In this document: in pieces, positions 1-51,527 of the stretch
How the letters are laid out: each line of letters begins with the position of its first letter
Position numbering within the stretch: the first letter of the stretch is position 1
Origin: a virus
Taxonomy: Duplodnaviria; Heunggongvirae; Uroviricota; Caudoviricetes
DNA length: 51,527 nt
Strand: one strand, 5' to 3'
IMG/VR virus record: IMGVR_UViG_3300031998_000026
Span: 1 to 51,527 of that record
The notes under the pieces: model-generated
Told to the model about the DNA's origin: nothing
Database searches by the model: none
What the model saw: the letters and a program-made list of their open reading frames with translations, nothing else
Made by a program: the position numbers and the translations under genes

Positions 1-362
1 GGCAATTTTTTATGCGCGGCAATAAATTTGAATTCGAAATTTTGACATGTCCTGTCAATGCAAAAGTTTGCTTTTTCGTATTTTGGCAAATTCTGGACAA
101 TAGCTGTCGTGGCAACAGTATCACCAGCTAGATCAGGCGGCGAGGCATGGCCCCAGGGCCGTCTTCTAGGTACTGAAGGCCCCCTATACTAGCGACATAA
201 ACTCCGTCACTTAATCATCTTCGTGCATAGTCGTCGCCAACACTTTTCAGCAACTGCAAAACACCAGCTCAGACAGCATGTGTCACATGTCCGAGAGTTA
301 CGTATCGCCATCGCTCCGCATTCGCGGGAAAGTCAAGGCTTGACATATGAAAGGTTTATGCC

Positions 363-414
363 TTGACCGATGCGATAGCCGTGTGCTATGGTCGAAGGCA
401 CGAACACACGTTCT
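363..414 (+). promoter_or_regulatory. sigma70-type promoter with downstream LexA/SOS-type box (head of packaging operon)
   Basis: TTGACC 363-368, 18-nt spacer, TG-c-TATGGT 384-392; CGAAC-ACAC-GTTCT at 401-414. Confidence 0.65.
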
Positions 415-486
415 CAGGCGCTGCTGCGGAGTGACGGGCGCCCGATGTCGGGGCATGTGCAGCCCCAGTTGGGAGACACCGCAGCG

Positions 487-984
487 ATGGCGCAGGAGTG
501 GGCCAAGCATTTCTACCACAGCCCGGCGTGGCTGAAGAACAGGTCGGGATACCTGCGCTCGACGCTGGACACCTCGGGCAACGTGCTCGTGGCCGTGACC
601 AAGGACGGTCGGACTTACTACGCCCGCAGGGATGACCGATCGCAGACTCCCGTGCCCGACTCCATGGTCGTGCCTCCCGGCATATGCGAGCGGTGCTTCC
701 AGATGGGGGAGTTCACGCCTGCGACGCTCGTGCACCACAAGACCCACCTTACCCCCGAGAACGTGGACGACCCTCACGTGACCCTCTCGTACGACAACTT
801 CCAGCGCCTATGCCAGGACTGCCATGCGGCGGTCCACTCCGGACAGTCGGCCCCGCGCGTCACATTCGACGAGCGGGGCTATGTCATGCCCAGTGAGACC
901 GACACCGAGCGCAGCTACAAGGAGCTGGTCATGCGGCTCACGGAGACCGTCGACGAGCAAAGGAACATCCATAGGAGACGATAG
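487..984 (+). CDS. phage HNH endonuclease (terminase-associated, gp74-like)
   Basis: FYHSPAWLKNR...CERC...VHHKTHL...DNFQRLCQDCHAAVH; ATG 487 follows GGGAG; lies upstream of terS. Confidence 0.85.
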   Translation: MAQEWAKHFYHSPAWLKNRSGYLRSTLDTSGNVLVAVTKDGRTYYARRDDRSQTPVPDSMVVPPGICERCFQMGEFTPATLVHHKTHLTPENVDDPHVTLSYDNFQRLCQDCHAAVHSGQSAPRVTFDERGYVMPSETDTERSYKELVMRLTETVDEQRNIHRRR

Positions 985-994
985 GAGACCACAC

Positions 995-1135
995 ATGGGA
1001 GAGACATGCCTCAACTGCAGGCACTTCGACCCGGACGACACGGGGCTTCCCGTGTGCGTCCTGCACCGCAGGTTCATGCACGGCGAGTGGACGTGCGGCG
1101 ACTTCGAGCGGCCTCGAGGGGGTGACGGCAAGTGA
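995..1135 (+). CDS. small Cys-rich hypothetical protein (46 aa)
   Basis: GGAG RBS, ATG 995; MGETCLNCRHF...CVLH...WTCGDFE; stop overlaps next GTG (GTGA). Confidence 0.6.
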   Translation: MGETCLNCRHFDPDDTGLPVCVLHRRFMHGEWTCGDFERPRGGDGK

Positions 1136-1245
1136 GCCTTTGCGACTGGTGCGAGCACCACGTGTACGACGAGGACGAGGACGAGGAGTACTGCGAGTAC
1201 GAGTGCGACCCCGACGACTGCGACCTCTACGAGGAGGCCGAATGA
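1132..1245 (+). CDS. very small acidic Cys-rich protein (37 aa), absent from ORF track
   Basis: GTG 1132; SLCDWCEHHVYDEDEDEEYCEYECDPDDCDLYEEAE; coupled by GTGA/ATGA overlaps on both sides. Confidence 0.55.
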   Translation: MSLCDWCEHHVYDEDEDEEYCEYECDPDDCDLYEEAE

Positions 1246-1436
1246 GCCTCTACTTCTACGCCAGGCCCACGGCGAGGATGGAGAACCGCTTCGAGGACGA
1301 GGTGGCGATAACGTGGGCGGACTCAAAGCGCGACGCCCTCGAGAGGTTCAGCGAGTACTTCGACCATGCCGACGTCAGATACGTGCACCACGTGAGGTTC
1401 GATCACTCCGAGGTGTGCGTCCTCACCGACTTCTAG
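1242..1436 (+). CDS. hypothetical protein (64 aa)
   Basis: GAGGAGG RBS, ATG 1242; MSLYFYARPTARMENRFEDEVAITWADSK... Confidence 0.65.
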   Translation: MSLYFYARPTARMENRFEDEVAITWADSKRDALERFSEYFDHADVRYVHHVRFDHSEVCVLTDF

Positions 1437-1448
1437 GGAGGGGAGAAC

Positions 1449-1832
1449 ATGCCTGCGAAGAGGATACCCAAGCCGAGGCAGGAGGACATAGACAGCGCCG
1501 TGCAGGGCCTGCTCGAGGTGATAGACATCGACTCCCTCTCGGACGTCGACAGGTTCTTCGCGCTCGACCTGCTCGGTGACTACGGGAAGTGGTGCGCCAT
1601 ATCTGAGGCGGCATGGACGTCGATATCGACGGAGGGCACGCTCTCGCGCACCACCACGGGAGGCAAGGGCAACAACCACTACAAGCTCACCAAGAGCGAG
1701 TCCATCAACGTGTTCAAGGACGCGAGGGCCGCGAAGTCAGACCTCGCGGTCAAGATCTCGAGGTTCGTGAAGCAGGGCGCGGCGGCGTCCGACGAGGGGG
1801 AGATGGATGCCTTCGACGCCTTCAACGCCTAA
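1449..1832 (+). CDS. terS: terminase small subunit (putative)
   Basis: 127 aa immediately upstream of and overlapping terL; P27-like composition (LLGDYGKW...TTTGGKGNNHYK...INVFKD). Confidence 0.7.
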   Translation: MPAKRIPKPRQEDIDSAVQGLLEVIDIDSLSDVDRFFALDLLGDYGKWCAISEAAWTSISTEGTLSRTTTGGKGNNHYKLTKSESINVFKDARAAKSDLAVKISRFVKQGAAASDEGEMDAFDAFNA

Positions 1833-4668
1833 CAGCCCTCCGTACATAGTCGACGGCAAGACTGATGCCGAGAGGTACCTCGAGGGGTGCCTCGACGGCT
1901 CCGTAGTCGCATGCAAGAAGATTAAGCGCCTTGCGGAGATAATGCTGCCACGGTTCCACGAGGAGTACCACGGCTTCCACTTCTCGGTCGAGGCCGCACT
2001 CAGGCCGGTTCGCTTCATCGAGACGATATGCCGGATCCCGTCGGCCGAGAACATGGGCATGCCGTTCATCCTCGAGCCGTACGAGCGGATGATCGTCGAG
2101 CTGGCGTTCGGCTTCGTCGACGAGGACGGGCACCGTCAGTTCAGGGAAGTGCTGGTTGAGATTAGTCGCAAGAACGGCAAGGCTCTGAGCCTTGACACCG
2201 AGATACCGACACCAAATGGTTGGCGCACAATGGGCGACCTACATGTCGGCGACGTCGTGTTCGGTCAAGACGGCAAACCGTCAAACATTGTTGCTGAATC
2301 AGAGATTTTTGACAAGCCGATGTACCTCGTCACGTTTGAGGACGGTTCACAAATAAAGGCATCTGGCGACCATGTCTGGACAGTGCAGACAAAACACAGC
2401 CGTAGTACATCAAAGAGGATGCCTGGGCCACGTGGCCACATCGGAAATGGCAAGCGTTACCGTAGCGACGGCTGGTATGAGGTTACAACACAGGAAATGT
2501 TCGACGACTCCAAGTTTGTCTGTCACAGAGCCGATGGCAAAGGTGTCGAGTATAAGTATCGTGTGCCCATGAGTCTTCCTGCCGAGTACCCAGAGAGGGA
2601 GCTGCCGATAGACCCGTATACGTTTGGATATTGGCTTGGGGACGGGACATCAAGCAAGCCAGAAGTCACGGTTGCTGACTGCGACATTCAAGACGCATAT
2701 CAAACACTCACTTCGCTTGGACACTCTTGCGACATTAAGCACTGCAAGAGCAGAACAGACAAGATAGTTATCGATACGGGAGTGAGAGGCGAAAACGGAA
2801 GCAATTCGTTTATAAACGCACTTAGGGAGTTGGGGGTGTTCGGGAATAAGCACATACCCGACATCTACTTACAAGGCTCAACCGAACAGCGCTGGGAGCT
2901 ACTGCGCGGTCTTATGGACACTGACGGCTATTGTTCTCAGGCAGGTCAATGTGAGTTCACGCAGAAGAACGAGCTTATTGTCGACCAGCTCATCGAGCTG
3001 TGCTCAAGCCTCGGCATAAAGGCGACAAAGAGGAGTAAGCAGGCTCAGTGCAATGGCAAACCCTGTGGCACTGTATACCAGGCGCAGTTCTGGACGGACA
3101 AAGAGCATAGTTGCTTCCACCTGAAGCGCAAGCATGACCGGTTAAAAGATAAGCTTGCACCTAGAATGTCACGCAAGACCATCGTGTCGATAGAGCCCAT
3201 CCCAAACGAGCCAAGCAAGTGCATAGCAATTGACAATCAATCACACCTGTATCTTGCAGGCAGACACTACACTGCAACCCACAACACCTCACTGCTCGCC
3301 GCCCTCAACCTCTATATGCTCACCAGCGACAAGGAGCCGGCAGCCGAATGCTACAACGGTGCCACCAACACCCAGCAGGCGAGGCTTTGTTGGGGTGCCA
3401 CGAACGATATGATCAAGATGTCGCCGCTCCTCAGGAAGCGCATACGCAGGGGCATGGTGCAGAAGCGCGGAATCACCGGACTGAACTACGACGCAAACGG
3501 CTCGTACCTATGCACGATCAGCTCTCGCAGCGACAGCCTCGACGGACTCAACATGCACTTCGGCGTGCTCGACGAGCTTGCAGCCTGTCGTGACCAGGGC
3601 GCCACGTACCGCCTTCTCACAGGGGCAATGAGCTCTCGTCGGCAGCCCATGCTGTTCGTCATATCGACCCAGGGGAAGGTCAGGAACAACATCTTCGACA
3701 ACCGCCTGGAGGTGTGCAACCGATGGCTCAACGGCGAGTCGAGGTCTGACCGGATACTGCCAATCCTCTTCGAGCAGGACGATCGTTCCGAGGTGTTCGC
3801 CGGCCTCGAGGAGGAGAACAGGTGGCTGTGGAAGAAGTCGAACCCCGGCCTCGGCACGGTCAAGAAGGAGTCGAGCATGGTCGAGCTCGTGCAGCAGGCA
3901 TTCGAGAACAGGGCCGACCTGCCCGAGGTGCTCATGAAGCAGTTCAACATACCCGCGCTGGAATACTCTAGCTTCCTCTCGTACGAGGAGTGCGTCAACG
4001 ACGAGCCGACCCCATTCGACCCGTCTGTCGACCGATACTGCGTCATCGGCTTCGACCTTGCGTCGTCAGGCGACCTCAACGCGGCGTGCGCGCTGTACAA
4101 GCGCCCGGGAGACGACAGGTACTACGAGCGGAGCTGCTGCTGGATAGCCGACGAGCAGGTGAACATCAACATCAAGGGGTTCAAGGAGCGTGACGCCGTG
4201 CCGTACAGGCAGTGGGCGTCCGACGGGTGGCTGCACATAGTCGAGGGCGACAAGGTGAACCAGATGGTCATCGTCGAATGGATACGGTCGCTAGTTGACG
4301 AGGGCCTCTACCCGATGGCCGTCGCGTACGACGCGTGGCACGTGGACGACTGGACCGAGAGGGAGCTCAAGCGCCTCGTCGGCGAGTCCAGGGTACACAG
4401 CGTCCCGCAATACGCGAAGGTGCTGTCGCCGCTCATGAAGGAGCACCAGCTCGACCTCCGCGCGCACAGGATAATCAACAGCTCGCCGATAACGGCGTGG
4501 GCGAGGATGAACGTTGAGGTCACCGTCGACAACAACGACAACGTCTTCCCGAGGAAGAAGAACCTGGACCCCCACAAGAAGATAGACCCGTACATGGCCG
4601 AGCTGTTCGCGTTCAAGGCGTTCCGACTGCACGAGGAGGAGTACGCCGGCATGATTGGCGACTCCTAG
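1807..4668 (+). CDS. terL: terminase large subunit, intein-containing precursor
   Basis: LEPYERMIVELAFG, RQFREVLVEISRKNGK/T Walker A, FGVLDEL Walker B, VISTQG, IGFDLASSGD nuclease, AYDAW, KIDPYMA. Confidence 0.95.
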   Translation: MPSTPSTPNSPPYIVDGKTDAERYLEGCLDGSVVACKKIKRLAEIMLPRFHEEYHGFHFSVEAALRPVRFIETICRIPSAENMGMPFILEPYERMIVELAFGFVDEDGHRQFREVLVEISRKNGKALSLDTEIPTPNGWRTMGDLHVGDVVFGQDGKPSNIVAESEIFDKPMYLVTFEDGSQIKASGDHVWTVQTKHSRSTSKRMPGPRGHIGNGKRYRSDGWYEVTTQEMFDDSKFVCHRADGKGVEYKYRVPMSLPAEYPERELPIDPYTFGYWLGDGTSSKPEVTVADCDIQDAYQTLTSLGHSCDIKHCKSRTDKIVIDTGVRGENGSNSFINALRELGVFGNKHIPDIYLQGSTEQRWELLRGLMDTDGYCSQAGQCEFTQKNELIVDQLIELCSSLGIKATKRSKQAQCNGKPCGTVYQAQFWTDKEHSCFHLKRKHDRLKDKLAPRMSRKTIVSIEPIPNEPSKCIAIDNQSHLYLAGRHYTATHNTSLLAALNLYMLTSDKEPAAECYNGATNTQQARLCWGATNDMIKMSPLLRKRIRRGMVQKRGITGLNYDANGSYLCTISSRSDSLDGLNMHFGVLDELAACRDQGATYRLLTGAMSSRRQPMLFVISTQGKVRNNIFDNRLEVCNRWLNGESRSDRILPILFEQDDRSEVFAGLEEENRWLWKKSNPGLGTVKKESSMVELVQQAFENRADLPEVLMKQFNIPALEYSSFLSYEECVNDEPTPFDPSVDRYCVIGFDLASSGDLNAACALYKRPGDDRYYERSCCWIADEQVNINIKGFKERDAVPYRQWASDGWLHIVEGDKVNQMVIVEWIRSLVDEGLYPMAVAYDAWHVDDWTERELKRLVGESRVHSVPQYAKVLSPLMKEHQLDLRAHRIINSSPITAWARMNVEVTVDNNDNVFPRKKNLDPHKKIDPYMAELFAFKAFRLHEEEYAGMIGDS
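2182..3285 (+). mobile_element. intein (368 aa) with LAGLIDADG homing endonuclease; Ala1, WCT signature = class 3
   Basis: Inserted between GK and T of Walker A; starts ALSLDTEIPTPNGW, block B ASGDHVW, LAGLIDADG motifs GYWLGDG and RGLMDTDG, block F SKCIAID, ends YTATHN|T; visibly lower GC than the exteins. Confidence 0.92.
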
Positions 4669-4681
4669 CAAGAGGGAGCGG

Positions 4682-5890
4682 TCACGAGCGTTGCCTGTCC
4701 AGGACGCACTCGCAGAAGTCGCGCACCGTCCACATGCCACGCTGCTGCGACGGCAGGTACGTCGCATGTATCGGAGCAGGTACGACGAGCTGCAGGTCGC
4801 GCGCGGCCATCTCCTTGGTCTGGTCGACCGATATGGCGGGCTCCAAGGTCACGAGATGCTTCGTGCGAACCCTGTCTCCCTCCTGCAGCACCTGCCTCCA
4901 CCTGTCCTTCGCCGTTGTCTTGGCACCGAGCAGCGTGAGTCTGGCGGCGGGGAAGAGGGAGTCGTGGTACGCGTCCTCGGACGGGAACAGGAAGTCGGGC
5001 TTCTCCTTGCCCTCCGTGCGGCCCTGTGCGGTGTAGTCTATGCCGAACGCGTCGAACACGGCCTCGAGGTGGTACTCCAGAGCATGGCCGGCGGACGACC
5101 TCCTGCGCTGGAACAGCGACATGGCGACCGAGAGTATGGCGTCGTAGTCGGGGTCGGAGACGTTCCTCACAAGCGGCCCGAGCCTTGACTCCATCTCGTG
5201 CCGCTCGTACTCCATGAACAGCGTGGTCTGCGTGTTGTAGAAGTCCACGAGCGCGCCGTCTGGGTCATCGAGCGGGTCCATGCCGGAGACGCACCTTGCG
5301 AACTCGGAGAACACGCGGCCGTGTGGCAGCCTGTCAGGCCACCTGTCCAGCATCTCGGTCACGTACTCGCCGAGCTCCCATGGCGCCTCCGCCTCTATGC
5401 CAAGCATGGCAAGGATCTCCGCCCCGAAGGCGTCGACCCTCCTTCCCATGTCGCGCGAAGGCTTGTAGCTGGCTGAGTCGTCATCTACCCCGAACAGATA
5501 CCTGACCTCGGACTCCCTGTCCGTACCGCTCTCGGCGAACACGAACGCGAGCTCGCCCTCGCTTGTGACGGCCACTATGGCGAGGTCGCCGACGCCGGCC
5601 ATCGAAACGGGAGGGCATTCGGGGTAGTAGAGCCTGTATTCGGGTCCCCTGTTCGGATTCTTCCTTCGGGCGTCATACCATGTCGTCAGCGCATAGGCAG
5701 TCTCCATGGCTCCGTCGCCTACGTAAAGATACGTCGCCCATACGCGCCTGTCGTCGTCACCAAGGTACTTGCGAAGCCTGCCAAAGCCGCCGAGCTCGTG
5801 CCCGTGGCTCACCATCCTGTCGATGTCGGTGCCGCCAAGCGACTTGGCGAGCACTACGTCGAAGTAGTCCCTGAGTGATCCGTAGTCCAC
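4682..5890 (-). CDS. type II restriction endonuclease, EcoRII-like C-terminal catalytic domain
   Basis: [13 protein letters not shown]...[10 protein letters not shown]...[34 protein letters not shown]; GTG 5890 with GGGAGG RBS; overlaps MTase 3' end. Confidence 0.85.
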
Positions 5891-6849
5891 AGTGCCTCCC
5901 TGACGAGGCGTGCCACGGCGGCGACCGCAGGCACGCACACGGAGTTACCGAACTGTCGGTACGCCTGCGTGTCCGAGACCGGTATCTCGAACGAGTCGGG
6001 GAAGCCCTGCAATCTGGCGCACTCCCTCGGCGTGAGCCTCCTCGGGTTCTTCCCGTCCTGGAGCACGAGGCATTCCGAGCCGTCCTTATGGTAGCGCGCC
6101 GATATGGTGCGGGTGGTGTCTCCTGGGCCAACGGTGCCATATCCGAAGCCGTTGCCCTTGGCGCGGTGCTTAGCCGCGTATGCCTGCAGGTACTCCCACA
6201 GCTTGTCGGACAGGGTGTACTTGTCGGGCACGTCCGTCTCCATGACGTCCGCGAACACGCCGCCGCTCTCTGGTATTACGAGGTCGTCCCACGAGAACGG
6301 CAGGTCCTCCCTGAATCCGACTATGTATATGCGCTCCCTGTGCTGCGGCGTCCAGTGCTTGCCGTCTATGACCTTCCAGTGTACGTGGTACCCGAGGTCC
6401 TCGGTGAGCACGCGCATGATGACCCTGAACGTGTTGCCACTGTCGTGGCTCGTCAGGTTCTTTACGTTCTCGAGGAGGAACGCCTTCGGCCTCTTTGCGT
6501 CGATGATGCGCGCGACCTCGAAGAACAGCGTTCCCTGCGTCTCGTCCTCGAAGCCGGTGGGCCTCCCGAGGCTGCGCTTCTTGGACACGCCGGATATCGA
6601 GAAGGGCTGGCAGGGAAAACCAGCCAGCAGAATGTCATGGTCTGGTATCTCGTCTGACGGCACCTCGGTGATGTCGCCGGCTATCTCGAACCCGTCATGG
6701 AAGTTGGCCTCGTACGTCTGCCTCGAGAACTTGTTCCACTCGGACGCCCACACCGTATCCATGTCCTCGCCGAACGCCTGCTCGAATCCGAGCCTTATCC
6801 CGCCGATGCCCGCGAACAGGTCTATGGACTTGACCTTGCCTCCAGCCAT
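5854..6849 (-). CDS. dcm: DNA (cytosine-5) methyltransferase, Dcm/M.EcoRII family (CCWGG predicted)
   Basis: [81 protein letters not shown]; ATG 6849 with AGAGG RBS. Confidence 0.95.
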
Positions 6850-6981
6850 GCGATAACCTCTGTCCTGCGGGGATGCGTCCCCCGCGCAACGGCCTCCCGG
6901 CGTGGACCAGACGTCGGGAGGCTTTCCGTATGTCGAGCCTCCATCATAGACCAACAGTCGGACAGAAACTCCGACATCGCC

Positions 6982-7012
6982 TATAATCTAGCAAGATACG
7001 AACGGAGGTTCG
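6982..7012 (+). promoter_or_regulatory. -10 element plus perfect LexA-type palindrome overlapping the RBS
   Basis: TATAAT 6982-6987; CGAAC-GGAG-GTTCG 6999-7012, which contains the SD GGAGG of the next gene. Confidence 0.55.
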
Positions 7013-7013
7013 G

Positions 7014-7718
7014 GTGGCGATATACATTACCGGCGACATACACGGCGACATGAGCATACGCAAGCTGGGGCGGAGCAGCTTCGAGGAGGGACGCAGTCTC
7101 ACCCGCGACGACTACGTGATCATACTCGGCGACTTCGGCCTCGTCTGGGATGGACGTGAGTCCGACGAGTGGTGGCTCGACTGGCTCGAGGCATGCCCGT
7201 GGACGACCCTCTTCATAGACGGCAACCACGAGAACCACCCGCTGCTCGCCACGTACCCCGCACGCGGATACATGGGCGGCATGGTTCACGAGGTGAGGCC
7301 GCATGTTCTGCACCTGATGAGGGGCTGGGTGTTCGACCTTCCAGCGGACGGCGGCACGAGGTCGTTCCTCGCGATGGGAGGTGCTGCGTCCCATGACAGG
7401 GAGTGGCGCACTGAGGGCGTGTCGTGGTGGCCCGAGGAGGTTCCCGACGAGGAGGAGCGGTCGCTGTGCGAGCGGTCACTTTCCGAGAGGGGATGGAGGG
7501 TCGACCACGTCCTGACGCACGACGCCCCGTCCGACCTCGTGCCGAAGCTGGGGATACTGTCAGGCAGGAACTTCGCCGCAGACGACTACGAGAGGTGGCT
7601 CAACTCCGTCTCGTTCAGGCTGGACTTCGGCAGGTGGTGGTTCGGCCACTTCCACATCGACAGGGAGCTGTCGGGAGGGTTCGCGGCGCTCTACAACAAC
7701 GTCGTACGCGCGGATTAG
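7014..7718 (+). CDS. calcineurin-like metallophosphoesterase
   Basis: GDIHG, ILGDFG, IDGNHEN, THDAP, WWFGHFH motifs. Confidence 0.9.
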   Translation: MAIYITGDIHGDMSIRKLGRSSFEEGRSLTRDDYVIILGDFGLVWDGRESDEWWLDWLEACPWTTLFIDGNHENHPLLATYPARGYMGGMVHEVRPHVLHLMRGWVFDLPADGGTRSFLAMGGAASHDREWRTEGVSWWPEEVPDEEERSLCERSLSERGWRVDHVLTHDAPSDLVPKLGILSGRNFAADDYERWLNSVSFRLDFGRWWFGHFHIDRELSGGFAALYNNVVRAD

Positions 7719-7728
7719 CAGACGGGAC

Positions 7729-7758
7729 TTGCGCGACCGAACACATGTATGGTACAAT
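7729..7758 (+). promoter_or_regulatory. promoter upstream of portal with degenerate LexA-type box
   Basis: TTGCGC 7729-7734, 18 nt, TG-g-TACAAT 7750-7758; CGAAC-ACAT-GTATG 7738-7751. Confidence 0.55.
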
Positions 7759-7769
7759 TGCCGCATGGG

Positions 7770-7804
7770 ACAGCCATGCCGACAGGCAGGGCTGTTTTTC
7801 TTTT
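7770..7804 (+). terminator. intrinsic terminator
   Basis: ACAGCC-a-TGCC-gaca-GGCA-g-GGCTGT followed by TTTTCTTTT. Confidence 0.75.
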
Positions 7805-7819
7805 GCGCAAGGGAGCGAT

Positions 7820-9103
7820 TTGGGACTTCTCGAGAAGATCGTCCCCAAGTCTCTCAAGCCCTTGTTCGCGAAGCCCGAGCAGCAAGTCACGGGCGGCTAC
7901 AGGACGATAACGGAGTACACGCCGCAGTTCACGTCTTGGGACGGGACGCTCTACGAGCAGGCCCAGACCAGGGCGATAGTCGAGCGCATAGCGGTCGCGT
8001 GCTCCAAGCTGAAGCCGGAGTTCGTGACACCCGAGGGCTCGGGCGGCGCGATACCGAGGGTGCAGAGGCTCGTCTCGTCATTCCCCAACGACATGATGAC
8101 GTGGCCCGACTTCCTACGCAGGGTGGCTACCATCCTGTTCGTGGACACGGTCGCGTACGTCGTGCCGCAGTATGACGAGAGGGACGCAGGGACCATCGTG
8201 GGGCTGTGGCCGATGAAGCCGAGTCATACCGAGGTGGTCGAGTACGAGGGCGAGCCGTGGGTGAGGTTCCACCTGCTCAACGGCGAGACGATGGCGTTCC
8301 CGTTCTACGACGTGGCGATACTCACCAGGTTCCAGCTCGACTCCGACATATTCGGCGGAGGCAACCTGCCCCTCACGCCCACCCTCAGGCTCATGGACGC
8401 CCAGAGGCAGGCTGAGGAGATAGCGCTGCAGACCGGTGCGGACATACGGTTCATAGGCAAGCTCTCCGGCATGGTCCACGAGAAGGACATGGAGAAGAAG
8501 CGCCAGAGGTTCAGCGAGACGAACCTCAGCACCAGCAACACAACTGGGTTGATGGTCTACGACCAGACATTCGAGGACATTCAGCAGATAAAGTCCGAGC
8601 ACTACACCATCGACCCGGACGAGATGGCGCGCATCGACAAGGTTCTGTACGCGTACTTCGGCATAAACGAGAAGATACTCAACGCCGACTTCGACGAGAA
8701 CACCTGGAGCAGCTTCTACGAGTCCACCATTGAGCCCGTCGGCATAATGCTCGGCGAGCGGCTGTCGATGATGCTTCTCACGCCGACTCAGGTCCGCAAG
8801 GGCAACCGCATCATGTTCTCGAGCTCCTACCTCGAGTACGCGTCGACCGACTCGAAGATTAAGGTCGCGAAGTTCCTCTCCGAGATGGGGGCTGGCACGC
8901 GCAACGAGGTGCGCGACATATTCCAGCTCCCCAGGGTCAGGGGCGGGGACGTGTTCACGCTGCGCGGCGAGATATACATGGTCGACGACGAGAACAACAT
9001 TATCGCCGAGTCCGGCGGACACTCCCAGCACGACACCACATGGAGCGACGGCTGGGACGATGACCTGTCGGACCTCGACGAGCCAGACGAAGACAACGCG
9101 TAA
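7820..9103 (+). CDS. portal protein (HK97 family)
   Basis: TTG start after AAGGGAG; TVAYVVPQY...GLWPMKP, AYFGINEKIL, FYESTIEP, TRNEVRDIFQLP; track ORF start 7424 overlaps the phosphoesterase and is rejected. Confidence 0.9.
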   Translation: MGLLEKIVPKSLKPLFAKPEQQVTGGYRTITEYTPQFTSWDGTLYEQAQTRAIVERIAVACSKLKPEFVTPEGSGGAIPRVQRLVSSFPNDMMTWPDFLRRVATILFVDTVAYVVPQYDERDAGTIVGLWPMKPSHTEVVEYEGEPWVRFHLLNGETMAFPFYDVAILTRFQLDSDIFGGGNLPLTPTLRLMDAQRQAEEIALQTGADIRFIGKLSGMVHEKDMEKKRQRFSETNLSTSNTTGLMVYDQTFEDIQQIKSEHYTIDPDEMARIDKVLYAYFGINEKILNADFDENTWSSFYESTIEPVGIMLGERLSMMLLTPTQVRKGNRIMFSSSYLEYASTDSKIKVAKFLSEMGAGTRNEVRDIFQLPRVRGGDVFTLRGEIYMVDDENNIIAESGGHSQHDTTWSDGWDDDLSDLDEPDEDNA

Positions 9104-9105
9104 GC

Positions 9106-9129
9106 AAAGCCCCGAGAGGGGCTTTTTTG
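9106..9129 (+). terminator. intrinsic terminator after portal
   Basis: AAAGCCCC-gaga-GGGGCTTT-TTT. Confidence 0.8.
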
Positions 9130-9151
9130 TTAGACGAGCAAGGAGGCAGTG

Positions 9152-10051
9152 ATGCCATACAAGCCACTGGAAAGGCAGTACCGGAGCTTCACGGCTTCCA
9201 ACTTCCAACCGGTCCAGCAGGAGGGCGACGAACCGAGCGAGGAGTCGTTCCGCGTAAGGGGATACTACACGACCTTCAACGACGAGTACCTCCTGTACGA
9301 ACGTACCAAGTACTGGCCTGCGGAGTACGAGCAGATAGACCCGCACGCACTCGACGATTGCGACATGAGCGACGTCATCATGCAGTACGACCACGAGGGG
9401 CCTGTGCTCGCGAGGCAACGCAACGGGTCGCTCGTCCTCGGCACGGACGACCACGGCGCGTGGTGCGAGGCAGACCTCTCCGGATGCCAGCAGGCGAGAA
9501 ACCTCTACGAGTCCATCAAGAACGGGCTCGTGGTCGAGATGAGCTTCGGCTTCGTCATCGACAGCGACGACGACTCAGACGGATACACGACGTTCAAGGA
9601 TGAGGACGGCGACTGGCACACGACGATAACGAGAATACGACGCGTCTACGACGTCTCAGCGGTAGGAATACCAGCCAATCCGGGGACCGAGATAGACGAG
9701 ATCAGAAAGCGCTCTTACCTCGCGGCCCGAATCGAGGCCGACCGCAAGGCCGAGCAGGAGTCGCAGGCCGAGGAGCCCGAGGTCGTCGAGCAGCGTTCGG
9801 CCGAGACGGACGAGGTCTCGGAGCCGGTCATGGCAGAGACCGAGGCCTTCGGCATCGACATCGACGCCATAGTCGACCAGGTTATGGAGCGCATGTCCCA
9901 GCAGCCGGCGGAGGCGCCGGAGGACGTGCCCGAGGAGCCGGAGGTCACCCACGAGGATGCCGAGCAGGCCCTCGAGGACACGGAGCGCGGCACGCAGGCC
10001 GAGAGACGCAGGAGGCGCCGCATGCGGGCGCTCCAGCTCATAAACATATAG
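9152..10051 (+). CDS. prohead protease (HK97 family) with acidic C-terminal tail
   Basis: VRGYYTTFN, EQIDPHAL, MQYDHEGPVLAR, EMSFGF, YDVSAVGIPANPGTEI; AGGAGG RBS. Confidence 0.9.
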   Translation: MPYKPLERQYRSFTASNFQPVQQEGDEPSEESFRVRGYYTTFNDEYLLYERTKYWPAEYEQIDPHALDDCDMSDVIMQYDHEGPVLARQRNGSLVLGTDDHGAWCEADLSGCQQARNLYESIKNGLVVEMSFGFVIDSDDDSDGYTTFKDEDGDWHTTITRIRRVYDVSAVGIPANPGTEIDEIRKRSYLAARIEADRKAEQESQAEEPEVVEQRSAETDEVSEPVMAETEAFGIDIDAIVDQVMERMSQQPAEAPEDVPEEPEVTHEDAEQALEDTERGTQAERRRRRRMRALQLINI

Positions 10052-10224
10052 GTCAAACACCCGCAAGGGTTCGACATAGCAAGTTGCACGACGGCCTTTC
10101 GACGGAGAGATCGAGGCGGTGCGGCGGCAGGAGTTGCCGCCACGTGCGGGGGACGTCCGCGGAGCGCGGCGTCATGGGAGTCCCACACTCCCGAGCACTG
10201 TAACACCGACGAAAGGAAGCTCTC
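10052..10224 (+). promoter_or_regulatory. structured 5' leader of the major capsid gene (tandem hairpins with GGA-containing loops)
   Basis: 173-nt gap; ACCC-gcaa-GGGT, TCGA-cggagaga-TCGA, GGCGGCA-ggagt-TGCCGCC, CCGC-ggagc-GCGG, GGGAG-tcccaca-CTCCC. Confidence 0.45.
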
Positions 10225-11649
10225 ATGTTCGAGACCTTCACAGCCGCCCAGTACCGGGCGCTGGACCTCGACGCGTTCGAGGCACGTAAGCAGGAGGTAA
10301 TGGGCCTCCTGAACTCCGAGGAGCTGCCCGAGGGCGTCACCGACGAGATGCTCTACGCAGAGGCAGACCTCATCGAGGCCGACGCGGAGCGCCGCTCCAA
10401 GGCCAACAAGCTGTTCAACACCAAGGTGGCCGCGGTGGCCGCAGGCGCCGGCAACGTCGTCGCCACCAGCGAGCCCGAGGCCCGCGAGGACGCCAAGCCC
10501 TCGTTCCAGGCACGCAGCCGCGAGGCTGGCGAGTCCTACACCGACACGGTCGAGTACCGCGAGGCCCTCGCCAACCACATCGCCCGCAAGGCCCCGATGC
10601 CCGGCAACGTGATCGCCAAGGCCATCCAGAGCCGCGCGAACACCCCCGTGACCCTCAACGAGGGCTTCACCAACATGACCGACCCCACGTTCTCCAACAC
10701 CTACAGCACCCTCATCGTCATGCCCTCCACCCTCTCCGAAGAGGTGCAGAAGGAGGTCCGCGAGACGTCCGTGCTGTTCCCCAAGGTGAACGTGACCAAC
10801 TACCAGGGCCAGCTCGCGGTGTCCGAGTACGACCTGCAGGTGACCGGCAGCTGGATCGGCGACAAGGAAGTCTCGCCCTACCAGTACGACTACGACCCCG
10901 AGGTGTTCACCTGGGGCGCCTACCAGTTCGAGGCACGCTTCGCGCGCTCATTCCTGGCACAGGCCCTCATGTCCGACACCTACATCAGGCAGCTCGCGCC
11001 CGCGCTCGCAGAGTGCTACGCGAACGCCATGGACCAGGCCGTGTACGACGGCTCCGGCATCGGCCAGCCGCGCGGCATCGTGACCGACCTGCGCCTGCTC
11101 GGCTCCGACGGCCTCGGCATCGACTCCACGCTCGCTGACTTCTACACCCAGCGCATCGGCACCGGCAAGGGCCGCGCCCTCGTCATCAACGTGAACGAGG
11201 ACCAGATCGACGACTGGAAGTTCTGGAGCACCATCCTCTACAACACCAAGTTCAACCGCTACTACAGGGGCAAGGGCGAGCTCATCATCGCCGACGGCAC
11301 CTGGGGCAACCACGTCAACGTGCTGCACGACGACAACAACCGCCCCATAGCCCTCATGAACCCCCTGGCAGAGGAGCAGAGCCTCACGCTGCGCGGCGTC
11401 GGCCCCGTGGACACGCTGCCCAACGGCATCATGAAGTCCTTCGACGACGCCGAGGTCGGCGACGTGATCGGCATCTACGGCAACCTCAAGAACTACACGA
11501 TGAACGTCCAGCCCGGCATGCCCCTCACCACGACCAGCTGGGACGACCACGAGATCAACCTCCACAAGACCAAGGTGCTCACCGCCATGGACGGACGCGT
11601 CTCCAACCCGTTCGGCTGGGTCATCCTCAAGAAGGGACCGTCGGCCTAA
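10225..11649 (+). CDS. major capsid protein (HK97 fold, with N-terminal delta domain)
   Basis: Follows protease; EYREALANHI, LIVMPSTLSEEV, DQAVYDGSGIGQPRGI, IGIYGNLKNY, MDGRVSNP; extreme GC3 bias. Confidence 0.92.
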   Translation: MFETFTAAQYRALDLDAFEARKQEVMGLLNSEELPEGVTDEMLYAEADLIEADAERRSKANKLFNTKVAAVAAGAGNVVATSEPEAREDAKPSFQARSREAGESYTDTVEYREALANHIARKAPMPGNVIAKAIQSRANTPVTLNEGFTNMTDPTFSNTYSTLIVMPSTLSEEVQKEVRETSVLFPKVNVTNYQGQLAVSEYDLQVTGSWIGDKEVSPYQYDYDPEVFTWGAYQFEARFARSFLAQALMSDTYIRQLAPALAECYANAMDQAVYDGSGIGQPRGIVTDLRLLGSDGLGIDSTLADFYTQRIGTGKGRALVINVNEDQIDDWKFWSTILYNTKFNRYYRGKGELIIADGTWGNHVNVLHDDNNRPIALMNPLAEEQSLTLRGVGPVDTLPNGIMKSFDDAEVGDVIGIYGNLKNYTMNVQPGMPLTTTSWDDHEINLHKTKVLTAMDGRVSNPFGWVILKKGPSA

Positions 11650-11927
11650 TGGGTACCAACGTCTACCAGGGTCGCACGACCGTATCCGAGCTGCGTGACC
11701 TCATCCGCAAGCTCGGCGGCACGCCCAAGGGCAACACCAAGGCCCAACTGCAGGACGAGCTCGAGGCCATCGTGTCCGCTGGCGGCGGTGGTGGCTCCGT
11801 CAGCCCGGCAGAGATCAGGGCAGCCGTCGAGGCAGTGCTCGACGAGAAGCTCCCCGCCGCGATAGCCGATGCCATCGAGACTGGCGGGCTCACCGACGAG
11901 GAAGTCGACGACCTGTTCGAGGGCTAG
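11649..11927 (+). CDS. small head-associated protein (decoration/fibre anchor candidate)
   Basis: Coupled to capsid (TAATG); ends GGLTDEEVDDLFEG, a motif also ending several genes at 38.5-44.6 kb. Confidence 0.7.
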   Translation: MGTNVYQGRTTVSELRDLIRKLGGTPKGNTKAQLQDELEAIVSAGGGGGSVSPAEIRAAVEAVLDEKLPAAIADAIETGGLTDEEVDDLFEG

Positions 11928-11930
11928 CCG

Positions 11931-12200
11931 ATGGTCACCGTCAAGGTCGTCAGGGGCTTCCGAGACCTCCAAGAGCACGTCGACCGCCACGCTGGCCAGG
12001 AGTTCACCGCCAGCGAGGCGCGTGCCGAGGAGATTGCGGCTCGCCTGCCCGGATACGTCACGTACGAGGCGGCGCCAGACGAGGCGCCGGACCTCAAGTC
12101 ACTCACCGTCGCGCAGCTCAGGTCACTGGCCGGCGAGCGCGGCGTCACCATCCCGAAGAACGCCAGCAAGGCGAGGCTGATAGAGCTTTTGGAGGCCTAG
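11931..12200 (+). CDS. head-associated protein with C-terminal Rho-N/HeH-like domain
   Basis: VKVVRGFRDLQEHVDRHAGQEF...; LKSLTVAQLRSLAGERGVTIPKNASKARLIELLE. Confidence 0.75.
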   Translation: MVTVKVVRGFRDLQEHVDRHAGQEFTASEARAEEIAARLPGYVTYEAAPDEAPDLKSLTVAQLRSLAGERGVTIPKNASKARLIELLEA

Positions 12201-12569
12201 ATGGCACTCATAGACGACGTCAAGGTGTCCCTGCGCGTCGTGTCCGAAATGACCGACGTCGAGGTGCAAGGCCTCATAGACGCCGCGACTCAGGACATGC
12301 GCAGGGTCGGGGTTCGGGGGGAGCTGCTCGACGCAGAGAAACCCAACCCCCTTGCCAAGTGCGCCGTCCTGATGTTCTGCAAGGCGAACTACGGCTTCGA
12401 CAACAACGACTCGGACCGCTGCTGGCAGCGCTACCACTGGGCGGTGAACGCCCTCATGAACAGCTCCGCCAACGAATGCGCCGAGAACGTCACCAAGGCG
12501 TTCGACACACAAGCCGACGACCCGCCGGAGGGAGACGCCTCCGACCCCTCCGGCGGTGACTCGCCATGA
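12201..12569 (+). CDS. head-tail connector (gp6/gp15-like)
   Basis: LIDDVKVSLRV...VQGLIDAATQDMRRVGV...AVLMFCKANYG; synteny. Confidence 0.8.
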   Translation: MALIDDVKVSLRVVSEMTDVEVQGLIDAATQDMRRVGVRGELLDAEKPNPLAKCAVLMFCKANYGFDNNDSDRCWQRYHWAVNALMNSSANECAENVTKAFDTQADDPPEGDASDPSGGDSP

Positions 12570-12937
12570 GCCGCTGGAACGAGGAGATCACCCTCCTGTC
12601 AGCGCCCAACGCTTGGCAGGACGAGGAGGGCGGCTGGCACGAGGGCGAGCGGGTGCCGAGGAGGGTGTTCTGCAACCCCGGCATGCTCGGGACCATGGTA
12701 ATGGCCCAGCTCCGCTCCTCCGAGGTGCGCATAACCGGCGGGGAGGACGTCCCCGAGACGGGCATGCGCAACATGCACCTCGTCTACATACGGCAGATCG
12801 ACTACCAGGGCGAGGACCAGGTCATATACCGCGGCGAGGAGATGGACGTAATAGCGGCCACCTCCGAGCACGAGAACTACAAGGTGATCCTGCGCGCGAG
12901 GTACGGCAACGACAGGGAGGACCACGATGGACATTGA
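12566..12937 (+). CDS. head closure / head-tail adaptor
   Basis: RWNEEITLL...RRVFCN...DYQGEDQVIYRG; synteny. Confidence 0.75.
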   Translation: MSRWNEEITLLSAPNAWQDEEGGWHEGERVPRRVFCNPGMLGTMVMAQLRSSEVRITGGEDVPETGMRNMHLVYIRQIDYQGEDQVIYRGEEMDVIAATSEHENYKVILRARYGNDREDHDGH

Positions 12938-13385
12938 CGCGGACGAGTTCGCCGAGTCCGTCGAGGGCATCCTCTCGAAGGTGGGCAACGGAGTGCGCAG
13001 GGAGATGCCTGGCGTCGTCCAGGCGGGAATCCGCGCGGGCGCCAAGGACTGGCGCGACAGGGCCAAGAGGCTGTTCGGCGGCATCAAGCGCGGCAAGAAC
13101 AAGAACGTCCGCACGTACCGCAGGCATGGCAAGACCTACACGACCGGCGCCTACTCGAGGTCCATCCGCTCGCACATGACCAACAAGGGCGGAGACCACC
13201 CGTCGGGCGAGGTCGGCTCGCCGAAGATGCCCGGCCTGCCGCACCTGCTCGAGTTCGGCCATGCGAAGGTCGGCGGCGGCAGGGTCAAGGCCATACCGCA
13301 CGTCAGGGACGCGGCCAAGGTCGCGTTCGACGCCGCAGAGACGGCCGCCGGAAAAGCGATAGGGGAGGTTCTCGATGACGCCTGA
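12927..13385 (+). CDS. HK97 gp10-like neck/tail-completion protein
   Basis: TGAYSRSIR...LPHLLEFGHAKVGGGRVKAIPHVRDA. Confidence 0.85.
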   Translation: MDIDADEFAESVEGILSKVGNGVRREMPGVVQAGIRAGAKDWRDRAKRLFGGIKRGKNKNVRTYRRHGKTYTTGAYSRSIRSHMTNKGGDHPSGEVGSPKMPGLPHLLEFGHAKVGGGRVKAIPHVRDAAKVAFDAAETAAGKAIGEVLDDA

Positions 13386-13731
13386 GGCATTCCTCATGGA
13401 GACGCTGACGGGCGTCTGCAAGGGCACCTACCTCTCGTACCCGTCCGGCAAGGCACCGCCGCTGCCGTGGTTCGCGTACTCCCGCATGAACGGCGAGGAG
13501 TTCTACGCGGACGACGAGAACTACGCGCGCCTCCCCAGATTCAGGGTCGAGCTGCTATTCAAGGAGCACGACCCGCAGCTCACAAGGAAGTTCGAGGAAG
13601 CTCTCTCGAGACTTGGCACATGGCGCCTCTACGACGCCGACTACCTCGACTCGGAGAACTGCCTCATCCATGACTACAGGCTCTCGCTGGGCCTGGAGAA
13701 ACTAAGAGAAAGAGAGTCACAAGATGGCTAA
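13375..13731 (+). CDS. tail terminator protein (putative)
   Basis: APPLPWFAY...EFYADDENY...FRVELLF; directly upstream of major tail. Confidence 0.75.
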   Translation: MTPEAFLMETLTGVCKGTYLSYPSGKAPPLPWFAYSRMNGEEFYADDENYARLPRFRVELLFKEHDPQLTRKFEEALSRLGTWRLYDADYLDSENCLIHDYRLSLGLEKLRERESQDG

Positions 13732-14335
13732 CAAGGTACGCTTCGGCGTTTCCAACGCACGCTACGCGCTCAAGACCTCCGACGGCTTCGGAGAGTGGAA
13801 GCGCATCCCCGGCGCGGTCCAGATCCAGCTGGAGCCGCAGGAGTCCAACAACGACTTCTACGCCGACAACGAGAACTACTTCACCTCTCCCGGCGCCGCG
13901 TCCGACCAGGTGACCATCGAGCTCGCCGACCTCCCCGACAGCGCCAAGATTGACCTGCTCGGCTACAAGCAGGTCAACGGCAACCTCGCCCTGCCCGTCA
14001 ACTACAAGCCCAGCGAGTTCGTGCTCGGCTTCCAGGTCGAGGGCGACGAGACCACGCTGCGCGTCAACGTGTTCGGCGGCAAGCTGACCCGCTCGAGTGA
14101 GACCCACTCCACCAAGGAGGACACGACCGAGCCCGAGACCCAGTCCTACGAGGGCACCTTCAAGGGCGCCAAGTTCGTCGTGGACAGCGAGGAGGAGGCC
14201 TACCTCTACTACAGCACCACATCCGACAAGGACGACTACTCGACGTGGTGGGACGAGGTCAAGACCCCCGGCGACGTAGCCGAGGAGGAGGACGGCGACG
14301 ACGGCGACGACGGTGTCGACCCCCTCAACCCCTAG
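13724..14335 (+). CDS. major tail protein (phi13-like family)
   Basis: MANKVRFGVSNARYA...IPGAVQIQLEPQ...FYADNENY...FVLGFQVEGD. Confidence 0.9.
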   Translation: MANKVRFGVSNARYALKTSDGFGEWKRIPGAVQIQLEPQESNNDFYADNENYFTSPGAASDQVTIELADLPDSAKIDLLGYKQVNGNLALPVNYKPSEFVLGFQVEGDETTLRVNVFGGKLTRSSETHSTKEDTTEPETQSYEGTFKGAKFVVDSEEEAYLYYSTTSDKDDYSTWWDEVKTPGDVAEEEDGDDGDDGVDPLNP

Positions 14336-14425
14336 TCCGGAGTACCCGCAGCGGTGGTGCGCTTCCTGATGGGAGCGCGTCCCCCTTTGGGCACTTCAAC
14401 CTAGCGACATATCAAGGAGGCTGGT

Positions 14426-14878
14426 ATGGCGACGATAGACTACGGGATGGGCGAGCGCGAGATACGCTGCACCTACCGCACCCTGACCATCTACGAGCAC
14501 GAGTTCAGGGACAAGGACGGCAACCCCGCCGACCTGATTGCCGACGTCATGGGCAAGGTCAGGATGAGCATAGACGACGCCGGCGTCGAGTTCGACGACG
14601 AGGGCAACATAGTGGCCGTCATATACGACTACACGCGCGACAACTGGCTCGCCCAGAAGCGCGCCCTCTGGGCGATGCTCAAGACCGCCGAGGCCATCGC
14701 GAAGAGGCATGGCGAGAAGTACGAGCCCGTGCCGTCCTACGAGGAGTGGGACGCGTCTCTCGTCGAGTGCGAGCCAGACTTGAGGGAGGTATCCCTCGCG
14801 GTCGGCAACGAGCTCCAGCGGGGCTTGTTTCGATCCGGAGCCGCTGCCTCCGGAAAAACCAGCGAGGAAGAGGGATAG
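14426..14878 (+). CDS. tail assembly chaperone (gpG-like)
   Basis: Between major tail and tape measure; CTYRTLTIYEHEFR...DLIADV; AAGGAGG RBS. Confidence 0.8.
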   Translation: MATIDYGMGEREIRCTYRTLTIYEHEFRDKDGNPADLIADVMGKVRMSIDDAGVEFDDEGNIVAVIYDYTRDNWLAQKRALWAMLKTAEAIAKRHGEKYEPVPSYEEWDASLVECEPDLREVSLAVGNELQRGLFRSGAAASGKTSEEEG

Positions 14879-15077
14879 GGACAGGCTCCCCTACACGTCG
14901 ATAGGCAACTCGGCCCTCGAGATGGGACTCTCCATGGCCGACCTCGACGAGATCCCGTGGGGCGAGCTGGTGCTGATGCTGCAGGCACGCGCCCAGTCAT
15001 ACAAGAGGGACGACGAGGTCGAGGAGTCCTCGACTGAGCAGGTGTTCGCGTTCTTCGGAGCGTCGTCCAAGAAATAG
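14829..15077 (+). CDS. tail assembly chaperone extension (gpT-like), probably reached by frameshift; start coordinate approximate
   Basis: Frame open 14784-15077 encodes ...RDRLPYTSIGNSALEMGLSMADLDEIPWGELVLML...; no SD-backed start; it is +1 relative to gpG. Confidence 0.6.
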   Translation, partial: FDPEPLPPEKPARKRDRDRLPYTSIGNSALEMGLSMADLDEIPWGELVLMLQARAQSYKRDDEVEESSTEQVFAFFGASSKK

Positions 15078-15086
15078 GAGGTCTCA

Positions 15087-18000
15087 ATGGCCGAGTCCTA
15101 TCGCGGACTTACGATACGCATCGGTGGCGACACCTCCAGCCTAGTAAAGGCACTACGTGCGCCAAATCAGGCGATTTCCCAAACGCAGGCAGAGATCAGG
15201 AAGCTGGGACAGGCCCTGAAGCTGGATCCCGGCAACGTGCAGGTCATAAGCACCCAGATGGGCTACATGGCTAACCAGGCCACGAACGTGTCCATGAAGC
15301 TCGCCGAGCTCAAGCGCGCGCAGGAGCAGATAGGCAAGCTGAAGTACACCGCCGACGACGGTTCGGTGCAGACGGTGCGCGAGATGGCGAGAGCGACGGA
15401 GGAGTACGGCGGGGCCGTCTCCAACGTGAGCGAGAAGCTCGCGTCCAACAGGACGGAGCTGAGCAAGCTCACTGTACGCCTCGCAGAGGCCCACAACAAC
15501 ATGACCAACCTCACTAGGACGGCAGCGTCTACCGAGAGGACGAAGATCGGGGACGCGTTCAACCTCGCGGCCGGGATAACCTCCGTAGACGAGCTGACGA
15601 AGAAGTACAGCCAGGAACTGCCTAACGGCATGAAGCGCTCCGAGGAGCAGGTAAGGCAGATAATCTCCGAGATAGAGAAGATGCGTGACGCCATAGGCTT
15701 CAAGGATGGCACTGTCAACGTTGATGCTATCGTGCAGTCACTGAGGGATCTCCCCGAGGGCATCAGTATCTCATCTGCGAAACTGAGTTCGTTCTCCGAA
15801 AAGCTCGCAAAGTTCAACGAGAAGCACCACGACGCGTTCAATCAAGCGAAAAGTGACGTTGAGGCGCTGACGCAGAAGCAGGAGGAGCTGCAGAGCAAGG
15901 TCGAAGAGGATAAGGAAGGCATTAACAACCGCGTCACCGAAGCCCAGCTCGAGGGAGAGCGGCTCATAAACGAGGCAGTCGAGGAGGGCAAGAGACTCGT
16001 CGAGGACGCCACGCAGGCCACCAAGGACAGGGCTGCCGCGACGAAGGCCGTCGAGGAGGCGCAGAGGCGTCTCAACGAGGCTGAGGCGAACCTCGAAACT
16101 GCGAAGGGCGAGGAGGATGCAGCCTCGGAGATGGTCGCAGGCGTAGAGAGGGTCAAGGCAGGCCTCGAGAGCCTTTCCGACGACGATAGCATGGGGAAGC
16201 TCGTCGAGATCGCCACAAGGGAGTTCGACGGCTTCGTCGACCACGTAGCAGAGTCGAAGAAGGAGCTGCTCGACGCAGTCAACTTCAACAATGCGTTCGA
16301 CTTCGACGCCGACGAGTCCGTGAAGGAGGCAGGCAGGGTCAGACAAGCCGTCATCGACGCCTACGACGAGATCCACGAGAGGTACGACTCAATAGAGGAC
16401 CAGCGCCAAAGGCTGTTCGATAGTGCGCAGGAGGCACGCAAGAGCGGAGATCAGGCTCTCTTCGAGAAGCTGTTGAGTGAGTCTGGCAAGTTTGACCCAA
16501 CGGAGCTGTTCTTCGAGGATCGCAAGGCGCTAATCAATGCATACTCCGTGGTTGCCGACGCATCGACGCGATCTGCTGAGATACAAGTCGAAAACATCGA
16601 GCGTGTCAAGAAGGCATATGAGCAGGTCTATATGCTCGGCGGCGAGAACCCGGACATGACCCGCACGTCGATCGACAACGAGATTTCGGCGTCACAGAAC
16701 TTGCTCGACGAATACAAGGCGAAATACAAGGACACTCTCGCAGCCCTTAGGAGTCTGCGCACAGAGTATCTTGAGGATGGTGATGACGAGTCCGCTGCGG
16801 TTGCGTCCAGACTAATCAGCGATCTAACGAAGCAGAGGGATGCCACTGTCAATGCCATAAAGGCACAGATATCAAGGCTCAAGACCGAGAAGAAGGCGTT
16901 CGACGACATGTTGAGCGTCACAGACAAGTATGAAGCTGCCACTCCGGTCGAGGTCTACGACGAGATACAGCAGAAGCTGCAGGACACCAAGGCCCTGCGC
17001 GATGCCGAGAAGAGGAGCGTCGACGAGACGACAGCGAGGCTCAAGGCCGAGGGAAAGAGCCAGCAGGAGGTAACGGAGGCCGTCGCAGACGGCGTCGACA
17101 AGGTCAAGGAGTTCGACGCAAGGATAAAGGATCTCAAGAGCGACCTTTCTGCGGTAAGCGGCGGAAGGGGCGCGAACCTGAAGGGCGCGTTCACCGAGGC
17201 ATACGAGAAGCAGCACTCGAACGACGAGGCCCGCGAGTCCGCAAGGGCAAAGGTGGCCGAGGAACAGGCAGAGAACATAAAGCAGGCAGAGCAGGAGCTC
17301 GACGAAGCGCGCGAGCAACACTCCAAGGCGCACCAGAGCAGGCTCAAGGCGGAGGAGGACCTGGAGAACGCGCGCGCTGAGGCTGCAATGAAGGCCAAGG
17401 CCGCAGAGGGGGACAGTGCCGGCACCGTTGAGGACGCAAAGGCGCAGGCGGAGAAGATGCGAGCCGATGCGACCGAGAATGCGTCCAAGATGGTTCAGGA
17501 CGCCATGCAGGCGCAGGACGACAGCGTACTCAATCTGATACAAGACCAGATTGAGTACGAGCAGACCACGGAGAGCCTCAACGCGGCCCAAGCCACCTTG
17601 GCAGACACCTTGGATGACCTCGCGAAGCTCGGCGGCAAGGTCGGCGTCCTGTCCGGCGAGATGTTCAAGAACGCCGAGGGCAACACCAACGTGGCGCACA
17701 TGGACGAGATTCTTCGCTCGATAGCGGAGAACCTCGGCATCAGCGGCAATGAGATCGACGAGTTCGTCGCGAAGACACAAGGTCTCGTCGACGGGTTCAA
17801 CGATGCGAGCACGGAACAGGAGAAGCTCCTGAAGGTGACCAGGTACCAAGACTTGGTCAGCGAGATCATGAAGAGTGAGGCGGCGGTCAAGAGCCTTGCC
17901 GAGAAGATGTCCGGCATGAATGTGCCCTCTGAGCTTATGCGCGGGATGTACGAGCTTGTCGAGGATACGAAGACCCTCGACGTGGCATACAGAGCGCTGA

Positions 18001-21000
18001 CATCTACGGGTTCGTCCCTAAGCCAGGCATACGACGGAGACTCAAGCAACGTGGAGGCCGCGACGCAGGCCATGAACGCGTATGTTGCCGCAGAGGCGGT
18101 AGCTGCGGAGAAGGCCGAACTGCTCGATAAGGAGCTGTCATCGTTCGACTTCCAGGAGATAGACGGGATAACCGACCACACCAAGTCCGCGACGTTGCAG
18201 CTCATGGAAGCGTCGAAGGCTGCGGTCGAGGCAAGGCAGAGATATGACGCCCTGATGGGCGAGTTCAATGCCAATGAGGAGAAGATTAACCAGCTTAAGA
18301 ATGAGCCGGCACACATCTCCAGTACTGATGCCGACGCAAAGAAGTTCGAGGCTGCCGAGAGGGAGCGTCTCGAAGCAGTCAAGGCGCTTACAAAGGCGAA
18401 CGAGGAGCTTGAATCGAAGATAAGGCTTGCTAGCGAGGCGGAGCGCGAGGCAAATAAGAACCGTGACGATGCCAAGAAACGCGAGGAGTACGAGAATGCT
18501 GTGGCAGGCGTAGCTCAATGGCGAACGGAGATGAAGAAGGCGTCAGAGGCCGCTCGCGAGCTGTTCGTCAAGCGCTCGCTGGCAGAGACGTTCGGCGACA
18601 CAAGCTCCATAGACAGGCTGCAGGAGAGGGTGGGCTCGCTTACCTCAAGCGCCAACGCCTTCAAGACCGCCTTCGAGTTCGACCCCAAGAACGTCGACAT
18701 GGCGACCGCGAGCATGGCACGGCTGCAGGAGGCAGAGGACGCTGCTGCAAAGAGGATGGCAGAGCTCGGGACCAAGGCATCGGCCATGGATACGTCGAGA
18801 ATCGACGAGCTGCGTGAGAAGTACGGTTCCATCAGGGATGCAGTGGACAAGACGCGCGAGGCCGTCGAAGGCATCCCCGACGTCGCGTCAAAGCTCAGCG
18901 CCGTGCAGACACTCGACAACGTGCCAAGCTACCTCGATGGCATCAGGGAGAAACTCCTTGACCCGACCGCGACATTCAAGGACTACGAGATAGAGTTCCT
19001 GCCCAAGAGCATAGCGGACGCACATAGGAGCCTGTCAGACCTGCGCGAGGTCGGCGTCGACACGCTCAGGGACCTTGCCGACGCAGAGAAGGCCCTGAAG
19101 TTCGAGCAGATGCAGCAGGAGATAGCCGCCGCCCGCATGGAGCTCGAGAAGCTCATGCGGCAGGAGCACGAGATAGTGGTGCGCCTGTCCCTGCAGGGCG
19201 AGTTCGGCGACACCACCAAGATAACCGACGCCCTCGACGGCGCGATGCAGTCCGCCATGGGGCGCGTGGGCACGTTCGACAACGCGCTCAAGTTCGACAC
19301 CAAGAACGTAGACCTGCTCGACGCCAGGATGAGGGCGGTCACCGACGCCATGAATCTGGGTGCCAGGGAGGCGGACGCGCTCAGGGCGGCGATTGCGAAG
19401 ATCGACGCGTCCGACGTCGAGGAGATGCGCACCGCTTACGGGTCCACCTCCAATGCGGTCAGGTCGACCACCGAGGAGGTCGAGACACTCATCTCAAAGG
19501 TAGCCGAGGCACAGGCCGAGATGGACGCCGAGGAGGAGGGCACTAAGGCCTACGACGAGGCAAGGGAGAAGGTCGAGAGGCTGCGCGAGGCACTGGACGC
19601 CGCCGAGCAGTCCAGTGCCAAGGCGGCCAAGTACGAGCAGTGGGAGCGATACAACGAGCAGCTCGCCAAGGTGTCGGCTGCCATGCACGGCCTAAACGAG
19701 GACGTGCGCGAGGTCGCCGAGCGCAACGTCGAGGCGTTCTCCGCGAACTACTCCGAGGGCATGTTCGGCGACGTGGACGAGCAAGTGGCATCGTTCGACG
19801 CCGCCATACAGAAGGCCGAGGAGAGGTACCGCAAGTACACGGACGCGCTCGCCAAGGAGCCCCACAACAAGCTGTTCAAGGACGAGCAGGCAAAGGCGCT
19901 CGCCGAGGCGGTAGACCTCACCAACAGCAAGGTCGCCTACCTCAAGCAGACGATGTCGCAGTTCGACCAATCGAAGATATCGGCCCTGAAGAGCCAGTAC
20001 GGCTCCTTCGGAAAGGCCGTCGACGACTCCAAGCTCAAGCTCAAGGCCACCGAGGCGGAGATAGAGACCCTGAGGCAGAAGGTGGCCGAGTTCGCAGCGA
20101 AGAACGGCAAGGATGCCGCATGGGTGCGCCAGTTCACCGACGCCAAGGCCGAGATAAAGAGCATCCCGCCGGAGCTGGCTCCCGTGCGCGCCCGCATCGT
20201 CGAGCTGTTCGACGTGCAGGGCGGCCAGCAGCTCGAGCTCGCGATAGCGTCCGTGTGCTCGCGGCTCGAGGAGATGGGAGACGAGGCCAACGTGGCTCAG
20301 GCCGCGCTCAGGAAGGCCTTGGAGGGCGACGGCACGTCGTTCATTGACAGCGCCGCGTTCACGCAGGCCGCGCAGGAGATGGGGCAGTGGGCGCGTCAAG
20401 CGGGCCAGCACATAGTCGACTCCGCAAACACCATAGACTCCGCGTACCGAGACATGCGCAAGACGGTCAACGGCACCGAGGAGGAGTTCGAGAGCATCCG
20501 CCAAGCGGCGATAGACTTCTCGCAGACCCATGCCGTCTCCGCCGACCAGATGCTGGAGATGGAGGCGCTCGGCGGGCAGCTCGGCGTGGTGGCAAAAGAC
20601 CTTGAGCAGTTCGGAAGGCTTGGCAGCAACATCTCGATTGCCACAGACATCGAAGCCAATGATGCGGCCTTGCAGCTCGGTCAGATGCAGAACATCATGT
20701 CCGACCTCGAGAACATGGATGACCTAGAGCACTTCGGAGACGCACTCGTCAGACTTGGCAACAACGCCGCAGCACAAGAGTCTGCCATCATGAACGTGGC
20801 ACAGCGCATAGCGGCGGTGGGAAACGTGACGAGCATGTCCGCGTCCGAGGTGCTCGGCTGGTCGGCCGCAATCGCAGAGACCGGACAGAGATCCGAATCC
20901 GCGGCGACCGCATTGCAGCGCACGATAACGGGCATAGGCGATGCGGTCAACAAGGGCGGCTCGACACTCAAGAACTTCGCCGCGATAGCGAACATGAGCA

Positions 21001-24000
21001 CCGACGAGTTCAAAGCGGCGTGGGAGAACAGCTCGTCCGACGCCCTGAAGGCGTTCATCGTCGGCCTCGAGGGCCTCACAGACAGCTCGACGGCCGCAAT
21101 ACAGGCACTCGACGAAGTCAACATCTCGTCCGTCCGACAGGAGACGGCGCTCCTCGCGCTCTCGCAGACCGTCGACAACCTCGACGACAACATAACCATG
21201 TCGAAAGACGCGTTCGACGGAGTAAGCGACGAGTGGGGCGCTGCCGGCGACGCAGCACGGGAGGCCCAGAACAAGTCTGAGGGCTTCTCTGGCTCGCTTA
21301 CCATAATGCAGAACAACATCAACAACCTGGCCGCGTCGCTCGGTGACGGACTGAAGCCGTTCCTCGACCTTGCGGCAAGCGCGCTCAGGACGCTCACAGA
21401 CCTCATCAACAGCATGCCTCCCGGCGTGAAGTCGGCCGTGGTCACCCTCGGCGGGCTGTCGATGATTATCGGGACAGCCGTACCGATAATCAACCAGTTC
21501 CGAAAGGGCTGGGTCGAGATGGCCCAGGCCATGAGTAACAATGCCGCCATACAGAAGCTGACGTCGCGCGGCGTAGAGGAAGACACCGCGAACACCGTCG
21601 CGAACACCGAGGCCAAAGTCGCGAACACTGCTGCCATGAAGTCGAACACGACGACGAAGGAGGAGAACGCGGGGGTGACGAAGGCGCTCTCCGCGGCAAA
21701 GAAGGAGGAGGCGTCGGCGGCCGAGGGCAACTCTTCCGCGATGGCCGGAGACACCGCATCGACGGAGGCGAACACCATAGCCACGACCGAGAACGCGGCC
21801 GCATCCGAGGCTGCTGCGGCCGCCAAGCGGGCCGAGGAGGCTGCCGCCACAAAGTCGTCGAAGGCGATCTACAACGTGAAGGACGCCGCCGGCAACATGG
21901 CCGAGGTGGTCGACGACGTAACCGACGCGGCAGACGCGATGGGAGACGTCGCCAAGGGGGCGGGTAAGGCCGGTGACGCCGCCGGCGACATGGCTAGACT
22001 CGCCGTCAAGGTCGACGACGTCGCGACGGCAGGAGTGAGCGGAGCAAGCTCGATGACGAACCTCGGCGGCCAGACCGGCAAGGCGGCCGGACTCCTCGAC
22101 AAGGCGTCATCCAGCGCCGGAGGACTCATATCGAAGATGAAGGGCATGTGGGAGTCCGTCGGGCCGATAGTCGCCATCATAGGCGCAGTAGAGATGCTGA
22201 TCGAGGAGTACTCGACGGCAATCGACGTCGTCGGCAACTTCACGAAGTCGCTCGACGTGAGGTCAAGCCTCTCGGACGTCGTGTCCGGCATAGACACCGC
22301 GCATCTCGACGGCGTCAAGAAGAGCCTCGGAGAAGTACGCGAGGAGTACCGCAAGGTCCTCGACACGATAGGCCAGTTCGCAGACAGCGCGAGGAACAGC
22401 TACGCCAACGTCGAGGCCGAGGGGAGAATCGTCGACCAGTACGCTGCCAGGATACAGGAGCTGTCGTCCCTGCAGAGCCTCAACTCGGCAGAGCAGGCGG
22501 CGCTCGCGCAGGCGGTCGACTCGTACAACGAGAAGACCGGCGCAAGCGTCCAGATAACCAATGCGCAGACGGGCGAGCTCAACCTCCTCGGCACCCAGAT
22601 AAACGAGGTGACCGAGGCGTACAAGAGGCAGCTCGAGCAGGCGGCGTACGCCGACCTCTACAAGGAGGCCATCGCGGCGCAGGCGAAGGCGCAGATGGAA
22701 TACGACCAGGCGGTCAGGGACTCCGGTCTCTCGGTCGACACGTTCGGCCAGATATTCGAGAGCACCATGGAGAACGGCCTCGGGCTCATGGGCATGCAGA
22801 AGACGGCGATGGAGACCTTCGGCCATGTCACCGGAATATCTGCGTGGGGCGCCAAGGACGCGCTTGACGAGGCGGGCCGTGCGGTCACCGAGCTTGAGGG
22901 CAAGATGAACAACATGTCGTTCTCCTACGGAAACGTCGAGAGCGCAATGGCGTCGGCTGGCCTCGCGGCAGAGCAGTACGCGTCGCTTACTGACGAGCAG
23001 AAGAACAAGCTCGCCGAGATACAGGCGGCACTCATAAACGCAGGTCACTCGCTGGCTGACTACAAGGACCTAACCGCGTCCCAGCTCGCGCAGATTGTCG
23101 CCGCATGGACGGGCAGCGTGCCGGGGATACTGAAGTCTATCAAGGACATCCAGACGTCCACAAAGGCTGCCACCGAGTCCAATCCGCCGACCGTCGACTA
23201 CACTGCCATCTCGAACGCGAGGAAGAAGGAACTAGACAAGCAGTACAACGAGCAGAAGAAGGCCTACGACGCCGAGTACAAGCAACAGCAGAAGGCTCTG
23301 GACAAGGCCTACAAGGCCGCACAGAAGGCCAGTCAGAAATACCTGAAAGATTTTAAGAAGGCCCAGTCCGAGGAGGTCGATGCCTTTAAGGCTGCGACCG
23401 ATGCCAAGGTCAAGGAGATCGAGCGCGAGTACGAGGCGAAGCAGAAGCTGCTCGACCTCGAGTACGAGAAGTACGACTCAGACATCGACGACCGCATAAA
23501 GGCCATAGAGGACGAGCAGGACGCCGAGGACGAGGCGAGGAAGCAGAAGGAGCGTCAGGAGAAGCTCGACGAGCTGAACAAGAAGGTCGCCACGGCGCGG
23601 ACGAACAAGGCGCGCAAGGAGGCCGAGAAGGAGCTCAACGACTACCTCGACGACCTGAGGGCCGAGGACACGAAGAAGCAGCGCGACGCCCAGATACAGA
23701 AGCTCAAGGACCAGAAGTCCTCGCTGAAGGACCAGTACGACGACCGCAAGGCCGAGCTCAAGGAGTCATACGACCTCGCCGTGTCGTCCTACAAGGCCGA
23801 GAGGGAGGCCGAGCTAAAGCTGCTGCAGGAGAAGCAGGAGGCCGAGTACGAGATGGTCTCCGAATCCGAGCAGGCGAAGCTCGAGGCCATGAAGGAAGGG
23901 CATCAGAATCAGCTAGAAGAACTAAAAAATCATAACGACGAGATGCTCGAGGCGATAAAGGAGGCGAACGACGCCGAGGTCCAGGCCATAAGGGACGGAA

Positions 24001-25514
24001 ACGCCGAGGCGTCACAGGCTGCCGCCGAGTCGGCAGCAGACGCAGTCTCAAACATCGAGAATGCGCTCGAGGAGGCTGCGTCGCAGATACCCTACGTCGG
24101 CGAGCTCATCAAGAAGGGTCTCGTCAACATATCAGAGGACGGCGTGCTGTCGTTCACCGACGAGTTCAGGAAGATGCCGGGGGTGACGTCAGACGTCCTC
24201 GGGCTTGTGGCATCGACCATCGAGAACGAGGTGCCCGGTGTCAGCACGTCAGCCAACGAGCTTGCGGACAGCATTGTGGCGCCGTTCGGAACAGCCGCCG
24301 ACAAAGTGGTCGGAAGCGTCAACAGCATCGGAAACTACACGGCTGCGAAGATGGGCATTTACGCATCAGACAGCGTCAACGCCTTCGCAAACGGCATAAG
24401 CGACGAGTCCGCTCTGACGTACCTCATGCAGTCGGCTCAGGCTCTCGCCAACGCGGCGACGGAGCCAGCGAGCGTCATGGCCGTCCTTAACGAGCGCTAC
24501 GGCAAGGACTCCGCATGGGCTCTTGCCGCGGGGTACTCCGACGAGGAGGCGGCGGCAAAGGTACGCGAGGCCACCGATGCCATTGTCGCCGCAAACGGCG
24601 ACCAGCTACAGATAATGGCAGCGCTCGACGAGACGTACGGCAAGGACGCCGTCACCGCACTTGCCAACGGCATGAGCGACCCCGACGCGAGCGCAAAGGC
24701 CTCTGACGCGATGAAGAGCGTCAAGGACAGCACTATGGCGCAGGTCGAGGGAATGCCGGAAGAGGCTGAACAGACAGGCTCCCTGGTTCCTCCGGCGCTC
24801 GCGTCAGGCATGGCGAAGCTAGGCGACAAGCCCATCGAGGCGATGGGCGAGATACTCAAGTACATCGCTGACGAGATGGGCAAGAACGACTGGTCCGAGG
24901 TGTCCGGCAACAACCTAATCGTGAACTTCGCAAGGGGCATGGCGTCGACCAACGCACTCGGAGCCGTCGCGAACGCAGCCATCAGCGTGGCGAACCTCGT
25001 GGCGTCGTATCTGCACCACTCCACTCCAGACAAGGGGCCGCTCAGGTACGACGACAGGTGGGGCGGCGAGATGGTCGACAACTGGGTAGGCTCAATGCGG
25101 TCGAGGTTCGGCCTGCTCGAGGGCACTACGAGCCAGATGGCAGGCATGCTCGCGGACGGCATGAGCGTCAGGGACGCCAACGCCGACTTCATGCAGTCGC
25201 TCATAGACGATATGCGCTCGAAGGAGGGCGAGCTGCTCAGGCAGGCCCAGCGCATGGCCGAGATAGTGGAGAGGGGCTTCGACCCCGAGCTGACGGTAGA
25301 CGCGGCGTACGAAGCCATAGACCGCATCGACAGGGGCAGGCTCAGGCGGCAGCAGATGGTTGCGTCCAGCCAGAGCGTGGACAACAGCACGTACGCGCCG
25401 GTTATAAACATCAACATCCCCGAGATGGTCATCCGCGAGGAGGCGGACATCGACAGGGTGTCTAACCAGATAGCGGTCAAGGTGCAGCGGCAGCTCAACT
25501 CGAGGATTGGCTAG
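15087..25514 (+). CDS. tape measure protein (3475 aa)
   Basis: MAESYRGLTIRIGGDTSSL start; long Ala/Glu/Lys helical sequence; TP901-type core near 20400-21400 (DSAYRDMRKTVNG...LGNNAAAQESAI); followed by Dit. Confidence 0.93.
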   Translation: MAESYRGLTIRIGGDTSSLVKALRAPNQAISQTQAEIRKLGQALKLDPGNVQVISTQMGYMANQATNVSMKLAELKRAQEQIGKLKYTADDGSVQTVREMARATEEYGGAVSNVSEKLASNRTELSKLTVRLAEAHNNMTNLTRTAASTERTKIGDAFNLAAGITSVDELTKKYSQELPNGMKRSEEQVRQIISEIEKMRDAIGFKDGTVNVDAIVQSLRDLPEGISISSAKLSSFSEKLAKFNEKHHDAFNQAKSDVEALTQKQEELQSKVEEDKEGINNRVTEAQLEGERLINEAVEEGKRLVEDATQATKDRAAATKAVEEAQRRLNEAEANLETAKGEEDAASEMVAGVERVKAGLESLSDDDSMGKLVEIATREFDGFVDHVAESKKELLDAVNFNNAFDFDADESVKEAGRVRQAVIDAYDEIHERYDSIEDQRQRLFDSAQEARKSGDQALFEKLLSESGKFDPTELFFEDRKALINAYSVVADASTRSAEIQVENIERVKKAYEQVYMLGGENPDMTRTSIDNEISASQNLLDEYKAKYKDTLAALRSLRTEYLEDGDDESAAVASRLISDLTKQRDATVNAIKAQISRLKTEKKAFDDMLSVTDKYEAATPVEVYDEIQQKLQDTKALRDAEKRSVDETTARLKAEGKSQQEVTEAVADGVDKVKEFDARIKDLKSDLSAVSGGRGANLKGAFTEAYEKQHSNDEARESARAKVAEEQAENIKQAEQELDEAREQHSKAHQSRLKAEEDLENARAEAAMKAKAAEGDSAGTVEDAKAQAEKMRADATENASKMVQDAMQAQDDSVLNLIQDQIEYEQTTESLNAAQATLADTLDDLAKLGGKVGVLSGEMFKNAEGNTNVAHMDEILRSIAENLGISGNEIDEFVAKTQGLVDGFNDASTEQEKLLKVTRYQDLVSEIMKSEAAVKSLAEKMSGMNVPSELMRGMYELVEDTKTLDVAYRALTSTGSSLSQAYDGDSSNVEAATQAMNAYVAAEAVAAEKAELLDKELSSFDFQEIDGITDHTKSATLQLMEASKAAVEARQRYDALMGEFNANEEKINQLKNEPAHISSTDADAKKFEAAERERLEAVKALTKANEELESKIRLASEAEREANKNRDDAKKREEYENAVAGVAQWRTEMKKASEAARELFVKRSLAETFGDTSSIDRLQERVGSLTSSANAFKTAFEFDPKNVDMATASMARLQEAEDAAAKRMAELGTKASAMDTSRIDELREKYGSIRDAVDKTREAVEGIPDVASKLSAVQTLDNVPSYLDGIREKLLDPTATFKDYEIEFLPKSIADAHRSLSDLREVGVDTLRDLADAEKALKFEQMQQEIAAARMELEKLMRQEHEIVVRLSLQGEFGDTTKITDALDGAMQSAMGRVGTFDNALKFDTKNVDLLDARMRAVTDAMNLGAREADALRAAIAKIDASDVEEMRTAYGSTSNAVRSTTEEVETLISKVAEAQAEMDAEEEGTKAYDEAREKVERLREALDAAEQSSAKAAKYEQWERYNEQLAKVSAAMHGLNEDVREVAERNVEAFSANYSEGMFGDVDEQVASFDAAIQKAEERYRKYTDALAKEPHNKLFKDEQAKALAEAVDLTNSKVAYLKQTMSQFDQSKISALKSQYGSFGKAVDDSKLKLKATEAEIETLRQKVAEFAAKNGKDAAWVRQFTDAKAEIKSIPPELAPVRARIVELFDVQGGQQLELAIASVCSRLEEMGDEANVAQAALRKALEGDGTSFIDSAAFTQAAQEMGQWARQAGQHIVDSANTIDSAYRDMRKTVNGTEEEFESIRQAAIDFSQTHAVSADQMLEMEALGGQLGVVAKDLEQFGRLGSNISIATDIEANDAALQLGQMQNIMSDLENMDDLEHFGDALVRLGNNAAAQESAIMNVAQRIAAVGNVTSMSASEVLGWSAAIAETGQRSESAATALQRTITGIGDAVNKGGSTLKNFAAIANMSTDEFKAAWENSSSDALKAFIVGLEGLTDSSTAAIQALDEVNISSVRQETALLALSQTVDNLDDNITMSKDAFDGVSDEWGAAGDAAREAQNKSEGFSGSLTIMQNNINNLAASLGDGLKPFLDLAASALRTLTDLINSMPPGVKSAVVTLGGLSMIIGTAVPIINQFRKGWVEMAQAMSNNAAIQKLTSRGVEEDTANTVANTEAKVANTAAMKSNTTTKEENAGVTKALSAAKKEEASAAEGNSSAMAGDTASTEANTIATTENAAASEAAAAAKRAEEAAATKSSKAIYNVKDAAGNMAEVVDDVTDAADAMGDVAKGAGKAGDAAGDMARLAVKVDDVATAGVSGASSMTNLGGQTGKAAGLLDKASSSAGGLISKMKGMWESVGPIVAIIGAVEMLIEEYSTAIDVVGNFTKSLDVRSSLSDVVSGIDTAHLDGVKKSLGEVREEYRKVLDTIGQFADSARNSYANVEAEGRIVDQYAARIQELSSLQSLNSAEQAALAQAVDSYNEKTGASVQITNAQTGELNLLGTQINEVTEAYKRQLEQAAYADLYKEAIAAQAKAQMEYDQAVRDSGLSVDTFGQIFESTMENGLGLMGMQKTAMETFGHVTGISAWGAKDALDEAGRAVTELEGKMNNMSFSYGNVESAMASAGLAAEQYASLTDEQKNKLAEIQAALINAGHSLADYKDLTASQLAQIVAAWTGSVPGILKSIKDIQTSTKAATESNPPTVDYTAISNARKKELDKQYNEQKKAYDAEYKQQQKALDKAYKAAQKASQKYLKDFKKAQSEEVDAFKAATDAKVKEIEREYEAKQKLLDLEYEKYDSDIDDRIKAIEDEQDAEDEARKQKERQEKLDELNKKVATARTNKARKEAEKELNDYLDDLRAEDTKKQRDAQIQKLKDQKSSLKDQYDDRKAELKESYDLAVSSYKAEREAELKLLQEKQEAEYEMVSESEQAKLEAMKEGHQNQLEELKNHNDEMLEAIKEANDAEVQAIRDGNAEASQAAAESAADAVSNIENALEEAASQIPYVGELIKKGLVNISEDGVLSFTDEFRKMPGVTSDVLGLVASTIENEVPGVSTSANELADSIVAPFGTAADKVVGSVNSIGNYTAAKMGIYASDSVNAFANGISDESALTYLMQSAQALANAATEPASVMAVLNERYGKDSAWALAAGYSDEEAAAKVREATDAIVAANGDQLQIMAALDETYGKDAVTALANGMSDPDASAKASDAMKSVKDSTMAQVEGMPEEAEQTGSLVPPALASGMAKLGDKPIEAMGEILKYIADEMGKNDWSEVSGNNLIVNFARGMASTNALGAVANAAISVANLVASYLHHSTPDKGPLRYDDRWGGEMVDNWVGSMRSRFGLLEGTTSQMAGMLADGMSVRDANADFMQSLIDDMRSKEGELLRQAQRMAEIVERGFDPELTVDAAYEAIDRIDRGRLRRQQMVASSQSVDNSTYAPVININIPEMVIREEADIDRVSNQIAVKVQRQLNSRIG

Positions 25515-25517
25515 GAC

Positions 25518-26252
25518 ATGGAAAAGTCTTACTTCGACGGAGAGTCGTTCGAGTCCCACGGGATAGTGATCGAGCGCATCCACGACGACCTGCCGGCGAT
25601 GAGGGAGGAGATGGAGCCGTACCCCGGAGGGCACGGCTCAAGGGTCAACTCACTCACGCTCAACCCGCGCGAGATAACGCTCGAGTGCAGGTTCCTCGGC
25701 GACAGGTGGGGCGACTTCGAGACGATGAAGGACGACGTGGCGGAGTGGGTGGTCACCGACTCCGACAGGCCGCTCGCCCTCAGGAACCACCTTGGGCAAC
25801 ACTACATGGCGCACTACACGTCGTTCACGGAGGGCGACAGGCTCGGCACCACCGGCATCGGCGGGTTCGAGATTGTGTTCACCGCCTCCGACCCCATACG
25901 ATACGGCGAGGAGAGGGCGTTCGTGCTGTCGGGCACGGGCCAGCAGCAGTTCGAGGTCGGTGGCACCGACGCCGCCGACATGACCGTGTCCGTGAGGGGC
26001 GCGACGAGGAGCGCGTCGACGAAGGTGTGGGCCATCAGGATGAACGACAGCGTTCTCAAGGTAGCCTTGTCGGACTCGCGCCAGCACCCGATAGACATCG
26101 ACCTGCGCACGCACACCGTGACGGTCGACGGCAGCCTCACGGGCGTGACGCTCGACTCGGAGTGGCCCGAGGTGACGCCGGGCAGGTGGCGCTGCGCGAT
26201 AGAGCAGGGCACGGGCACGGCCACGTTCTCGTGGACCCAACGTTACAGGTAG
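25518..26252 (+). CDS. distal tail protein (Dit)
   Basis: FDGESFESHGIVIE...LNPREITLEC...FEIVFTASDPIRYG; position after TMP. Confidence 0.85.
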   Translation: MEKSYFDGESFESHGIVIERIHDDLPAMREEMEPYPGGHGSRVNSLTLNPREITLECRFLGDRWGDFETMKDDVAEWVVTDSDRPLALRNHLGQHYMAHYTSFTEGDRLGTTGIGGFEIVFTASDPIRYGEERAFVLSGTGQQQFEVGGTDAADMTVSVRGATRSASTKVWAIRMNDSVLKVALSDSRQHPIDIDLRTHTVTVDGSLTGVTLDSEWPEVTPGRWRCAIEQGTGTATFSWTQRYR

Positions 26253-26259
26253 GCAGGGC

Positions 26260-27891
26260 ATGGCTGACTTCAGGGTTCTACTGTTCAGGCAGGACGGCAG
26301 CCCTGAAGGGGAGCTGTCCAAGTCGGCAGGCACGCTGCTCACGTGCACGAGGTCGGAGGAGATAAACGGCGAGCACTCGCTGTCGCTCACGACCGAGAGG
26401 CACCTCGAGGTCGGCACGAGGGCGCTCACGCACCACGCCGACGGAAGGTGGCGCGAGTGGGTCGTCGACGAGCCGAGCGAGACGCACGACACCGGAGACC
26501 ACGCGGTCGGCACGTACCACCTGTGCTGGTCGGTGCAGTTCGACCTGCAGATGGTGTACGGAAAGGTGCGCGAGCTTGGCATGCTGTCCCCCGCTACCGC
26601 GAGGTCCGCCATGGAGGCTGCTCTCGACGGGACCGCGATGTGGTCGGTGGGAACCTGCGACGTCACCGAGAAGGCGTCATCCGTCGTCATGAACACCGAC
26701 TCGTCCGCATGGGACAGGCTCACCACGGTGGTCAAGTACTGGGGCGGCGAGATAGACGCGGAGATAGCCGTCGGCAACAACGGGGTCACGTCCCGCAAGG
26801 TGGCGCTCAGGAGGCACCTCGGATCGGAGAGCGCAACGAGGCGCTTCGAGTGGAGCCACGACCTCACCGGCATAACGCGCACGCCGGACCCAGGGCCATA
26901 CGCGTGCAGGCTCGTCCCGCTCGGCAACGGCGAGTCGGAGGAGGCGGCGGACGGCTACACGACCTACGACGTCAAGCTCGACATAACGACCGCCGCGTCG
27001 TTCGTCGACTCGTCCAAGGGCATACGCCACGAGAGGGGCACCGACTACATACGCGACACCCAGTCCGAGGCCGTGTTCCGAAAGGCGGATGGCAAGGGCG
27101 GATGGGAGTACCCGGAGGTCGCGGTCACGTTCGGCACCGACGACCTGGACGAGCTTGTCGAGATGGCGAAGGAGGACGTGCTCTACCACACGAGGCCCGG
27201 CATCTCGTACTCGGGCACCGTGGCGAACTTCTCCGTCGCAGGAATGGAGACGGACGGTATAGGCCTCGGCGACGAGGTGCAGGTAGTCGACATGGGTTTC
27301 AACCCCGACGCAGGGCTCAGGGTGCAGGAGCGCGTGCTGCACGTCGAGATAGACGAGATGGGTGTCGAGGACGCAAAGCTCGACATAGGCAGGCTGCTGC
27401 CGAAGCTCGAGAGGACGATCGCGACCATAACGGAGACGATAGGCGTCGGATCGGTCGGATACACCGCGCCGGTCTGGGACAGCAGCAGGTACGAGGTCGC
27501 GACGCCGACGCTATCGCACTACACGGTGTCCACGCCGAGCTCGGGGGGAGTGAGCTACAACGTGCCTTCGATAAGCTACGACATACCGGACTACGGCAGC
27601 GCGATATCGGACATACAGGGACAGATCGCCGACATCTACAGCGGCAGCGCAGGAATAGACATCGGCACCGCAGGCCACGACGGCATCATCCACCAATTCG
27701 ACGGCGTGACGATGACCGAGGGCACCATAAACTTCACGACGGTTGTTGCCGAGCCGTCGGTGCCTAGCACCGGGGAGGAGAAGCCCTCTGACTGGGGTAA
27801 GGGCAACGAAAAGGCGAAGAAGGTCGCAGATGCGGCTGCTAGCATGACATGGGGCAGCGGCGACGGAGGCGGCGGCGGGCACTCGTTCTGA
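26260..27891 (+). CDS. tail-associated protein (Tal / prophage tail endopeptidase-like)
   Basis: TCTRSEEINGEHSL, WGGEI, RRFEWSHDLTGITR, CRLVPLG, IGLGDEVQVVD; position after Dit. Confidence 0.85.
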   Translation: MADFRVLLFRQDGSPEGELSKSAGTLLTCTRSEEINGEHSLSLTTERHLEVGTRALTHHADGRWREWVVDEPSETHDTGDHAVGTYHLCWSVQFDLQMVYGKVRELGMLSPATARSAMEAALDGTAMWSVGTCDVTEKASSVVMNTDSSAWDRLTTVVKYWGGEIDAEIAVGNNGVTSRKVALRRHLGSESATRRFEWSHDLTGITRTPDPGPYACRLVPLGNGESEEAADGYTTYDVKLDITTAASFVDSSKGIRHERGTDYIRDTQSEAVFRKADGKGGWEYPEVAVTFGTDDLDELVEMAKEDVLYHTRPGISYSGTVANFSVAGMETDGIGLGDEVQVVDMGFNPDAGLRVQERVLHVEIDEMGVEDAKLDIGRLLPKLERTIATITETIGVGSVGYTAPVWDSSRYEVATPTLSHYTVSTPSSGGVSYNVPSISYDIPDYGSAISDIQGQIADIYSGSAGIDIGTAGHDGIIHQFDGVTMTEGTINFTTVVAEPSVPSTGEEKPSDWGKGNEKAKKVADAAASMTWGSGDGGGGGHSF

Positions 27892-27942
27892 CGCAACAGG
27901 CAAAGCGCAGGTTGGGCATGAATGGCATGAGAAGGGGTTAAG

Positions 27943-28821
27943 ATGCAGACATACGAGCTGCTTGTCGAGAACCGTGCCGTAAGGGCGAACTCTAAGGACA
28001 GGACACTAGTCCGCACATCGGTCGGCATAGACCAGGTACACGTGATGTTCGACTCTGCCGAGTGGCTGGACTTCCCGATAAGAATAACGTTCGCCCAAGG
28101 CGACGACGTGGTAACGCAGGCGCTCTCGGTAAGCGAGATAGAGGACTCGGACAAATGGGTCGCCGAGGCCACCGTGACCGTGCCGTATGAGGTTATCGAC
28201 ATGGTCGGCCCGATACGGGTGACCCTCCAGGGCACCGACGCGGACGGCCGACACATAATAACCGCCAAGGGGTCACCGCTCACGGTCGAGGAGGCGGGAG
28301 ACGTCGTCGTCGGCACCCCTCCTGCTGACGCACCGACCACTGACGAGTGGCAGCAGGCATACGCGGACGCGCAGACGCTCCTCAACGAGGTGCAGTCGAT
28401 TAAGAACAACCTGCAGGCCCAGCTCGACTCGATGGTCGCGGAGGTACGCACGCAGGTTACCGACGACTCTCAGGAGATAGTCGACGAGATACTGGAGACC
28501 TACGCCGTGCCAGCGACACCTGAGCGTCTCGGCATCGTGCAGATAGGCTCCGGGCTCAGCATTACGGAGGAGGGCATCCTGTCGGCGAGCGTTACGAACG
28601 GCATAACGGCTAGTGAGCAGATGCAGCTTAGGAACATCGCCTCTCTGGCGTACTACTGCTTCGACACGGCGTTCGACGAGTACGGCGTGCTCAAGGACAC
28701 AGCAAAGGTAAAGACGTCGGCACTACCGCTGTCTGAAATCGCAGACGGCACGACGATATCGGTAAATGACGACGGGAAGATTGCGCTCGCGCTGCCAGTC
28801 GCGAACGAGGTGGGATACTGA
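27943..28821 (+). CDS. BppU-like baseplate/fibre-base protein, paralog 1
   Basis: MQTYELLV...LVRTSVGIDQV...FDSAEWLDFP...IITAKGSPLTVEEAG; coiled coil; ends ALALPVANEVGY. Confidence 0.7.
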   Translation: MQTYELLVENRAVRANSKDRTLVRTSVGIDQVHVMFDSAEWLDFPIRITFAQGDDVVTQALSVSEIEDSDKWVAEATVTVPYEVIDMVGPIRVTLQGTDADGRHIITAKGSPLTVEEAGDVVVGTPPADAPTTDEWQQAYADAQTLLNEVQSIKNNLQAQLDSMVAEVRTQVTDDSQEIVDEILETYAVPATPERLGIVQIGSGLSITEEGILSASVTNGITASEQMQLRNIASLAYYCFDTAFDEYGVLKDTAKVKTSALPLSEIADGTTISVNDDGKIALALPVANEVGY

Positions 28822-29849
28822 TGGGTTATGTTCTTTTGGATGACCGCGTACTGCTAGACATTGCCAACGCCATACGTGCGAAGTATGGAACGAGCGAGAC
28901 GTACAAGCCGTCAGAGATGGCGAATGCGGTGTATAGTCTGATGCCAGACGGTACAGGCGAGAACGTCGTCGACGGCATGATTACGAAGACGCTTGTTGAA
29001 GCAAGGTTCTGCTCGACCGTCAGTATACCAAGCTGTGCATTCAGTTCGTTTTCGTTACTCGCCACAGCCGAGTTTCCGATGTGTAAGACGATAGGAAGCT
29101 GGGCGTTCTACGGCTGCTCTAGCCTAAGCCACACGTCGTTCGGCTCATGCGAGACGATAGGAGAGGATGCGTTCTACAGATGCGTGGGTCTCTCGCACAT
29201 AGACGTCGGCTCGTGCATTCAGCTTGGTGCAGAGGCGTTCGCATCATGCACTGCGCTTTCAAACATTGATCTTCCATTGTTGGAGACGATTCCGACAAGG
29301 TGCTTTAGGAGCTGTATAGGTCTCATGTCGGTGACTGCATCTTCGTGCGTAACGGTGATGCAGAGCGCGTTCTACGACTGCACGAGCTTGCAGACCGTAG
29401 AAATGCCACTATGCAGGTATATCGAGGGAGGGGCGTTCAGGTACTGCTCGTCGTTGTCAGGCGTGAGAGCCGACAGGTGCATCGAGGTCGGAGCGTGGGC
29501 GTTCTATGAGTGCACCTCACTTGCGAGCATAAGCCTTCCAGACTGCAGAAACGTCGATGCAAACGCATTCCAAGAATGCACGTCGCTTTCGCATGTCACA
29601 ATCGGCGAGTGCAGCCAGATATACTCGTACGCTTTCCACAGATGCATGAATCTCACGACGCTCAACCTTGCTACCGTCACGGCGGTGCCCGAGCTCGAGA
29701 GCGTAAACGCATTTTCGTCCACGCCTATAGGAGGGTACTCGGCTTCGGCGGGAATATACGGAAGAATTGTGGTGCCGAGCACTCTCTACTCTGAGTTCAT
29801 AATCGCATCGAACTGGTCTCAGTTGAGCGAGAGAATCGTCGGTGCGTAA
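28821..29849 (+). CDS. BspA-type (LRR_5) leucine-rich-repeat protein 1
   Basis: N-cap IANAIRAKYG..YKPSEMA; ~22-aa CxxIxxxAFxxCxxL repeats; C-cap TPIGGYSASAGIYG..VP..NWS...RIVG. Confidence 0.85.
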   Translation: MGYVLLDDRVLLDIANAIRAKYGTSETYKPSEMANAVYSLMPDGTGENVVDGMITKTLVEARFCSTVSIPSCAFSSFSLLATAEFPMCKTIGSWAFYGCSSLSHTSFGSCETIGEDAFYRCVGLSHIDVGSCIQLGAEAFASCTALSNIDLPLLETIPTRCFRSCIGLMSVTASSCVTVMQSAFYDCTSLQTVEMPLCRYIEGGAFRYCSSLSGVRADRCIEVGAWAFYECTSLASISLPDCRNVDANAFQECTSLSHVTIGECSQIYSYAFHRCMNLTTLNLATVTAVPELESVNAFSSTPIGGYSASAGIYGRIVVPSTLYSEFIIASNWSQLSERIVGA

Positions 29850-29890
29850 TTGCCATGCATATATGTTCTTGACAGACGGAGGGAAGCAAC

Positions 29891-30910
29891 ATGGCGATAA
29901 ACGTCAACGGCACCGTGTTCAGGACGCGAGCAGAGGTGATAAGGGCGAATGGCAATGTGGTTTCGGAGTGCCATGTCAACGGGGTAAAGTGCTATCCGGA
30001 AGATGACTTCGCCTTCGTTGCTGTTGTAAGTGGTAGCAGGAAGTTCCATGCAAGCAGAAGCACTGACGGTAGCGCGTTCATACTGCCAAGCGGAGACAAG
30101 ACCTGGGACCTTGAAGCGAGCTTCGACATGATGGTGTACAGCAGAAGTGACCTCGGCGTTAGAGGAGATTATACTGTCGATTCAAGTGAGGGATCGGCAT
30201 ATAGCTATAGTTTTTACTATCTTGCTGGAGGGCCTATTGACTTTGGAAGCTATGGGCGTCAACGGTTTTTTGTTGGTACCCCACATATGAATGCCTTTGT
30301 CGCCGAGGCTCCTGCATCGTCAGGAAAGTTGCTTTACGAATTAGATGATCCGCGCAACCCTGGGATCTTATCCCAGGCAGCGTATGACGCACGCATGAGG
30401 ATAAACATTTCACGACTGGGCGTCATCGGGCCTGCATGGGTGTTTGAGCAAAACAAAAATGGACACCTTTATAGGTTTGGAATCGAAAGGTATGAAGTCG
30501 ACAACAGAATCAGAAATGCGCTCAACGGCACACACCATATTAGGGTCGGGTTCGAAGACGGAAGTGACACCCCTAAAACTAGGACATATCCGTTTGAAGG
30601 AGAGGCAATCTTCTTCGGTGGATGGGTTGGCGATGATGACCACCTCGAAATTGGCGAAGACGGTATCGTTGCAATCAGGTTTAGTGGACGTGGATTAGAA
30701 TTGTGGGCAGCTGAGACAAAGCCAATTGTTGCAACGGCTGAGTTCCTAGTTGCAAACGATTACAAAAATTATAGAGATGATTATTATAGCATAAATGAAA
30801 CGTCAACCGATACACGTGGCTCTTTCTTTTCCGGAAGCATTCAGATACCAATAACGACAGTAAGATACGTTGGTCCGATGAAACATCTCCCACAAAACCT
30901 TGCATTGTGA
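29891..30910 (+). CDS. hypothetical virion-associated protein, low GC
   Basis: GGAGGG RBS; N-terminus MAINVNG...NGNVVSECHVNGVKCYP; AT-rich codons. Confidence 0.7.
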   Translation: MAINVNGTVFRTRAEVIRANGNVVSECHVNGVKCYPEDDFAFVAVVSGSRKFHASRSTDGSAFILPSGDKTWDLEASFDMMVYSRSDLGVRGDYTVDSSEGSAYSYSFYYLAGGPIDFGSYGRQRFFVGTPHMNAFVAEAPASSGKLLYELDDPRNPGILSQAAYDARMRINISRLGVIGPAWVFEQNKNGHLYRFGIERYEVDNRIRNALNGTHHIRVGFEDGSDTPKTRTYPFEGEAIFFGGWVGDDDHLEIGEDGIVAIRFSGRGLELWAAETKPIVATAEFLVANDYKNYRDDYYSINETSTDTRGSFFSGSIQIPITTVRYVGPMKHLPQNLAL

Positions 30911-30918
30911 GGCATGAC

Positions 30919-31821
30919 ATGCGCACATACGAGCTTCTGGTTGCGGACAGGACGGTGAAGCCGAACTCCAAGAGCATGTCGCTGGTGCGCACCTCGGTCG
31001 GGATGGACCAGGTGCGCATCCTCTTCGACGACGCGGAGTGGATGGACTTCCCCGTGACGATAACGTTCGCCTCGAAGGACGACATGGTAACGCAGGCGCT
31101 GGTGCTGGCAGCCATAGACGGCTCCGAGTACGTGGCCGAGGCATACTCGACCGTGCCGTGGGAGGTAATAGACGAGACGGGCAAGGTGCGGGTGACCATA
31201 CAGGGAACCGACTCGCAGGGCAGACACATCATCACCGCCAAGGGCTCTCCGCTCACCGTCGTGGAGGCAGGCGACGTCGACGCGGGAGACACGCCGCAGG
31301 ACGCGCCTACCGTCGACGAGTGGAGGCAGGCGTACTCAGACGCCATGGCGGCAGTGGGGCAGGCGTCCTCTCTGGTGAGCACGCTGCAGTCGAGGCTGGA
31401 CGAGATGGTCGAGGCTGCGGGGTCGGCGCTCGACGAGAGGATCGAGGAGCTGCACGTACCGGCGACGGCTGAGACCCTCGGCGAGGTCATCGTCGGAGAC
31501 GGCCTCGGCGTCGCGGAGTCGGGCGAGATATACGTGACCGAGGTCACCGGCATAACGCCGTCCGAGCAGTCGCAGATAAGGAACCTCGCCCGCCTCGCCA
31601 CGTACTGCTTCGACACGAGCTTCGACGAGCAGGGGGCGGTGGAGGACACCGCGAAGGTCAAGGCGTCGGCAATCCCGATAGCGACGGCGTCGACGCCGGG
31701 GTCGGTGATGCCTGACGGCACGACCATAGCCGTCGGTTCGGACGGCATGATAAGGGTGAACCTCTCGGACGCGCTCATATCGCAGGTCGCGGACGCGGTG
31801 GCCGAGAGGCTCTCCGGATAG
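30919..31821 (+). CDS. BppU-like protein, paralog 2
   Basis: MRTYELLVADR...LVRTSVGMDQV...FDDAEWMDFP...IITAKGSPLTVVEAG; clearly homologous to 27943. Confidence 0.7.
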   Translation: MRTYELLVADRTVKPNSKSMSLVRTSVGMDQVRILFDDAEWMDFPVTITFASKDDMVTQALVLAAIDGSEYVAEAYSTVPWEVIDETGKVRVTIQGTDSQGRHIITAKGSPLTVVEAGDVDAGDTPQDAPTVDEWRQAYSDAMAAVGQASSLVSTLQSRLDEMVEAAGSALDERIEELHVPATAETLGEVIVGDGLGVAESGEIYVTEVTGITPSEQSQIRNLARLATYCFDTSFDEQGAVEDTAKVKASAIPIATASTPGSVMPDGTTIAVGSDGMIRVNLSDALISQVADAVAERLSG

Positions 31822-31830
31822 GAACAAGAC

Positions 31831-33618
31831 ATGCAGACATACGAACTGCTGGTGAGCGGGCGCTCCGTGAGGGCGGCGTCCGTCGACACCACCCTCGTGC
31901 GCACGAGCATAGGGATAGACCAGGTGCACGTGCTGTTCGACGACGCCGAGTGGCTCGACTTCCCGATATCGGCCACGTTCGCCATGGGGGACGTCATGCG
32001 CACGGCCCAGCTGGTGGTGTCCCGCATAGATGGCAGCGAGTGGGCGGCGGAGGCCACCGTGACGGTGCCGTACGAGGTGGTGCGGAGGGTCGGTCGCATA
32101 CGCGTGACGTTCCAGGGCACCGACGGCGACGGCAGGCACATCATAACCGCCAAGGGGTCGCCTCTGTCCGTAGTCGAGGCAGGCGACGTCGAGGAGGGCG
32201 AGGTGCCCGGAGAGGCCCCGACGGTGGACGAGTGGCAGCACATGCGCGACGAAGCCCAGAGAGCCATCAACGAGGCCCAGTCCCTCGTCAACAACCTACA
32301 GGCCCAGCTCGACTCGATCGTGGCGGGTGCGGAAGGTTCGCTCGACGGCACAATAGAGGAAGCGACAGCCGCCATAGAGGCGCTGGTGGAGTCGGCGCGC
32401 CCCATAGCGACCGAGGAGAGCCTCGGAATGGTCAGGGTGGGCGAGGGCCTCAGCGTCACCACGGACGGCCTCCTCTCGTCGGCGGGACTCACGCAGGCTC
32501 AGCGCAGGGCGCTCGAGAACCTGATTCTCCTCGCCGGGAGGGTGACCGACGCCGACGTCACCACGACGGTGCAGGATAGCCCGAGGATAGAGCCGGGCGC
32601 CCTGCCGGTTGCGACTCCCGTTACGCTCGGCACCGTCATGCCAGACGGGACGACCATAAGAATCGGCGAAGACGGCATGATTCACGCGCACTCCGCGCAG
32701 GTGGACGTCGCGACTGTCGAGGCGGTCGGCGTGGTAAAGCCCGACGGGTCGACGATAACGATAGACGATGACGGCACCATACACGGCAGCGGTCAGGGAG
32801 GCGGCACCGACATAGGTGACCTTCCGTTCCGCGTCGGGTACGTCGGCAACAGCTCGTACATGAGCAGCGTCGCGTACGTCATCGGCGACGAGTCGGACGG
32901 CTGGTACAGGTTCCCGGATGTCTACTCGATTCCACAGAGCGCATATATGGGCTGCAGCTCGCTTGTGTCGGCAGAGTTTGCGACATGCAGGCATGTCGGC
33001 AGCCACGCGTTCGAATGGTGCACGTACCTCACGAACGTCGACCTCCCCCAATGTTACGATGTCGGGCAGAGCGCGTTCGCCTACTGCCGAAAAATCAAGT
33101 CGGCAGACTTTCCTACGTGCATGTCTGTCGGCAGCAGCGCGTTCTACAGTTGCAGCAGCCTTTCGCGCGTGAGCATGCCGCATTGTGGCACGGTAGGCGA
33201 AAGCGCTTTCGCCCACTGCCAAAGTCTCACGTCGGCCTACCTGCCTACATGCACGAACGTCAGCAATTACGCGTTTGCGTATGCGCCGCTGGTCTCTATC
33301 GATCTCCCGGAGTGCCTGAGCCTGCCATACAAAGCGTTTTTATCCTGCACACGTCTCGAGACGGTCGTCCTGTCTCGGTGCATGTCAATCGAAAGCAGCG
33401 CCTTTGCCAATTGCGTCAGGCTGACGAGGCTCGATCTCACTGGGGTGAGCGACGTTCCCTATCTTCCATACGCAACTGCGTTCGCCAACACCCCGATCTC
33501 AAGCACGACCTCATACGTCGGCGGGTACGGTTCCATATACGTGCCGTCGTCCCTGTACTCGAGATTCAGGAGCGCGTACGTATGGAAGCTGTACTCCAGC
33601 AGAATCGTGTCTGCGTAG
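31831..33618 (+). CDS. BppU-like paralog 3 fused to a C-terminal BspA-type LRR domain
   Basis: Same N-terminal domain; repeated PVAT..TLG.V.PDG.TI motifs; LRR repeats from ~32900; C-cap TPISS..GGYGSIYVP...W..YSSRIV. Confidence 0.8.
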   Translation: MQTYELLVSGRSVRAASVDTTLVRTSIGIDQVHVLFDDAEWLDFPISATFAMGDVMRTAQLVVSRIDGSEWAAEATVTVPYEVVRRVGRIRVTFQGTDGDGRHIITAKGSPLSVVEAGDVEEGEVPGEAPTVDEWQHMRDEAQRAINEAQSLVNNLQAQLDSIVAGAEGSLDGTIEEATAAIEALVESARPIATEESLGMVRVGEGLSVTTDGLLSSAGLTQAQRRALENLILLAGRVTDADVTTTVQDSPRIEPGALPVATPVTLGTVMPDGTTIRIGEDGMIHAHSAQVDVATVEAVGVVKPDGSTITIDDDGTIHGSGQGGGTDIGDLPFRVGYVGNSSYMSSVAYVIGDESDGWYRFPDVYSIPQSAYMGCSSLVSAEFATCRHVGSHAFEWCTYLTNVDLPQCYDVGQSAFAYCRKIKSADFPTCMSVGSSAFYSCSSLSRVSMPHCGTVGESAFAHCQSLTSAYLPTCTNVSNYAFAYAPLVSIDLPECLSLPYKAFLSCTRLETVVLSRCMSIESSAFANCVRLTRLDLTGVSDVPYLPYATAFANTPISSTTSYVGGYGSIYVPSSLYSRFRSAYVWKLYSSRIVSA

Positions 33619-33627
33619 GGAGGGGAC

Positions 33628-33990
33628 ATGGCGGCGATAGTCATATACCAAGATTATCCTGACGCGACGTACGACACGAAGGGTGTCGTGCGCATAGACG
33701 AGCAGAGTCTCGTCGTGTCTGACGGATTCCTCGGCACGAAAAGTGCAACTGACGAGTCTCTCGGGGTCGTGATGCCAGATAACACGACGACCACAGTCGA
33801 CGGCAACGGCGTCATAAGCGTCAAGGGCTACGAGGAGACCATAGCAGGGCTGCTCGAGAGGATCGAGGCGCTCGAAGACGCGCTCGACATGGGCATGACG
33901 TACGAGGACGGCACGCTTGTCGTCAACGCCACGCTCGAGGACGGCACGCTGGTCACCGGACGCACGTACGAGGACGGAACGCTCTCATAG
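33628..33990 (+). CDS. hypothetical fibre-associated protein
   Basis: GGAGGGG RBS; ATDESLGVVMPD motif; TYEDGTL repeats. Confidence 0.7.
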   Translation: MAAIVIYQDYPDATYDTKGVVRIDEQSLVVSDGFLGTKSATDESLGVVMPDNTTTTVDGNGVISVKGYEETIAGLLERIEALEDALDMGMTYEDGTLVVNATLEDGTLVTGRTYEDGTLS

Positions 33991-34000
33991 AGGAGGACAA

Positions 34001-34279
34001 ATGGCAGGTGAGATACAGAGGGTGCGGACCAAGGACGGCGTCGAGCACCTCATAGACTACAGGTCGCTGGCGAACAGGCCGGACGCGGACATAGCCGCGC
34101 TCAAGGCGAGCGTGGCCGCGATACTAGCCGCGCTCGAGGACGCCGGCATATCCGTCGACACGTCGTCGGCGAGCGTTGACGGGAGCAGGCTCGTGCTCTC
34201 CGGCGCGGCGTACTCCGTCTCCGGAAACACGCTGTCCGTCTCTGGGGCGGACGCGGACGGCACCAAACTTGTGTTCTAG
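34001..34279 (+). CDS. hypothetical fibre-associated protein
   Basis: AGGAGG RBS; IDYRSLANRP, short coiled coil, SVDGSRLVL/SVSGNTLSV repeats. Confidence 0.7.
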   Translation: MAGEIQRVRTKDGVEHLIDYRSLANRPDADIAALKASVAAILAALEDAGISVDTSSASVDGSRLVLSGAAYSVSGNTLSVSGADADGTKLVF

Positions 34280-34291
34280 TTTTGCTACAAT
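34264..34291 (+). promoter_or_regulatory. extended -10 promoter with LexA-type box upstream of glycosylation cassette
   Basis: CAAAC-TTGT-GTTCT 34264-34277; TG-c-TACAAT 34283-34291. Confidence 0.55.
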
Positions 34292-34313
34292 CGGCTCTGA
34301 CGAAGGGAAAGCC

Positions 34314-34559
34314 ATGGACAAGATAAGCACCGTCGAGGTAAACGGCACGGAGTACGAGGTCGTGGGACCGGGAGGGGAGTACCCCATATCGGTAGTCAAC
34401 ACCGGCGACAGCTCGGGTGACGACTACTCGAACTCCCAGGTGTACCCGTCGTTCTACTGGAGGCGGACGGGCGAGGAGGGGAGCTACGAGTACTCCCTCG
34501 TCGCCTTTGTGGGAGACGCGCCGGATCACGTGAGCTACGCAGACACGGACCCGAGCTAG
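34314..34559 (+). CDS. hypothetical protein (81 aa)
   Basis: AAGGGAAAG RBS; MDKISTVEVNGTEYEV... Confidence 0.6.
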   Translation: MDKISTVEVNGTEYEVVGPGGEYPISVVNTGDSSGDDYSNSQVYPSFYWRRTGEEGSYEYSLVAFVGDAPDHVSYADTDPS

Positions 34560-34560
34560 G

Positions 34561-35508
34561 ATGCGCCTCCAGCTGCTAGTCAACCACTACAGGGAGCCGG
34601 GCTCCGTCGTGGCGAGGTTCATGCGCTCCGTGACGATGCAGGAGTCGGTGCCGTGGGACGAGGTGGAGGTGCTGGTCGGCAGCGACGGCACGACGCTCGG
34701 CGAGTGCGAGTCGCTCCTCGTCCTGTTCGGCGTGCCAGCCAGGCACGTGGCGCTCCCGCACGCGGGGGTGTGCGCCACGCGCAACGCGCTGCTCGGAGAG
34801 GCGACCGCCGACTACGTCATGTTCTGCGACGTCGATGACGCGTTCCACAGCACGCTCGGGCTCTGCAAGCTGCTCAAGGCCATCGACGACCTCGGCACGG
34901 ACGTGATAGCGTCGCCGTACGACGTCGAGGAGAGGGACGGGGATACGTCGCGGTACCGCGTCGAGAGGCGCGACACCCTGCACGTCCACGGCAAGGCGTT
35001 CAGGCGCGCGTACCTGGAGGAGAACGGCATCCGCTTCCCCGGCGAGATGGAGTTCAGCGGCGACATGTACTTCCTGTGGCTCGCGTTCAACATCGGGGGC
35101 AGCGTCGCGTGGATGACCGAGTCGTTCTACGCGTGGCGGCACAGCGAGGGCTCGATAACGCGGGCGAACCCGTGGCACAGGGTAGAGTCCTACGGCCAGA
35201 TGCTCAGGTGCTACGAGCTGCTGCATGACGACCTCGTGCGCCGCGGCAGGGACGACCTGCGCGAGAGGCTAGTCGCGGCGACGTTCGCGATGGCGTTCTG
35301 CCACTTCCACGACCCGTCGTACGCAGGCGGGCCGGAGCGGTCGGTCGACGAGATGGTCAGGCTCATGAGGCTGTACGTCGCAAGGCACGCGGACGAGTAC
35401 CGCGCGCTCCCGTACGAGGCGAAGAGGGACGCCCTGCATGGCAGGAGGCGGAGCCTCGGGGACGTCGGGTGGATGGACGAGTGGACGGAGAAGATGTGCG
35501 GGCGCTGA
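34561..35508 (+). CDS. glycosyltransferase family 2 (GT-A), soluble
   Basis: HAGVCATRNALL..ATADYVMFCDVDD (DxD), NGIRF...GDMYF, YAWRHSEGSITR; no TM segment seen. Confidence 0.85.
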   Translation: MRLQLLVNHYREPGSVVARFMRSVTMQESVPWDEVEVLVGSDGTTLGECESLLVLFGVPARHVALPHAGVCATRNALLGEATADYVMFCDVDDAFHSTLGLCKLLKAIDDLGTDVIASPYDVEERDGDTSRYRVERRDTLHVHGKAFRRAYLEENGIRFPGEMEFSGDMYFLWLAFNIGGSVAWMTESFYAWRHSEGSITRANPWHRVESYGQMLRCYELLHDDLVRRGRDDLRERLVAATFAMAFCHFHDPSYAGGPERSVDEMVRLMRLYVARHADEYRALPYEAKRDALHGRRRSLGDVGWMDEWTEKMCGR

Positions 35509-36227
35509 TAGTGGGCTACGGGACGGTCGGGAGGAACCTATACGGGGAGCTCGCCCCTCTGCACCCCGACGTGTACGACAAGTACGAGGGCATCAGGTCG
35601 TACGGCGGCCGATACGACGTCGCGTTCGTGTGCGTCGACACGCCCCTCGTCGACGGCAGGCTCGACGTCACGGAGGTCGAGTCGGCGATCCGAGAGAACG
35701 AGGCCGACGTGTTCGTGGTCAAGTCAACCGTGCTGCCGGGAACCACAGACCGCATCAGGGAGGAGACCGGCAGGAGGGTCGTGTTCAGCCCAGAGTACTA
35801 CGGCTCGACCCAGCACAACGACCACGGACGCTTCGACTTCGACTTCACGATACTGGGCGGGCCGCGCGAGGACTGCGTGCCCGTCATACAGCTCCTGCAG
35901 GGCGTCTACGACGGCAGGCACAGGTTCAGGATCACCGACGCGAAGACCGCCGAGTTGACCAAACTGATGGAAAATAGCTGGATAGCTACGAAGGTGAGCT
36001 TCTGCAACCAGTTTGCCGAGATTGCGGATAAGTTTGACGTGTGCTATGAGGAACTCAGGGAGCTCTTTCTGCTTGATGAGCGTGTGTCTCCCGCGCATAC
36101 ATTTTTTTATCGTGATCGTCCGTATTGGCAGAGCCATTGTCTCGACAAGGATGTTCCCGCCATTGCTGAGTTTGCGGACGCCAACTTGCTGAAAGCCGTA
36201 ATCGAATACAACGAGTCTCGAAAGTAG
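35496..36227 (+). CDS. UDP-glucose/GDP-mannose dehydrogenase-like protein lacking the usual C-terminal domain
   Basis: IVGYGTVG Rossmann, CVDTP, KSTVLPGTT, FSPEY, AELTKLMENSWIATKVSFCN, SHCLDKD (GGxCxPKD equivalent); ~243 aa. Confidence 0.85.
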   Translation: MRALIVGYGTVGRNLYGELAPLHPDVYDKYEGIRSYGGRYDVAFVCVDTPLVDGRLDVTEVESAIRENEADVFVVKSTVLPGTTDRIREETGRRVVFSPEYYGSTQHNDHGRFDFDFTILGGPREDCVPVIQLLQGVYDGRHRFRITDAKTAELTKLMENSWIATKVSFCNQFAEIADKFDVCYEELRELFLLDERVSPAHTFFYRDRPYWQSHCLDKDVPAIAEFADANLLKAVIEYNESRK

Positions 36228-36229
36228 GG

Positions 36230-36248
36230 CGAACGTGTGTGCTATAGT
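36230..36248 (+). promoter_or_regulatory. extended -10 promoter with LexA-type box
   Basis: CGAAC-GTGT-GTGCT 36230-36243 overlapping TG-c-TATAGT 36240-36248. Confidence 0.5.
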
Positions 36249-36270
36249 GGCATGGCACACATGTACGCAC

Positions 36271-36395
36271 CCACCACCCAAGGTGCCGAGAAATGCGGAG
36301 GAGGATTCACTGGCGGATAGGGTAGCTCCCGAAAGGGCGGACACACCCGCCGTCCTTCCGCCACTTCCGCATGGGTGTCGACTATGGGGTGGTGG
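36271..36395 (+). ncRNA. candidate cis-regulatory structured RNA leader of the HNH gene
   Basis: Nested helices CCACCACCC/GGGTGGTGG, ATGCGGAG/TTCCGCAT, TGGCGGA/TCCGCCA enclosing GGG-tagct-CCC and GGCGG-acacac-CCGCC. Confidence 0.55.
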
Positions 36396-36403
36396 TTATC
36401 TTT

Positions 36404-37387
36404 ATGTTCACCGAAGAGGAGCTCGCGAACGAGGAGTGGCGGCCTGTCGTCGGGTATGAGGGTATTTACGAAGTAAGCAGCCTCGGTAACCTTAGAAGCG
36501 TGGAGAGAGAAATCACTACGCGTCGAGGATACAGACAGACAGTTCCCTGTAAAAAGTTAACCCACAAACATAGTAAGAATGGAATTGCTGCTGTCGACTT
36601 ATGGAAAGACGGCACCAGAAATACGATTCGCGTAGAAGATATCGTTGCTGACGCATTTCTTCAAAAGCCGAGTGGCGGCAAGCGCATATCTCATGCAAAT
36701 GGTGTAAACAGCGATGTTAGAGCCTGCAACCTCACATGGGTTGACGATGAAAATGGAGACATTCCGGATGAGGAATGGAGGCCAATAGTTGGATATGAGG
36801 GGCTATACGAAGTAAGTAATTTGGGCAGGGTAAGAAGCAATGCGCGTAGAAAATGCAGGGGTGGAATTGTTAAGCCGGTAGCATCTGGATCTGGGTATTT
36901 AGCCGTTACGCTATCAAAAGAATCGGCCACATCTCGTCGACTTGTTCATAGGTTGGTGGCTGAAGCGTTCCTTGACAATATCGAGAACCTTCCTGTAGTA
37001 AACCATAAAGATGAAGATAAGACCAACAACTGTGCGTCCAATCTCGAATGGTGCACGGTTTCATATAACAATACATATGGAACTAAAATTGCGAGAATGA
37101 TTGAAAGCCGTAATTTGAATAGCGAAGAAATACGCGAGTCAATGCAAAGGGCCGCTGCAAAACGAGATTATTCCACGGCAATAGAGAGGTTTGGACGACC
37201 AGTTCTTCAGTTTGACTTAGACGGAACATTTGTGTGCTGGTGGCCAAGTCTTGGGTCGATAAAGAGAAAGCTCGGATTTAGCGCAGCCAATATCAGATGT
37301 GCGTGTACCAGAACTGAAGGATATTCGAGCGGCGTTTTTCATGGCTATTGGTGGTGTTTTGAGGAGGACTATCCATGCGCAAGCTAG
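36404..37387 (+). mobile_element. free-standing homing endonuclease: NUMOD4 + degenerate HNH + NUMOD4 + HNH + NUMOD1-like
   Basis: Two EEWRP.VGYEG.YEVS.LG..RS motifs; VHRLVAEAFL..VNHKDEDKTNNCASNLEWCT; PVLQFDLDG; low GC. Confidence 0.9.
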
Positions 37388-38418
37388 ACATCTGTGTTCC
37401 ACATTGGCAGGAAACCCCGGAGGAGATGGAGCCGTTGCTCGACTCCATAAAGGTGCAGCGCGCAGTCGACCTCTCGCAGGTCGGCGTGGTGATAGCGTAC
37501 GACGGGCCTGACGCGTCGGAGCTGCCGCTCGACGAGTGGCGCAGCCGATACCCGTTCGCCATCGAGGACGTGCACCCCGAGAAGGGTGGCGTGTCCCACA
37601 CGCGCAACGCGGCGCTCGACGCGAGCGAGGCCGAGTTCGTCATGTTTGCCGACGCGGACGACTGCCTCATGGACAACAGGGGACTGTTCATCGTGTTCAG
37701 GGAGATGGACGCCGACCCCAACCCGCAGGAGCTCGCGGTCATGGGCGTGTCAGAGAAGGACGCCGGCAAGGGCTTCGACTTCCTCGTGTGCGACTTCGTC
37801 GAGGAGAACAAGCGCCCCGACACCGGCAAGATGGACTACCTGCCACACGTGAACAACATGACCTTCGTGCATTCCCAAGTCGCACGCAGGCAGTGGCTCG
37901 TCGACAACGGCATCCGGTTCAACGACGCGCTCACCGTGCACGAGGACAGCTACTTCGTATGTCTCTGCCGCGAGCTGGTGAAGCCGTACCGTGGCAAGTA
38001 CTGTGCCCACCCGTGGTTCCTGTGGTGCTGGCGCGACGCGAGCGTGTGCCGCCACGACCCTGACTACATACTCAAGACCTACAACAACATGCTCGACTCG
38101 AACGACGCCCTCGTAGACGAGTTCACCAGGCGCATGATGCCGGAGAAGGCGAACTCCTACTGCGTCATGATGGTGTTCGACGCCTACTACTGCATGAACA
38201 AGCCAGAGTGGATAGAGGTGAACCACAAGGACTACCGCGACAGGGTGGAGAGGCGGTTCGCCGAGTACTTCCGCAAGCACGAGTCGAAGTGGGACGCCGT
38301 CTCCCCGCAGGAGCGGGCCGTCATATCGAACGGCGTTCGCCAGCGGTCTGTCGGAGAGGGCATGCTCATGGAGGCGATCACGATAGACGACTGGCTGAAG
38401 CGCATAAAGTCGCTGTAA
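37375..38418 (+). CDS. glycosyltransferase family 2 (GT-A), soluble
   Basis: LDICVPHWQE, GGVSHTRNAALD..AEFVMFADADD, GIRFNDALTVHEDSYF, FLWCWRDASVCR. Confidence 0.85.
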   Translation: MRKLDICVPHWQETPEEMEPLLDSIKVQRAVDLSQVGVVIAYDGPDASELPLDEWRSRYPFAIEDVHPEKGGVSHTRNAALDASEAEFVMFADADDCLMDNRGLFIVFREMDADPNPQELAVMGVSEKDAGKGFDFLVCDFVEENKRPDTGKMDYLPHVNNMTFVHSQVARRQWLVDNGIRFNDALTVHEDSYFVCLCRELVKPYRGKYCAHPWFLWCWRDASVCRHDPDYILKTYNNMLDSNDALVDEFTRRMMPEKANSYCVMMVFDAYYCMNKPEWIEVNHKDYRDRVERRFAEYFRKHESKWDAVSPQERAVISNGVRQRSVGEGMLMEAITIDDWLKRIKSL

Positions 38419-38420
38419 GA

Positions 38421-38442
38421 TGAACACAAGTTCTGCTATAAT
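38421..38442 (+). promoter_or_regulatory. extended -10 promoter with LexA-type box
   Basis: TGAAC-ACAA-GTTCT 38421-38434; TG-c-TATAAT 38434-38442. Confidence 0.65.
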
Positions 38443-38491
38443 CGTATCCATGGGAGCAGTGTGCCGAAAGGCCCCTCCGAAACAGAAACCG

Positions 38492-38518
38492 AAGGCCGTC
38501 CGAGAGGGCGGCCTTTTT
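38492..38518 (+). terminator. intrinsic terminator
   Basis: AAGGCCGTCC-gaga-GGGCGGCCTT-TTT. Confidence 0.75.
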
Positions 38519-38553
38519 CATGCCGAGCCGACATCACAGAGAAGGAGCAGGAG

Positions 38554-38772
38554 ATGCCGAAGCTAGTCAGCACGGAAGACCTCAAGGACACGCTCGCCAA
38601 GTACACGGCCAAGGGCGACACGCACTGGGCGCTCAAGGGCGAGATACCGACAGACGAGGAGATAAGGGTCATGGTGGACGTCGCGCTCGACGAGGCCGAC
38701 GTCGTCACGCACCCCGAGGTCTCCGAACTCAGCAGCACCGATATAAGCGACATACTCGCCGAGGCCCAATAG
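38554..38772 (+). CDS. small fibre adaptor-like protein
   Basis: AAGGAG RBS; MPKLVSTEDLKDTLAKY...ELSSTDISDILAEAQ. Confidence 0.65.
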   Translation: MPKLVSTEDLKDTLAKYTAKGDTHWALKGEIPTDEEIRVMVDVALDEADVVTHPEVSELSSTDISDILAEAQ

Positions 38773-38798
38773 GGCAGACAGGCAACGACCAGGAAGTG

Positions 38799-38826
38799 AG
38801 GGGCGTCCCGAGGGGCGTCCCTTTTC
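38799..38826 (+). terminator. intrinsic terminator
   Basis: AGGGGCGTCC-cgag-GGGCGTCCCT-TTT. Confidence 0.65.
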
Positions 38827-38851
38827 ATATCGAGGAAAGGAAGTTCCGGCA

Positions 38852-39817
38852 ATGCCAGACCCCACCATCCGCCACGCAAGCAAGGCAAACCTAATCACCA
38901 TCGTGCAGGGCCTCAAGGCGCTGTACACCAACCAGGACGCGTTCGCCAAGGTAAAGGTCGGCGCGACCACCACGCCAGCATCCGACAAGCAGGACACCTT
39001 CGAGATCGCCGCGGGCGCCAACATCAGCGTGTCCATCGACGGCAAGGTCGTGACCGTCACCGGCGACTACGACGTCGTGACCCAGCTCGCCGACGGCCTC
39101 ATGAGCGCAGCCGACAAGGTCAAGCTCGACGGCATCGAGGACGAGGCCCAGGTCAACGTCATCGAGTCCGTCAAGGTGAACGGCAACACGCTCACCATCG
39201 ACTCCAAGGCCGTCGACGTACTGATAGCCGAGGGCGCCACCAACGGCACCGTCAAGGCCAACGGCGTGGACATCCCCGTGCACGGCCTCGACAACGCCGC
39301 CTACAAGGACGTCGAGACCACCCTCGCCGACGACGGCAGGCTCCCGACCGGCGCCGCGGTCAAGGCGTACGTCGACTCGACGCTCGCATCCGTGTACAAG
39401 CCCGCCGGCTCCTCGGCGTTCTCCTCGCTGCCCACGCCCATCGAGGCCGAGCTCGGCAACGTGTACAACGTGACCGACGCGTTCTTCACCACCTCCGACT
39501 TCGTCGAGGGCGCCGGCAACGAGTACGGCCCCGGCACGAACGTGGTCGTCATCAGCGTCCCAGCGCACTACGCGCCGACCGAGGACACCACCGCCATCGA
39601 GGGCAAGACCTACTACGCCGACGGCTCCGGCACCGAGTTGGACCCCGCACCCGCCGCCGACGCCGACATCACCGGCCTCGACTACTACGAGTACGTCGCC
39701 GAGGCCTTCAAGTTCGACGTGCTGCCCGGCTTCATCGACCTCTCCGCATACGCGCTCACCGCAGACATCGGCGCCCTCACCGCAGCCGAGGTGCAGGAGA
39801 TCCTCGACGAGGCCTAA
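38852..39817 (+). CDS. virion fibre protein (putative)
   Basis: GLMSAADKVKLDGI..AQVNVIESVKVNG, LGNVYNVTD, FKFDVLPGFIDLSAY, ends ALTAAEVQEILDEA; strong GC3 bias. Confidence 0.75.
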   Translation: MPDPTIRHASKANLITIVQGLKALYTNQDAFAKVKVGATTTPASDKQDTFEIAAGANISVSIDGKVVTVTGDYDVVTQLADGLMSAADKVKLDGIEDEAQVNVIESVKVNGNTLTIDSKAVDVLIAEGATNGTVKANGVDIPVHGLDNAAYKDVETTLADDGRLPTGAAVKAYVDSTLASVYKPAGSSAFSSLPTPIEAELGNVYNVTDAFFTTSDFVEGAGNEYGPGTNVVVISVPAHYAPTEDTTAIEGKTYYADGSGTELDPAPAADADITGLDYYEYVAEAFKFDVLPGFIDLSAYALTADIGALTAAEVQEILDEA

Positions 39818-39832
39818 TGAGAGGAACCACGA

Positions 39833-41593
39833 ATGCCTGACAACATCGAGAGGGTCACGGAGCACCCTGTCGGTTCGGTGGGCCTTCGCGTCGTCCGCGA
39901 CTGGGTGAAGGGCCTGGTCGCGAACGACGTCAAGGTCATCGAGACCGACTCGGTCCCCGAGAGCCCGGTCGACGACACGCTCTACGTCGTAGTCGACGGC
40001 GATGACGCCACCTTCATGCTCTGCACCGACGGCGTGCTCAGGGAGGTCGGCGCCGGCGTCGAGACGTACGGCGAGCTGGCGGGCAAGCCCGAGGTCGACG
40101 GCAACGAGGTCGTCGCGGGAGACCAGGCGCACGAGTCGCTCGGCCTCGTGGGCACCGACGACTTCGTCACCACCCCGACCGGCAAGACGAGCGGACTCGA
40201 GATCGTGCTCGCGGCCGGGACGCCCGACAGCCCGACCGTCATCACCGAGATAGACGACTCGGCGGCGATGCAGTACAGCACCGTCCACACCAGCTCCAAC
40301 CACTACATCAACAACCAGCTCGACGCGATCAACGCGGCGCTCGCCGGCAAGCTCAACCTCCTGTTCGTCAACGAGCTGCCTGACCCCCCGACGGCCAACA
40401 CGCAGTACTACGTCGCGACCGAGAGCGACGGCGTGTACGACATCTGGATCGTCGACTCCGTCGGCACCATGCGAAGCGCGGGGACGACCGAGATGGACCT
40501 CGGCGGGCTCGTGCGCGACACCAGGTCGGTCGCGGGCCACGACCTGAGCGCGAACATAACCGCAGCACAGATGGAGGCGGCGCTGAAGGACGAGCCCGCG
40601 ACGCTCACGCACAAGACCATCGACGCCGACGACAACACGATATCCGACCTCACGACCTCGAACCTCAAGAGCGGCGTGCTGTCCACGGCCGTGTCGTCTG
40701 GCTCCACGAACACCCAACTGTCGACCGCCAAGGCCGTCTACGACTACGCGGTGCCCAAGACCAGCGGCACCAGCAAGATCTACGGCACCAACGGCTCGGG
40801 CGCGGCGAACAACTACTCGCTCGCCACGTCAATCTCGTCGAGCTCCACCGACACGCAGCTGCCGACCGCCAAGGCCGTCTACAGCTACGCGGTGCCGAAG
40901 ACCACCGACGCCAACAAGGTGTACGGATCCTCGAACAATTTCGACCGTTCGACCTCGGTATCTTCCAGCTCGACCGACACGCAGCTGCCGACCGCCAAGG
41001 CCGTGTACGGCTTCGCCGTGGCGAAGACCACGAACACGAACCGCGTGTACGGCACCGACGGCAGCGGTAACGCGCTGCAGTACACAGCCACGGGCACGTT
41101 CAACAGCACGGCGAGCAACCAGCTGCTCACGAGGGCAGGGGCCTACAACCTGTACAACGGCGTCGTGAGCGGCAACTACGACACGGTGTTCTGCGGCAAC
41201 TTCATGAGGACCACGGAGCAGTCCGTCTCCGCCAACACGTCCACCGCCATCAGTTGCACCGGCAGTGACGTCTACCGCTCCTCGCTGGTACAGCTCAACT
41301 CCAACGGCTGCAAGATCCTCGTGGCCGGCACGTACCTGTTCCAGGTTGTCGCCCGCCTGTCCGACACTAGCGGGGCCACGCGCCACTGGTACCTCGGCGC
41401 CGGTACCTCGATGACCGACGACGAGAACGGCGGCTCGTGGCTCTACACGTACGAGCGCCACAAGGGCGAGGGGTCGAACCTGCTGTACTGCACGGCGGGT
41501 CTGATAATCAAGCCGCAGGTGTACATCGCAACGAACAGCGGCACGCTCAAGTACGCCAAGATGCGCGTGTTCAAGCTCAACGACAAGCTGTAG
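39833..41593 (+). CDS. Ser/Thr-rich fibre protein with internal repeats and beta-sandwich (C1q/BclA-like) tip, paralog 1
   Basis: Repeats SSSSTDTQLPTAKAVY(S/D/G)(Y/F)AVxKT...K(V/I)YG; C-terminal GCKILVAGTYLFQV domain. Confidence 0.7.
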   Translation: MPDNIERVTEHPVGSVGLRVVRDWVKGLVANDVKVIETDSVPESPVDDTLYVVVDGDDATFMLCTDGVLREVGAGVETYGELAGKPEVDGNEVVAGDQAHESLGLVGTDDFVTTPTGKTSGLEIVLAAGTPDSPTVITEIDDSAAMQYSTVHTSSNHYINNQLDAINAALAGKLNLLFVNELPDPPTANTQYYVATESDGVYDIWIVDSVGTMRSAGTTEMDLGGLVRDTRSVAGHDLSANITAAQMEAALKDEPATLTHKTIDADDNTISDLTTSNLKSGVLSTAVSSGSTNTQLSTAKAVYDYAVPKTSGTSKIYGTNGSGAANNYSLATSISSSSTDTQLPTAKAVYSYAVPKTTDANKVYGSSNNFDRSTSVSSSSTDTQLPTAKAVYGFAVAKTTNTNRVYGTDGSGNALQYTATGTFNSTASNQLLTRAGAYNLYNGVVSGNYDTVFCGNFMRTTEQSVSANTSTAISCTGSDVYRSSLVQLNSNGCKILVAGTYLFQVVARLSDTSGATRHWYLGAGTSMTDDENGGSWLYTYERHKGEGSNLLYCTAGLIIKPQVYIATNSGTLKYAKMRVFKLNDKL

Positions 41594-41604
41594 GAGGGGC
41601 TGAC

Positions 41605-43377
41605 ATGAGGATAATCAGGGACGGCCACACCATCTACAACAGCATCGACAACACGGGCTCGAGCAACGAGGCCGCGCTTGGCGCCCAGTATGCAAAGGGC
41701 AGGCTCGACACGCTTGACGGCCGCTTTAGCGGATACTACACCAAGAGCGAGGTCCACGACCTGCTCACGGGGGTGGCGGCGACGAACATCGTCCCGACGG
41801 TGCCCGCGCTGCCAGAGCCCAACACCTACTACCTCGTCGGCAACGACGGCGAGGGGTACGTCCTCCACTACTACGACACGGAGCTCGAGCACGCCATCGT
41901 CGGGTCCTACGAGCTCAACCTCACTACCGCGATACCGCAGCGCGAAGAGCTCCCGACCGCGGGCGTCGGCTACGGCGGCAAGGTGTTCCAGTACACGGGC
42001 ACCGGCCAGGCGCAGTACGTGCGCGGCAAGTGGTACGTCTGCCAGCAGCAGGCGTACTACGGGTGGCTGGGCGACGGCTCGGCCACCACGGTGTACACGC
42101 GCGAGGAGGCGCCCGATGTCGGCGACGTCATCTACGACGGCACCGGCGCCGCGTACTCCCACGAGGTGGCGTCGCTCTCCGGCACGACCATGACCGACTC
42201 CGACGGCGGCACGTGGACGCGCAGCTCGGCGGCGGACAAGACCGAGTGGGAGTGGGCAGACCTCGCCGACGGGGCAATCTCGGGCGTGTGGAGCACCGAC
42301 CTCGCCGAGGCCAGGGTGCTCGTGTCCGACGCGGGCGGCAAGGTCGCCGCGTCCGGCGTGAGCACCGAGGAGCTGGGCATGCTGTCCGGCGTGACATCGA
42401 ACATCCAGACGCAGCTCGGCAACATAGAGACCACGAACCTCAAGAGCGGCGTGCTGTCGACCTCGGTCAGCTCGAGCTCAACCGACGCCCAGATCCCGAC
42501 CGCGAGGGCTGTGTACGGCTATGCGGTCCCGAAGACGAGCAGCGCGTCCAAGGTCTACGGCACAAACAGCTCCGGCACGGCCACGAACTACTCGCTCGCC
42601 ACGTCGGTCAGCTCCGACTCCACCGACTCACAGGTGCCGACGGCGAAGGCCACCTACAGCTACGCGGTCGCGAAGACCACCGACGCCAACAAGGTGTACG
42701 GAAGCTCCAACAACTTCGACCGCGCGACGTCTGTCGGCAGCAGCTCGACCGACACGCAGCTGCCGACCGCCAAGGCCATCTACAGCTACGCGGTGCCCAA
42801 GACAACCGGCGGCAGCAAGATATACGGCACCAACAGCTCGGGCGCGGCGCTGAACTACTCCATCAACGACACGTACACCAGCTCCGCAGACAACACGGTG
42901 TTCACCCGCAAGGGCGCGTACAACCTGTACAACGGCGTGTTCAGCGGCAACACCGCCATGGTGTTCGCGGGCAACCTGATGCGCAACTCCTCGCAGTCCG
43001 TCTCCGCCGATACGTCGACGGCCATCAGTCTTACGGCGAGCGACATATACCGCTCTGGGCTCATCCAGCTCGCGAGCAACGGATGCAAGATCCTGGTCAC
43101 GGGGACGTACTGGTTCCGCTTCGTCGGACGCCTGAGCGACACCATCAGCACGTCTCCGACCATAAGGTCATGGTATCTGGGCGGCGGCGTCAACACGATG
43201 CTGGACGACCAGGCCGGTGGGCAGTGGATGTACACGAACAAACGTCACAAGGGCGAGGCCACGCTGCTGCGCTACTGCACGGCGGGCGAGGTCATCAAGC
43301 CGTACGTCTACATCGACGGAAACGCCGGCTCCCTGCAGTACGTGACGATGCAGGTGTTCAAGCTCAACAACAAGTAA
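41605..43377 (+). CDS. Ser/Thr-rich fibre protein, paralog 2
   Basis: GGAGGGG RBS, ATG 41605; RVLVSDAGGKVAASGVSTEEL..LSGVTSNIQTQL; same repeats and tip (GCKILVTGTYWFRF). Confidence 0.7.
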   Translation: MRIIRDGHTIYNSIDNTGSSNEAALGAQYAKGRLDTLDGRFSGYYTKSEVHDLLTGVAATNIVPTVPALPEPNTYYLVGNDGEGYVLHYYDTELEHAIVGSYELNLTTAIPQREELPTAGVGYGGKVFQYTGTGQAQYVRGKWYVCQQQAYYGWLGDGSATTVYTREEAPDVGDVIYDGTGAAYSHEVASLSGTTMTDSDGGTWTRSSAADKTEWEWADLADGAISGVWSTDLAEARVLVSDAGGKVAASGVSTEELGMLSGVTSNIQTQLGNIETTNLKSGVLSTSVSSSSTDAQIPTARAVYGYAVPKTSSASKVYGTNSSGTATNYSLATSVSSDSTDSQVPTAKATYSYAVAKTTDANKVYGSSNNFDRATSVGSSSTDTQLPTAKAIYSYAVPKTTGGSKIYGTNSSGAALNYSINDTYTSSADNTVFTRKGAYNLYNGVFSGNTAMVFAGNLMRNSSQSVSADTSTAISLTASDIYRSGLIQLASNGCKILVTGTYWFRFVGRLSDTISTSPTIRSWYLGGGVNTMLDDQAGGQWMYTNKRHKGEATLLRYCTAGEVIKPYVYIDGNAGSLQYVTMQVFKLNNK

Positions 43378-43389
43378 TCGCCGGGTGAC

Positions 43390-43422
43390 ACGCTGGCGCG
43401 GGATACGGTCCCGCGCCAGCGT
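43390..43422. repeat. perfect 14-bp inverted repeat (no U-tract)
   Basis: ACGCTGGCGCGGGA-tacgg-TCCCGCGCCAGCGT. Confidence 0.8.
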
Positions 43423-43445
43423 CGACGGCACCACGAGAACGGAGA

Positions 43446-43661
43446 ATGGCGATGCCGGCACCATCAATGCGGTTCGCGGACCTCGCGAACATGAAGACGC
43501 TGTTCGCCGGGCTCAGGCTCAAGTACGAGCCGAGGGACGCGGCGATAGTGAAGGACGTCGAGTACGTCCACACGGACGAGAACTACAGCTCGTCCGACAA
43601 GACCAAGCTGGACGGGATAACGAGGATAACCAACGCGGAGCTCGACGAGCTCCTCGTATAG
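43446..43661 (+). CDS. small fibre adaptor-like protein
   Basis: RFADLANMKTLFAGL...VHTDENYSSSDKTKLDGI, ends RITNAELDELLV. Confidence 0.7.
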   Translation: MAMPAPSMRFADLANMKTLFAGLRLKYEPRDAAIVKDVEYVHTDENYSSSDKTKLDGITRITNAELDELLV

Positions 43662-43674
43662 GAGAGTGATGACG

Positions 43675-44595
43675 ATGGCATATCTCGACAACGACGGAGT
43701 GCTGTACCTCTGGGGAAAGATCAAGGCCAAGTTCGCAGACAAGGGCGACGTCGCCTCCAAGAGCAGCACGACCCCGCTCGCGAACGGCACGGCGGCGGTG
43801 GGCTCCGAGACCGCGTACGCCGCGGGCGACCACGTGCACCCGACCGACACCACCAGGGCCGCCGCGGCCGACCTTACCGCACACACCGGAGACGCGGTCG
43901 CGCACGTTACCGCGGCGGAGAGGATCGCGTGGAACGCCAACACCGACAACGAGGGCACCGTGACGCAGGTGTCCGCCGGCATCGGCCTCGACGGCGGCGA
44001 CATCACCACGACCGGCACCGTCAAGGCCAAGCTGAAGAGCGAGACCGCCCACAGCGCGAGCTCCGCCACCCCAAGCAACACCGCCGACAGGCAGTACGCC
44101 GTGGGAGTCGACGCCGACGGGTACCTGTCCGTGAACGTGCCCTGGACCGACGATGACACCACCGACCTCACCCAGATGACGGGCGTGCTCGGCATCGCCA
44201 ACGGCGGCACCGGCGCCTCCACCATAACGGGCATCGTCAAGGGCAACGGCACGGGAGCGATGACCGCCGCGACCGCCAGCGACATCAGCACGCTCCTCGG
44301 CAGCACCGCCGTCGACCGCGCCACCGCCGACGCGAACGGCAACGACATATCGGCCACCTACGCCAAGAAGACCGACATCGCCTCGATGTACGAGTACAAG
44401 GGCAGCGTCGCGAGCGCCGCAGCGCTCCCCGCCTCGGGACAGGAGGTTGGCGACGTCTACAACATCGAGTCCTCCTCGGCGTACGGGGCCGCGGGCGCCA
44501 ACGTGGCGTGGAACGGCACCGCATGGGACAGCCTTGGCGAGATATTCTCCATAACCGCCGTCACCAATGCGGAGCTCGACGCCATCTGCGTGTAG
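43675..44595 (+). CDS. virion fibre protein (putative; alternative starts 43666/43669)
   Basis: MAYLDNDGVLYLWGKIK; YAAGDHVHPTDT; GVLGIANGGTGA; RATADANGNDISATY; YKGSVAS..LP..VGDVYN; ends AVTNAELDAICV. Confidence 0.75.
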   Translation: MAYLDNDGVLYLWGKIKAKFADKGDVASKSSTTPLANGTAAVGSETAYAAGDHVHPTDTTRAAAADLTAHTGDAVAHVTAAERIAWNANTDNEGTVTQVSAGIGLDGGDITTTGTVKAKLKSETAHSASSATPSNTADRQYAVGVDADGYLSVNVPWTDDDTTDLTQMTGVLGIANGGTGASTITGIVKGNGTGAMTAATASDISTLLGSTAVDRATADANGNDISATYAKKTDIASMYEYKGSVASAAALPASGQEVGDVYNIESSSAYGAAGANVAWNGTAWDSLGEIFSITAVTNAELDAICV

Positions 44596-44638
44596 GGAGA
44601 CAAATAGGATTGCGTAAGTTTTGAAAGGCAGGTAGCCG

Positions 44639-44905
44639 ATGGCATATCTCGACAACTCGGGGGTCTCGTACCTCTGGGGCAAGATAAAGGGCGCGTTCGA
44701 GACCAAGGACGCGACCATCGTCAAAGACGCCTCGTACGTTCACACGGACAACAACTACACCACGGCTGAGAAGACGAAGCTGTCCGGGATAGAGACTGGC
44801 GCCGAGGCCAACGTGGTCAAGGGCGTCGACGACACCACGATATCCATTGACGCGAGCGGCATCATAAGCCTCGCCCTTCCGAACCTGGACGGAGCAGGTT
44901 ACTGA
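44639..44905 (+). CDS. small adaptor-like protein upstream of LRR gene
   Basis: MAYLDNSGVSYLWGKIK...VHTDNNYTTAEKTKLSGIETGAEANV...ends SLALPNLDGAGY; TGATG overlap. Confidence 0.75.
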   Translation: MAYLDNSGVSYLWGKIKGAFETKDATIVKDASYVHTDNNYTTAEKTKLSGIETGAEANVVKGVDDTTISIDASGIISLALPNLDGAGY

Positions 44906-46188
44906 TGGGATACGGTATAACGAACGACGCGTACTATCCCGCCATAGCGTCTGCAATCCGCAGCAAGGCTGGCACCACGTCAACGTACAGGCCGTCCGAG
45001 ATGGCATCGGCCATTGCGGCCATAGAGACGGGCATGGACCCAGTCCATGCGATCTTATGCTATGTGCCAAGCGGCTCAATGAGTGGAAGCATGTCATTTG
45101 TGAAATCAAATGCTTTCGCCTACTGCTCAGCCCTCACGACCGTCAACATGCCATCCTGCACGACGGTCGGCGACGGCGCGTTCCAGAACTGCACCTCCAT
45201 TACGACCGTCAGTCTCCCGCTCTGCACGTCAGTCGGCGGCAGCGCGTTCGCATCATGCTCAGCCCTCATGACCGTCAGCTTGCCAAAGTGCACGTCAGTC
45301 GGCAACTACGCGTTCCAGAACTGCACCTCCATTACGACCGTCAACCTCCCGCTCTGCACGTCAGTCGGCAACAGCGCGTTCCAGAGCTGCTCGTCGCTCA
45401 CTACAGCCAGCCTCCCCGCCTGCACGACGGTCGGCAACAGCGCGTTCCAGAGCTGTTTCGCCCTCTCGTCCGTCAGCCTGCCTGCCTGCACGACTGTCGG
45501 CAGCAGCGCGTTCCAGAGCTGCTCAACCCTCGCGTCAATCGACCTCCCCGCGTGCGAGACGGTCGGCGACGCCGCGTTCCAGAACTGCTCAGCCCTCGCG
45601 TCCGTCAGCTTGCCAAAGTGCACGACGGTCGGCAGATACGCGTTCGCATCGTGCTCGTTGCTCGCGTCCGTCAGCTTGCCAAAGTGCACGACGGTCAGCA
45701 GCGGCGCGTTCTATAGCTGCTATTCTCTAGCAACCGTCAGCCTGCCCGTATGCACGACGGTCGGCGACTACGCGTTCTATAGCTGCAGCAGGCTCACGAC
45801 CGTCAACCTCCCGTCCTGCACGTCTGTCGGCGGCTGGGCATTCTCTGGCTGCCCGTCGCTCGCGACCGTCAGCCTCCCGCTCTGCACGTCAGTCGGCGGC
45901 TATGCGTTCTGGAACTGCCCCTCCCTCACGACCGTCAGACTGCAAAAATGCACTGTCATCGGCACTGCTGCGTTCTTACGGGACTACAAGTTCGTCAGCC
46001 TGTACCTCACTTCGGTTTCGAAGGTGACAACGCTACTCAGCAAGGACACATTCAACAGCACGCCCATCGGCGGCTACAGCGCGTCGGCAGGACGGTACGG
46101 CTCCGTCTACGTCCCGGCATCGCTCCTCAACAGCTTCAAGACCGCCACAAACTGGGCGTCGATATCAAGCCGCATAGTAGCCGGATAG
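44905..46188 (+). CDS. BspA-type LRR protein 3 (12 full 22-aa repeats, 45151-45942, plus caps)
   Basis: PxCTxVGxxAFxxCxxLxxVxL tandem array with a 66-bp period. Confidence 0.9.
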   Translation: MGYGITNDAYYPAIASAIRSKAGTTSTYRPSEMASAIAAIETGMDPVHAILCYVPSGSMSGSMSFVKSNAFAYCSALTTVNMPSCTTVGDGAFQNCTSITTVSLPLCTSVGGSAFASCSALMTVSLPKCTSVGNYAFQNCTSITTVNLPLCTSVGNSAFQSCSSLTTASLPACTTVGNSAFQSCFALSSVSLPACTTVGSSAFQSCSTLASIDLPACETVGDAAFQNCSALASVSLPKCTTVGRYAFASCSLLASVSLPKCTTVSSGAFYSCYSLATVSLPVCTTVGDYAFYSCSRLTTVNLPSCTSVGGWAFSGCPSLATVSLPLCTSVGGYAFWNCPSLTTVRLQKCTVIGTAAFLRDYKFVSLYLTSVSKVTTLLSKDTFNSTPIGGYSASAGRYGSVYVPASLLNSFKTATNWASISSRIVAG

Positions 46189-46205
46189 AATGGAGCTGAA
46201 CTATC

Positions 46206-47417
46206 GTGAACGGAATCACCAACGGCGCGCACTACGCGGCGATAGCGTCGGCCATCCGCAGCAAGGCAGGCACGACCAGCACCTACAAGCCGTCCGAGAT
46301 GGCATCGGCCATTGCGGCCATAGAGACGGGCATGGACCCAGTCTATGCGATCGCGACTGTCAAACCAACTGGTTCTATAGGTGGAAGCGCGTCGTTCGTA
46401 AAACCATACGCAGCTTGCGGGAGCAACGAAGTCACCTCTATCAACCTGCCATCCTGCACGACGGTCGGCGACGCCGCGTTCCAGAGCTGCTCGTCGCTCG
46501 CGTCCGTCAGCTTGCCAAAGTGCACGTCAGTCGGCAACTACGCGTTCCAGAACTGCACCTCCATTACGACCGTCAGTCTCCCGCTCTGCACGTCAGTCGG
46601 CAACAGCGCGTTCCAGAGCTGTTTCGCCCTCTCGTCCGTCAGCCTGCCAAAGTGCACGACGGTCGGCGACTACGCGTTCTATAGCTGCAGCAGGCTCACG
46701 ACCGTCAACCTCCCGTCCTGCACGACTGTCGGACGCGAGGCATTCATCTGCTGCAGCTCCATTACGACCGTCAGCCTGCCGGTCTGCACGTCAGTCAGTA
46801 CCTACGCGTTCAGGAGCTGCTCTTCCCTCACGACCGTCAGCTTGCCAAACCTCGCGACGGCTGGATACGGCGCGTTCTACGGCTGCAAGACCCTCAAGTC
46901 AATCAGCCTGCCCGTATGCACGACGGTCAGCGAATACGTGTTCTACAGCTGCTATTCTCTAGCAACCGTCAGCCTGCCCGTATGCACGACGGTCGGAAGC
47001 TACGCGTTCGCCTACTGCTCGTCGCTCGCGTCCATCAGCCTGCCCGCCTGCACGACGGTCTACAGCTTCGCGTTCAAATGGTGCTATTCTCTAGCAACCG
47101 TCAGCCTGCCCTTATGCACGACGGCCGACTGGGACGCGTTCGCCTACTGCTCGTCGCTCGCGTCCATCAGACTGCCCAAGTGCACCTTAATAGGCAGCAG
47201 CGCGTTCAGGTCCTGCTACAGGCTTGTCAGCCTGTACCTCAACTCAGTATCGCGGGTGACTACTTTGTCTGCAAGTGCATTTGCCTCGACTCCAATAGGC
47301 GGCTACAGTGCGTCGGCCGGACGGTTCGGCTCCGTCTACGTCCCGGCATCGCTCCTCAACAGCTTCAAGACCGCCACGAACTGGGCGTCGATATCGACGC
47401 GCATAGTTGCCGGATAG
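46206..47417 (+). CDS. BspA-type LRR protein 4 (11 full 22-aa repeats, 46449-47174, plus caps)
   Basis: Same caps and repeat consensus as 44905; GTG start. Confidence 0.88.
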   Translation: MNGITNGAHYAAIASAIRSKAGTTSTYKPSEMASAIAAIETGMDPVYAIATVKPTGSIGGSASFVKPYAACGSNEVTSINLPSCTTVGDAAFQSCSSLASVSLPKCTSVGNYAFQNCTSITTVSLPLCTSVGNSAFQSCFALSSVSLPKCTTVGDYAFYSCSRLTTVNLPSCTTVGREAFICCSSITTVSLPVCTSVSTYAFRSCSSLTTVSLPNLATAGYGAFYGCKTLKSISLPVCTTVSEYVFYSCYSLATVSLPVCTTVGSYAFAYCSSLASISLPACTTVYSFAFKWCYSLATVSLPLCTTADWDAFAYCSSLASIRLPKCTLIGSSAFRSCYRLVSLYLNSVSRVTTLSASAFASTPIGGYSASAGRFGSVYVPASLLNSFKTATNWASISTRIVAG

Positions 47418-47430
47418 GAAGGAACGTAAC

Positions 47431-47652
47431 ATGATCGTTGAAGAACCATATGGCGACGACCTCGTTCGCCATTATTCCGACAGGGGCATGATGATGCTCC
47501 AAGTCGAGACGGGCATCAAGTATGCAGAAGCCATCGACGTCGTCCCCTGCAGGTACACATACGAGGAGACGGACGAGCCAGTCGACGAGGATTCGGGAGA
47601 CGAAGCGAGTCCCGAGGAGCTGCTCGCAATACTTCTTGGAGGTGCACGATGA
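47431..47652 (+). CDS. small acidic hypothetical protein
   Basis: AAGGAA RBS; LVRHYSDRGMMMLQVETGIKYAEAIDV..YTYEETD. Confidence 0.7.
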   Translation: MIVEEPYGDDLVRHYSDRGMMMLQVETGIKYAEAIDVVPCRYTYEETDEPVDEDSGDEASPEELLAILLGGAR

Positions 47653-48047
47653 TAACGCGCAGGCATGCACGAGAGATACGCAGGGTCATGGAGGTCGCGG
47701 CGATCTCGCTCGGCGACTCCGACGCGCTCGACGCACCGGAGATGTTCCCGACATGGGAGCAAGACGGGTCGTACGCATCTGGCGACAGGGTCAGGTACGA
47801 GGACGTTCTCTACCGCTGCCTGCAGTCACACGACGCCCAAGCGCAGTGGACGCCCGACCAAGCCCCGAGCCTCTGGGCCAAGGTGCTCATTCCCGATCCT
47901 GACGTCGTGCCCGAGTGGGTGCAGCCCGACAGCACTAACCCGTACAAGTCAGGCGACAGGGTGACGCACAACGGGCAGACATGGGAGTCGACGGTCGACA
48001 ACAACGTCTGGGAGCCGGGCGTCTACGGGTGGTCCGTCGTCGGCTAG
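47649..48047 (+). CDS. protein with two Trp-rich CBM5/12-like carbohydrate-binding repeats
   Basis: WEQDGSYASGDRVRYEDVLYRCLQSH..WTP..SLW; WVQP..YKSGDRVTHNGQTWES..WEPG. Confidence 0.8.
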   Translation: MITRRHAREIRRVMEVAAISLGDSDALDAPEMFPTWEQDGSYASGDRVRYEDVLYRCLQSHDAQAQWTPDQAPSLWAKVLIPDPDVVPEWVQPDSTNPYKSGDRVTHNGQTWESTVDNNVWEPGVYGWSVVG

Positions 48048-48241
48048 CGGCACATCTCGTGACTCAGGAGCTCGAGCCTGTCCGCGCGACGGCCGACCTC
48101 GGCGCCCATAGCCACGAGCGCCTCGGGATGCTCTATCTCCGTCCATCTGGCTCGGCAGCCGACGCCCTCCAGGAAGAGCTCGACCGCCCTCAGGTACTCC
48201 GAGCACTCCGCGAGCTCGTCCGCAACCTCTACCACGTCCAT
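48044..48241 (-). CDS. small antisense-oriented hypothetical protein (65 aa)
   Basis: GGAGGGGG/GGTGGAG upstream of ATG 48241; MDVVEVADELAECSEYLRAVELFLEG... Confidence 0.55.
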   Translation of the reverse strand: MDVVEVADELAECSEYLRAVELFLEGVGCRARWTEIEHPEALVAMGAEVGRRADRLELLSHEMCR

Positions 48242-48360
48242 CTCCACCAGCCCCCTCCAAGGTCTGGCGCGAAGCATACCCCATATGGCGGGCGCGGTTG
48301 CCCACGGTTCGGCGGACGATACGAACAGGCACATATATATAAACAAAGGCGCGATGCGCC

Positions 48361-48390
48361 GAGGGGCCTTGCGGGGGCCCCTTTTCTTTG
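48361..48390 (+). terminator. intrinsic terminator before lysis module
   Basis: AGGGGCC-ttgcggg-GGCCCCT-TTTCTTT. Confidence 0.65.
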
Positions 48391-48405
48391 TAAGGGGTGG
48401 TTCCA

Positions 48406-48792
48406 GTGGACCAGGCAATGACACAGGTGGTAGTCGCTGGGGTGATCGAGCTGCTCATGCTGCCCCTGCTGCTGTTCGCGCTCAAGCACCTTCTCGGCAA
48501 GAGGCTCGACCAGTTCGACGAGAAGCGCGAGGAGGCGCGTGTCGAGCGTGCCGAGAACGAGCGCAGGAAGAACGAGCAGCGGGAGGCCGAGCGAGACATC
48601 ATCTTGGCAATGGCGCGAACGATGCTCCTCAACAACTGGGAGCGGTGCATGGACAAAGGGTACTACACCGTAGAAGAGCGCGAGGTCTACCACAAACTAT
48701 GGGTTTCCTACGCGCAGGACGGGGGAAACGGCGTAATCGAGGAGATAGCCCCACGCATCCGCGCCCTTCCGATGGATCCGCCGAAGGAGTGA
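48406..48792 (+). CDS. membrane-anchored lysis-region protein (TM + coiled coil, Y..GGNG family)
   Basis: N-terminal hydrophobic helix; EREVYHKLWVSYAQDGGNGVIEEI; precedes holin. Confidence 0.7.
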   Translation: MDQAMTQVVVAGVIELLMLPLLLFALKHLLGKRLDQFDEKREEARVERAENERRKNEQREAERDIILAMARTMLLNNWERCMDKGYYTVEEREVYHKLWVSYAQDGGNGVIEEIAPRIRALPMDPPKE

Positions 48793-48836
48793 CATGACGG
48801 CCGCCGAGAGGGCGGCCTTTCTGTAAGGAGGTCCGT

Positions 48837-49136
48837 ATGAACATCAACTGGCAAGTGCGACTCAAGAGCCCCGCGTTCTGGCTAGGGCTGATCGGCGCGA
48901 TTGGTGCGCCGGTGCTGGCATACCTCGGCATCGCCGCGTCCGACCTCACGACGTGGGGGAGCGTGGGCGACGTAATCGTTGCCACGTTCAGCAACCCCTA
49001 CCTGATCACGCTCGTGCTAATGGCCCTGCTGTCCTTCTTGGGCGTTGTGGTCGACCCAACCACCAAGGGCATTGGCGACTCCAAGCGGGCGCTCCACTAC
49101 AAGGAGCCGCACGACGACTACGCGGGGCTGAGATGA
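48837..49136 (+). CDS. holin (phiLC3/Phage_holin_1-like)
   Basis: MNINWQVRLKSPAFW; two TM segments; GVVVDPTTKGIGDS. Confidence 0.9.
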   Translation: MNINWQVRLKSPAFWLGLIGAIGAPVLAYLGIAASDLTTWGSVGDVIVATFSNPYLITLVLMALLSFLGVVVDPTTKGIGDSKRALHYKEPHDDYAGLR

Positions 49137-50566
49137 GCCTGAGGGCCATCGACATCGCGTCGTGGCAGGAGGGCATAGTGCCGAGCCGGGTCGACTGCGA
49201 CGTAGTGATAGTCAAGGCGACTGGCGGCACGTGGTACGAGAACCCGTTCTTCGAGGAGTGGGCCGACGACGCGCTCGCCTCCGGAAAGAGGCTCGCAATC
49301 TACCATTACGCAGTCGAGTCGCAGGACGACCCCGACCCACGGGCCGAGGCTGAGTTCTTCCTCGACCACGTCCGCAGGTACAGGGGGAGGTTCGTCCCGG
49401 CCCTCGACTGGGAGGCCGACGCCATGGCGCTGCCGCAGGAGTGGGCGCTCGAGTGGATGCGGGCCGTCGAGGACGAGCTCGGCGCCACGCCGGTGTTCTA
49501 CGCGTACGCGAGCCACCTCAACTCCGCGGACTACTCGAAGGTGGCCGAGAGGTACCCGCTGTGGATGGCGAGCTACCTGAGCCGCTACGAGGGAGCCGGA
49601 TGGGTCGACGACCCGCGCAACACGTGGGACCTCGGCTCGTGGGACCGGATGCTGATGTACCAGTACACGTCCACGGGAAGGGTCGCAGGATACGACGACG
49701 ACCTCGACCTGAGCGTTTTCTACGGCACGGGCGCCGACTGGGATGGCCTGTGCGGAGGGGGGGCTGACATGGGCAGGAGAGACGAGATACTTGACGCCCT
49801 GCGCTCTCAGCTGGGCGAGGACTACTACTCGATGAACTACGGCGCTTCCGAGGGATTCGGGGGCGTGGGGACGAACTACGTCGGGGCAGGATGGGGGTGC
49901 GCCGAGCTTGCGAGCTTCGCGTACAACACGACCATCGGCACCGACTACGTGGGCAGCACGTGGAACTTCTACGGCGACGCCCTCGGTCAGGGAACGAACC
50001 AGGGCGTCGGGGAGTTCTACTTCGTCGACGACCCCGAGCCCGGCGACATCGTCTGCTACATCAACTCTGGCCACAACGGCAGCGACTACGACGACTGCGG
50101 GCACGTCGCCGTGTACGTGGGCGACGGCATGGTGATCGGTGCTCGCGGCATCGGCAAGCCGACCGGCGGCTACTACCTGAACATCGGCGTTCAGGAGACC
50201 TCGATAGAGCTGCAGTCGCTCGGCGGCGGGTGGCGCTACATACGCTGCACGAGACTGGACGGCGAACAGCCAGAGCACGAAGGGCAGAAAACCGAAGGGA
50301 ACGGAGAGAGGAACATGCTTGCTTGCATAATCAGCATCGACGACGACCACCACGGATATAAGACGGGCATGCAAGTACTCTGGACGCCGATGGGCTTCGA
50401 GTACATCAACCATCCCGACTCGATAAGCTTGCTTGACGAGATGAGCGTGTACTACACTGGCAAGCCCCTCATGCGCGTGCACAGCGGGCACGACCATCCT
50501 TGGGTGGCCCGCCTCGAGCAGGTGACCATAGGCGACGGTGCCAAGACCAAGGGAACCGTGAGGTAG
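49133..50566 (+). CDS. endolysin: GH25 muramidase + NlpC/P60-type peptidase + C-terminal domain
   Basis: IDIASWQ, VIVKATGG, ALDWE, LWMASY, MYQYTSTG..DLDLSVFYG; WGCAEL...PGDIVCY...GHVAVYVGDGMVI; ATGA overlap with holin. Confidence 0.9.
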   Translation: MSLRAIDIASWQEGIVPSRVDCDVVIVKATGGTWYENPFFEEWADDALASGKRLAIYHYAVESQDDPDPRAEAEFFLDHVRRYRGRFVPALDWEADAMALPQEWALEWMRAVEDELGATPVFYAYASHLNSADYSKVAERYPLWMASYLSRYEGAGWVDDPRNTWDLGSWDRMLMYQYTSTGRVAGYDDDLDLSVFYGTGADWDGLCGGGADMGRRDEILDALRSQLGEDYYSMNYGASEGFGGVGTNYVGAGWGCAELASFAYNTTIGTDYVGSTWNFYGDALGQGTNQGVGEFYFVDDPEPGDIVCYINSGHNGSDYDDCGHVAVYVGDGMVIGARGIGKPTGGYYLNIGVQETSIELQSLGGGWRYIRCTRLDGEQPEHEGQKTEGNGERNMLACIISIDDDHHGYKTGMQVLWTPMGFEYINHPDSISLLDEMSVYYTGKPLMRVHSGHDHPWVARLEQVTIGDGAKTKGTVR

Positions 50567-50759
50567 CCGCGAACGGCCCCGCCGGGTGGTCGGCGGGGCC
50601 TGACGTGCCGCCGAGGGACGTGCGGGACGCCGTCCCGATGGCAGGCAGCGCAATGCACGTTAACGTCTTTTTCAGCAACCCAATGCGGTGCATTGCGGAT
50701 AGAGGTTGCATATCTTATAAAAAGAGCAGGCCAGACAAGCGCCTGACCTGCGAAAACTC

Positions 50760-50807
50760 TGGTGCGCCCTGAGGGACTCGAACCCCCGACCTTCGGATTA
50801 GAAGTCC
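50760..50807 (-). other. attP core: 3' half of tRNA-Arg(UCU) from the anticodon arm to CCA
   Basis: Reverse complement GGACTTCTAATCCGAAGGTCGGGGGTTCGAGTCCCTCAGGGCGCACCA; no 5' half; lies between lysin and integrase; flanking CTGACCTGC-like repeats at 50726-50734, 50743-50751, 50832-50840. Confidence 0.88.
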
Positions 50808-50931
50808 CAATAATTATGATAAGCACCATCTCAGACCTGCGGTTATGTCGGGTCAAATCCCAAAGTTATCACTATTTCTCACTATCTCTCACTATTCTGT
50901 TGTGGTGGGTTACGGTTGAAACAATTATGAA

Positions 50932-51527
50932 CTACGAGACCTCCCTCAGGTACTCGGACGTCCTGAGCGTCGCGACCGTCGCGTCGGCGTTCTGGTAGTT
51001 GGAGTAGCTCACCCTCTCGGAGTGCCCGTGCATCCTCGCGTTCGTCGAGTCGAGCACGCCCGCCTCCTGGCACAGGCTCTCGTGGGTCGCCCTCATCCTG
51101 GAGAGCGGTATGTAGCGAAGGCCGCGCAGCCTCCCGAGGTTGTTGCACCCCTCCTTCCTCGGGGCGTGCTTCGACGTCGACGGCTCGGCGAAGTAGCCCC
51201 TCCACCTCTTGCCGTAGTTCTGCCTCGACATGCCGCATAGCTCCGTCCTCGCGACGGCGCGCTCGGCCTCGGCCACGGCGCGCGCGTCGCCCATGTCCTC
51301 GGGCATGGCCGAGCGGTACATGTCGCAGACGATCTCGGACACCCTCGTGCCGAACGGCTCGAGGAGCGCGACCACCCTGACGCTCTTCCTGCTCTTCGTG
51401 CGGTGCCTGCCGTCCTTGCGGTTGTCGGCGTGGTGGACCGCCACCTGCGTCACCGCGACCCCCTTGATGACGGTGCCGCGGACGTCCATCGCCCTGATCG
51501 CGAACCCCTCCTCGAGCCTCAGGCCGC
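50932..51527 (-). CDS. int: tyrosine integrase, C-terminal part (5' end outside window)
   Basis: GLRLEEGFAI (catalytic R), SRMRAT, RMHGHS, SYSNY (catalytic Y); transcribed toward attP. Confidence 0.9.
   Translation of the reverse strand, partial: GLRLEEGFAIRAMDVRGTVIKGVAVTQVAVHHADNRKDGRHRTKSRKSVRVVALLEPFGTRVSEIVCDMYRSAMPEDMGDARAVAEAERAVARTELCGMSRQNYGKRWRGYFAEPSTSKHAPRKEGCNNLGRLRGLRYIPLSRMRATHESLCQEAGVLDSTNARMHGHSERVSYSNYQNADATVATLRTSEYLREVS

Follow-up and report, generated by a model that had tools for sequence, protein, structure and literature searches.

Predicted stand-alone promoters of a large temperate siphovirus of rumen Atopobiaceae carry LexA-type boxes

The window, a 51,527-nucleotide stretch of a 116-kb phage genome in which 7.7% of the DNA is called intergenic, contains six predicted promoters in its virion and accessory region (Table 1). 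Promoter 1 is located upstream of an HNH gene (445-984) and the terminase genes (Pfam HNH and TerL), and promoter 2 upstream of a metallophosphoesterase gene (7014-7718). The portal gene (7820-9103) lies downstream of promoter 3. Promoter 4 precedes an 81-aa gene, a family-2 glycosyltransferase gene and a UDP-glucose dehydrogenase-like gene, and promoter 5 precedes a NUMOD4-HNH endonuclease gene (36371-37387) and a second glycosyltransferase gene (37375-38418). Promoter 6 is followed by a 72-aa gene (38554-38772) and subsequent large genes, for which no family match confirms the label 'fibre' given in a preliminary description of this DNA.

Table 1. Positions of the predicted promoters, SOS boxes, hairpins and LexA-domain gene (window coordinates unless marked as genome coordinates)
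Feature	Position	Strand	Elements
Predicted promoter 1	363-392	+	-35 TTGACC 363-368; 18-nt spacer; TG-extended -10 TGCTATGGT 384-392
SOS box 1	400-415	.	core GAACACACGTTC 402-413; 17.4 bits; about +3 to +15 of promoter 1
Predicted promoter 2	6959-6987	+	CGGACA; 17 nt; TATAAT 6982-6987
SOS box 2	6998-7013	.	core GAACGGAGGTTC 7000-7011; 11.5 bits
Predicted promoter 3	7729-7758	+	-35 TTGCGC 7729-7734; extended -10 TGGTACAAT 7750-7758
SOS box 3	7737-7752	.	core GAACACATGTAT 7739-7750; 16.4 bits; occupies -35/-10 spacer
Terminator-type hairpin and U-run	7767-7804	+	fold -22.9 kcal/mol, z -3.1
SOS box 4	34263-34278	.	core AAACTTGTGTTC 34265-34276; 14.2 bits; over promoter 4 -35 region
Predicted promoter 4 extended -10	34283-34291	+	TGCTACAAT
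SOS box 5a	36229-36244	.	core GAACGTGTGTGC 36231-36242; 12.3 bits; fused to -10
Predicted promoter 5 extended -10	36240-36248	+	TGCTATAGT
SOS box 5b (second box at site 5)	36253-36268	.	core GCACACATGTAC; 11.1 bits; about +1 to +12 of promoter 5
SOS box 6	38420-38435	.	core GAACACAAGTTC 38422-38433; 10.4 bits; abuts promoter 6 -10
Predicted promoter 6 extended -10	38434-38442	+	TGCTATAAT
Strong terminator hairpin	38491-38521	+	11-bp stem and U-run (fold)
86-aa LexA DNA-binding-domain protein gene	genome 65677-65937 (outside window)		Pfam LexA_DNA_bind, PF01726, 7e-10

The preliminary description had reported six 14-mers of the GAAC-N4-GTTC type at these promoters. All six are present where it located them, and each conforms to the palindrome GAAC-N4-GTTC when the variants GTAC, GTTT and GTGC are allowed. 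The -10 element is TG-extended at sites 1, 3, 4, 5 and 6 and is a plain TATAAT at site 2, consistent with the five of six originally counted, and sites 4 and 6 do have GAACACAAGTT in common in opposite orientations. Site 4 overlaps the end of the upstream gene, including its last codons and its stop codon. A generic sigma-70 scan recovered only promoters 1 and 2, with counts not above those of shuffles, and missed promoters 3-6 because a -35 element is lacking there.

Nearly all predicted stand-alone promoters of the phage carry a LexA-type box. Of the ten intergenic TGnTAnnnT elements in the whole genome, eight lie no more than about 40 nt from a box (P about 9e-6). The boxes span about -33 to +18 relative to the predicted -10 elements. 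All placements are of the repressor type and overlap predicted core promoter elements, and none occupies an activator position near -41 to -43.

Two of the predicted promoters are followed by terminator-type hairpins. The first hairpin begins 3 nt into the predicted promoter 3 transcript, ahead of the portal ribosome-binding site, and is nearly identical in the related phage L003. The second lies about 45 nt into the predicted promoter 6 transcript, upstream of the 72-aa gene and its ribosome-binding site. The same order of box and -10, leader, terminator and ribosome-binding site is observed in the relative L079. Promoters 3 and 6 precede the portal and the so-called fibre block as proposed, but their assignment to these targets is uncertain because the hairpins directly follow the promoters, which may yield no more than a short RNA if transcription does not pass the hairpins. 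In phage lambda, the terminator tR' lies within tens of bases downstream of the late-gene promoter PR', and late expression relies on Q antitermination. Promoters 3 and 6 likewise have a terminator within tens of bases, ahead of late genes, but the promoter element is an SOS box rather than a Q-binding element and no Q homologue (PF03589) was found in the 116-kb record.

The phage is a large temperate, tRNA-Arg-integrating siphovirus of rumen Atopobiaceae. A prophage with 52-54% capsid identity is located in an Atopobiaceae MAG, and in the same clade the 3' end of tRNA-Arg(tct) matches the 48-nt att core with 100% identity. A close capsid relative was found in 1 of 272 Atopobiaceae genomes, and a megablast search with the initial 25 kb gave no match among isolate phages. 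A CI-type repressor gene (HTH_3 and Peptidase_S24) adjoins the integrase gene and has a divergent Cro-side promoter.

To compare the phage boxes with those of the presumed host, an SOS-box matrix was built by unbiased EM from 30 Atopobiaceae lexA upstream regions, with the phage excluded. EM returned aCGAACAtaTGTTCGt (14.7 bits, about 105 sites). In 29 of 30 genomes the matrix also detected a single site of at least 12 bits upstream of recA, at a distance of about 105 nt, and the motif is therefore the SOS box of the Atopobiaceae family. The phage promoters thus bear the same motif that precedes both lexA and recA in this family, which upholds its earlier designation as a Gram-positive LexA box. 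The Gram-positive SOS (Cheo) box, CGAACRNRYGTTYC, is a feature of host lexA and recA promoters. The phage boxes share its palindrome, and their half-site profile is indistinguishable from that of the host. Moreover, host lexA promoters adopt a fused layout in which GAAC-N4-GTGC/GTAC runs directly into TAnnnT, and the box is similarly fused to the -10 element at phage site 5 and at genome site 86543. The phage boxes differ in being located on phage DNA and in that several are weaker than typical host sites, which have a median of 17.5 bits and a 10th percentile of 11.4 bits. Among the six reported sites (Table 1), sites 2, 5 and 6 are weak by host standards, whereas phage sites elsewhere reach 21 bits.

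The boxes are enriched in intergenic DNA. Perfect GAAC-N4-GTTC palindromes occur six times in the 116-kb genome, five of them intergenic (binomial 1.5e-5), whereas control patterns, either reversed or permuted, match 0-3 times, with 0-1 matches in intergenic DNA. With the host matrix, 15 intergenic and 7 coding sites of at least 10 bits are detected in the whole genome, a 26-fold difference in density (Fisher 2e-12). The motif is therefore not equally frequent inside coding sequences; equal frequency there is what the preliminary description had named as evidence against its proposal. Dinucleotide-shuffled intergenic DNA is expected to contain 0.8 such sites, and none of 1000 shuffles reached the observed 15. 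In the intergenic DNA of the window, six sites of at least 10 bits are observed and 0.18 are expected by chance.

Matching promoters of related phages also carry boxes, in which the half-sites are retained and the spacer differs, and the conservation that the preliminary description had named as a check is thus observed. In L003, box 3 retains its half-sites with altered central bases, and the box 2 14-mer is identical despite diverged flanks. In L079, a glycosyltransferase gene is preceded by two boxes, each of about 16.5 bits, and the following -10 element carries a 14.2-bit box. A 17-bit box is located in the HNH/terminase promoter of G045, and a box lies ahead of the leaderless portal gene of G042. 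Distant relatives are sparse in boxes (three in G042 and one in G043), and the dense wiring is therefore lineage-specific. In these distant relatives, perfect-box counts are not above the reversed-pattern control, and the matrix scan gives a modest intergenic enrichment. An unrelated phage of 44% GC has no box in 15 kb of intergenic DNA. A glycosyltransferase search of viral contigs yielded no loci, and none of the RNA runs searched for the 33.9-39.9 kb stretch contained that sequence.

These observations point to host LexA as the direct repressor of the boxed promoters, a reading to which we assign a probability of roughly 0.65. Each refutation test named in the preliminary description that could be run in silico favoured the LexA interpretation, which is accordingly supported. 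From the sequence evidence, we infer LexA binding, repression, SOS induction and the genes served by each promoter. The boxes would be operators for host LexA on housekeeping-sigma (extended -10) promoters. Each box overlaps the predicted -35 region, spacer, -10 element or first transcribed bases, so that a bound LexA dimer would exclude RNA polymerase. In the lysogen, LexA would silence promoters that lie beyond the reach of the CI-type repressor, namely the packaging, phosphoesterase, portal, glycosylation, homing-endonuclease and distal virion promoters and at least seven more outside the window. DNA damage probably unlocks the boxed promoters: activated RecA would cause LexA and the S24-peptidase CI repressor to cleave themselves, and loss of the two repressors would open all promoters together.

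The phage itself encodes an 86-aa protein that consists of a LexA DNA-binding domain without a cleavage or dimerization domain (Table 1), and this protein could be the main reader of all or a subset of the boxes, where it would either compete with LexA in an SOS-insensitive manner or activate transcription, like gp6 of the Bacillus thuringiensis tectivirus GIL01 at promoter P3. The protein gives a Pfam LexA_DNA_bind match, its best solved relatives in the PDB are all LexA N-terminal domains, and it is 29% identical to residues 1-86 of host LexA, with the recognition helix S-x-S-T-x-x-x-H-L-K and the wing K-x-R-T retained. GIL01 gp6, a truncated LexA homologue acting at P3, provides a precedent (PMC6182141), and ACAC/GTGT, reminiscent of the gp6 site CACAC/GTGTG, is present in many phage boxes. 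However, its recognition helix departs from the invariant host helix SPSTVHMHL at four of nine positions, and even gp6, with 44% identity, binds a different sequence. The repressor-type placement of all boxes disfavours an activator, and the boxed relatives G042 and G045 have no homologue of the 86-aa protein in the stretches examined; none of the relatives examined encodes one. The phage and host half-site profiles are not separable and therefore favour neither host LexA nor the paralogue. Overall, the paralogue is an unlikely main reader. It nevertheless provides a concrete candidate for the phage repressor with the same motif that the preliminary description had offered as its alternative; a CI-type repressor is weakened in that role because a host-matrix scan found zero boxes in the intergenic region of its own CI/Cro switch.

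It is less probable still that only the strong boxes of the window (sites 1, 3 and 4) are functional operators and that sites 2, 5 and 6 are by-products of the TG of a -10 element or of GGAGG. The scores of the latter (10.4-12.3 bits) lie within or slightly above the lowest decile of host sites, box 2 includes the GGAGG Shine-Dalgarno sequence of a ribosome-binding site, and site 5 owes part of its score to the TG of the -10 element that forms the right half of box 5a. Nonetheless, the chance expectation for the window given above is far below the number of sites found, and host lexA promoters carry similar fused weak boxes. The box 2 12-mer is found again at the integrase ribosome-binding site, but among the three occurrences of GAACGGAGGT(T/A)C, one, a one-base variant outside the window, is not a ribosome-binding site and is fused to a leftward -10 element. 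The preservation of box 2 amid diverged flanks in L003 and the strong boxes of L079 at the positions matching sites 5 and 6 also argue against by-products. Finally, the boxes are very improbable as loading sites of a lambda Q-type antiterminator or as CI-type operators, because the lambda PR'-like order of promoter, short leader and terminator at promoters 3 and 6, although kept in L003, L004 and L079, is set against a motif that is the host SOS box, occurs also on terminator-free promoters and is variably positioned relative to the -10 element (from -25 to +20), in a genome with neither a detected Q-family gene nor a box in the CI/Cro region.

Repression by host LexA could be part of a two-LexA programme, which we propose tentatively. 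Almost all host-polymerase promoters outside CI/Cro (about 13-15) would be LexA-gated, the cleavage-proof paralogue would time or override the gate at the same boxes, and the two promoter-proximal terminators would form a second checkpoint. As part of the same tentative proposal, the gated promoters would be those of the packaging, portal, glycosylation, homing-endonuclease, RNA-repair and tRNA modules.

LexA boxes on phage promoters are a known strategy, of which a many-promoter version is seen here. The preliminary description had considered the wiring of virion genes to SOS unusual, but it is less so because GIL01 P3 and SaPI operon I are already known. GIL01 has LexA boxes on P1 and P3, the co-repressor gp7, a small protein of roughly 50 aa that stabilizes LexA on DNA, and the truncated LexA homologue gp6 (PMC4551915, PMC6182141). 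Gp6 binds a CACAC/GTGTG palindrome and activates the late promoter P3, which is itself LexA-boxed (PMC6182141). Both phages have LexA-type boxes on late or virion promoters, predicted here for the HNH/terminase and portal promoters, and both encode a protein with only a LexA DNA-binding domain, whose role is predicted here. In contrast, GIL01 is a 15-kb linear plasmid prophage of B. thuringiensis with three promoters and no dedicated repressor, so that LexA is its lysogeny repressor, whereas the present phage is a 116-kb integrating siphovirus of an actinomycete (Coriobacteriia) with about 13-15 boxed promoters and a CI-type HTH and S24 repressor. Its paralogue is also less similar to host LexA than gp6 is (29% vs 44% identity). 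In SaPIbov1, LexA directly controls the packaging and capsid-morphogenesis operon I (Ubeda et al. 2007, as cited in PMC3152322). As far as this secondary citation describes it, that case resembles the present one in placing packaging and morphogenesis genes of a mobile element under LexA (predicted here), but it concerns one operon of a Staphylococcus phage satellite rather than many promoters across a genome. Sites for a host regulator at many phage promoters are also found in phi29 with Spo0A and in Alphaproteobacteria phages with CtrA (PMC9437464). There, as predicted here, one host transcription factor with sites at many promoters ties the phage programme to the host state; those phages are virulent or pseudo-temperate and defer lysis, whereas the present phage is temperate and would use another factor, with DNA damage as the signal.

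If LexA binds the boxes, the prophage would be held by two locks that open with one key, as activated RecA would lead to cleavage of both the CI-type repressor and host LexA. Such control would explain the silence of many autonomous internal prophage promoters, including those of homing endonucleases and other selfish inserts, and would extend LexA co-option to rumen Coriobacteriia phages. It would also provide a second natural case in which a host LexA is paired with a LexA-domain paralogue from a phage, and this case could test the generality of the GIL01 logic. The two-LexA programme, if true, would be genome-wide and go well beyond the two-promoter case of GIL01. With LexA bound to the boxes, DNA-damaging feed additives or antibiotics would be predicted to switch on the glycosylation and accessory cassettes of such prophages in addition to inducing lysis.

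The phage record spans 116,382 bp with 61% GC and an estimated completeness of 91% (IMG/VR); the window makes up its initial 51.5 kb. Genes were identified from codon-bias calls combined with Pfam and PHROG searches (Table). The LAGLIDADG_3 and Hom_end domains of the terminase suggest an intein or an inserted homing endonuclease. The EcoRII-C/Dcm pair forms a restriction-modification island in the packaging region, between the terminase and phosphoesterase genes. The C-terminal domain of the dehydrogenase-like protein was not found at its locus, and the gene is possibly truncated. The integrase, the CI-type repressor and its divergent Cro-side promoter indicate that the phage is temperate. Next to the integrase gene lies a 48-nt att core (window 50760-50807). 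It matches the 3' end of tRNA-Arg(tct) at 100% identity in a sheep-ileum Atopobiaceae MAG and in five related genomes (G001 clade). A prophage of the same MAG contains a relative of the capsid protein (52-54% identity), and the phage DNA occurs in metagenomic runs from bovine and sheep gut.

Table. Genes and SOS boxes of the phage (box positions in the window are the first nucleotides of the 14-mers, with the full span for box 5b; scores were obtained with the host matrix)
Feature	Position	Strand	Support or remarks
HNH gene	window 445-984	+	gene calls, Pfam/PHROG
Large terminase, 953 aa	window 1807-4668	+	LAGLIDADG_3 and Hom_end at residues ~350-425, before ATPase and nuclease domains
EcoRII-C restriction endonuclease and C-5 cytosine methylase (Dcm)	window 4682-6849	-	Pfam/PHROG
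Metallophosphoesterase, portal, head and tail genes	window	+	gene calls, Pfam/PHROG
Tape measure, 3475 aa	window	+	gene calls, Pfam/PHROG
Two family-2 glycosyltransferases	window	+	gene calls, Pfam/PHROG
UDP-glucose/GDP-mannose dehydrogenase-like gene, 243 aa	window 35496-36227	+	part of N-terminal domain and central domain only
NUMOD4-HNH endonuclease, then large genes of unknown function	window	+	gene calls, Pfam/PHROG
Integrase	50932-52173	-	gene calls, Pfam
HTH_3 and Peptidase_S24 (CI-type) repressor, divergent Cro-side promoter	just past window end		
Box 1	401		17.4 bits; first transcribed bases
Box 2	6999		11.5 bits; first transcribed bases
Box 3	7738		16.4 bits; spacer
Box 4	34264		14.2 bits; -35 region
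Box 5a	36230		12.3 bits; spacer
Box 5b	36253-36268		11.1 bits; directly 3' of -10, first transcribed bases
Box 6	38421		10.4 bits; spacer

A matrix for the SOS box of the presumed host family was derived by unseeded palindromic EM from the 200 nt upstream of lexA in 30 Atopobiaceae genomes, without use of the phage. The EM motif, aCGAACAtaTGTTCGt, is built on ~105 sites, three to four per lexA promoter. In 29 of the 30 genomes, the region upstream of recA contains exactly one site (12.8-21.4 bits), at a distance of ~105 nt, a result that identifies aCGAACAtaTGTTCGt as the SOS box of the Atopobiaceae. This box equals the classical Gram-positive consensus.

The preliminary description had placed GAAC-N4-GTTC LexA boxes on six internal promoters. 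All six 14-mers are present at the coordinates given there, and a TGnTAnnnT element lies beside five of them; site 2 follows TATAAT instead. Five of the six perfect GAAC-N4-GTTC matches in the genome fall within the 7.7% called intergenic, and permuted control patterns exhibit no comparable intergenic bias across the whole genome. The motif is not equally frequent inside coding sequences: at a threshold of at least 10 bits, the host matrix detects 15 sites in intergenic DNA, where they are 26 times denser than the 7 in coding DNA (Fisher 2e-12). In 1000 dinucleotide shuffles of the intergenic DNA, the mean is 0.8 such sites and the maximum 4; the window contains six intergenic sites against 0.18 expected. 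Compared with the host lexA-promoter sites (median 17.5 bits, 10th percentile 11.4 bits), sites 1, 3 and 4 score like ordinary operators, whereas 2, 5 and 6 score like weak ones.

The rest of the record contains strong boxes as well (15.8-21 bits; genome positions 94933, 101777, 102217, 110078 and 112492). The top-scoring box of the genome (21 bits; 112492-112507, L047:7492-7507) overlaps a minus-strand gene for a 148-aa protein, whose start codon it includes. A terminator hairpin immediately precedes this box, and no -10 is seen nearby. The sequence GAACGGAGGT(T/A)C also occurs outside the window, at genome 52175-52190 and 54294-54309 (L044:1175-1190 and L044:3294-3309). One of these copies sits on the integrase ribosome-binding site, and the other, in its minus-strand reading, is fused to a TGCTACAAT -10 aimed at a 900-bp stretch without a called gene.

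Only 10 intergenic TGnTAnnnT elements exist genome-wide, and a box scoring at least 10 bits occurs within ~40 nt of eight (P ~9e-6). The placements on the predicted promoters (-35 region, spacer or first transcribed bases) are positions where a bound repressor would block polymerase, and no box occupies the position of a class II activator. In Atopobiaceae lexA promoters, GAAC-N4-GTGC or GTAC is directly joined to TAnnnT, and this host-type fusion of box and TAnnnT is also observed at site 5 and at genome 86543.

Boxes recur at matching promoters in the related phages L003, L079, G045 and G042. In L003, whose portal protein is 96% identical, the sequence 5' of the portal -35 is diverged, and L003 shares the -35, the two half-sites of box 3 and the -10 frame with the window. 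Three central bases of this box differ; retained half-sites around a changed centre are the pattern that selection on a dimer site is expected to leave. Within diverged flanks, L003 also has an identical box 2. L079, which encodes a 64% identical glycosyltransferase and lacks the HNH insert, contains two ~16.5-bit boxes after TACAAT, immediately before the glycosyltransferase gene. A 14.2-bit box on TGGTACAAT lies 3' of this gene and is followed by a leader, a terminator and a ribosome-binding site, which is the layout of site 6 in a different sequence. G045 carries a 17-bit box in the spacer of its HNH/terminase promoter, and G042 a 12.6-bit box ahead of a leaderless portal gene. Enrichment is weaker in whole-record scans of these more distant relatives, and an unrelated 44% GC phage, scanned as a negative control, yields zero intergenic sites. 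Dense box wiring is thus a trait of this phage lineage.

The boxed promoters are probably repressed directly by host LexA (probability about 0.65), given that every cell contains LexA, which should occupy sites of this quality. In their half-site statistics, phage and host boxes are indistinguishable. The phage itself encodes an 86-aa LexA paralogue (genome 65677-65937) that consists of the DNA-binding domain alone and recalls GIL01 gp6, a truncated LexA homologue whose binding to a different palindrome, at -43.5, activates the late promoter P3 (PMC6182141). The paralogue is 29% identical to host LexA, with SRSTAAGHLK as its recognition helix versus the invariant SPSTVHMHLK of the host; the expected occupancy by LexA makes it unlikely as the main reader of the boxes, and the two readings can coexist. 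The preliminary description had proposed a phage repressor of the same motif as the alternative, but a CI-type repressor is an unlikely reader because a host-matrix scan of the CI/Cro intergenic region detects no box.

Transcripts predicted to start at promoters 3 and 6 reach strong hairpins with U-runs after ~3 and ~45 nt, respectively, and the order of promoter and hairpin is common to L003, L004 and L079. With hairpins this proximal, both promoters may make short RNAs only, unless termination is relieved; a Q-family antiterminator gene was not found in the 116-kb record. In the more distant relatives L006-L009, the portal gene is leaderless, and its ATGGGA start lies 6 nt 3' of the -10. In the window (7765-7819), L003 and L004, this ATGGGA is a relic; a ~55-nt leader with the terminator hairpin comes between it and a new ribosome-binding site with a TTG start. 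CATGGGA also begins the predicted transcripts of promoter 6 and of its L079 counterpart. The earlier assignment of promoter 6 to a fibre block receives no family support from the Pfam and PHROG searches.

At promoter 5, the HNH cassette (window 36245-37401) shows a presence/absence polymorphism: it is absent from two metagenomic variants, a 45-kb contig (run X4) and a 4.7-kb contig (run X7), in which 70 other nucleotides separate 36244 from 37402. The junction lies immediately 3' of box 5a. These variants suggest that promoter 5 probably served the glycosyltransferase gene before the HNH insertion. An int-alpA RNA motif (Rfam RF02996; its score of 38.2 bits exceeds the gathering threshold) is located between promoter 5 and the NUMOD4-HNH start (window 36310-36377, plus strand).

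Phages and satellites are already known to co-opt LexA. GIL01 uses LexA at P1 and P3 (PMC4551915, PMC6182141), and LexA and gp7 repress P3 at tandem boxes (PMC6182141). Further cases are SaPI operon I (cited in PMC3152322) and CTX-phi, coliphage 186 and SPC32H (listed in PMC9437464). Like GIL01, the present phage carries LexA boxes and also encodes a protein with only the LexA DNA-binding domain. As judged from the genome sequence, the new aspects would be how many promoters are gated in a single large siphovirus that also has a cleavable repressor of its own, a host within the Coriobacteriia, and the presence of a LexA-domain paralogue in the same phage.

Follow-up and report, generated by a model that had tools for sequence, protein, structure and literature searches.

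The assembly of phage host-binding structures from separately encoded parts is a principle that has been validated experimentally in the form of docking peptides, anchor-branch RBPs, and fibers segmented across consecutive genes (PMC13352976, PMC6872550, PMC5537660, PMC6957217). The KP32, K11, and KP34 Klebsiella podophages combine a branching domain in RBP1 with a conserved N-terminal docking peptide in RBP2 (PMC13352976, PMC6872550). The long tail fiber of T4 is made up of the products of the consecutive genes 34, 35, 36, and 37 (PMC5537660, PMC3004832), and in phages of the T2/S16 type the gp37 fiber is joined by gp38, a separately encoded tip adhesin (PMC6957217, PMC12892980). Here we describe two pairs of short end motifs in a caudoviricete gut phage (the window, the whole stretch analyzed, comprises positions 1 to 51,527 of IMG/VR record IMGVR_UViG_3300031998_000026), the fibers of which are probably assembled by snapping together separate, exchangeable parts. 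We consider it reasonably probable that these are segmented, partly branched host-binding fibers, joined posttranslationally through the paired end motifs.

At the first kind of junction, the upstream gene ends in a C-terminal capped helix, A (..[IL][TS]N.E[IL]D.[IL]xx-stop), and the downstream gene starts with an amphipathic helix, A' (M..YLD..GL..LW.KIK), both ends being predicted helices. At the second, the upstream gene ends in B (..[DN][GA]x...[YFW]-stop) and the downstream gene starts with a two-helix module, B' (..IA.AIR.K.G....Y.PSEM), the stop and start codons usually overlapping by one base. All 13 peptides listed in the original prediction were found in their places, each at the end of a real gene and with a single match, on the plus strand, in a six-frame search; the coordinates attached to them there are gene starts, not motif positions, and we likewise name genes below, all on the plus strand, by their starts. 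Motif A stands immediately 5' of the stop codon in five proteins of the window, and A' peptides occupy residues 3 to 23 of the products of genes 38554, 38852, 39833, 43446, 43675, and 44639. Across the whole 116-kb genome, an HMM of the A' core matches only genes 43675 (E 1e-12) and 44639 (E 1e-11) and a B' HMM matches only three LRR N termini (E 1e-24 to 1e-27), which excludes chance for the strong pairs. The A copies of genes 11649, 38554, and 38852 do not score with a narrow type II A HMM; they are conserved at the extreme C terminus of their own families, as (L/T)GGLT..E[VI]..[IL].., and are real motifs belonging to another subtype.

The arrangement resembles the KP32 type in having a separate second binding protein on a short portable N-terminal peptide, exchangeable heads, and adjacent partner genes. 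As befits docking peptides, nearly all copies of A' and B' begin between residues 1 and 13. In the KP32 type, RBP1 receives the peptide in an internal branching domain, whereas here the receiver would be the last 10 to 15 residues of the preceding protein: Pfam, PHROGs, and NCBIfam gave no internal branching domain, and what is conserved in the partners, which are otherwise unrelated, is a peptide at the C terminus. The present system further differs in its chained links, several junction types, and type-converting mini-proteins. We found no sequence or family-model relation of A' or B' to the KP32-type system, for which binding has been demonstrated, whereas here it is putative. That no such system had been described, as the original prediction had it, holds for the motif families, which matched nothing in Pfam or NCBIfam and none of the named PHROG families and did not appear in the papers searched, but not for the principle, which is established elsewhere.

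The B-B' junctions of the window join stalk-like or small proteins to BspA-type LRR heads. A 292-aa anchor/stalk protein (27943 to 28821) ends in LALPVANEVGY (28786 to 28818), and an 88-aa protein (44639 to 44905) ends in LALPNLDGAGY (44870 to 44902). Each of these B ends shares the A of TGATG with the ATG of a BspA-type LRR gene, namely, 28821 to 29849 (Pfam LRR_5 E 6e-39; B' HMM 92 bits; B' module at about 28821 to 28940) and 44905 to 46188 (Pfam LRR_5 E 5e-64; B' HMM 90 bits). Another LRR head (46206 to 47417; B' HMM 81 bits), 64% identical to 44905 and starting with a B' module like it, has no B-ending gene before it and probably uses the B ends of gene 44639, either in competition with head 44905 or alongside it. 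The stalk has two paralogues (30919 to 31821 and 31831 to 33618), of which the latter is, by BLAST and Pfam, a natural covalent fusion of the stalk domain to an LRR head and carries neither B nor B' (no match to the B' HMM). The LRR heads are true members of the BspA-type LRR_5 family (PF13306; Pfam E 6e-39 to 4e-66), with 4fs7 and 4gt6 as the best fold matches (Foldseek probability 1.0). The family description covers the repeat region, and the phage-specific B' module lies outside it; no Pfam model covers the B' residues, nor did the B' profile match any solved chain. In the AF2 model of head 44905 (pLDDT 92), B' (residues 8 to 39) consists of a helix at 8 to 22, a loop, and a helix at 30 to 39, followed by a disordered tether (40 to 55) and the right-handed solenoid. 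In layout only, this resembles gp37/gp38, with a trimeric fiber end, a separate adhesin attached by an N-terminal part, and the adhesin gene next in line; the heads here are BspA-type LRR solenoids preceded by a two-helix module of 40 residues and by a flexible tether, unlike gp38, to which we found no similarity.

The A-A' junctions fall into two series. The first starts with a 72-aa link (38554 to 38772) having a conserved N-terminal helix (38563 to 38604) and a type I A (38725 to 38769), both ends being alike in syntenic homologues in loci L171 to L173. It is followed by a 321-aa shaft (38852 to 39817) with a type I A' (38873 to 38917) and a type I/V A (39773 to 39814), and by a 586-aa tip protein (39833 to 41593) with a type V A', GSVGLRVVRDWVK (39869 to 39910). 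The same pairing, ..AEV.AILEA-stop followed by ..GL..VKNWV, recurs in locus L054, and the C-terminal 320 aa of the tip are paralogous to gene 41602 to 43377. The second series begins with a 71-aa protein (43446 to 43661) consisting of a type I A' plug (43473 to 43514), one fiber repeat, and a type II A socket (43623 to 43658; 14.6 bits with the A HMM); its N terminus is 43% identical to that of 38852. Next come a 306-aa shaft with a small β domain (..AWNGTAWD..), encoded at 43675 to 44595, with type II A' (43681 to 43725) and type II A (44557 to 44592), and the 88-aa protein noted above, with a type II A' plug at 44645 to 44689. No socket-bearing gene lies upstream of the first links, 38554 and 43446, or of the head at 41602. 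As in the T4 fiber, different proteins would be set end to end with their genes in segment order, which here is read from gene order and matched ends; the T4 joints have no known common reusable peptide pair, whereas here one pair recurs at every joint and in thousands of clusters. We found no shared motifs or families and no Pfam hits linking these proteins to gp34 to gp37, the only match in that direction being a weak one (E 0.0014) between gene 38852 and the "baseplate wedge tail fiber protein connector" family, PHROG 677.

Motif A also occurs beside the capsid gene, in a 92-aa protein (11649 to 11927) whose gene begins on the final base of the capsid stop codon and which comprises an HeH-like N terminus, a Gly linker, and a C-terminal type I-like A, GGLTDEEVDDLFEG (11886 to 11924). 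The order capsid gene, 11649-type gene, HeH protein, and connector is conserved, and T78, L81, D83, and F90 are invariant in the family alignment. The narrow A HMM gives this gene 0.1 bit only and, despite its conserved type I-like end, an A' gene never adjoins it in the loci compared. The original prediction took this copy as a hint that part of the array may be anchored on the head.

Hardly any exceptions to either pairing occur among some 150 unrelated phage and prophage loci. In 70 loci for which resemblance to the C-terminal domain of gene 43675 was the sole criterion, each of the 36 distinct A'-starting genes follows an A-ending gene at a gap of 9 to 49 nt. Over 1.5 Mb and 8,462 open reading frames (ORFs), 41 of 46 distinct matches to A lay within 10 residues of the C terminus, and 51 of 52 matches to A' fell between residues 1 and 35. 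Distinct adjacent gene pairs with both motifs numbered 39, as against 9 with A only, 14 with A' only, and 2,424 with neither (odds ratio, 750; Fisher p 4e-65, to be read as a guide only, since the loci are related); the apparently lone cases are locus ends or partner variants below threshold. Lack of correlation between adjacent genes in other phages would have spoken against the original prediction, and the correlation proved strong. More widely, 5,336 protein clusters (50% identity) match a profile of A' plus the fiber repeat, and matching end motifs extend to thousands of related protein families in other phages. In the best 150 of these clusters, the matches covering profile position 1 begin at residues 1 to 7; the one exception is P0111, in which another domain precedes A' within the same protein.

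These regularities might also arise if A' were a helix for trimerization or attachment at the N terminus of trimeric fiber modules and A a cap at their C terminus, with no binding between the two, each protein attaching elsewhere, e.g., to the baseplate, and adjacency stemming from tandem gene arrays and exchange of modules at gene borders. Such independent caps, which we consider unlikely, would fit the exact placement of tip swaps at the junction, as in loci L003, L007, and L020, where near-identical shafts precede different A'-headed tips. They sit poorly with the proteins that end in A exactly before A' genes. These are mutually unrelated and include, besides shafts of 160 to 520 aa, non-shaft proteins, namely, small proteins of 52 to 90 aa, one of 289 aa, and tail-tip-like proteins of 379 to 443 aa (loci L071, L155, and L156). 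It also counts against caps that terminal tips have A' but no A and that P0111, the sole covalent fusion seen, lacks A before its A'. Links are chained up to five in a row (locus L159).

The subtypes of the paired ends are matched as well. Ends in ..[LM]F pair with Trp-less plugs in 26 of 27 cases, and Trp plugs follow non-F ends (n = 39). The 1,495 homologues of 38852 are conserved at both termini, the subtypes of which co-vary and stay matched across types I to V, and further matched pairs occur in loci L073, L023, L043, L049, and L159. Covariation inside single proteins and the usual restriction of a phage to one junction type again accord with independent caps; the co-variation could also reflect co-inheritance, because the loci are related and the junction halves lie about 20 nt apart. 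Converters of 71 to 88 aa, which contain little besides a plug and a socket of different types, point instead to docking: in the window, 43446 couples a type I plug to a type II socket and 44639 a type II plug to a B end, and A' starts with B ends are also seen elsewhere (L108:3432-4001 and L048:5963-6169). A code ordering the segments within one phage, as originally proposed, is not evident, as successive junctions usually share a subtype and we saw no consistent difference between first and second junctions. A shaft with plug and socket of the same type could polymerize or be skipped, and no order-enforcing feature was seen for such shafts.

For B-B', 80 loci were selected by B'. Among 59 distinct cases, 43 of the proteins upstream of B' (42 to 1,195 aa) have an aromatic C-terminal residue, compared with 98 of 1,048 in the background (p 1e-35), and 35 of 36 ORFs with the B pattern directly precede a B' gene. 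Most of these junctions overlap as TGATG or TAATG, and the "EV" in B (..DGTEVSY-stop) is the codon reading of GAGGTG, the Shine-Dalgarno sequence of the next gene, which dictates that part of the motif. This overlap and reading would be expected of a junction conserved as nucleotides, whether for translational coupling, for regulation, or as a recombination linker, with the peptides as by-products. We regard this as very improbable. B pattern and terminal aromatic are kept in 18 of 24 junctions with an intergenic Shine-Dalgarno sequence, the Shine-Dalgarno sequence of A junctions lies in the spacer, and at the DNA level the two B junctions of the window share only 53% identity. Differences at codon positions 1, 2, and 3 are 0.35, 0.21, and 0.69 for A and 0.40, 0.22, and 0.61 for A', i.e., divergence is two- to threefold greater at third than at second positions, in loci with GC contents from 28 to 62%; on this comparison, A and A' are conserved as protein, not as DNA.

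Phage fibers often depend on neighboring chaperone genes, as with T4 gp38/gp57A and the Tfa proteins. The contact could accordingly be real but transient, the upstream end or the whole 71- to 88-aa proteins being chaperones or templates that nucleate trimerization and are absent from the virion. The shortness of the small proteins and the tight coupling (gaps of -1 to 20 nt), which would favor cotranslational contact, agree with this. The small proteins nevertheless hold structural fiber repeats (..TAEKTKL.GIE.. and ..DGTTI..DG.I..) and lie upstream, not downstream, of the partner, and long shafts and tail-tip proteins end alike; we therefore rate a chaperone role as quite improbable, below that of independent caps.

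Physical docking is the best explanation of the near-perfect pairing, terminal position, protein-level conservation, co-varying subtypes, converters, and exchange of tips at the junction. The position-locked pairs, co-varying subtypes, and type-switching adaptors are as expected of the cognate docking modules first proposed, the binding of which is putative, and the original prediction is supported in part. We infer the end-to-end contact of paired ends, their stoichiometry, and the wiring order. A socket (A or B) would be the last 10 to 15 residues of a segment and a plug (A' or B') the first 20 to 40 of the next product. A-A' would join trimer to trimer through a short capped C-terminal helix and a 16-residue amphipathic N-terminal helix. 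B-B' would hang LRR heads on a stalk, B being three aromatic-ended C-terminal peptides of a trimeric stalk and B' a two-helix hairpin on a flexible tether that starts a probably monomeric LRR head; a stalk could carry as many as three heads, and there are two alternative head genes. Several plug and socket types would coexist in this phage, with small proteins converting one to another. The putative wiring would run from 38554 through 38852 to 39833; from 38554 through 43446, 43675, and 44639 to LRR head 44905 or 46206; and from 27943 to LRR head 28821.

Docking domains of PKS/NRPS systems, to which the original prediction likened these modules, are short helical C- and N-terminal elements thought to set the succession of subunits, and they too have compatibility classes. 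The likeness is one of logic only, these being trimeric structural fibers and those enzymes; none of the end peptides matches a Pfam model even at E 10.

The multimer check applied one trimer-on-trimer pair, three copies of the C-terminal 100 aa of the gene 43675 product with three of the gene 44639 product. The ipSAE was 0.58, and the best of three controls scored 0.00; the 0.58 score comes with no interface and so is not specific to A-A'. Of 80 solved complexes used for calibration, 58 reached the mark, as did 2 of 110 mismatched pairs; those reaching it at 0.60 or under comprised only 7 of the 80 solved complexes and both passing mismatches. A score of 0.58 weakly supports docking and leaves some room for independent caps. 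The runs agreed in 100% of contacts, with a partner pLDDT of at least 76. The AF2 monomer model of the 43675 shaft has a predicted helix at residues 6 to 21, the β domain at 240 to 287 (pLDDT above 90), and a helix at 298 to 305.

The window spans 51.5 kb at the start of a virus record of 116 kb (GC content, ~62%) and displays a siphovirus-type gene order, with genes for the terminase and then the portal upstream of that for the capsid protein (10225-11649; PF05065), followed by those for the tape measure (15087-25514), a Dit protein (25518-26252), and a Tal-like protein (26260-27891), a 20-kb block of fiber and adhesin genes extending to 47417, and finally genes for a CBM5/12 protein and an endolysin. 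The 3475 residues of the tape measure imply an unusually long tail, and no close relative was found among deposited phages. The fiber block is a mosaic of paralogous modules: three stalk paralogs (27943, 30919, and 31831; genes are named by start coordinate), of which one is a fusion with an LRR head; three LRR genes encoded on their own (28821, 44905, and 46206); a C-terminal 320-aa head common to 39833 and 41602; and ends common to 43446, 43675, and 44639.

The original prediction, whose coordinates are gene starts, held that the C-terminal peptides of several of these proteins match N-terminal peptides of the genes that follow them and thereby form a docking code. A six-frame search placed each quoted peptide exactly once. 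A stop codon directly follows each of the five copies of the C-terminal motif A (the socket), and the copies of its partner, the N-terminal amphipathic helix A' (the plug), lie within the first 3 to 23 residues of genes following those that end in motif A. One of the motif A genes, 38554-38772 (72 aa), begins with an internal ATG of a longer open frame, which the ORF list gives only from an upstream GTG; its presence in syntenic relatives indicates that it is real. Across 70 viral loci collected by likeness to gene 43675, all 59 occurrences of the A' pattern (36 distinct) fall within the N-terminal 30 residues of an ORF, and every one is preceded, across a gap of 9 to 49 nt, by an ORF ending in motif A. 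The aligned ends yield the consensus x-[IL]-[TS]-N-x-[ED]-[IL]-[DE]-x-[IL], followed by 2 to 3 residues and the stop, and the aligned starts yield M-x(1-4)-[YF]-L-[DN]-x-x-G-[LV]-x-x-[LF]-W-x-K-[IL]-K.

When HMMs of both motifs were run over 1.5 Mb comprising 8462 ORFs, A lay at most 10 residues from the C terminus in 41 of 46 distinct matches and A' at most 35 residues from the N terminus in 51 of 52. Among distinct adjacent gene pairs, 39 carried both motifs, 9 only A, 14 only A', and 2424 neither (odds ratio, 750; Fisher P = 4e-65, a value that overstates independence because the loci are kin), and the apparently lone motifs are at locus ends or have a partner that falls below the threshold. 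The predicted adjacency thus recurs in other phages. The proteins upstream of A' are mutually nonhomologous and include tiny proteins of 52 to 90 aa, shafts, one protein of 289 aa, and tail-tip-like proteins of 379 to 443 aa, which come after Dit-like genes in three loci (L071, L155, and L156); another locus, L159, has five successive A/A' junctions. The same junction grammar is found in prophages on contigs labeled Lactonifactor, Anaerobutyricum, Lachnospiraceae, Ruthenibacterium, Clostridium, Faecalibacillus, and Prevotella. A profile of A' with the following fiber repeat recovered 5336 matching clusters from a library of 1.84 billion proteins; in the best 150 of these, matches covering the first profile position begin at residues 1 to 7, save in P0111, a cluster in which A' is fused to the C-terminal side of another domain and lacks a motif A ahead of it.

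A signal at the nucleotide level is a scarcely credible explanation of the pairing. In distinct junctions, codon positions 1, 2, and 3 differ by 0.35, 0.21, and 0.69, respectively, in A and by 0.40, 0.22, and 0.61 in A', and the GC content of the junction loci ranges from 28 to 62%. By these comparisons, the constraint is on the peptide. The B junctions, in which an aromatic-ended C-terminal peptide (B) precedes the N-terminal two-helix module of an LRR head (B'), bear on the same alternative from both sides: the EV of the ..DGTEVSY end is the codon reading of GAGGTG, the Shine-Dalgarno sequence of the next gene, yet where the Shine-Dalgarno sequence is intergenic, the B pattern and the aromatic end are still present in 18 of 24 junctions, and the two B junctions of the window are only 53% identical in DNA.

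The B/B' pairing itself recurs in other phages, as does that of A and A'. Both LALP..GY ends in the window overlap the next gene, with the A of TGATG belonging to the ATG of the LRR gene. In 80 loci fetched with a profile of three LRR N termini, B' is N terminal in nearly all cases, with two tandem copies in a few proteins. The protein upstream of it has 42 to 1195 aa and the C-terminal pattern [DN][GA]x...[YFW]-stop, and its gene in most cases overlaps the B' gene by one base; the last residue is aromatic in 43 of 59 distinct ends upstream of B' versus 98 of 1048 background ends (P = 1e-35), and 35 of the 36 ORFs with the B pattern lie directly 5' of a B' gene. In the stalk genes, the final codons (28804-28823 and 44888-44907) contain the Shine-Dalgarno sequence of the LRR gene (GAGGTGG and GGAGCAGG, respectively). 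Both window junctions also read GY-stop-MGY, with Tyr codons flanking the TGA on both sides, and a ribosomal hop fusing stalk and head is conceivable there, at low odds. Elsewhere, at 31831-33618, a stalk paralog is covalently joined to an LRR head via a Gly-rich linker and has neither B nor B'; hence, split and fused solutions are both present in the same phage. We considered this fusion as a Rosetta-stone case keeping B/B' in cis and dropped it, as the B' HMM has no match there.

Analysis of the motif A variants points to several compatibility types. Three weaker copies of motif A are below the scoring of the narrow HMM, yet they are conserved within their own families. The 1495 homologs of gene 38852 have LGGLT.AE[VI].EIL.EA-stop or ..IIAAL-stop at the C terminus and ..RF[VL][ST]KA....I..[GA][LM]K..YTNQ[DN]A at the N terminus. 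Matched sets of starts and ends among them include MAYNEKHLAKLADLKALG with ATD.EV.EML.EVYGE-stop, ..G[VL]..[IV][RK][DN]W[VA] with MTVAEI.AIL..-stop, and YLD..LW with ITNAEID.I.., and further matched socket/plug pairs occur in loci L073, L023, L043, L049, L054, and L160. The syntenic relatives L171 to L173 repeat chain 1 (38554, 38852, and 39833), with a small protein ending in ..GGLSDDEMNDLLGAL or similar followed by a type I shaft and a type I tip. Sockets of the form ..[LM]F pair with Trp-less plugs in 26 of 27 cases, which could be a size swap at the contact or just shared descent. We also tried a finer code separating first from second junctions (LL with YLW and IV with YFW), which proved inconsistent across L033, L037, L052, and L071, and the compared junctions gave no evidence of a code ordering segments within one phage. 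What stands of the proposed code is the matching of end types and their pairing across loci; in place of segment ordering, the comparisons reveal a few compatibility types, with several of them together in this virus.

Particularly telling are small converters, in which a plug of one type is combined with a socket of another. Gene 43446 (71 aa) has an N terminus of the type I family, 43% identical to 38852 over 30 residues, and a type II socket, while gene 44639 (88 aa) has a type II plug and a B end, a combination of A' start and B end also found in other phages (L108:3432-4001 and L048:5963-6169). Proteins that are barely more than two different ends are hard to explain except as adaptors. 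Plugs outnumber sockets at two places, with the B end of 44639 facing two LRR heads and the socket of 38554 facing both 38852 and 43446, which fits branching or mixed occupancy. A small ..AWNGTAWD.. beta domain preceding motif A is also found on a Methanomethylophilaceae contig and in a virus assigned to Methanomassiliicoccales (locus L161 and records BK063680 and NC_134205 of phages); this module spans the divide between bacteria and archaea.

Taken as a whole, end-to-end docking of the matched ends is the best explanation and probably the right one. That the ends are independent terminal caps, with modules exchanged at gene borders, is in our estimate fairly unlikely; the nonhomology of the proteins upstream of A' and the converters count against it, and the matched end types and converters are what docking would predict. 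A transient, chaperone-like contact is more doubtful still. The AF2 model of LRR 44905 (pLDDT 92) resolves B' into a helix (8-22), a loop, and a second helix (30-39), followed by disorder (40-55) and then the solenoid, with the BspA-type structures 4fs7 and 4gt6 as top PDB matches. For gene 43675, the overall quality of the monomer model is low (pLDDT 54), and only the secondary structure predicted for its ends (A' helix, 6-21; A helix, 298-305) and a confident small beta domain (240-287) were considered. A 3:3 complex of the C-terminal 100 residues of 43675 with 44639, predicted with an alignment for each, scored 0.58 versus 0.00 for the best of three controls, with 100% contact agreement between runs and a partner pLDDT of at least 76. 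This weakly supports docking of the two proteins; the score describes the whole complex and not the A-A' contact. Of 80 solved complexes, 58 reach the mark, as do 2 of 110 mismatched pairs, and passing scores of at most 0.60 comprise only 7 of the 80 solved complexes and both of these mismatches.

Under the docking reading, the root of the array is a further question. The family of 11649, the 92-aa gene directly after the capsid gene, has a conserved end, ..TGGLTDEE[VI]D.[LI]F.., which is doubled in one member and resembles a type I socket. Relatives have a capsid gene followed by the 11649-like gene, an HeH protein gene, and the connector gene, and no A' gene comes next. Chain 1 starts with 38554, whose N-terminal helix is conserved and which is not preceded by any gene with a socket, making a long-range pairing of the two conceivable. 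The boldest reading would be that four or more plug/socket types (I, II, V, and B), each excluding the others, and converting miniproteins in one virion wire a branched, many-headed adhesin tree rooted at the putative type I socket GGLTDEEVDDLF of the capsid-side protein, such that part of the array is on the head rather than the tail; we regard this full scheme as improbable. A gpT-like chaperone piece (14922-15077) directly 5' of tape-measure gene 15087 ends in ..STEQVFAFFGASSKK, which fits the loosest socket pattern, a regex-level resemblance only.

The principle is established and proven elsewhere: in the Klebsiella anchor-branch system (PMC13352976, PMC6872550), in the T4 long fiber, which is segmented from separate proteins (PMC5537660, PMC3004832), and in gp37/gp38, a separately encoded tip on a fiber (PMC6957217). 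The original suggestion of an undescribed system holds, for the papers searched, for the end motifs and not for the principle. In contrast to those systems, the putative receiver here is a terminal peptide and not a domain, one pair serves several consecutive joints, converters are present, and the spread is very wide. None of the end motifs matched a named family in Pfam (E up to 10), NCBIfam, or PHROGs, and PDB sequence and profile searches with three alignments (A1, A2, and A4) and two whole proteins yielded no significant match. Literature searches with the motif strings matched only frog-skin peptides, and one for BspA in phage fibers returned no relevant result. A profile of the three stalks found no confirmed relative in viral contigs, and in locus searches gene 38852 as a lone query retrieved one locus and the first 200 aa of gene 39833 none. 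If the ends dock, they would be small portable connectors common to phages and prophages of Firmicutes and Bacteroidota and to this 62%-GC virus, with the A' start and fiber repeat carried by more than 5000 protein clusters. They would then provide a rule for grouping and ordering fiber proteins of uncultured gut phages, allow thousands of "hypothetical" small genes to be annotated as adaptors, explain tip swapping exactly at these gene borders, and offer a natural plug-in point for swapping host-binding heads in laboratory phages, as done with the Klebsiella docking peptide.

Several further features of the fiber block deserve mention. The second copy of the 320-aa head (41602-43377) is 66% identical to that of 39833, with no recognizable N-terminal plug and no socket-bearing gene upstream. 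A glycosyltransferase/UDP-glucose-dehydrogenase-like cassette (34561-38418) is kept directly 5' of the first link of chain 1 in L171 to L173, accompanied in two of these (L172 and L173) by a NUMOD4/HNH endonuclease, and its sugar enzymes may act on these fibers. In the 115-kb relative L171, a reverse transcriptase (RVT_1; 8650-9864) follows the type I tip gene and is possibly part of a diversity-generating retroelement directed at the tip. Finally, residues 67 to 132 of gene 38852 (39050-39250) contain a fiber repeat, ..GLMSAADKVKLDGIE.., that matches PDB chain 9j1k_M (E = 0.003); this chain, with 99 residues in three copies under the title "CCA-adding enzyme," looks like a phage fiber chain under a wrong label.

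Follow-up and report, generated by a model that had tools for sequence, protein, structure and literature searches.

Two tandem LRR_5 genes among the tail-fibre genes of a siphophage from cattle gut: old paralogues with patches of recent gene conversion

The window analysed here is a stretch of 51,527 nucleotides from a cattle-gut siphophage of ~117 kb, whose genome is available to us as 116 kb of sequence (91% complete). Within its tail-fibre block lie two adjacent genes, LRR-A and LRR-B (Table 1), at a position just ahead of the lysis cassette. Their expression unit is a late tail-fibre operon. Between 43300 and 48360, no promoter-like sites were found on either strand and no terminator-like sites on the + strand; the unit closes with a CBM_5_12 protein, and glycosyltransferases are also among the neighbouring genes. 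Megablast of positions 40000-51527 against INPHARED phages gave no match. The capsid identifies close relatives (99% and 96% identity), which are represented by contigs too short to include the LRR locus. A syntenic relative, L093, has just one LRR gene (338 aa) at the corresponding place, and an LRR gene lies upstream in only 4 of 80 related loci.

Table 1. Positions of the genes and of the sequence blocks shared by LRR-A and LRR-B; A and B with a number denote repeat units of the two genes.
Feature	Position (nt)	Strand	Details
Split pair no. 2	27943-29849	+	292-aa fibre-like gene (27943-28821, ends ...ALALPVANEVGY), then LRR3 (28821-29849, 342 aa)
LRR4	31831-33618	+	595 aa, natural fusion
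Fibre-like adaptor gene	44639-44905	+	88 aa, ends ...TTISIDASGIISLALPNLDGAGY
LRR-A	44905-46188	+	427 aa, 14 units of 66 bp
LRR-B	46206-47417	+	403 aa, 13 units (46410-47267), caps as in LRR-A
CBM_5_12 protein	47649-48047	+	closes transcription unit
First terminator-like site past 43300	48361-48383	+	
N-cap conversion patch	44991-45045 = 46289-46343	+	55 nt, inside codons 29-50
Collinear near-identical tract	45272-45389 = 46504-46621	+	offset +1232; A03-A05; 118 nt, 2 mismatches
Out-of-register exact block	45430-45482 = 46596-46648	+	offset +1166, one unit off; A05/A06 = B03/B04
Collinear exact block	45715-45764 = 46947-46996	+	offset +1232; A10 (YSCYSLATVSLPVCTTV) = B09
Out-of-register exact block	45751-45822 = 46653-46724	+	offset +902, five units off; A10/A11 (GDY-AFYSCSRLTTVNLPSCT) = B04/B05
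C-cap exact block	46098-46148 = 47327-47377	+	

Both reading frames are intact and complete, with ribosome-binding sites and caps. LRR-A opens with a helical tag at its N terminus (aa 1-51), followed by a linker, the repeats (45112-46035; 13 canonical units and one degenerate unit of 22 aa) and a C-cap. LRR-B, which is 68% identical to it, starts with a GTG located 10 nt past GGAG. The 66-bp period is exact in all 27 units, and an earlier reading of this DNA made from sequence only, which had described two tandem genes with 66-bp repeats between shared caps, is borne out. The repeats follow the pattern L..[VI].[LI]P....[VI]G..AF..C.. (22-23 residues) that defines Pfam LRR_5 (PF13306), whose profile scores 214.2 bits on LRR-A and 221.1 bits on LRR-B against a cut-off of 27.7; both are BspA-type (Pfam LRR_5) proteins. 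An AF2 model of LRR-A (pLDDT 92.5) predicts the solenoid fold of the solved LRR_5 members, with 4fs7 (E 3.5e-10), 4gt6, 4cp6, 4h09 and 6mlx as its best PDB matches in Foldseek. In a homology search with the whole LRR-A protein, repeat matches swamped the results, all at 55% identity or less.

The gene upstream of LRR-A encodes an 88-aa fibre-like adaptor, and its TGA overlaps the LRR-A ATG by 1 nt. A -1 frameshift fusing the two was considered and rejected: LRR-A does lie in the -1 frame, but inspection found no slippery heptamer at GGTTACTGATGG. A complex prediction for the 88-aa protein with residues 1-60 of LRR-A scored 0.00, to which we attach no weight either way. The same arrangement is found in a second split pair, in which base 28821 is common to both reading frames and LRR3 carries an N-tag as in LRR-A and LRR-B. 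LRR4 presents the fused form: over its first ~284 aa it shares 52% identity with the fibre-like protein encoded at 27943, and this part runs straight into LRR_5, without the N-tag. A C-terminal end of the form ...ALP-x5-GY precedes N-tagged LRR genes twice in this phage and once in L093. An exhaustive search with the N-tag retrieved 376 protein clusters, which span 50-850 aa and have bodies of either LRR or non-LRR type, and the tag is N-terminal in most of the matches listed; a relative, P0005, consists of a BppU_N baseplate domain fused to LRR_5. The two further LRR domains had been described as having homologous caps around diverged repeats of lower GC. Both exist, their GC is lower (0.535 in LRR3 and 0.574 in the LRR part of LRR4, against 0.61 in LRR-A and LRR-B) and their C-caps are related to that of LRR-A (50% and 42% identity, respectively), but the N-cap is present in LRR3 only, and neither gene shares more than 20 nt exactly with LRR-A or LRR-B.

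Judged by the operon, the translational coupling, the N-tag and the fused relatives, LRR-A and LRR-B are probably tail-tip adhesins. Each would be made as a protein of its own, a distal adhesin or a receptor-binding tip, and would join the fibre-like adaptor through its short helical tag, presumably by docking; its solvent-exposed x positions (in GxxAFxxC, CxxL and LPxC) would form the binding surface. The occurrence of split and fused gene pairs predicts the fibre protein to which such a tip attaches.

One rival takes the gene conversion described below as real and holds that the proteins are accessory cargo, which binds rumen surfaces, plant fibre or mucus, or acts in or on the host cell. 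The slot just before the lysis cassette commonly holds cargo, the CBM_5_12 protein and the glycosyltransferases lie close by, no function is assigned to PHROGs families 18805 and 35892, and bacterial LRR_5 proteins are cell-surface adhesins according to the titles of 4fs7, 4gt6 and 4cp6. We nevertheless consider this reading unlikely. By inspection, the N termini are the helical tag, with no signal-peptide-like hydrophobic stretch and neither the export signal nor the surface anchor of BspA-like adhesins. The genes share an operon with fibre-like genes and are translationally coupled to them, and the LRR_5 body is fused to a fibre domain in LRR4 and to BppU_N in P0005. Tyrosine and serine recombinase/integrase families are both absent from the 116-kb genome, which makes lysogenic conversion unlikely.

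LRR-A and LRR-B have exact blocks of 72, 72, 61, 55, 53, 51, 50 and 44 nt in common, those of 72, 72, 61, 53, 50 and 44 nt being in-phase runs inside the arrays. When codons were permuted among units column by column in 1000 shuffles, the longest run common to the two genes averaged 21 nt and never exceeded 42 nt. The four identities reported in the sequence-only reading all proved exact (55/55, 72/72, 72/72 and 50/50). Its further claim, that identical blocks occur in different order in the two genes, holds in part: the DY-AFYSCSRL block is out of register, but the YSCYS block is collinear (+1232) in both. This offset holds most of the blocks, only two being out of register, and roughly six long blocks are shared overall; positions 46725-46900 of LRR-B have no counterpart in LRR-A. 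Among individual units, B03 equals A02 save for codon 21 and equals A04 save for codon 12, each change being of 2 nt.

Synonymous divergence shows how these identities arose. In the N-cap, the proportion of synonymous differences (pS) between LRR-A and LRR-B is 0.66 over codons 4-28 (12.8 of 19.3 synonymous sites) and 0.00 over codons 29-50 (0 of 15.8 sites), a contrast with a hypergeometric P of ~2e-5 by hand calculation. With the LRR gene of L093 as outgroup, the two paralogues are no closer to each other over codons 4-28 than LRR-A is to L093 (pS 0.66 and 0.54). Over codons 29-47 and in the C-cap, pS between the paralogues falls to 0.00 and 0.20, far below the 0.43-0.59 that separates either gene from L093 in these two segments; for the last 40 codons, in the C-cap, the distance to L093 is 0.55-0.59. 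LRR-A and LRR-B are thus closer to each other than to the outgroup in patches only, and the abrupt switches in divergence identify them as old paralogues with recent conversion patches, that is, tandem paralogues in concerted evolution by gene conversion. The proposal that segments had been converted between the genes is therefore upheld. Since synonymous sites have reached saturation in those parts of the caps that escaped conversion, exchange has been rare relative to mutation. Three other tandem LRR_5 loci (L167, L105 and L164) have exact blocks of their own, of 73, 63 and 57 nt, which points to ordinary concerted evolution of the LRR_5 family. Scaffold codons within the arrays are uniform beyond codon bias, with GTC at 39 of 39 Val, ACG at 20 of 22 Thr and GCG at 20 of 23 Ala (each P ~1e-6).

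Variation among the units is highest in GxxAFxxC, as had been noted from the sequence: amino-acid entropy peaks at unit positions 21, 22, 3 and 4 (2.9, 2.5, 2.4 and 2.0 bits), and positions 15, 6, 7 and 9 vary as well. Of the 96 residues at positions 21, 22, 3 and 4, a hand count assigns 69 to Y, S, N, G, D and W. The places that vary correspond to the generic x positions in the LRR_5 consensus. In the LRR-A model, DSSP assigns strands to unit positions 10-12 and 18-19; by this assignment and canonical LRR geometry, the positions that vary most would lie off the strand of the canonical concave sheet. Among the variable codons, differences fall on all bases (GGC/AAC, TGG/GAG, GCC/AAG). Their pN/pS, read at saturated sites, is only ~1.1 overall and 1.4-2.2 at positions 4, 15, 21 and 22, which is no more than suggestive of positive selection.

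We think it likely that LRR-A and LRR-B are old LRR_5 paralogues, probable tail-tip adhesins, that evolve in concert by ordinary homologous recombination. Recombination would find its homology in the scaffold codons, which are nearly identical from one 66-bp unit to the next, and tracts of ~50-120 nt would be copied between the genes, mostly in register and sometimes one or five units off; whole units would also be gained or lost in this way. The catalyst may be a RecT annealing protein, which the phage encodes at genome position 60363-60854 (131 bits), and sequences that are short and diverged are substrates for phage Rad52-like/RecT annealing proteins (PMC3945230, PMC8093625). Host machinery is the other candidate, RecA-dependent recombination being equally possible. 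Selection, acting presumably on the x positions, would retain useful new combinations, and the time scale would be evolutionary rather than that of a diversification programmed per generation.

A stronger version, to which we give only a slim chance, is that the scaffold codons of the 27 repeats are kept identical for RecT to shuffle repeat segments between two co-expressed tip adhesins at an appreciable rate, as an RT-independent, homology-driven diversifier of host range. If true, this would be the counterpart, in a virus, of antigenic variation that works through segmental gene conversion.

We rate as slimmer still the prospect of a dedicated, high-frequency combinatorial system similar to VLR, pilE/pilS or vlsE, in which repeat cassettes would be shuffled between LRR-A and LRR-B, and perhaps LRR3 and LRR4, in each infection cycle, yielding variants in host range. 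Such a system would account for the out-of-register blocks and for variable positions rich in Tyr, Ser, Asn and Asp; identical scaffold codons would offer it many recombination substrates, and the phage has RecT. The genes themselves tell against it: LRR-A and LRR-B are both complete, with no incomplete acceptor gene bearing a non-coding insert, and the 116-kb genome contains no silent LRR cassette bank, only four LRR_5 genes in all, two of which (LRR3 and LRR4) share no more than 20 nt exactly with the tandem pair. The suggestion to search the rest of the genome for a reverse transcriptase or a recombinase turned up RecT but neither a reverse transcriptase nor a Tyr or Ser recombinase: reverse transcriptase (PF00078, E <= 0.1) and cytidine deaminase (PF00383) gave no match in the 116 kb, and the Tyr and Ser recombinases were missing as reported above. 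Nor was a non-coding template copy of DGR type found, and inverted repeats, such as a shufflon or invertible segment would need, were limited to imperfect ones of 17-21 nt, none of them meaningful. The small number of long blocks, the unmatched stretch of LRR-B, the synonymous saturation of the unconverted cap segments and the like pattern in unrelated tandem LRR_5 loci all argue in the same direction, as does gene A, which is identical (as DNA or protein) in other assemblies. The earlier proposal was thus right about independence from an RT, but its VLR-like diversification system finds no support.

The identical 427-aa LRR-A protein is found on three contigs, one of them an ENA contig of 117,767 bp (ERZ27257204) with the matching order of 88/427/403/73/132-aa genes and another a JGI contig identical over 43779-46297. 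Logan unitigs, at ~7-12x insufficient for repeat order, rare variants or population diversity, revealed no variant, and those of run X2 have 0 differences to the window. The unitigs leave holes at 45336-45452 and 47208-47324. Run X3, a small share, gave one identical piece of 269 nt and otherwise short partial matches. That the block order is an artefact, with short reads mis-joined into chimeras across the 66-bp repeats, is the least probable reading of all: the source is a metagenome assembly, k=31 unitigs break all through the array with none spanning it, and a second JGI contig stops inside the 55-bp block common to LRR-A and LRR-B, but no exact repeat exceeds 72 nt, reads of such libraries are presumably longer than that, the contigs and X2 unitigs agree with the window, and both reading frames are intact with a perfect 66-bp phase.

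The locus offers no novel kind of mechanism for generating diversity. It is an unusually clean and quantifiable case of the evolution of LRR_5 tips, with conversion in and out of register and the gain or loss of units. Uncultured phages of the gut and rumen commonly have LRR_5 proteins in their tail modules. Our literature search on receptor-binding proteins of LRR or BspA type in phages yielded no directly relevant paper and no experimental study.

Several known systems offer points of comparison. Shufflons and invertible tail fibres have a site-specific recombinase (Tyr or Ser) and crossover-type inverted sites, neither of which was found here. The DGR of Bordetella phage BPP-1 (Mtd) similarly involves a tail-tip, ligand-binding protein with localised hypervariability, but our phage has no RT and no template/variable repeat pair, its changes extend beyond adenine-templated codons, and the fold is another one. 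Lamprey and hagfish VLRs share the LRR scaffold, constant caps, variable internal modules and RT-free, copy-type exchange over short homology. They have, however, an incomplete germline gene, flanking cassettes and an AID/APOBEC-type deaminase, none of which the phage locus has (PF00383 search); the phage variation does not appear, from DSSP, to centre on the concave beta-strand, and the exchange looks evolutionary rather than somatic.

The BspA-type and TpLRR proteins (4fs7, 4gt6, 4h09, PcpA 4cp6 and TpLRR 6mlx) have the same repeat consensus (L..V.LP.C..VG..AF..C..), fold and variable x positions; the phage genes differ in lying in a tail operon, in lacking a signal peptide and cell-wall anchor, and in their helical N-tag, which is common to non-LRR phage proteins. 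As in modular receptor-binding loci with N-terminal docking modules (TP901-1, BppU/BppL type, and phages with multiple receptor-binding proteins), the distal binding module is encoded apart from its anchor and the body is exchangeable between related phages; the BppU_N-LRR_5 fusion is a further parallel. What differs here is the binding body, an LRR solenoid; our search found no experimental paper on tips of this type. RecT-type relaxed recombination likewise acts on short, diverged substrates in RecT-encoding phages; in our case the putative substrates are repeats within and between two genes of one genome, and RecT is a putative catalyst. In the tomato Cf-4/Cf-9 resistance-gene clusters, sequence is exchanged between tandem LRR paralogues. 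The same has been described for the BspA-like family of Trichomonas (PMC2843621). Both share with the phage locus a patchwork of identity, changes in repeat number through unequal exchange and variation at exposed x positions, the phage version differing in having two genes only, in being viral and in having RecT as a likely catalyst.

LRR-A and LRR-B (hereafter A and B), two tandem LRR_5 genes in the tail-fibre block, carry 14 and 13 repeat units, respectively, every one exactly 66 bp long, with the consensus AF..C..L..V.LP.CT.VG.. and with caps flanking the arrays. Amino-acid entropy is maximal at unit positions 21, 22, 3 and 4 and also high at 15, 6, 7 and 9, which bears out the sequence-only reading that variation is concentrated at GxxAFxxC; the two further LRR domains with related caps and lower GC that it had noted are the LRR_5 genes LRR3 and LRR4. 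The pN/pS ratio is 0.39 in the scaffold and 1.08 at variable codons, with 1.4-2.2 at positions 4, 15, 21 and 22, values that are only suggestive of diversifying selection at the variable codons because synonymous sites are saturated.

Features of the late region and of the LRR_5 locus
Feature	Coordinates	Description
Tape-measure ORF	15087-25514	3475 aa
Dit	25518-26252	
Tal	26260-27891	
Fibre-like genes		~20 kb in late region
LRR3	28821-29849	LRR_5 gene
LRR4	31831-33618	LRR_5 gene
LRR-A	44905-46188	427 aa; Pfam LRR_5 214 bits (cut-off 27.7)
LRR-B	46206-47417	403 aa; GTG start 10 nt after GGAG; Pfam LRR_5 221 bits (cut-off 27.7)
CBM_5_12 gene	47649-48047	
Holin		PF04531, annotation from matching contig
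Endolysin		GH25-type, in late region

A and B share exact runs of 72, 72, 61, 55, 53, 51, 50 and 44 nt; all the identities previously listed between them are exact, and additional exact blocks exist. In 1000 trials with codons permuted columnwise among the units, the longest run common to A and B had a mean of 21 nt and a maximum of 42, and the observed blocks of up to 72 nt are therefore not due to chance. The caps and array follow a single collinear alignment at an offset of +1232, on which units A03/A04 match B02/B03 over 118 nt with 2 mismatches, A10 matches B09 over 50 nt exactly, and the remaining unit pairs are identical at only 35-48 of 66 nt. Off this diagonal lie two exact blocks, A05/A06 = B03/B04 (+1166, one unit out) and A10/A11 = B04/B05 (+902, five units out). 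This refines the claim of a shuffled block order: the YSCYS unit keeps its position (+1232), and it is the 'DY-AFYSCSRL' tract that has been copied to an out-of-register site. The blocks break within conserved scaffold motifs, CT.VG and AF..C. The closest unit pairs differ mostly by 2-nt codon replacements (B03 equals A02 save codon 21, and A04 save codon 12), a pattern consistent with templated micro-conversion. Dense coverage of the B array by A-like blocks is found only in its 5' third (46447-46724), with none at 46725-46900.

As an outgroup for synonymous divergence between A and B, we used L093, a syntenic relative locus with one LRR gene. N-cap codons 4-28 encode almost identical peptides at a saturated A-B pS of 0.66 (12.8/19.3 sites), no lower than the 0.54 between A and L093, whereas codons 29-50 have a pS of 0.00 (0/15.8 sites; hypergeometric P about 2e-5, hand calculation). 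The A-B pS is 0.00 at codons 29-47 and 0.20 in the C-cap, against 0.43-0.59 for A or B versus L093; such patches of low pS relative to the outgroup are what gene conversion between duplicated genes classically leaves behind. Scaffold codons are also uniform: Val is GTC in 39/39 cases (genome frequency 0.48), Thr17 is ACG in 20/22 (0.40) and Ala1 is GCG in 20/23 (0.38), each with P about 1e-6. This uniformity, beyond codon bias, is a product of homogenisation and in turn provides the homology substrate for more of it. Together, the N-cap pS switch, the L093 comparison and the uniform scaffold codons are three lines of evidence showing A and B to be old paralogues exchanging patches.

The sequence-only reading had gone further, proposing an RT-independent, recombination-driven, VLR-like diversification system. 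Profile searches of the genome (record 91% complete) gave no match to RVT_1, Resolvase, ERF, RecA, AAA_24 or dCMP_cyt_deam_1, and none to Phage_integrase beyond a 12.5-bit fragment with stops, which agrees with RT-independence and leaves the proposal with no dedicated Phage_integrase or Resolvase gene. Only imperfect inverted repeats of 17-21 nt are present at the locus. LRR3 and LRR4 are not donors, since their longest exact match to A or B is at most 20 nt. Programmed VLR-like assembly, with no RT, recombinase or deaminase match and no donor in LRR3 or LRR4, is rejected; the two tandem LRR_5 tail genes evolve in concert by an ordinary mechanism, namely indels of whole units together with gene conversion, some of it out of register. 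RecT is encoded at 60363-60854 of the record (131 bits), and phage annealing proteins can recombine sequences that are both short and diverged (PMC3945230, PMC8093625). The phage RecT probably assists the conversion and may be its catalyst, host recombination being equally suitable.

Three contigs have gene calls for an identical 427-aa protein A; the ENA contig among them (117,767 bp) has the same gene order of 88/427/403/73/132 aa. The independent JGI contig L253, from metagenome 3300028914, matches window 43779-46297 exactly (2.5 kb), and unitigs of two runs containing the locus have 0 differences, at 7-12x and with k=31, which is blind to rare variants and repeat order. Given these identities, there is no sign of hypervariability in the cross-sample data, which cannot gauge low-frequency variants, and recurrence across contigs argues against an assembly artefact. 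The 10 bases at the end of L253 (2520-2529; window 46298-46307) are aberrant and lie inside the 55-bp A/B N-cap block, an end within a repeat being a typical assembler break.

The L093 flanks are ~75-80% identical to the window, and its single LRR gene (338 aa) has the same caps and neighbours. Among 80 viral loci sharing the CBM gene (L173-L252), an LRR_5 gene precedes it in only 4, and none has a tandem pair. Given the single gene of L093 and this rarity, the LRR body is exchangeable cargo of the slot upstream of the CBM gene. Two to five tandem LRR_5 genes are found at each of the metagenome loci L164 (1-6998), L167 and L105. Since exact blocks recur among the genes of each locus (73 nt in L167, 63 nt in L105 and 57 nt in L164, which has five), patchy exchange among tandem LRR_5 paralogues is a general habit of the family.

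The full record is 116,382 bp (completeness by CheckV), and the window, its first 51.5 kb, contains a siphophage late region. Public runs containing this stretch are bovine gut metagenomes, and no close relative was found in INPHARED. The single ORF at the tape-measure position, immediately 5' of Dit and Tal, is unusually long and would imply a very long tail if the usual length scaling applies. Two GT2 glycosyltransferase genes (34561-35508 and 37375-38418) lie within the tail-fibre block, with a NUMOD4+HNH_3 homing-endonuclease gene (36371-37387) between them in a low-GC patch (0.50). GC also drops to 0.48-0.54 at 29001-31000 (LRR3 and the next, 339-aa gene), from ~0.63 elsewhere, which suggests that this part of the fibre block may have been acquired later. 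Directly 5' of the holin and endolysin genes, 47407-48047 holds a small ORF and the CBM_5_12-matching protein (two matching stretches), whose relatives, up to 66% identical, are found on at least 217 contigs of viruses.

Since neither strand of 43300-48360 has a promoter-like site and the + strand lacks terminator-like sites, the fibre genes, A, B and the CBM gene form one transcription unit. An 88-aa fibre-like gene ends in ...TTISIDASGIISLALPNLDGAGY, its stop overlapping the ATG of A, and the same C-terminal ending occurs in the genes 5' of LRR3 (...TTISVNDDGKIALALPVANEVGY) and of the L093 LRR gene (...YVALPNLDGVGY). LRR4 is a natural fusion: over its first 284 residues it shares 52% identity with the protein encoded just before LRR3, and an LRR domain follows directly, without the N-tag (the short helical N-terminal segment of A). 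This split and fused pair argues that the fibre-like and LRR proteins may act as one structure. Three paralogous N-terminal domains (27943-28821, 30907-31821 and 31831-33618) start M(Q/R)TYELLV...VRTS(V/I)GIDQV; of the three, one precedes a separate LRR gene, another differs in its C terminus and the third is LRR-fused.

One protein related to A carries the baseplate domain BppU_N as a fusion. In an exhaustive search, the N-tag (aa 1-50; 44905-45054) matched 376 protein clusters; in most of the matches listed, which are proteins of 50-850 aa, it lies at the extreme N terminus, and its body partners are LRR_5, DUF285, other domains or regions with no Pfam match. At L054, it heads a 654-aa non-LRR protein. 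Many of the matches P0121-P0270 to this ~45-residue segment have two matching stretches, and in some proteins the best match is at about residues 56-100, not the N terminus. As the N termini of A and B do not resemble signal peptides (by inspection) and the genome search found neither tyrosine nor serine integrase families, we infer that A and B are separately made tail-tip adhesins docking via the N-tag. B, with no adaptor gene of its own, may use the same docking site as A. The locus offers a clean model of how unstudied phage LRR_5 tips evolve.

The AF2 model of A is confident (overall pLDDT 92.5), less so in the first 70 residues (56-85), and its best PDB matches are BspA-type LRR proteins (4fs7, 4gt6, PcpA 4cp6, 4h09 and TpLRR 6mlx). 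DSSP assigns strands to unit positions 10-12 and 18-19, the first of which forms the concave sheet in canonical LRR geometry; its outward residues are mostly T/S and S/N and vary little. By this geometry, the most variable positions would flank the buried Ala-Phe, on a face other than the concave sheet. Because the variable positions of A and B coincide with the x positions of the LRR_5 family consensus, their pattern of variability is generic to LRR_5 and would differ from that of VLRs.
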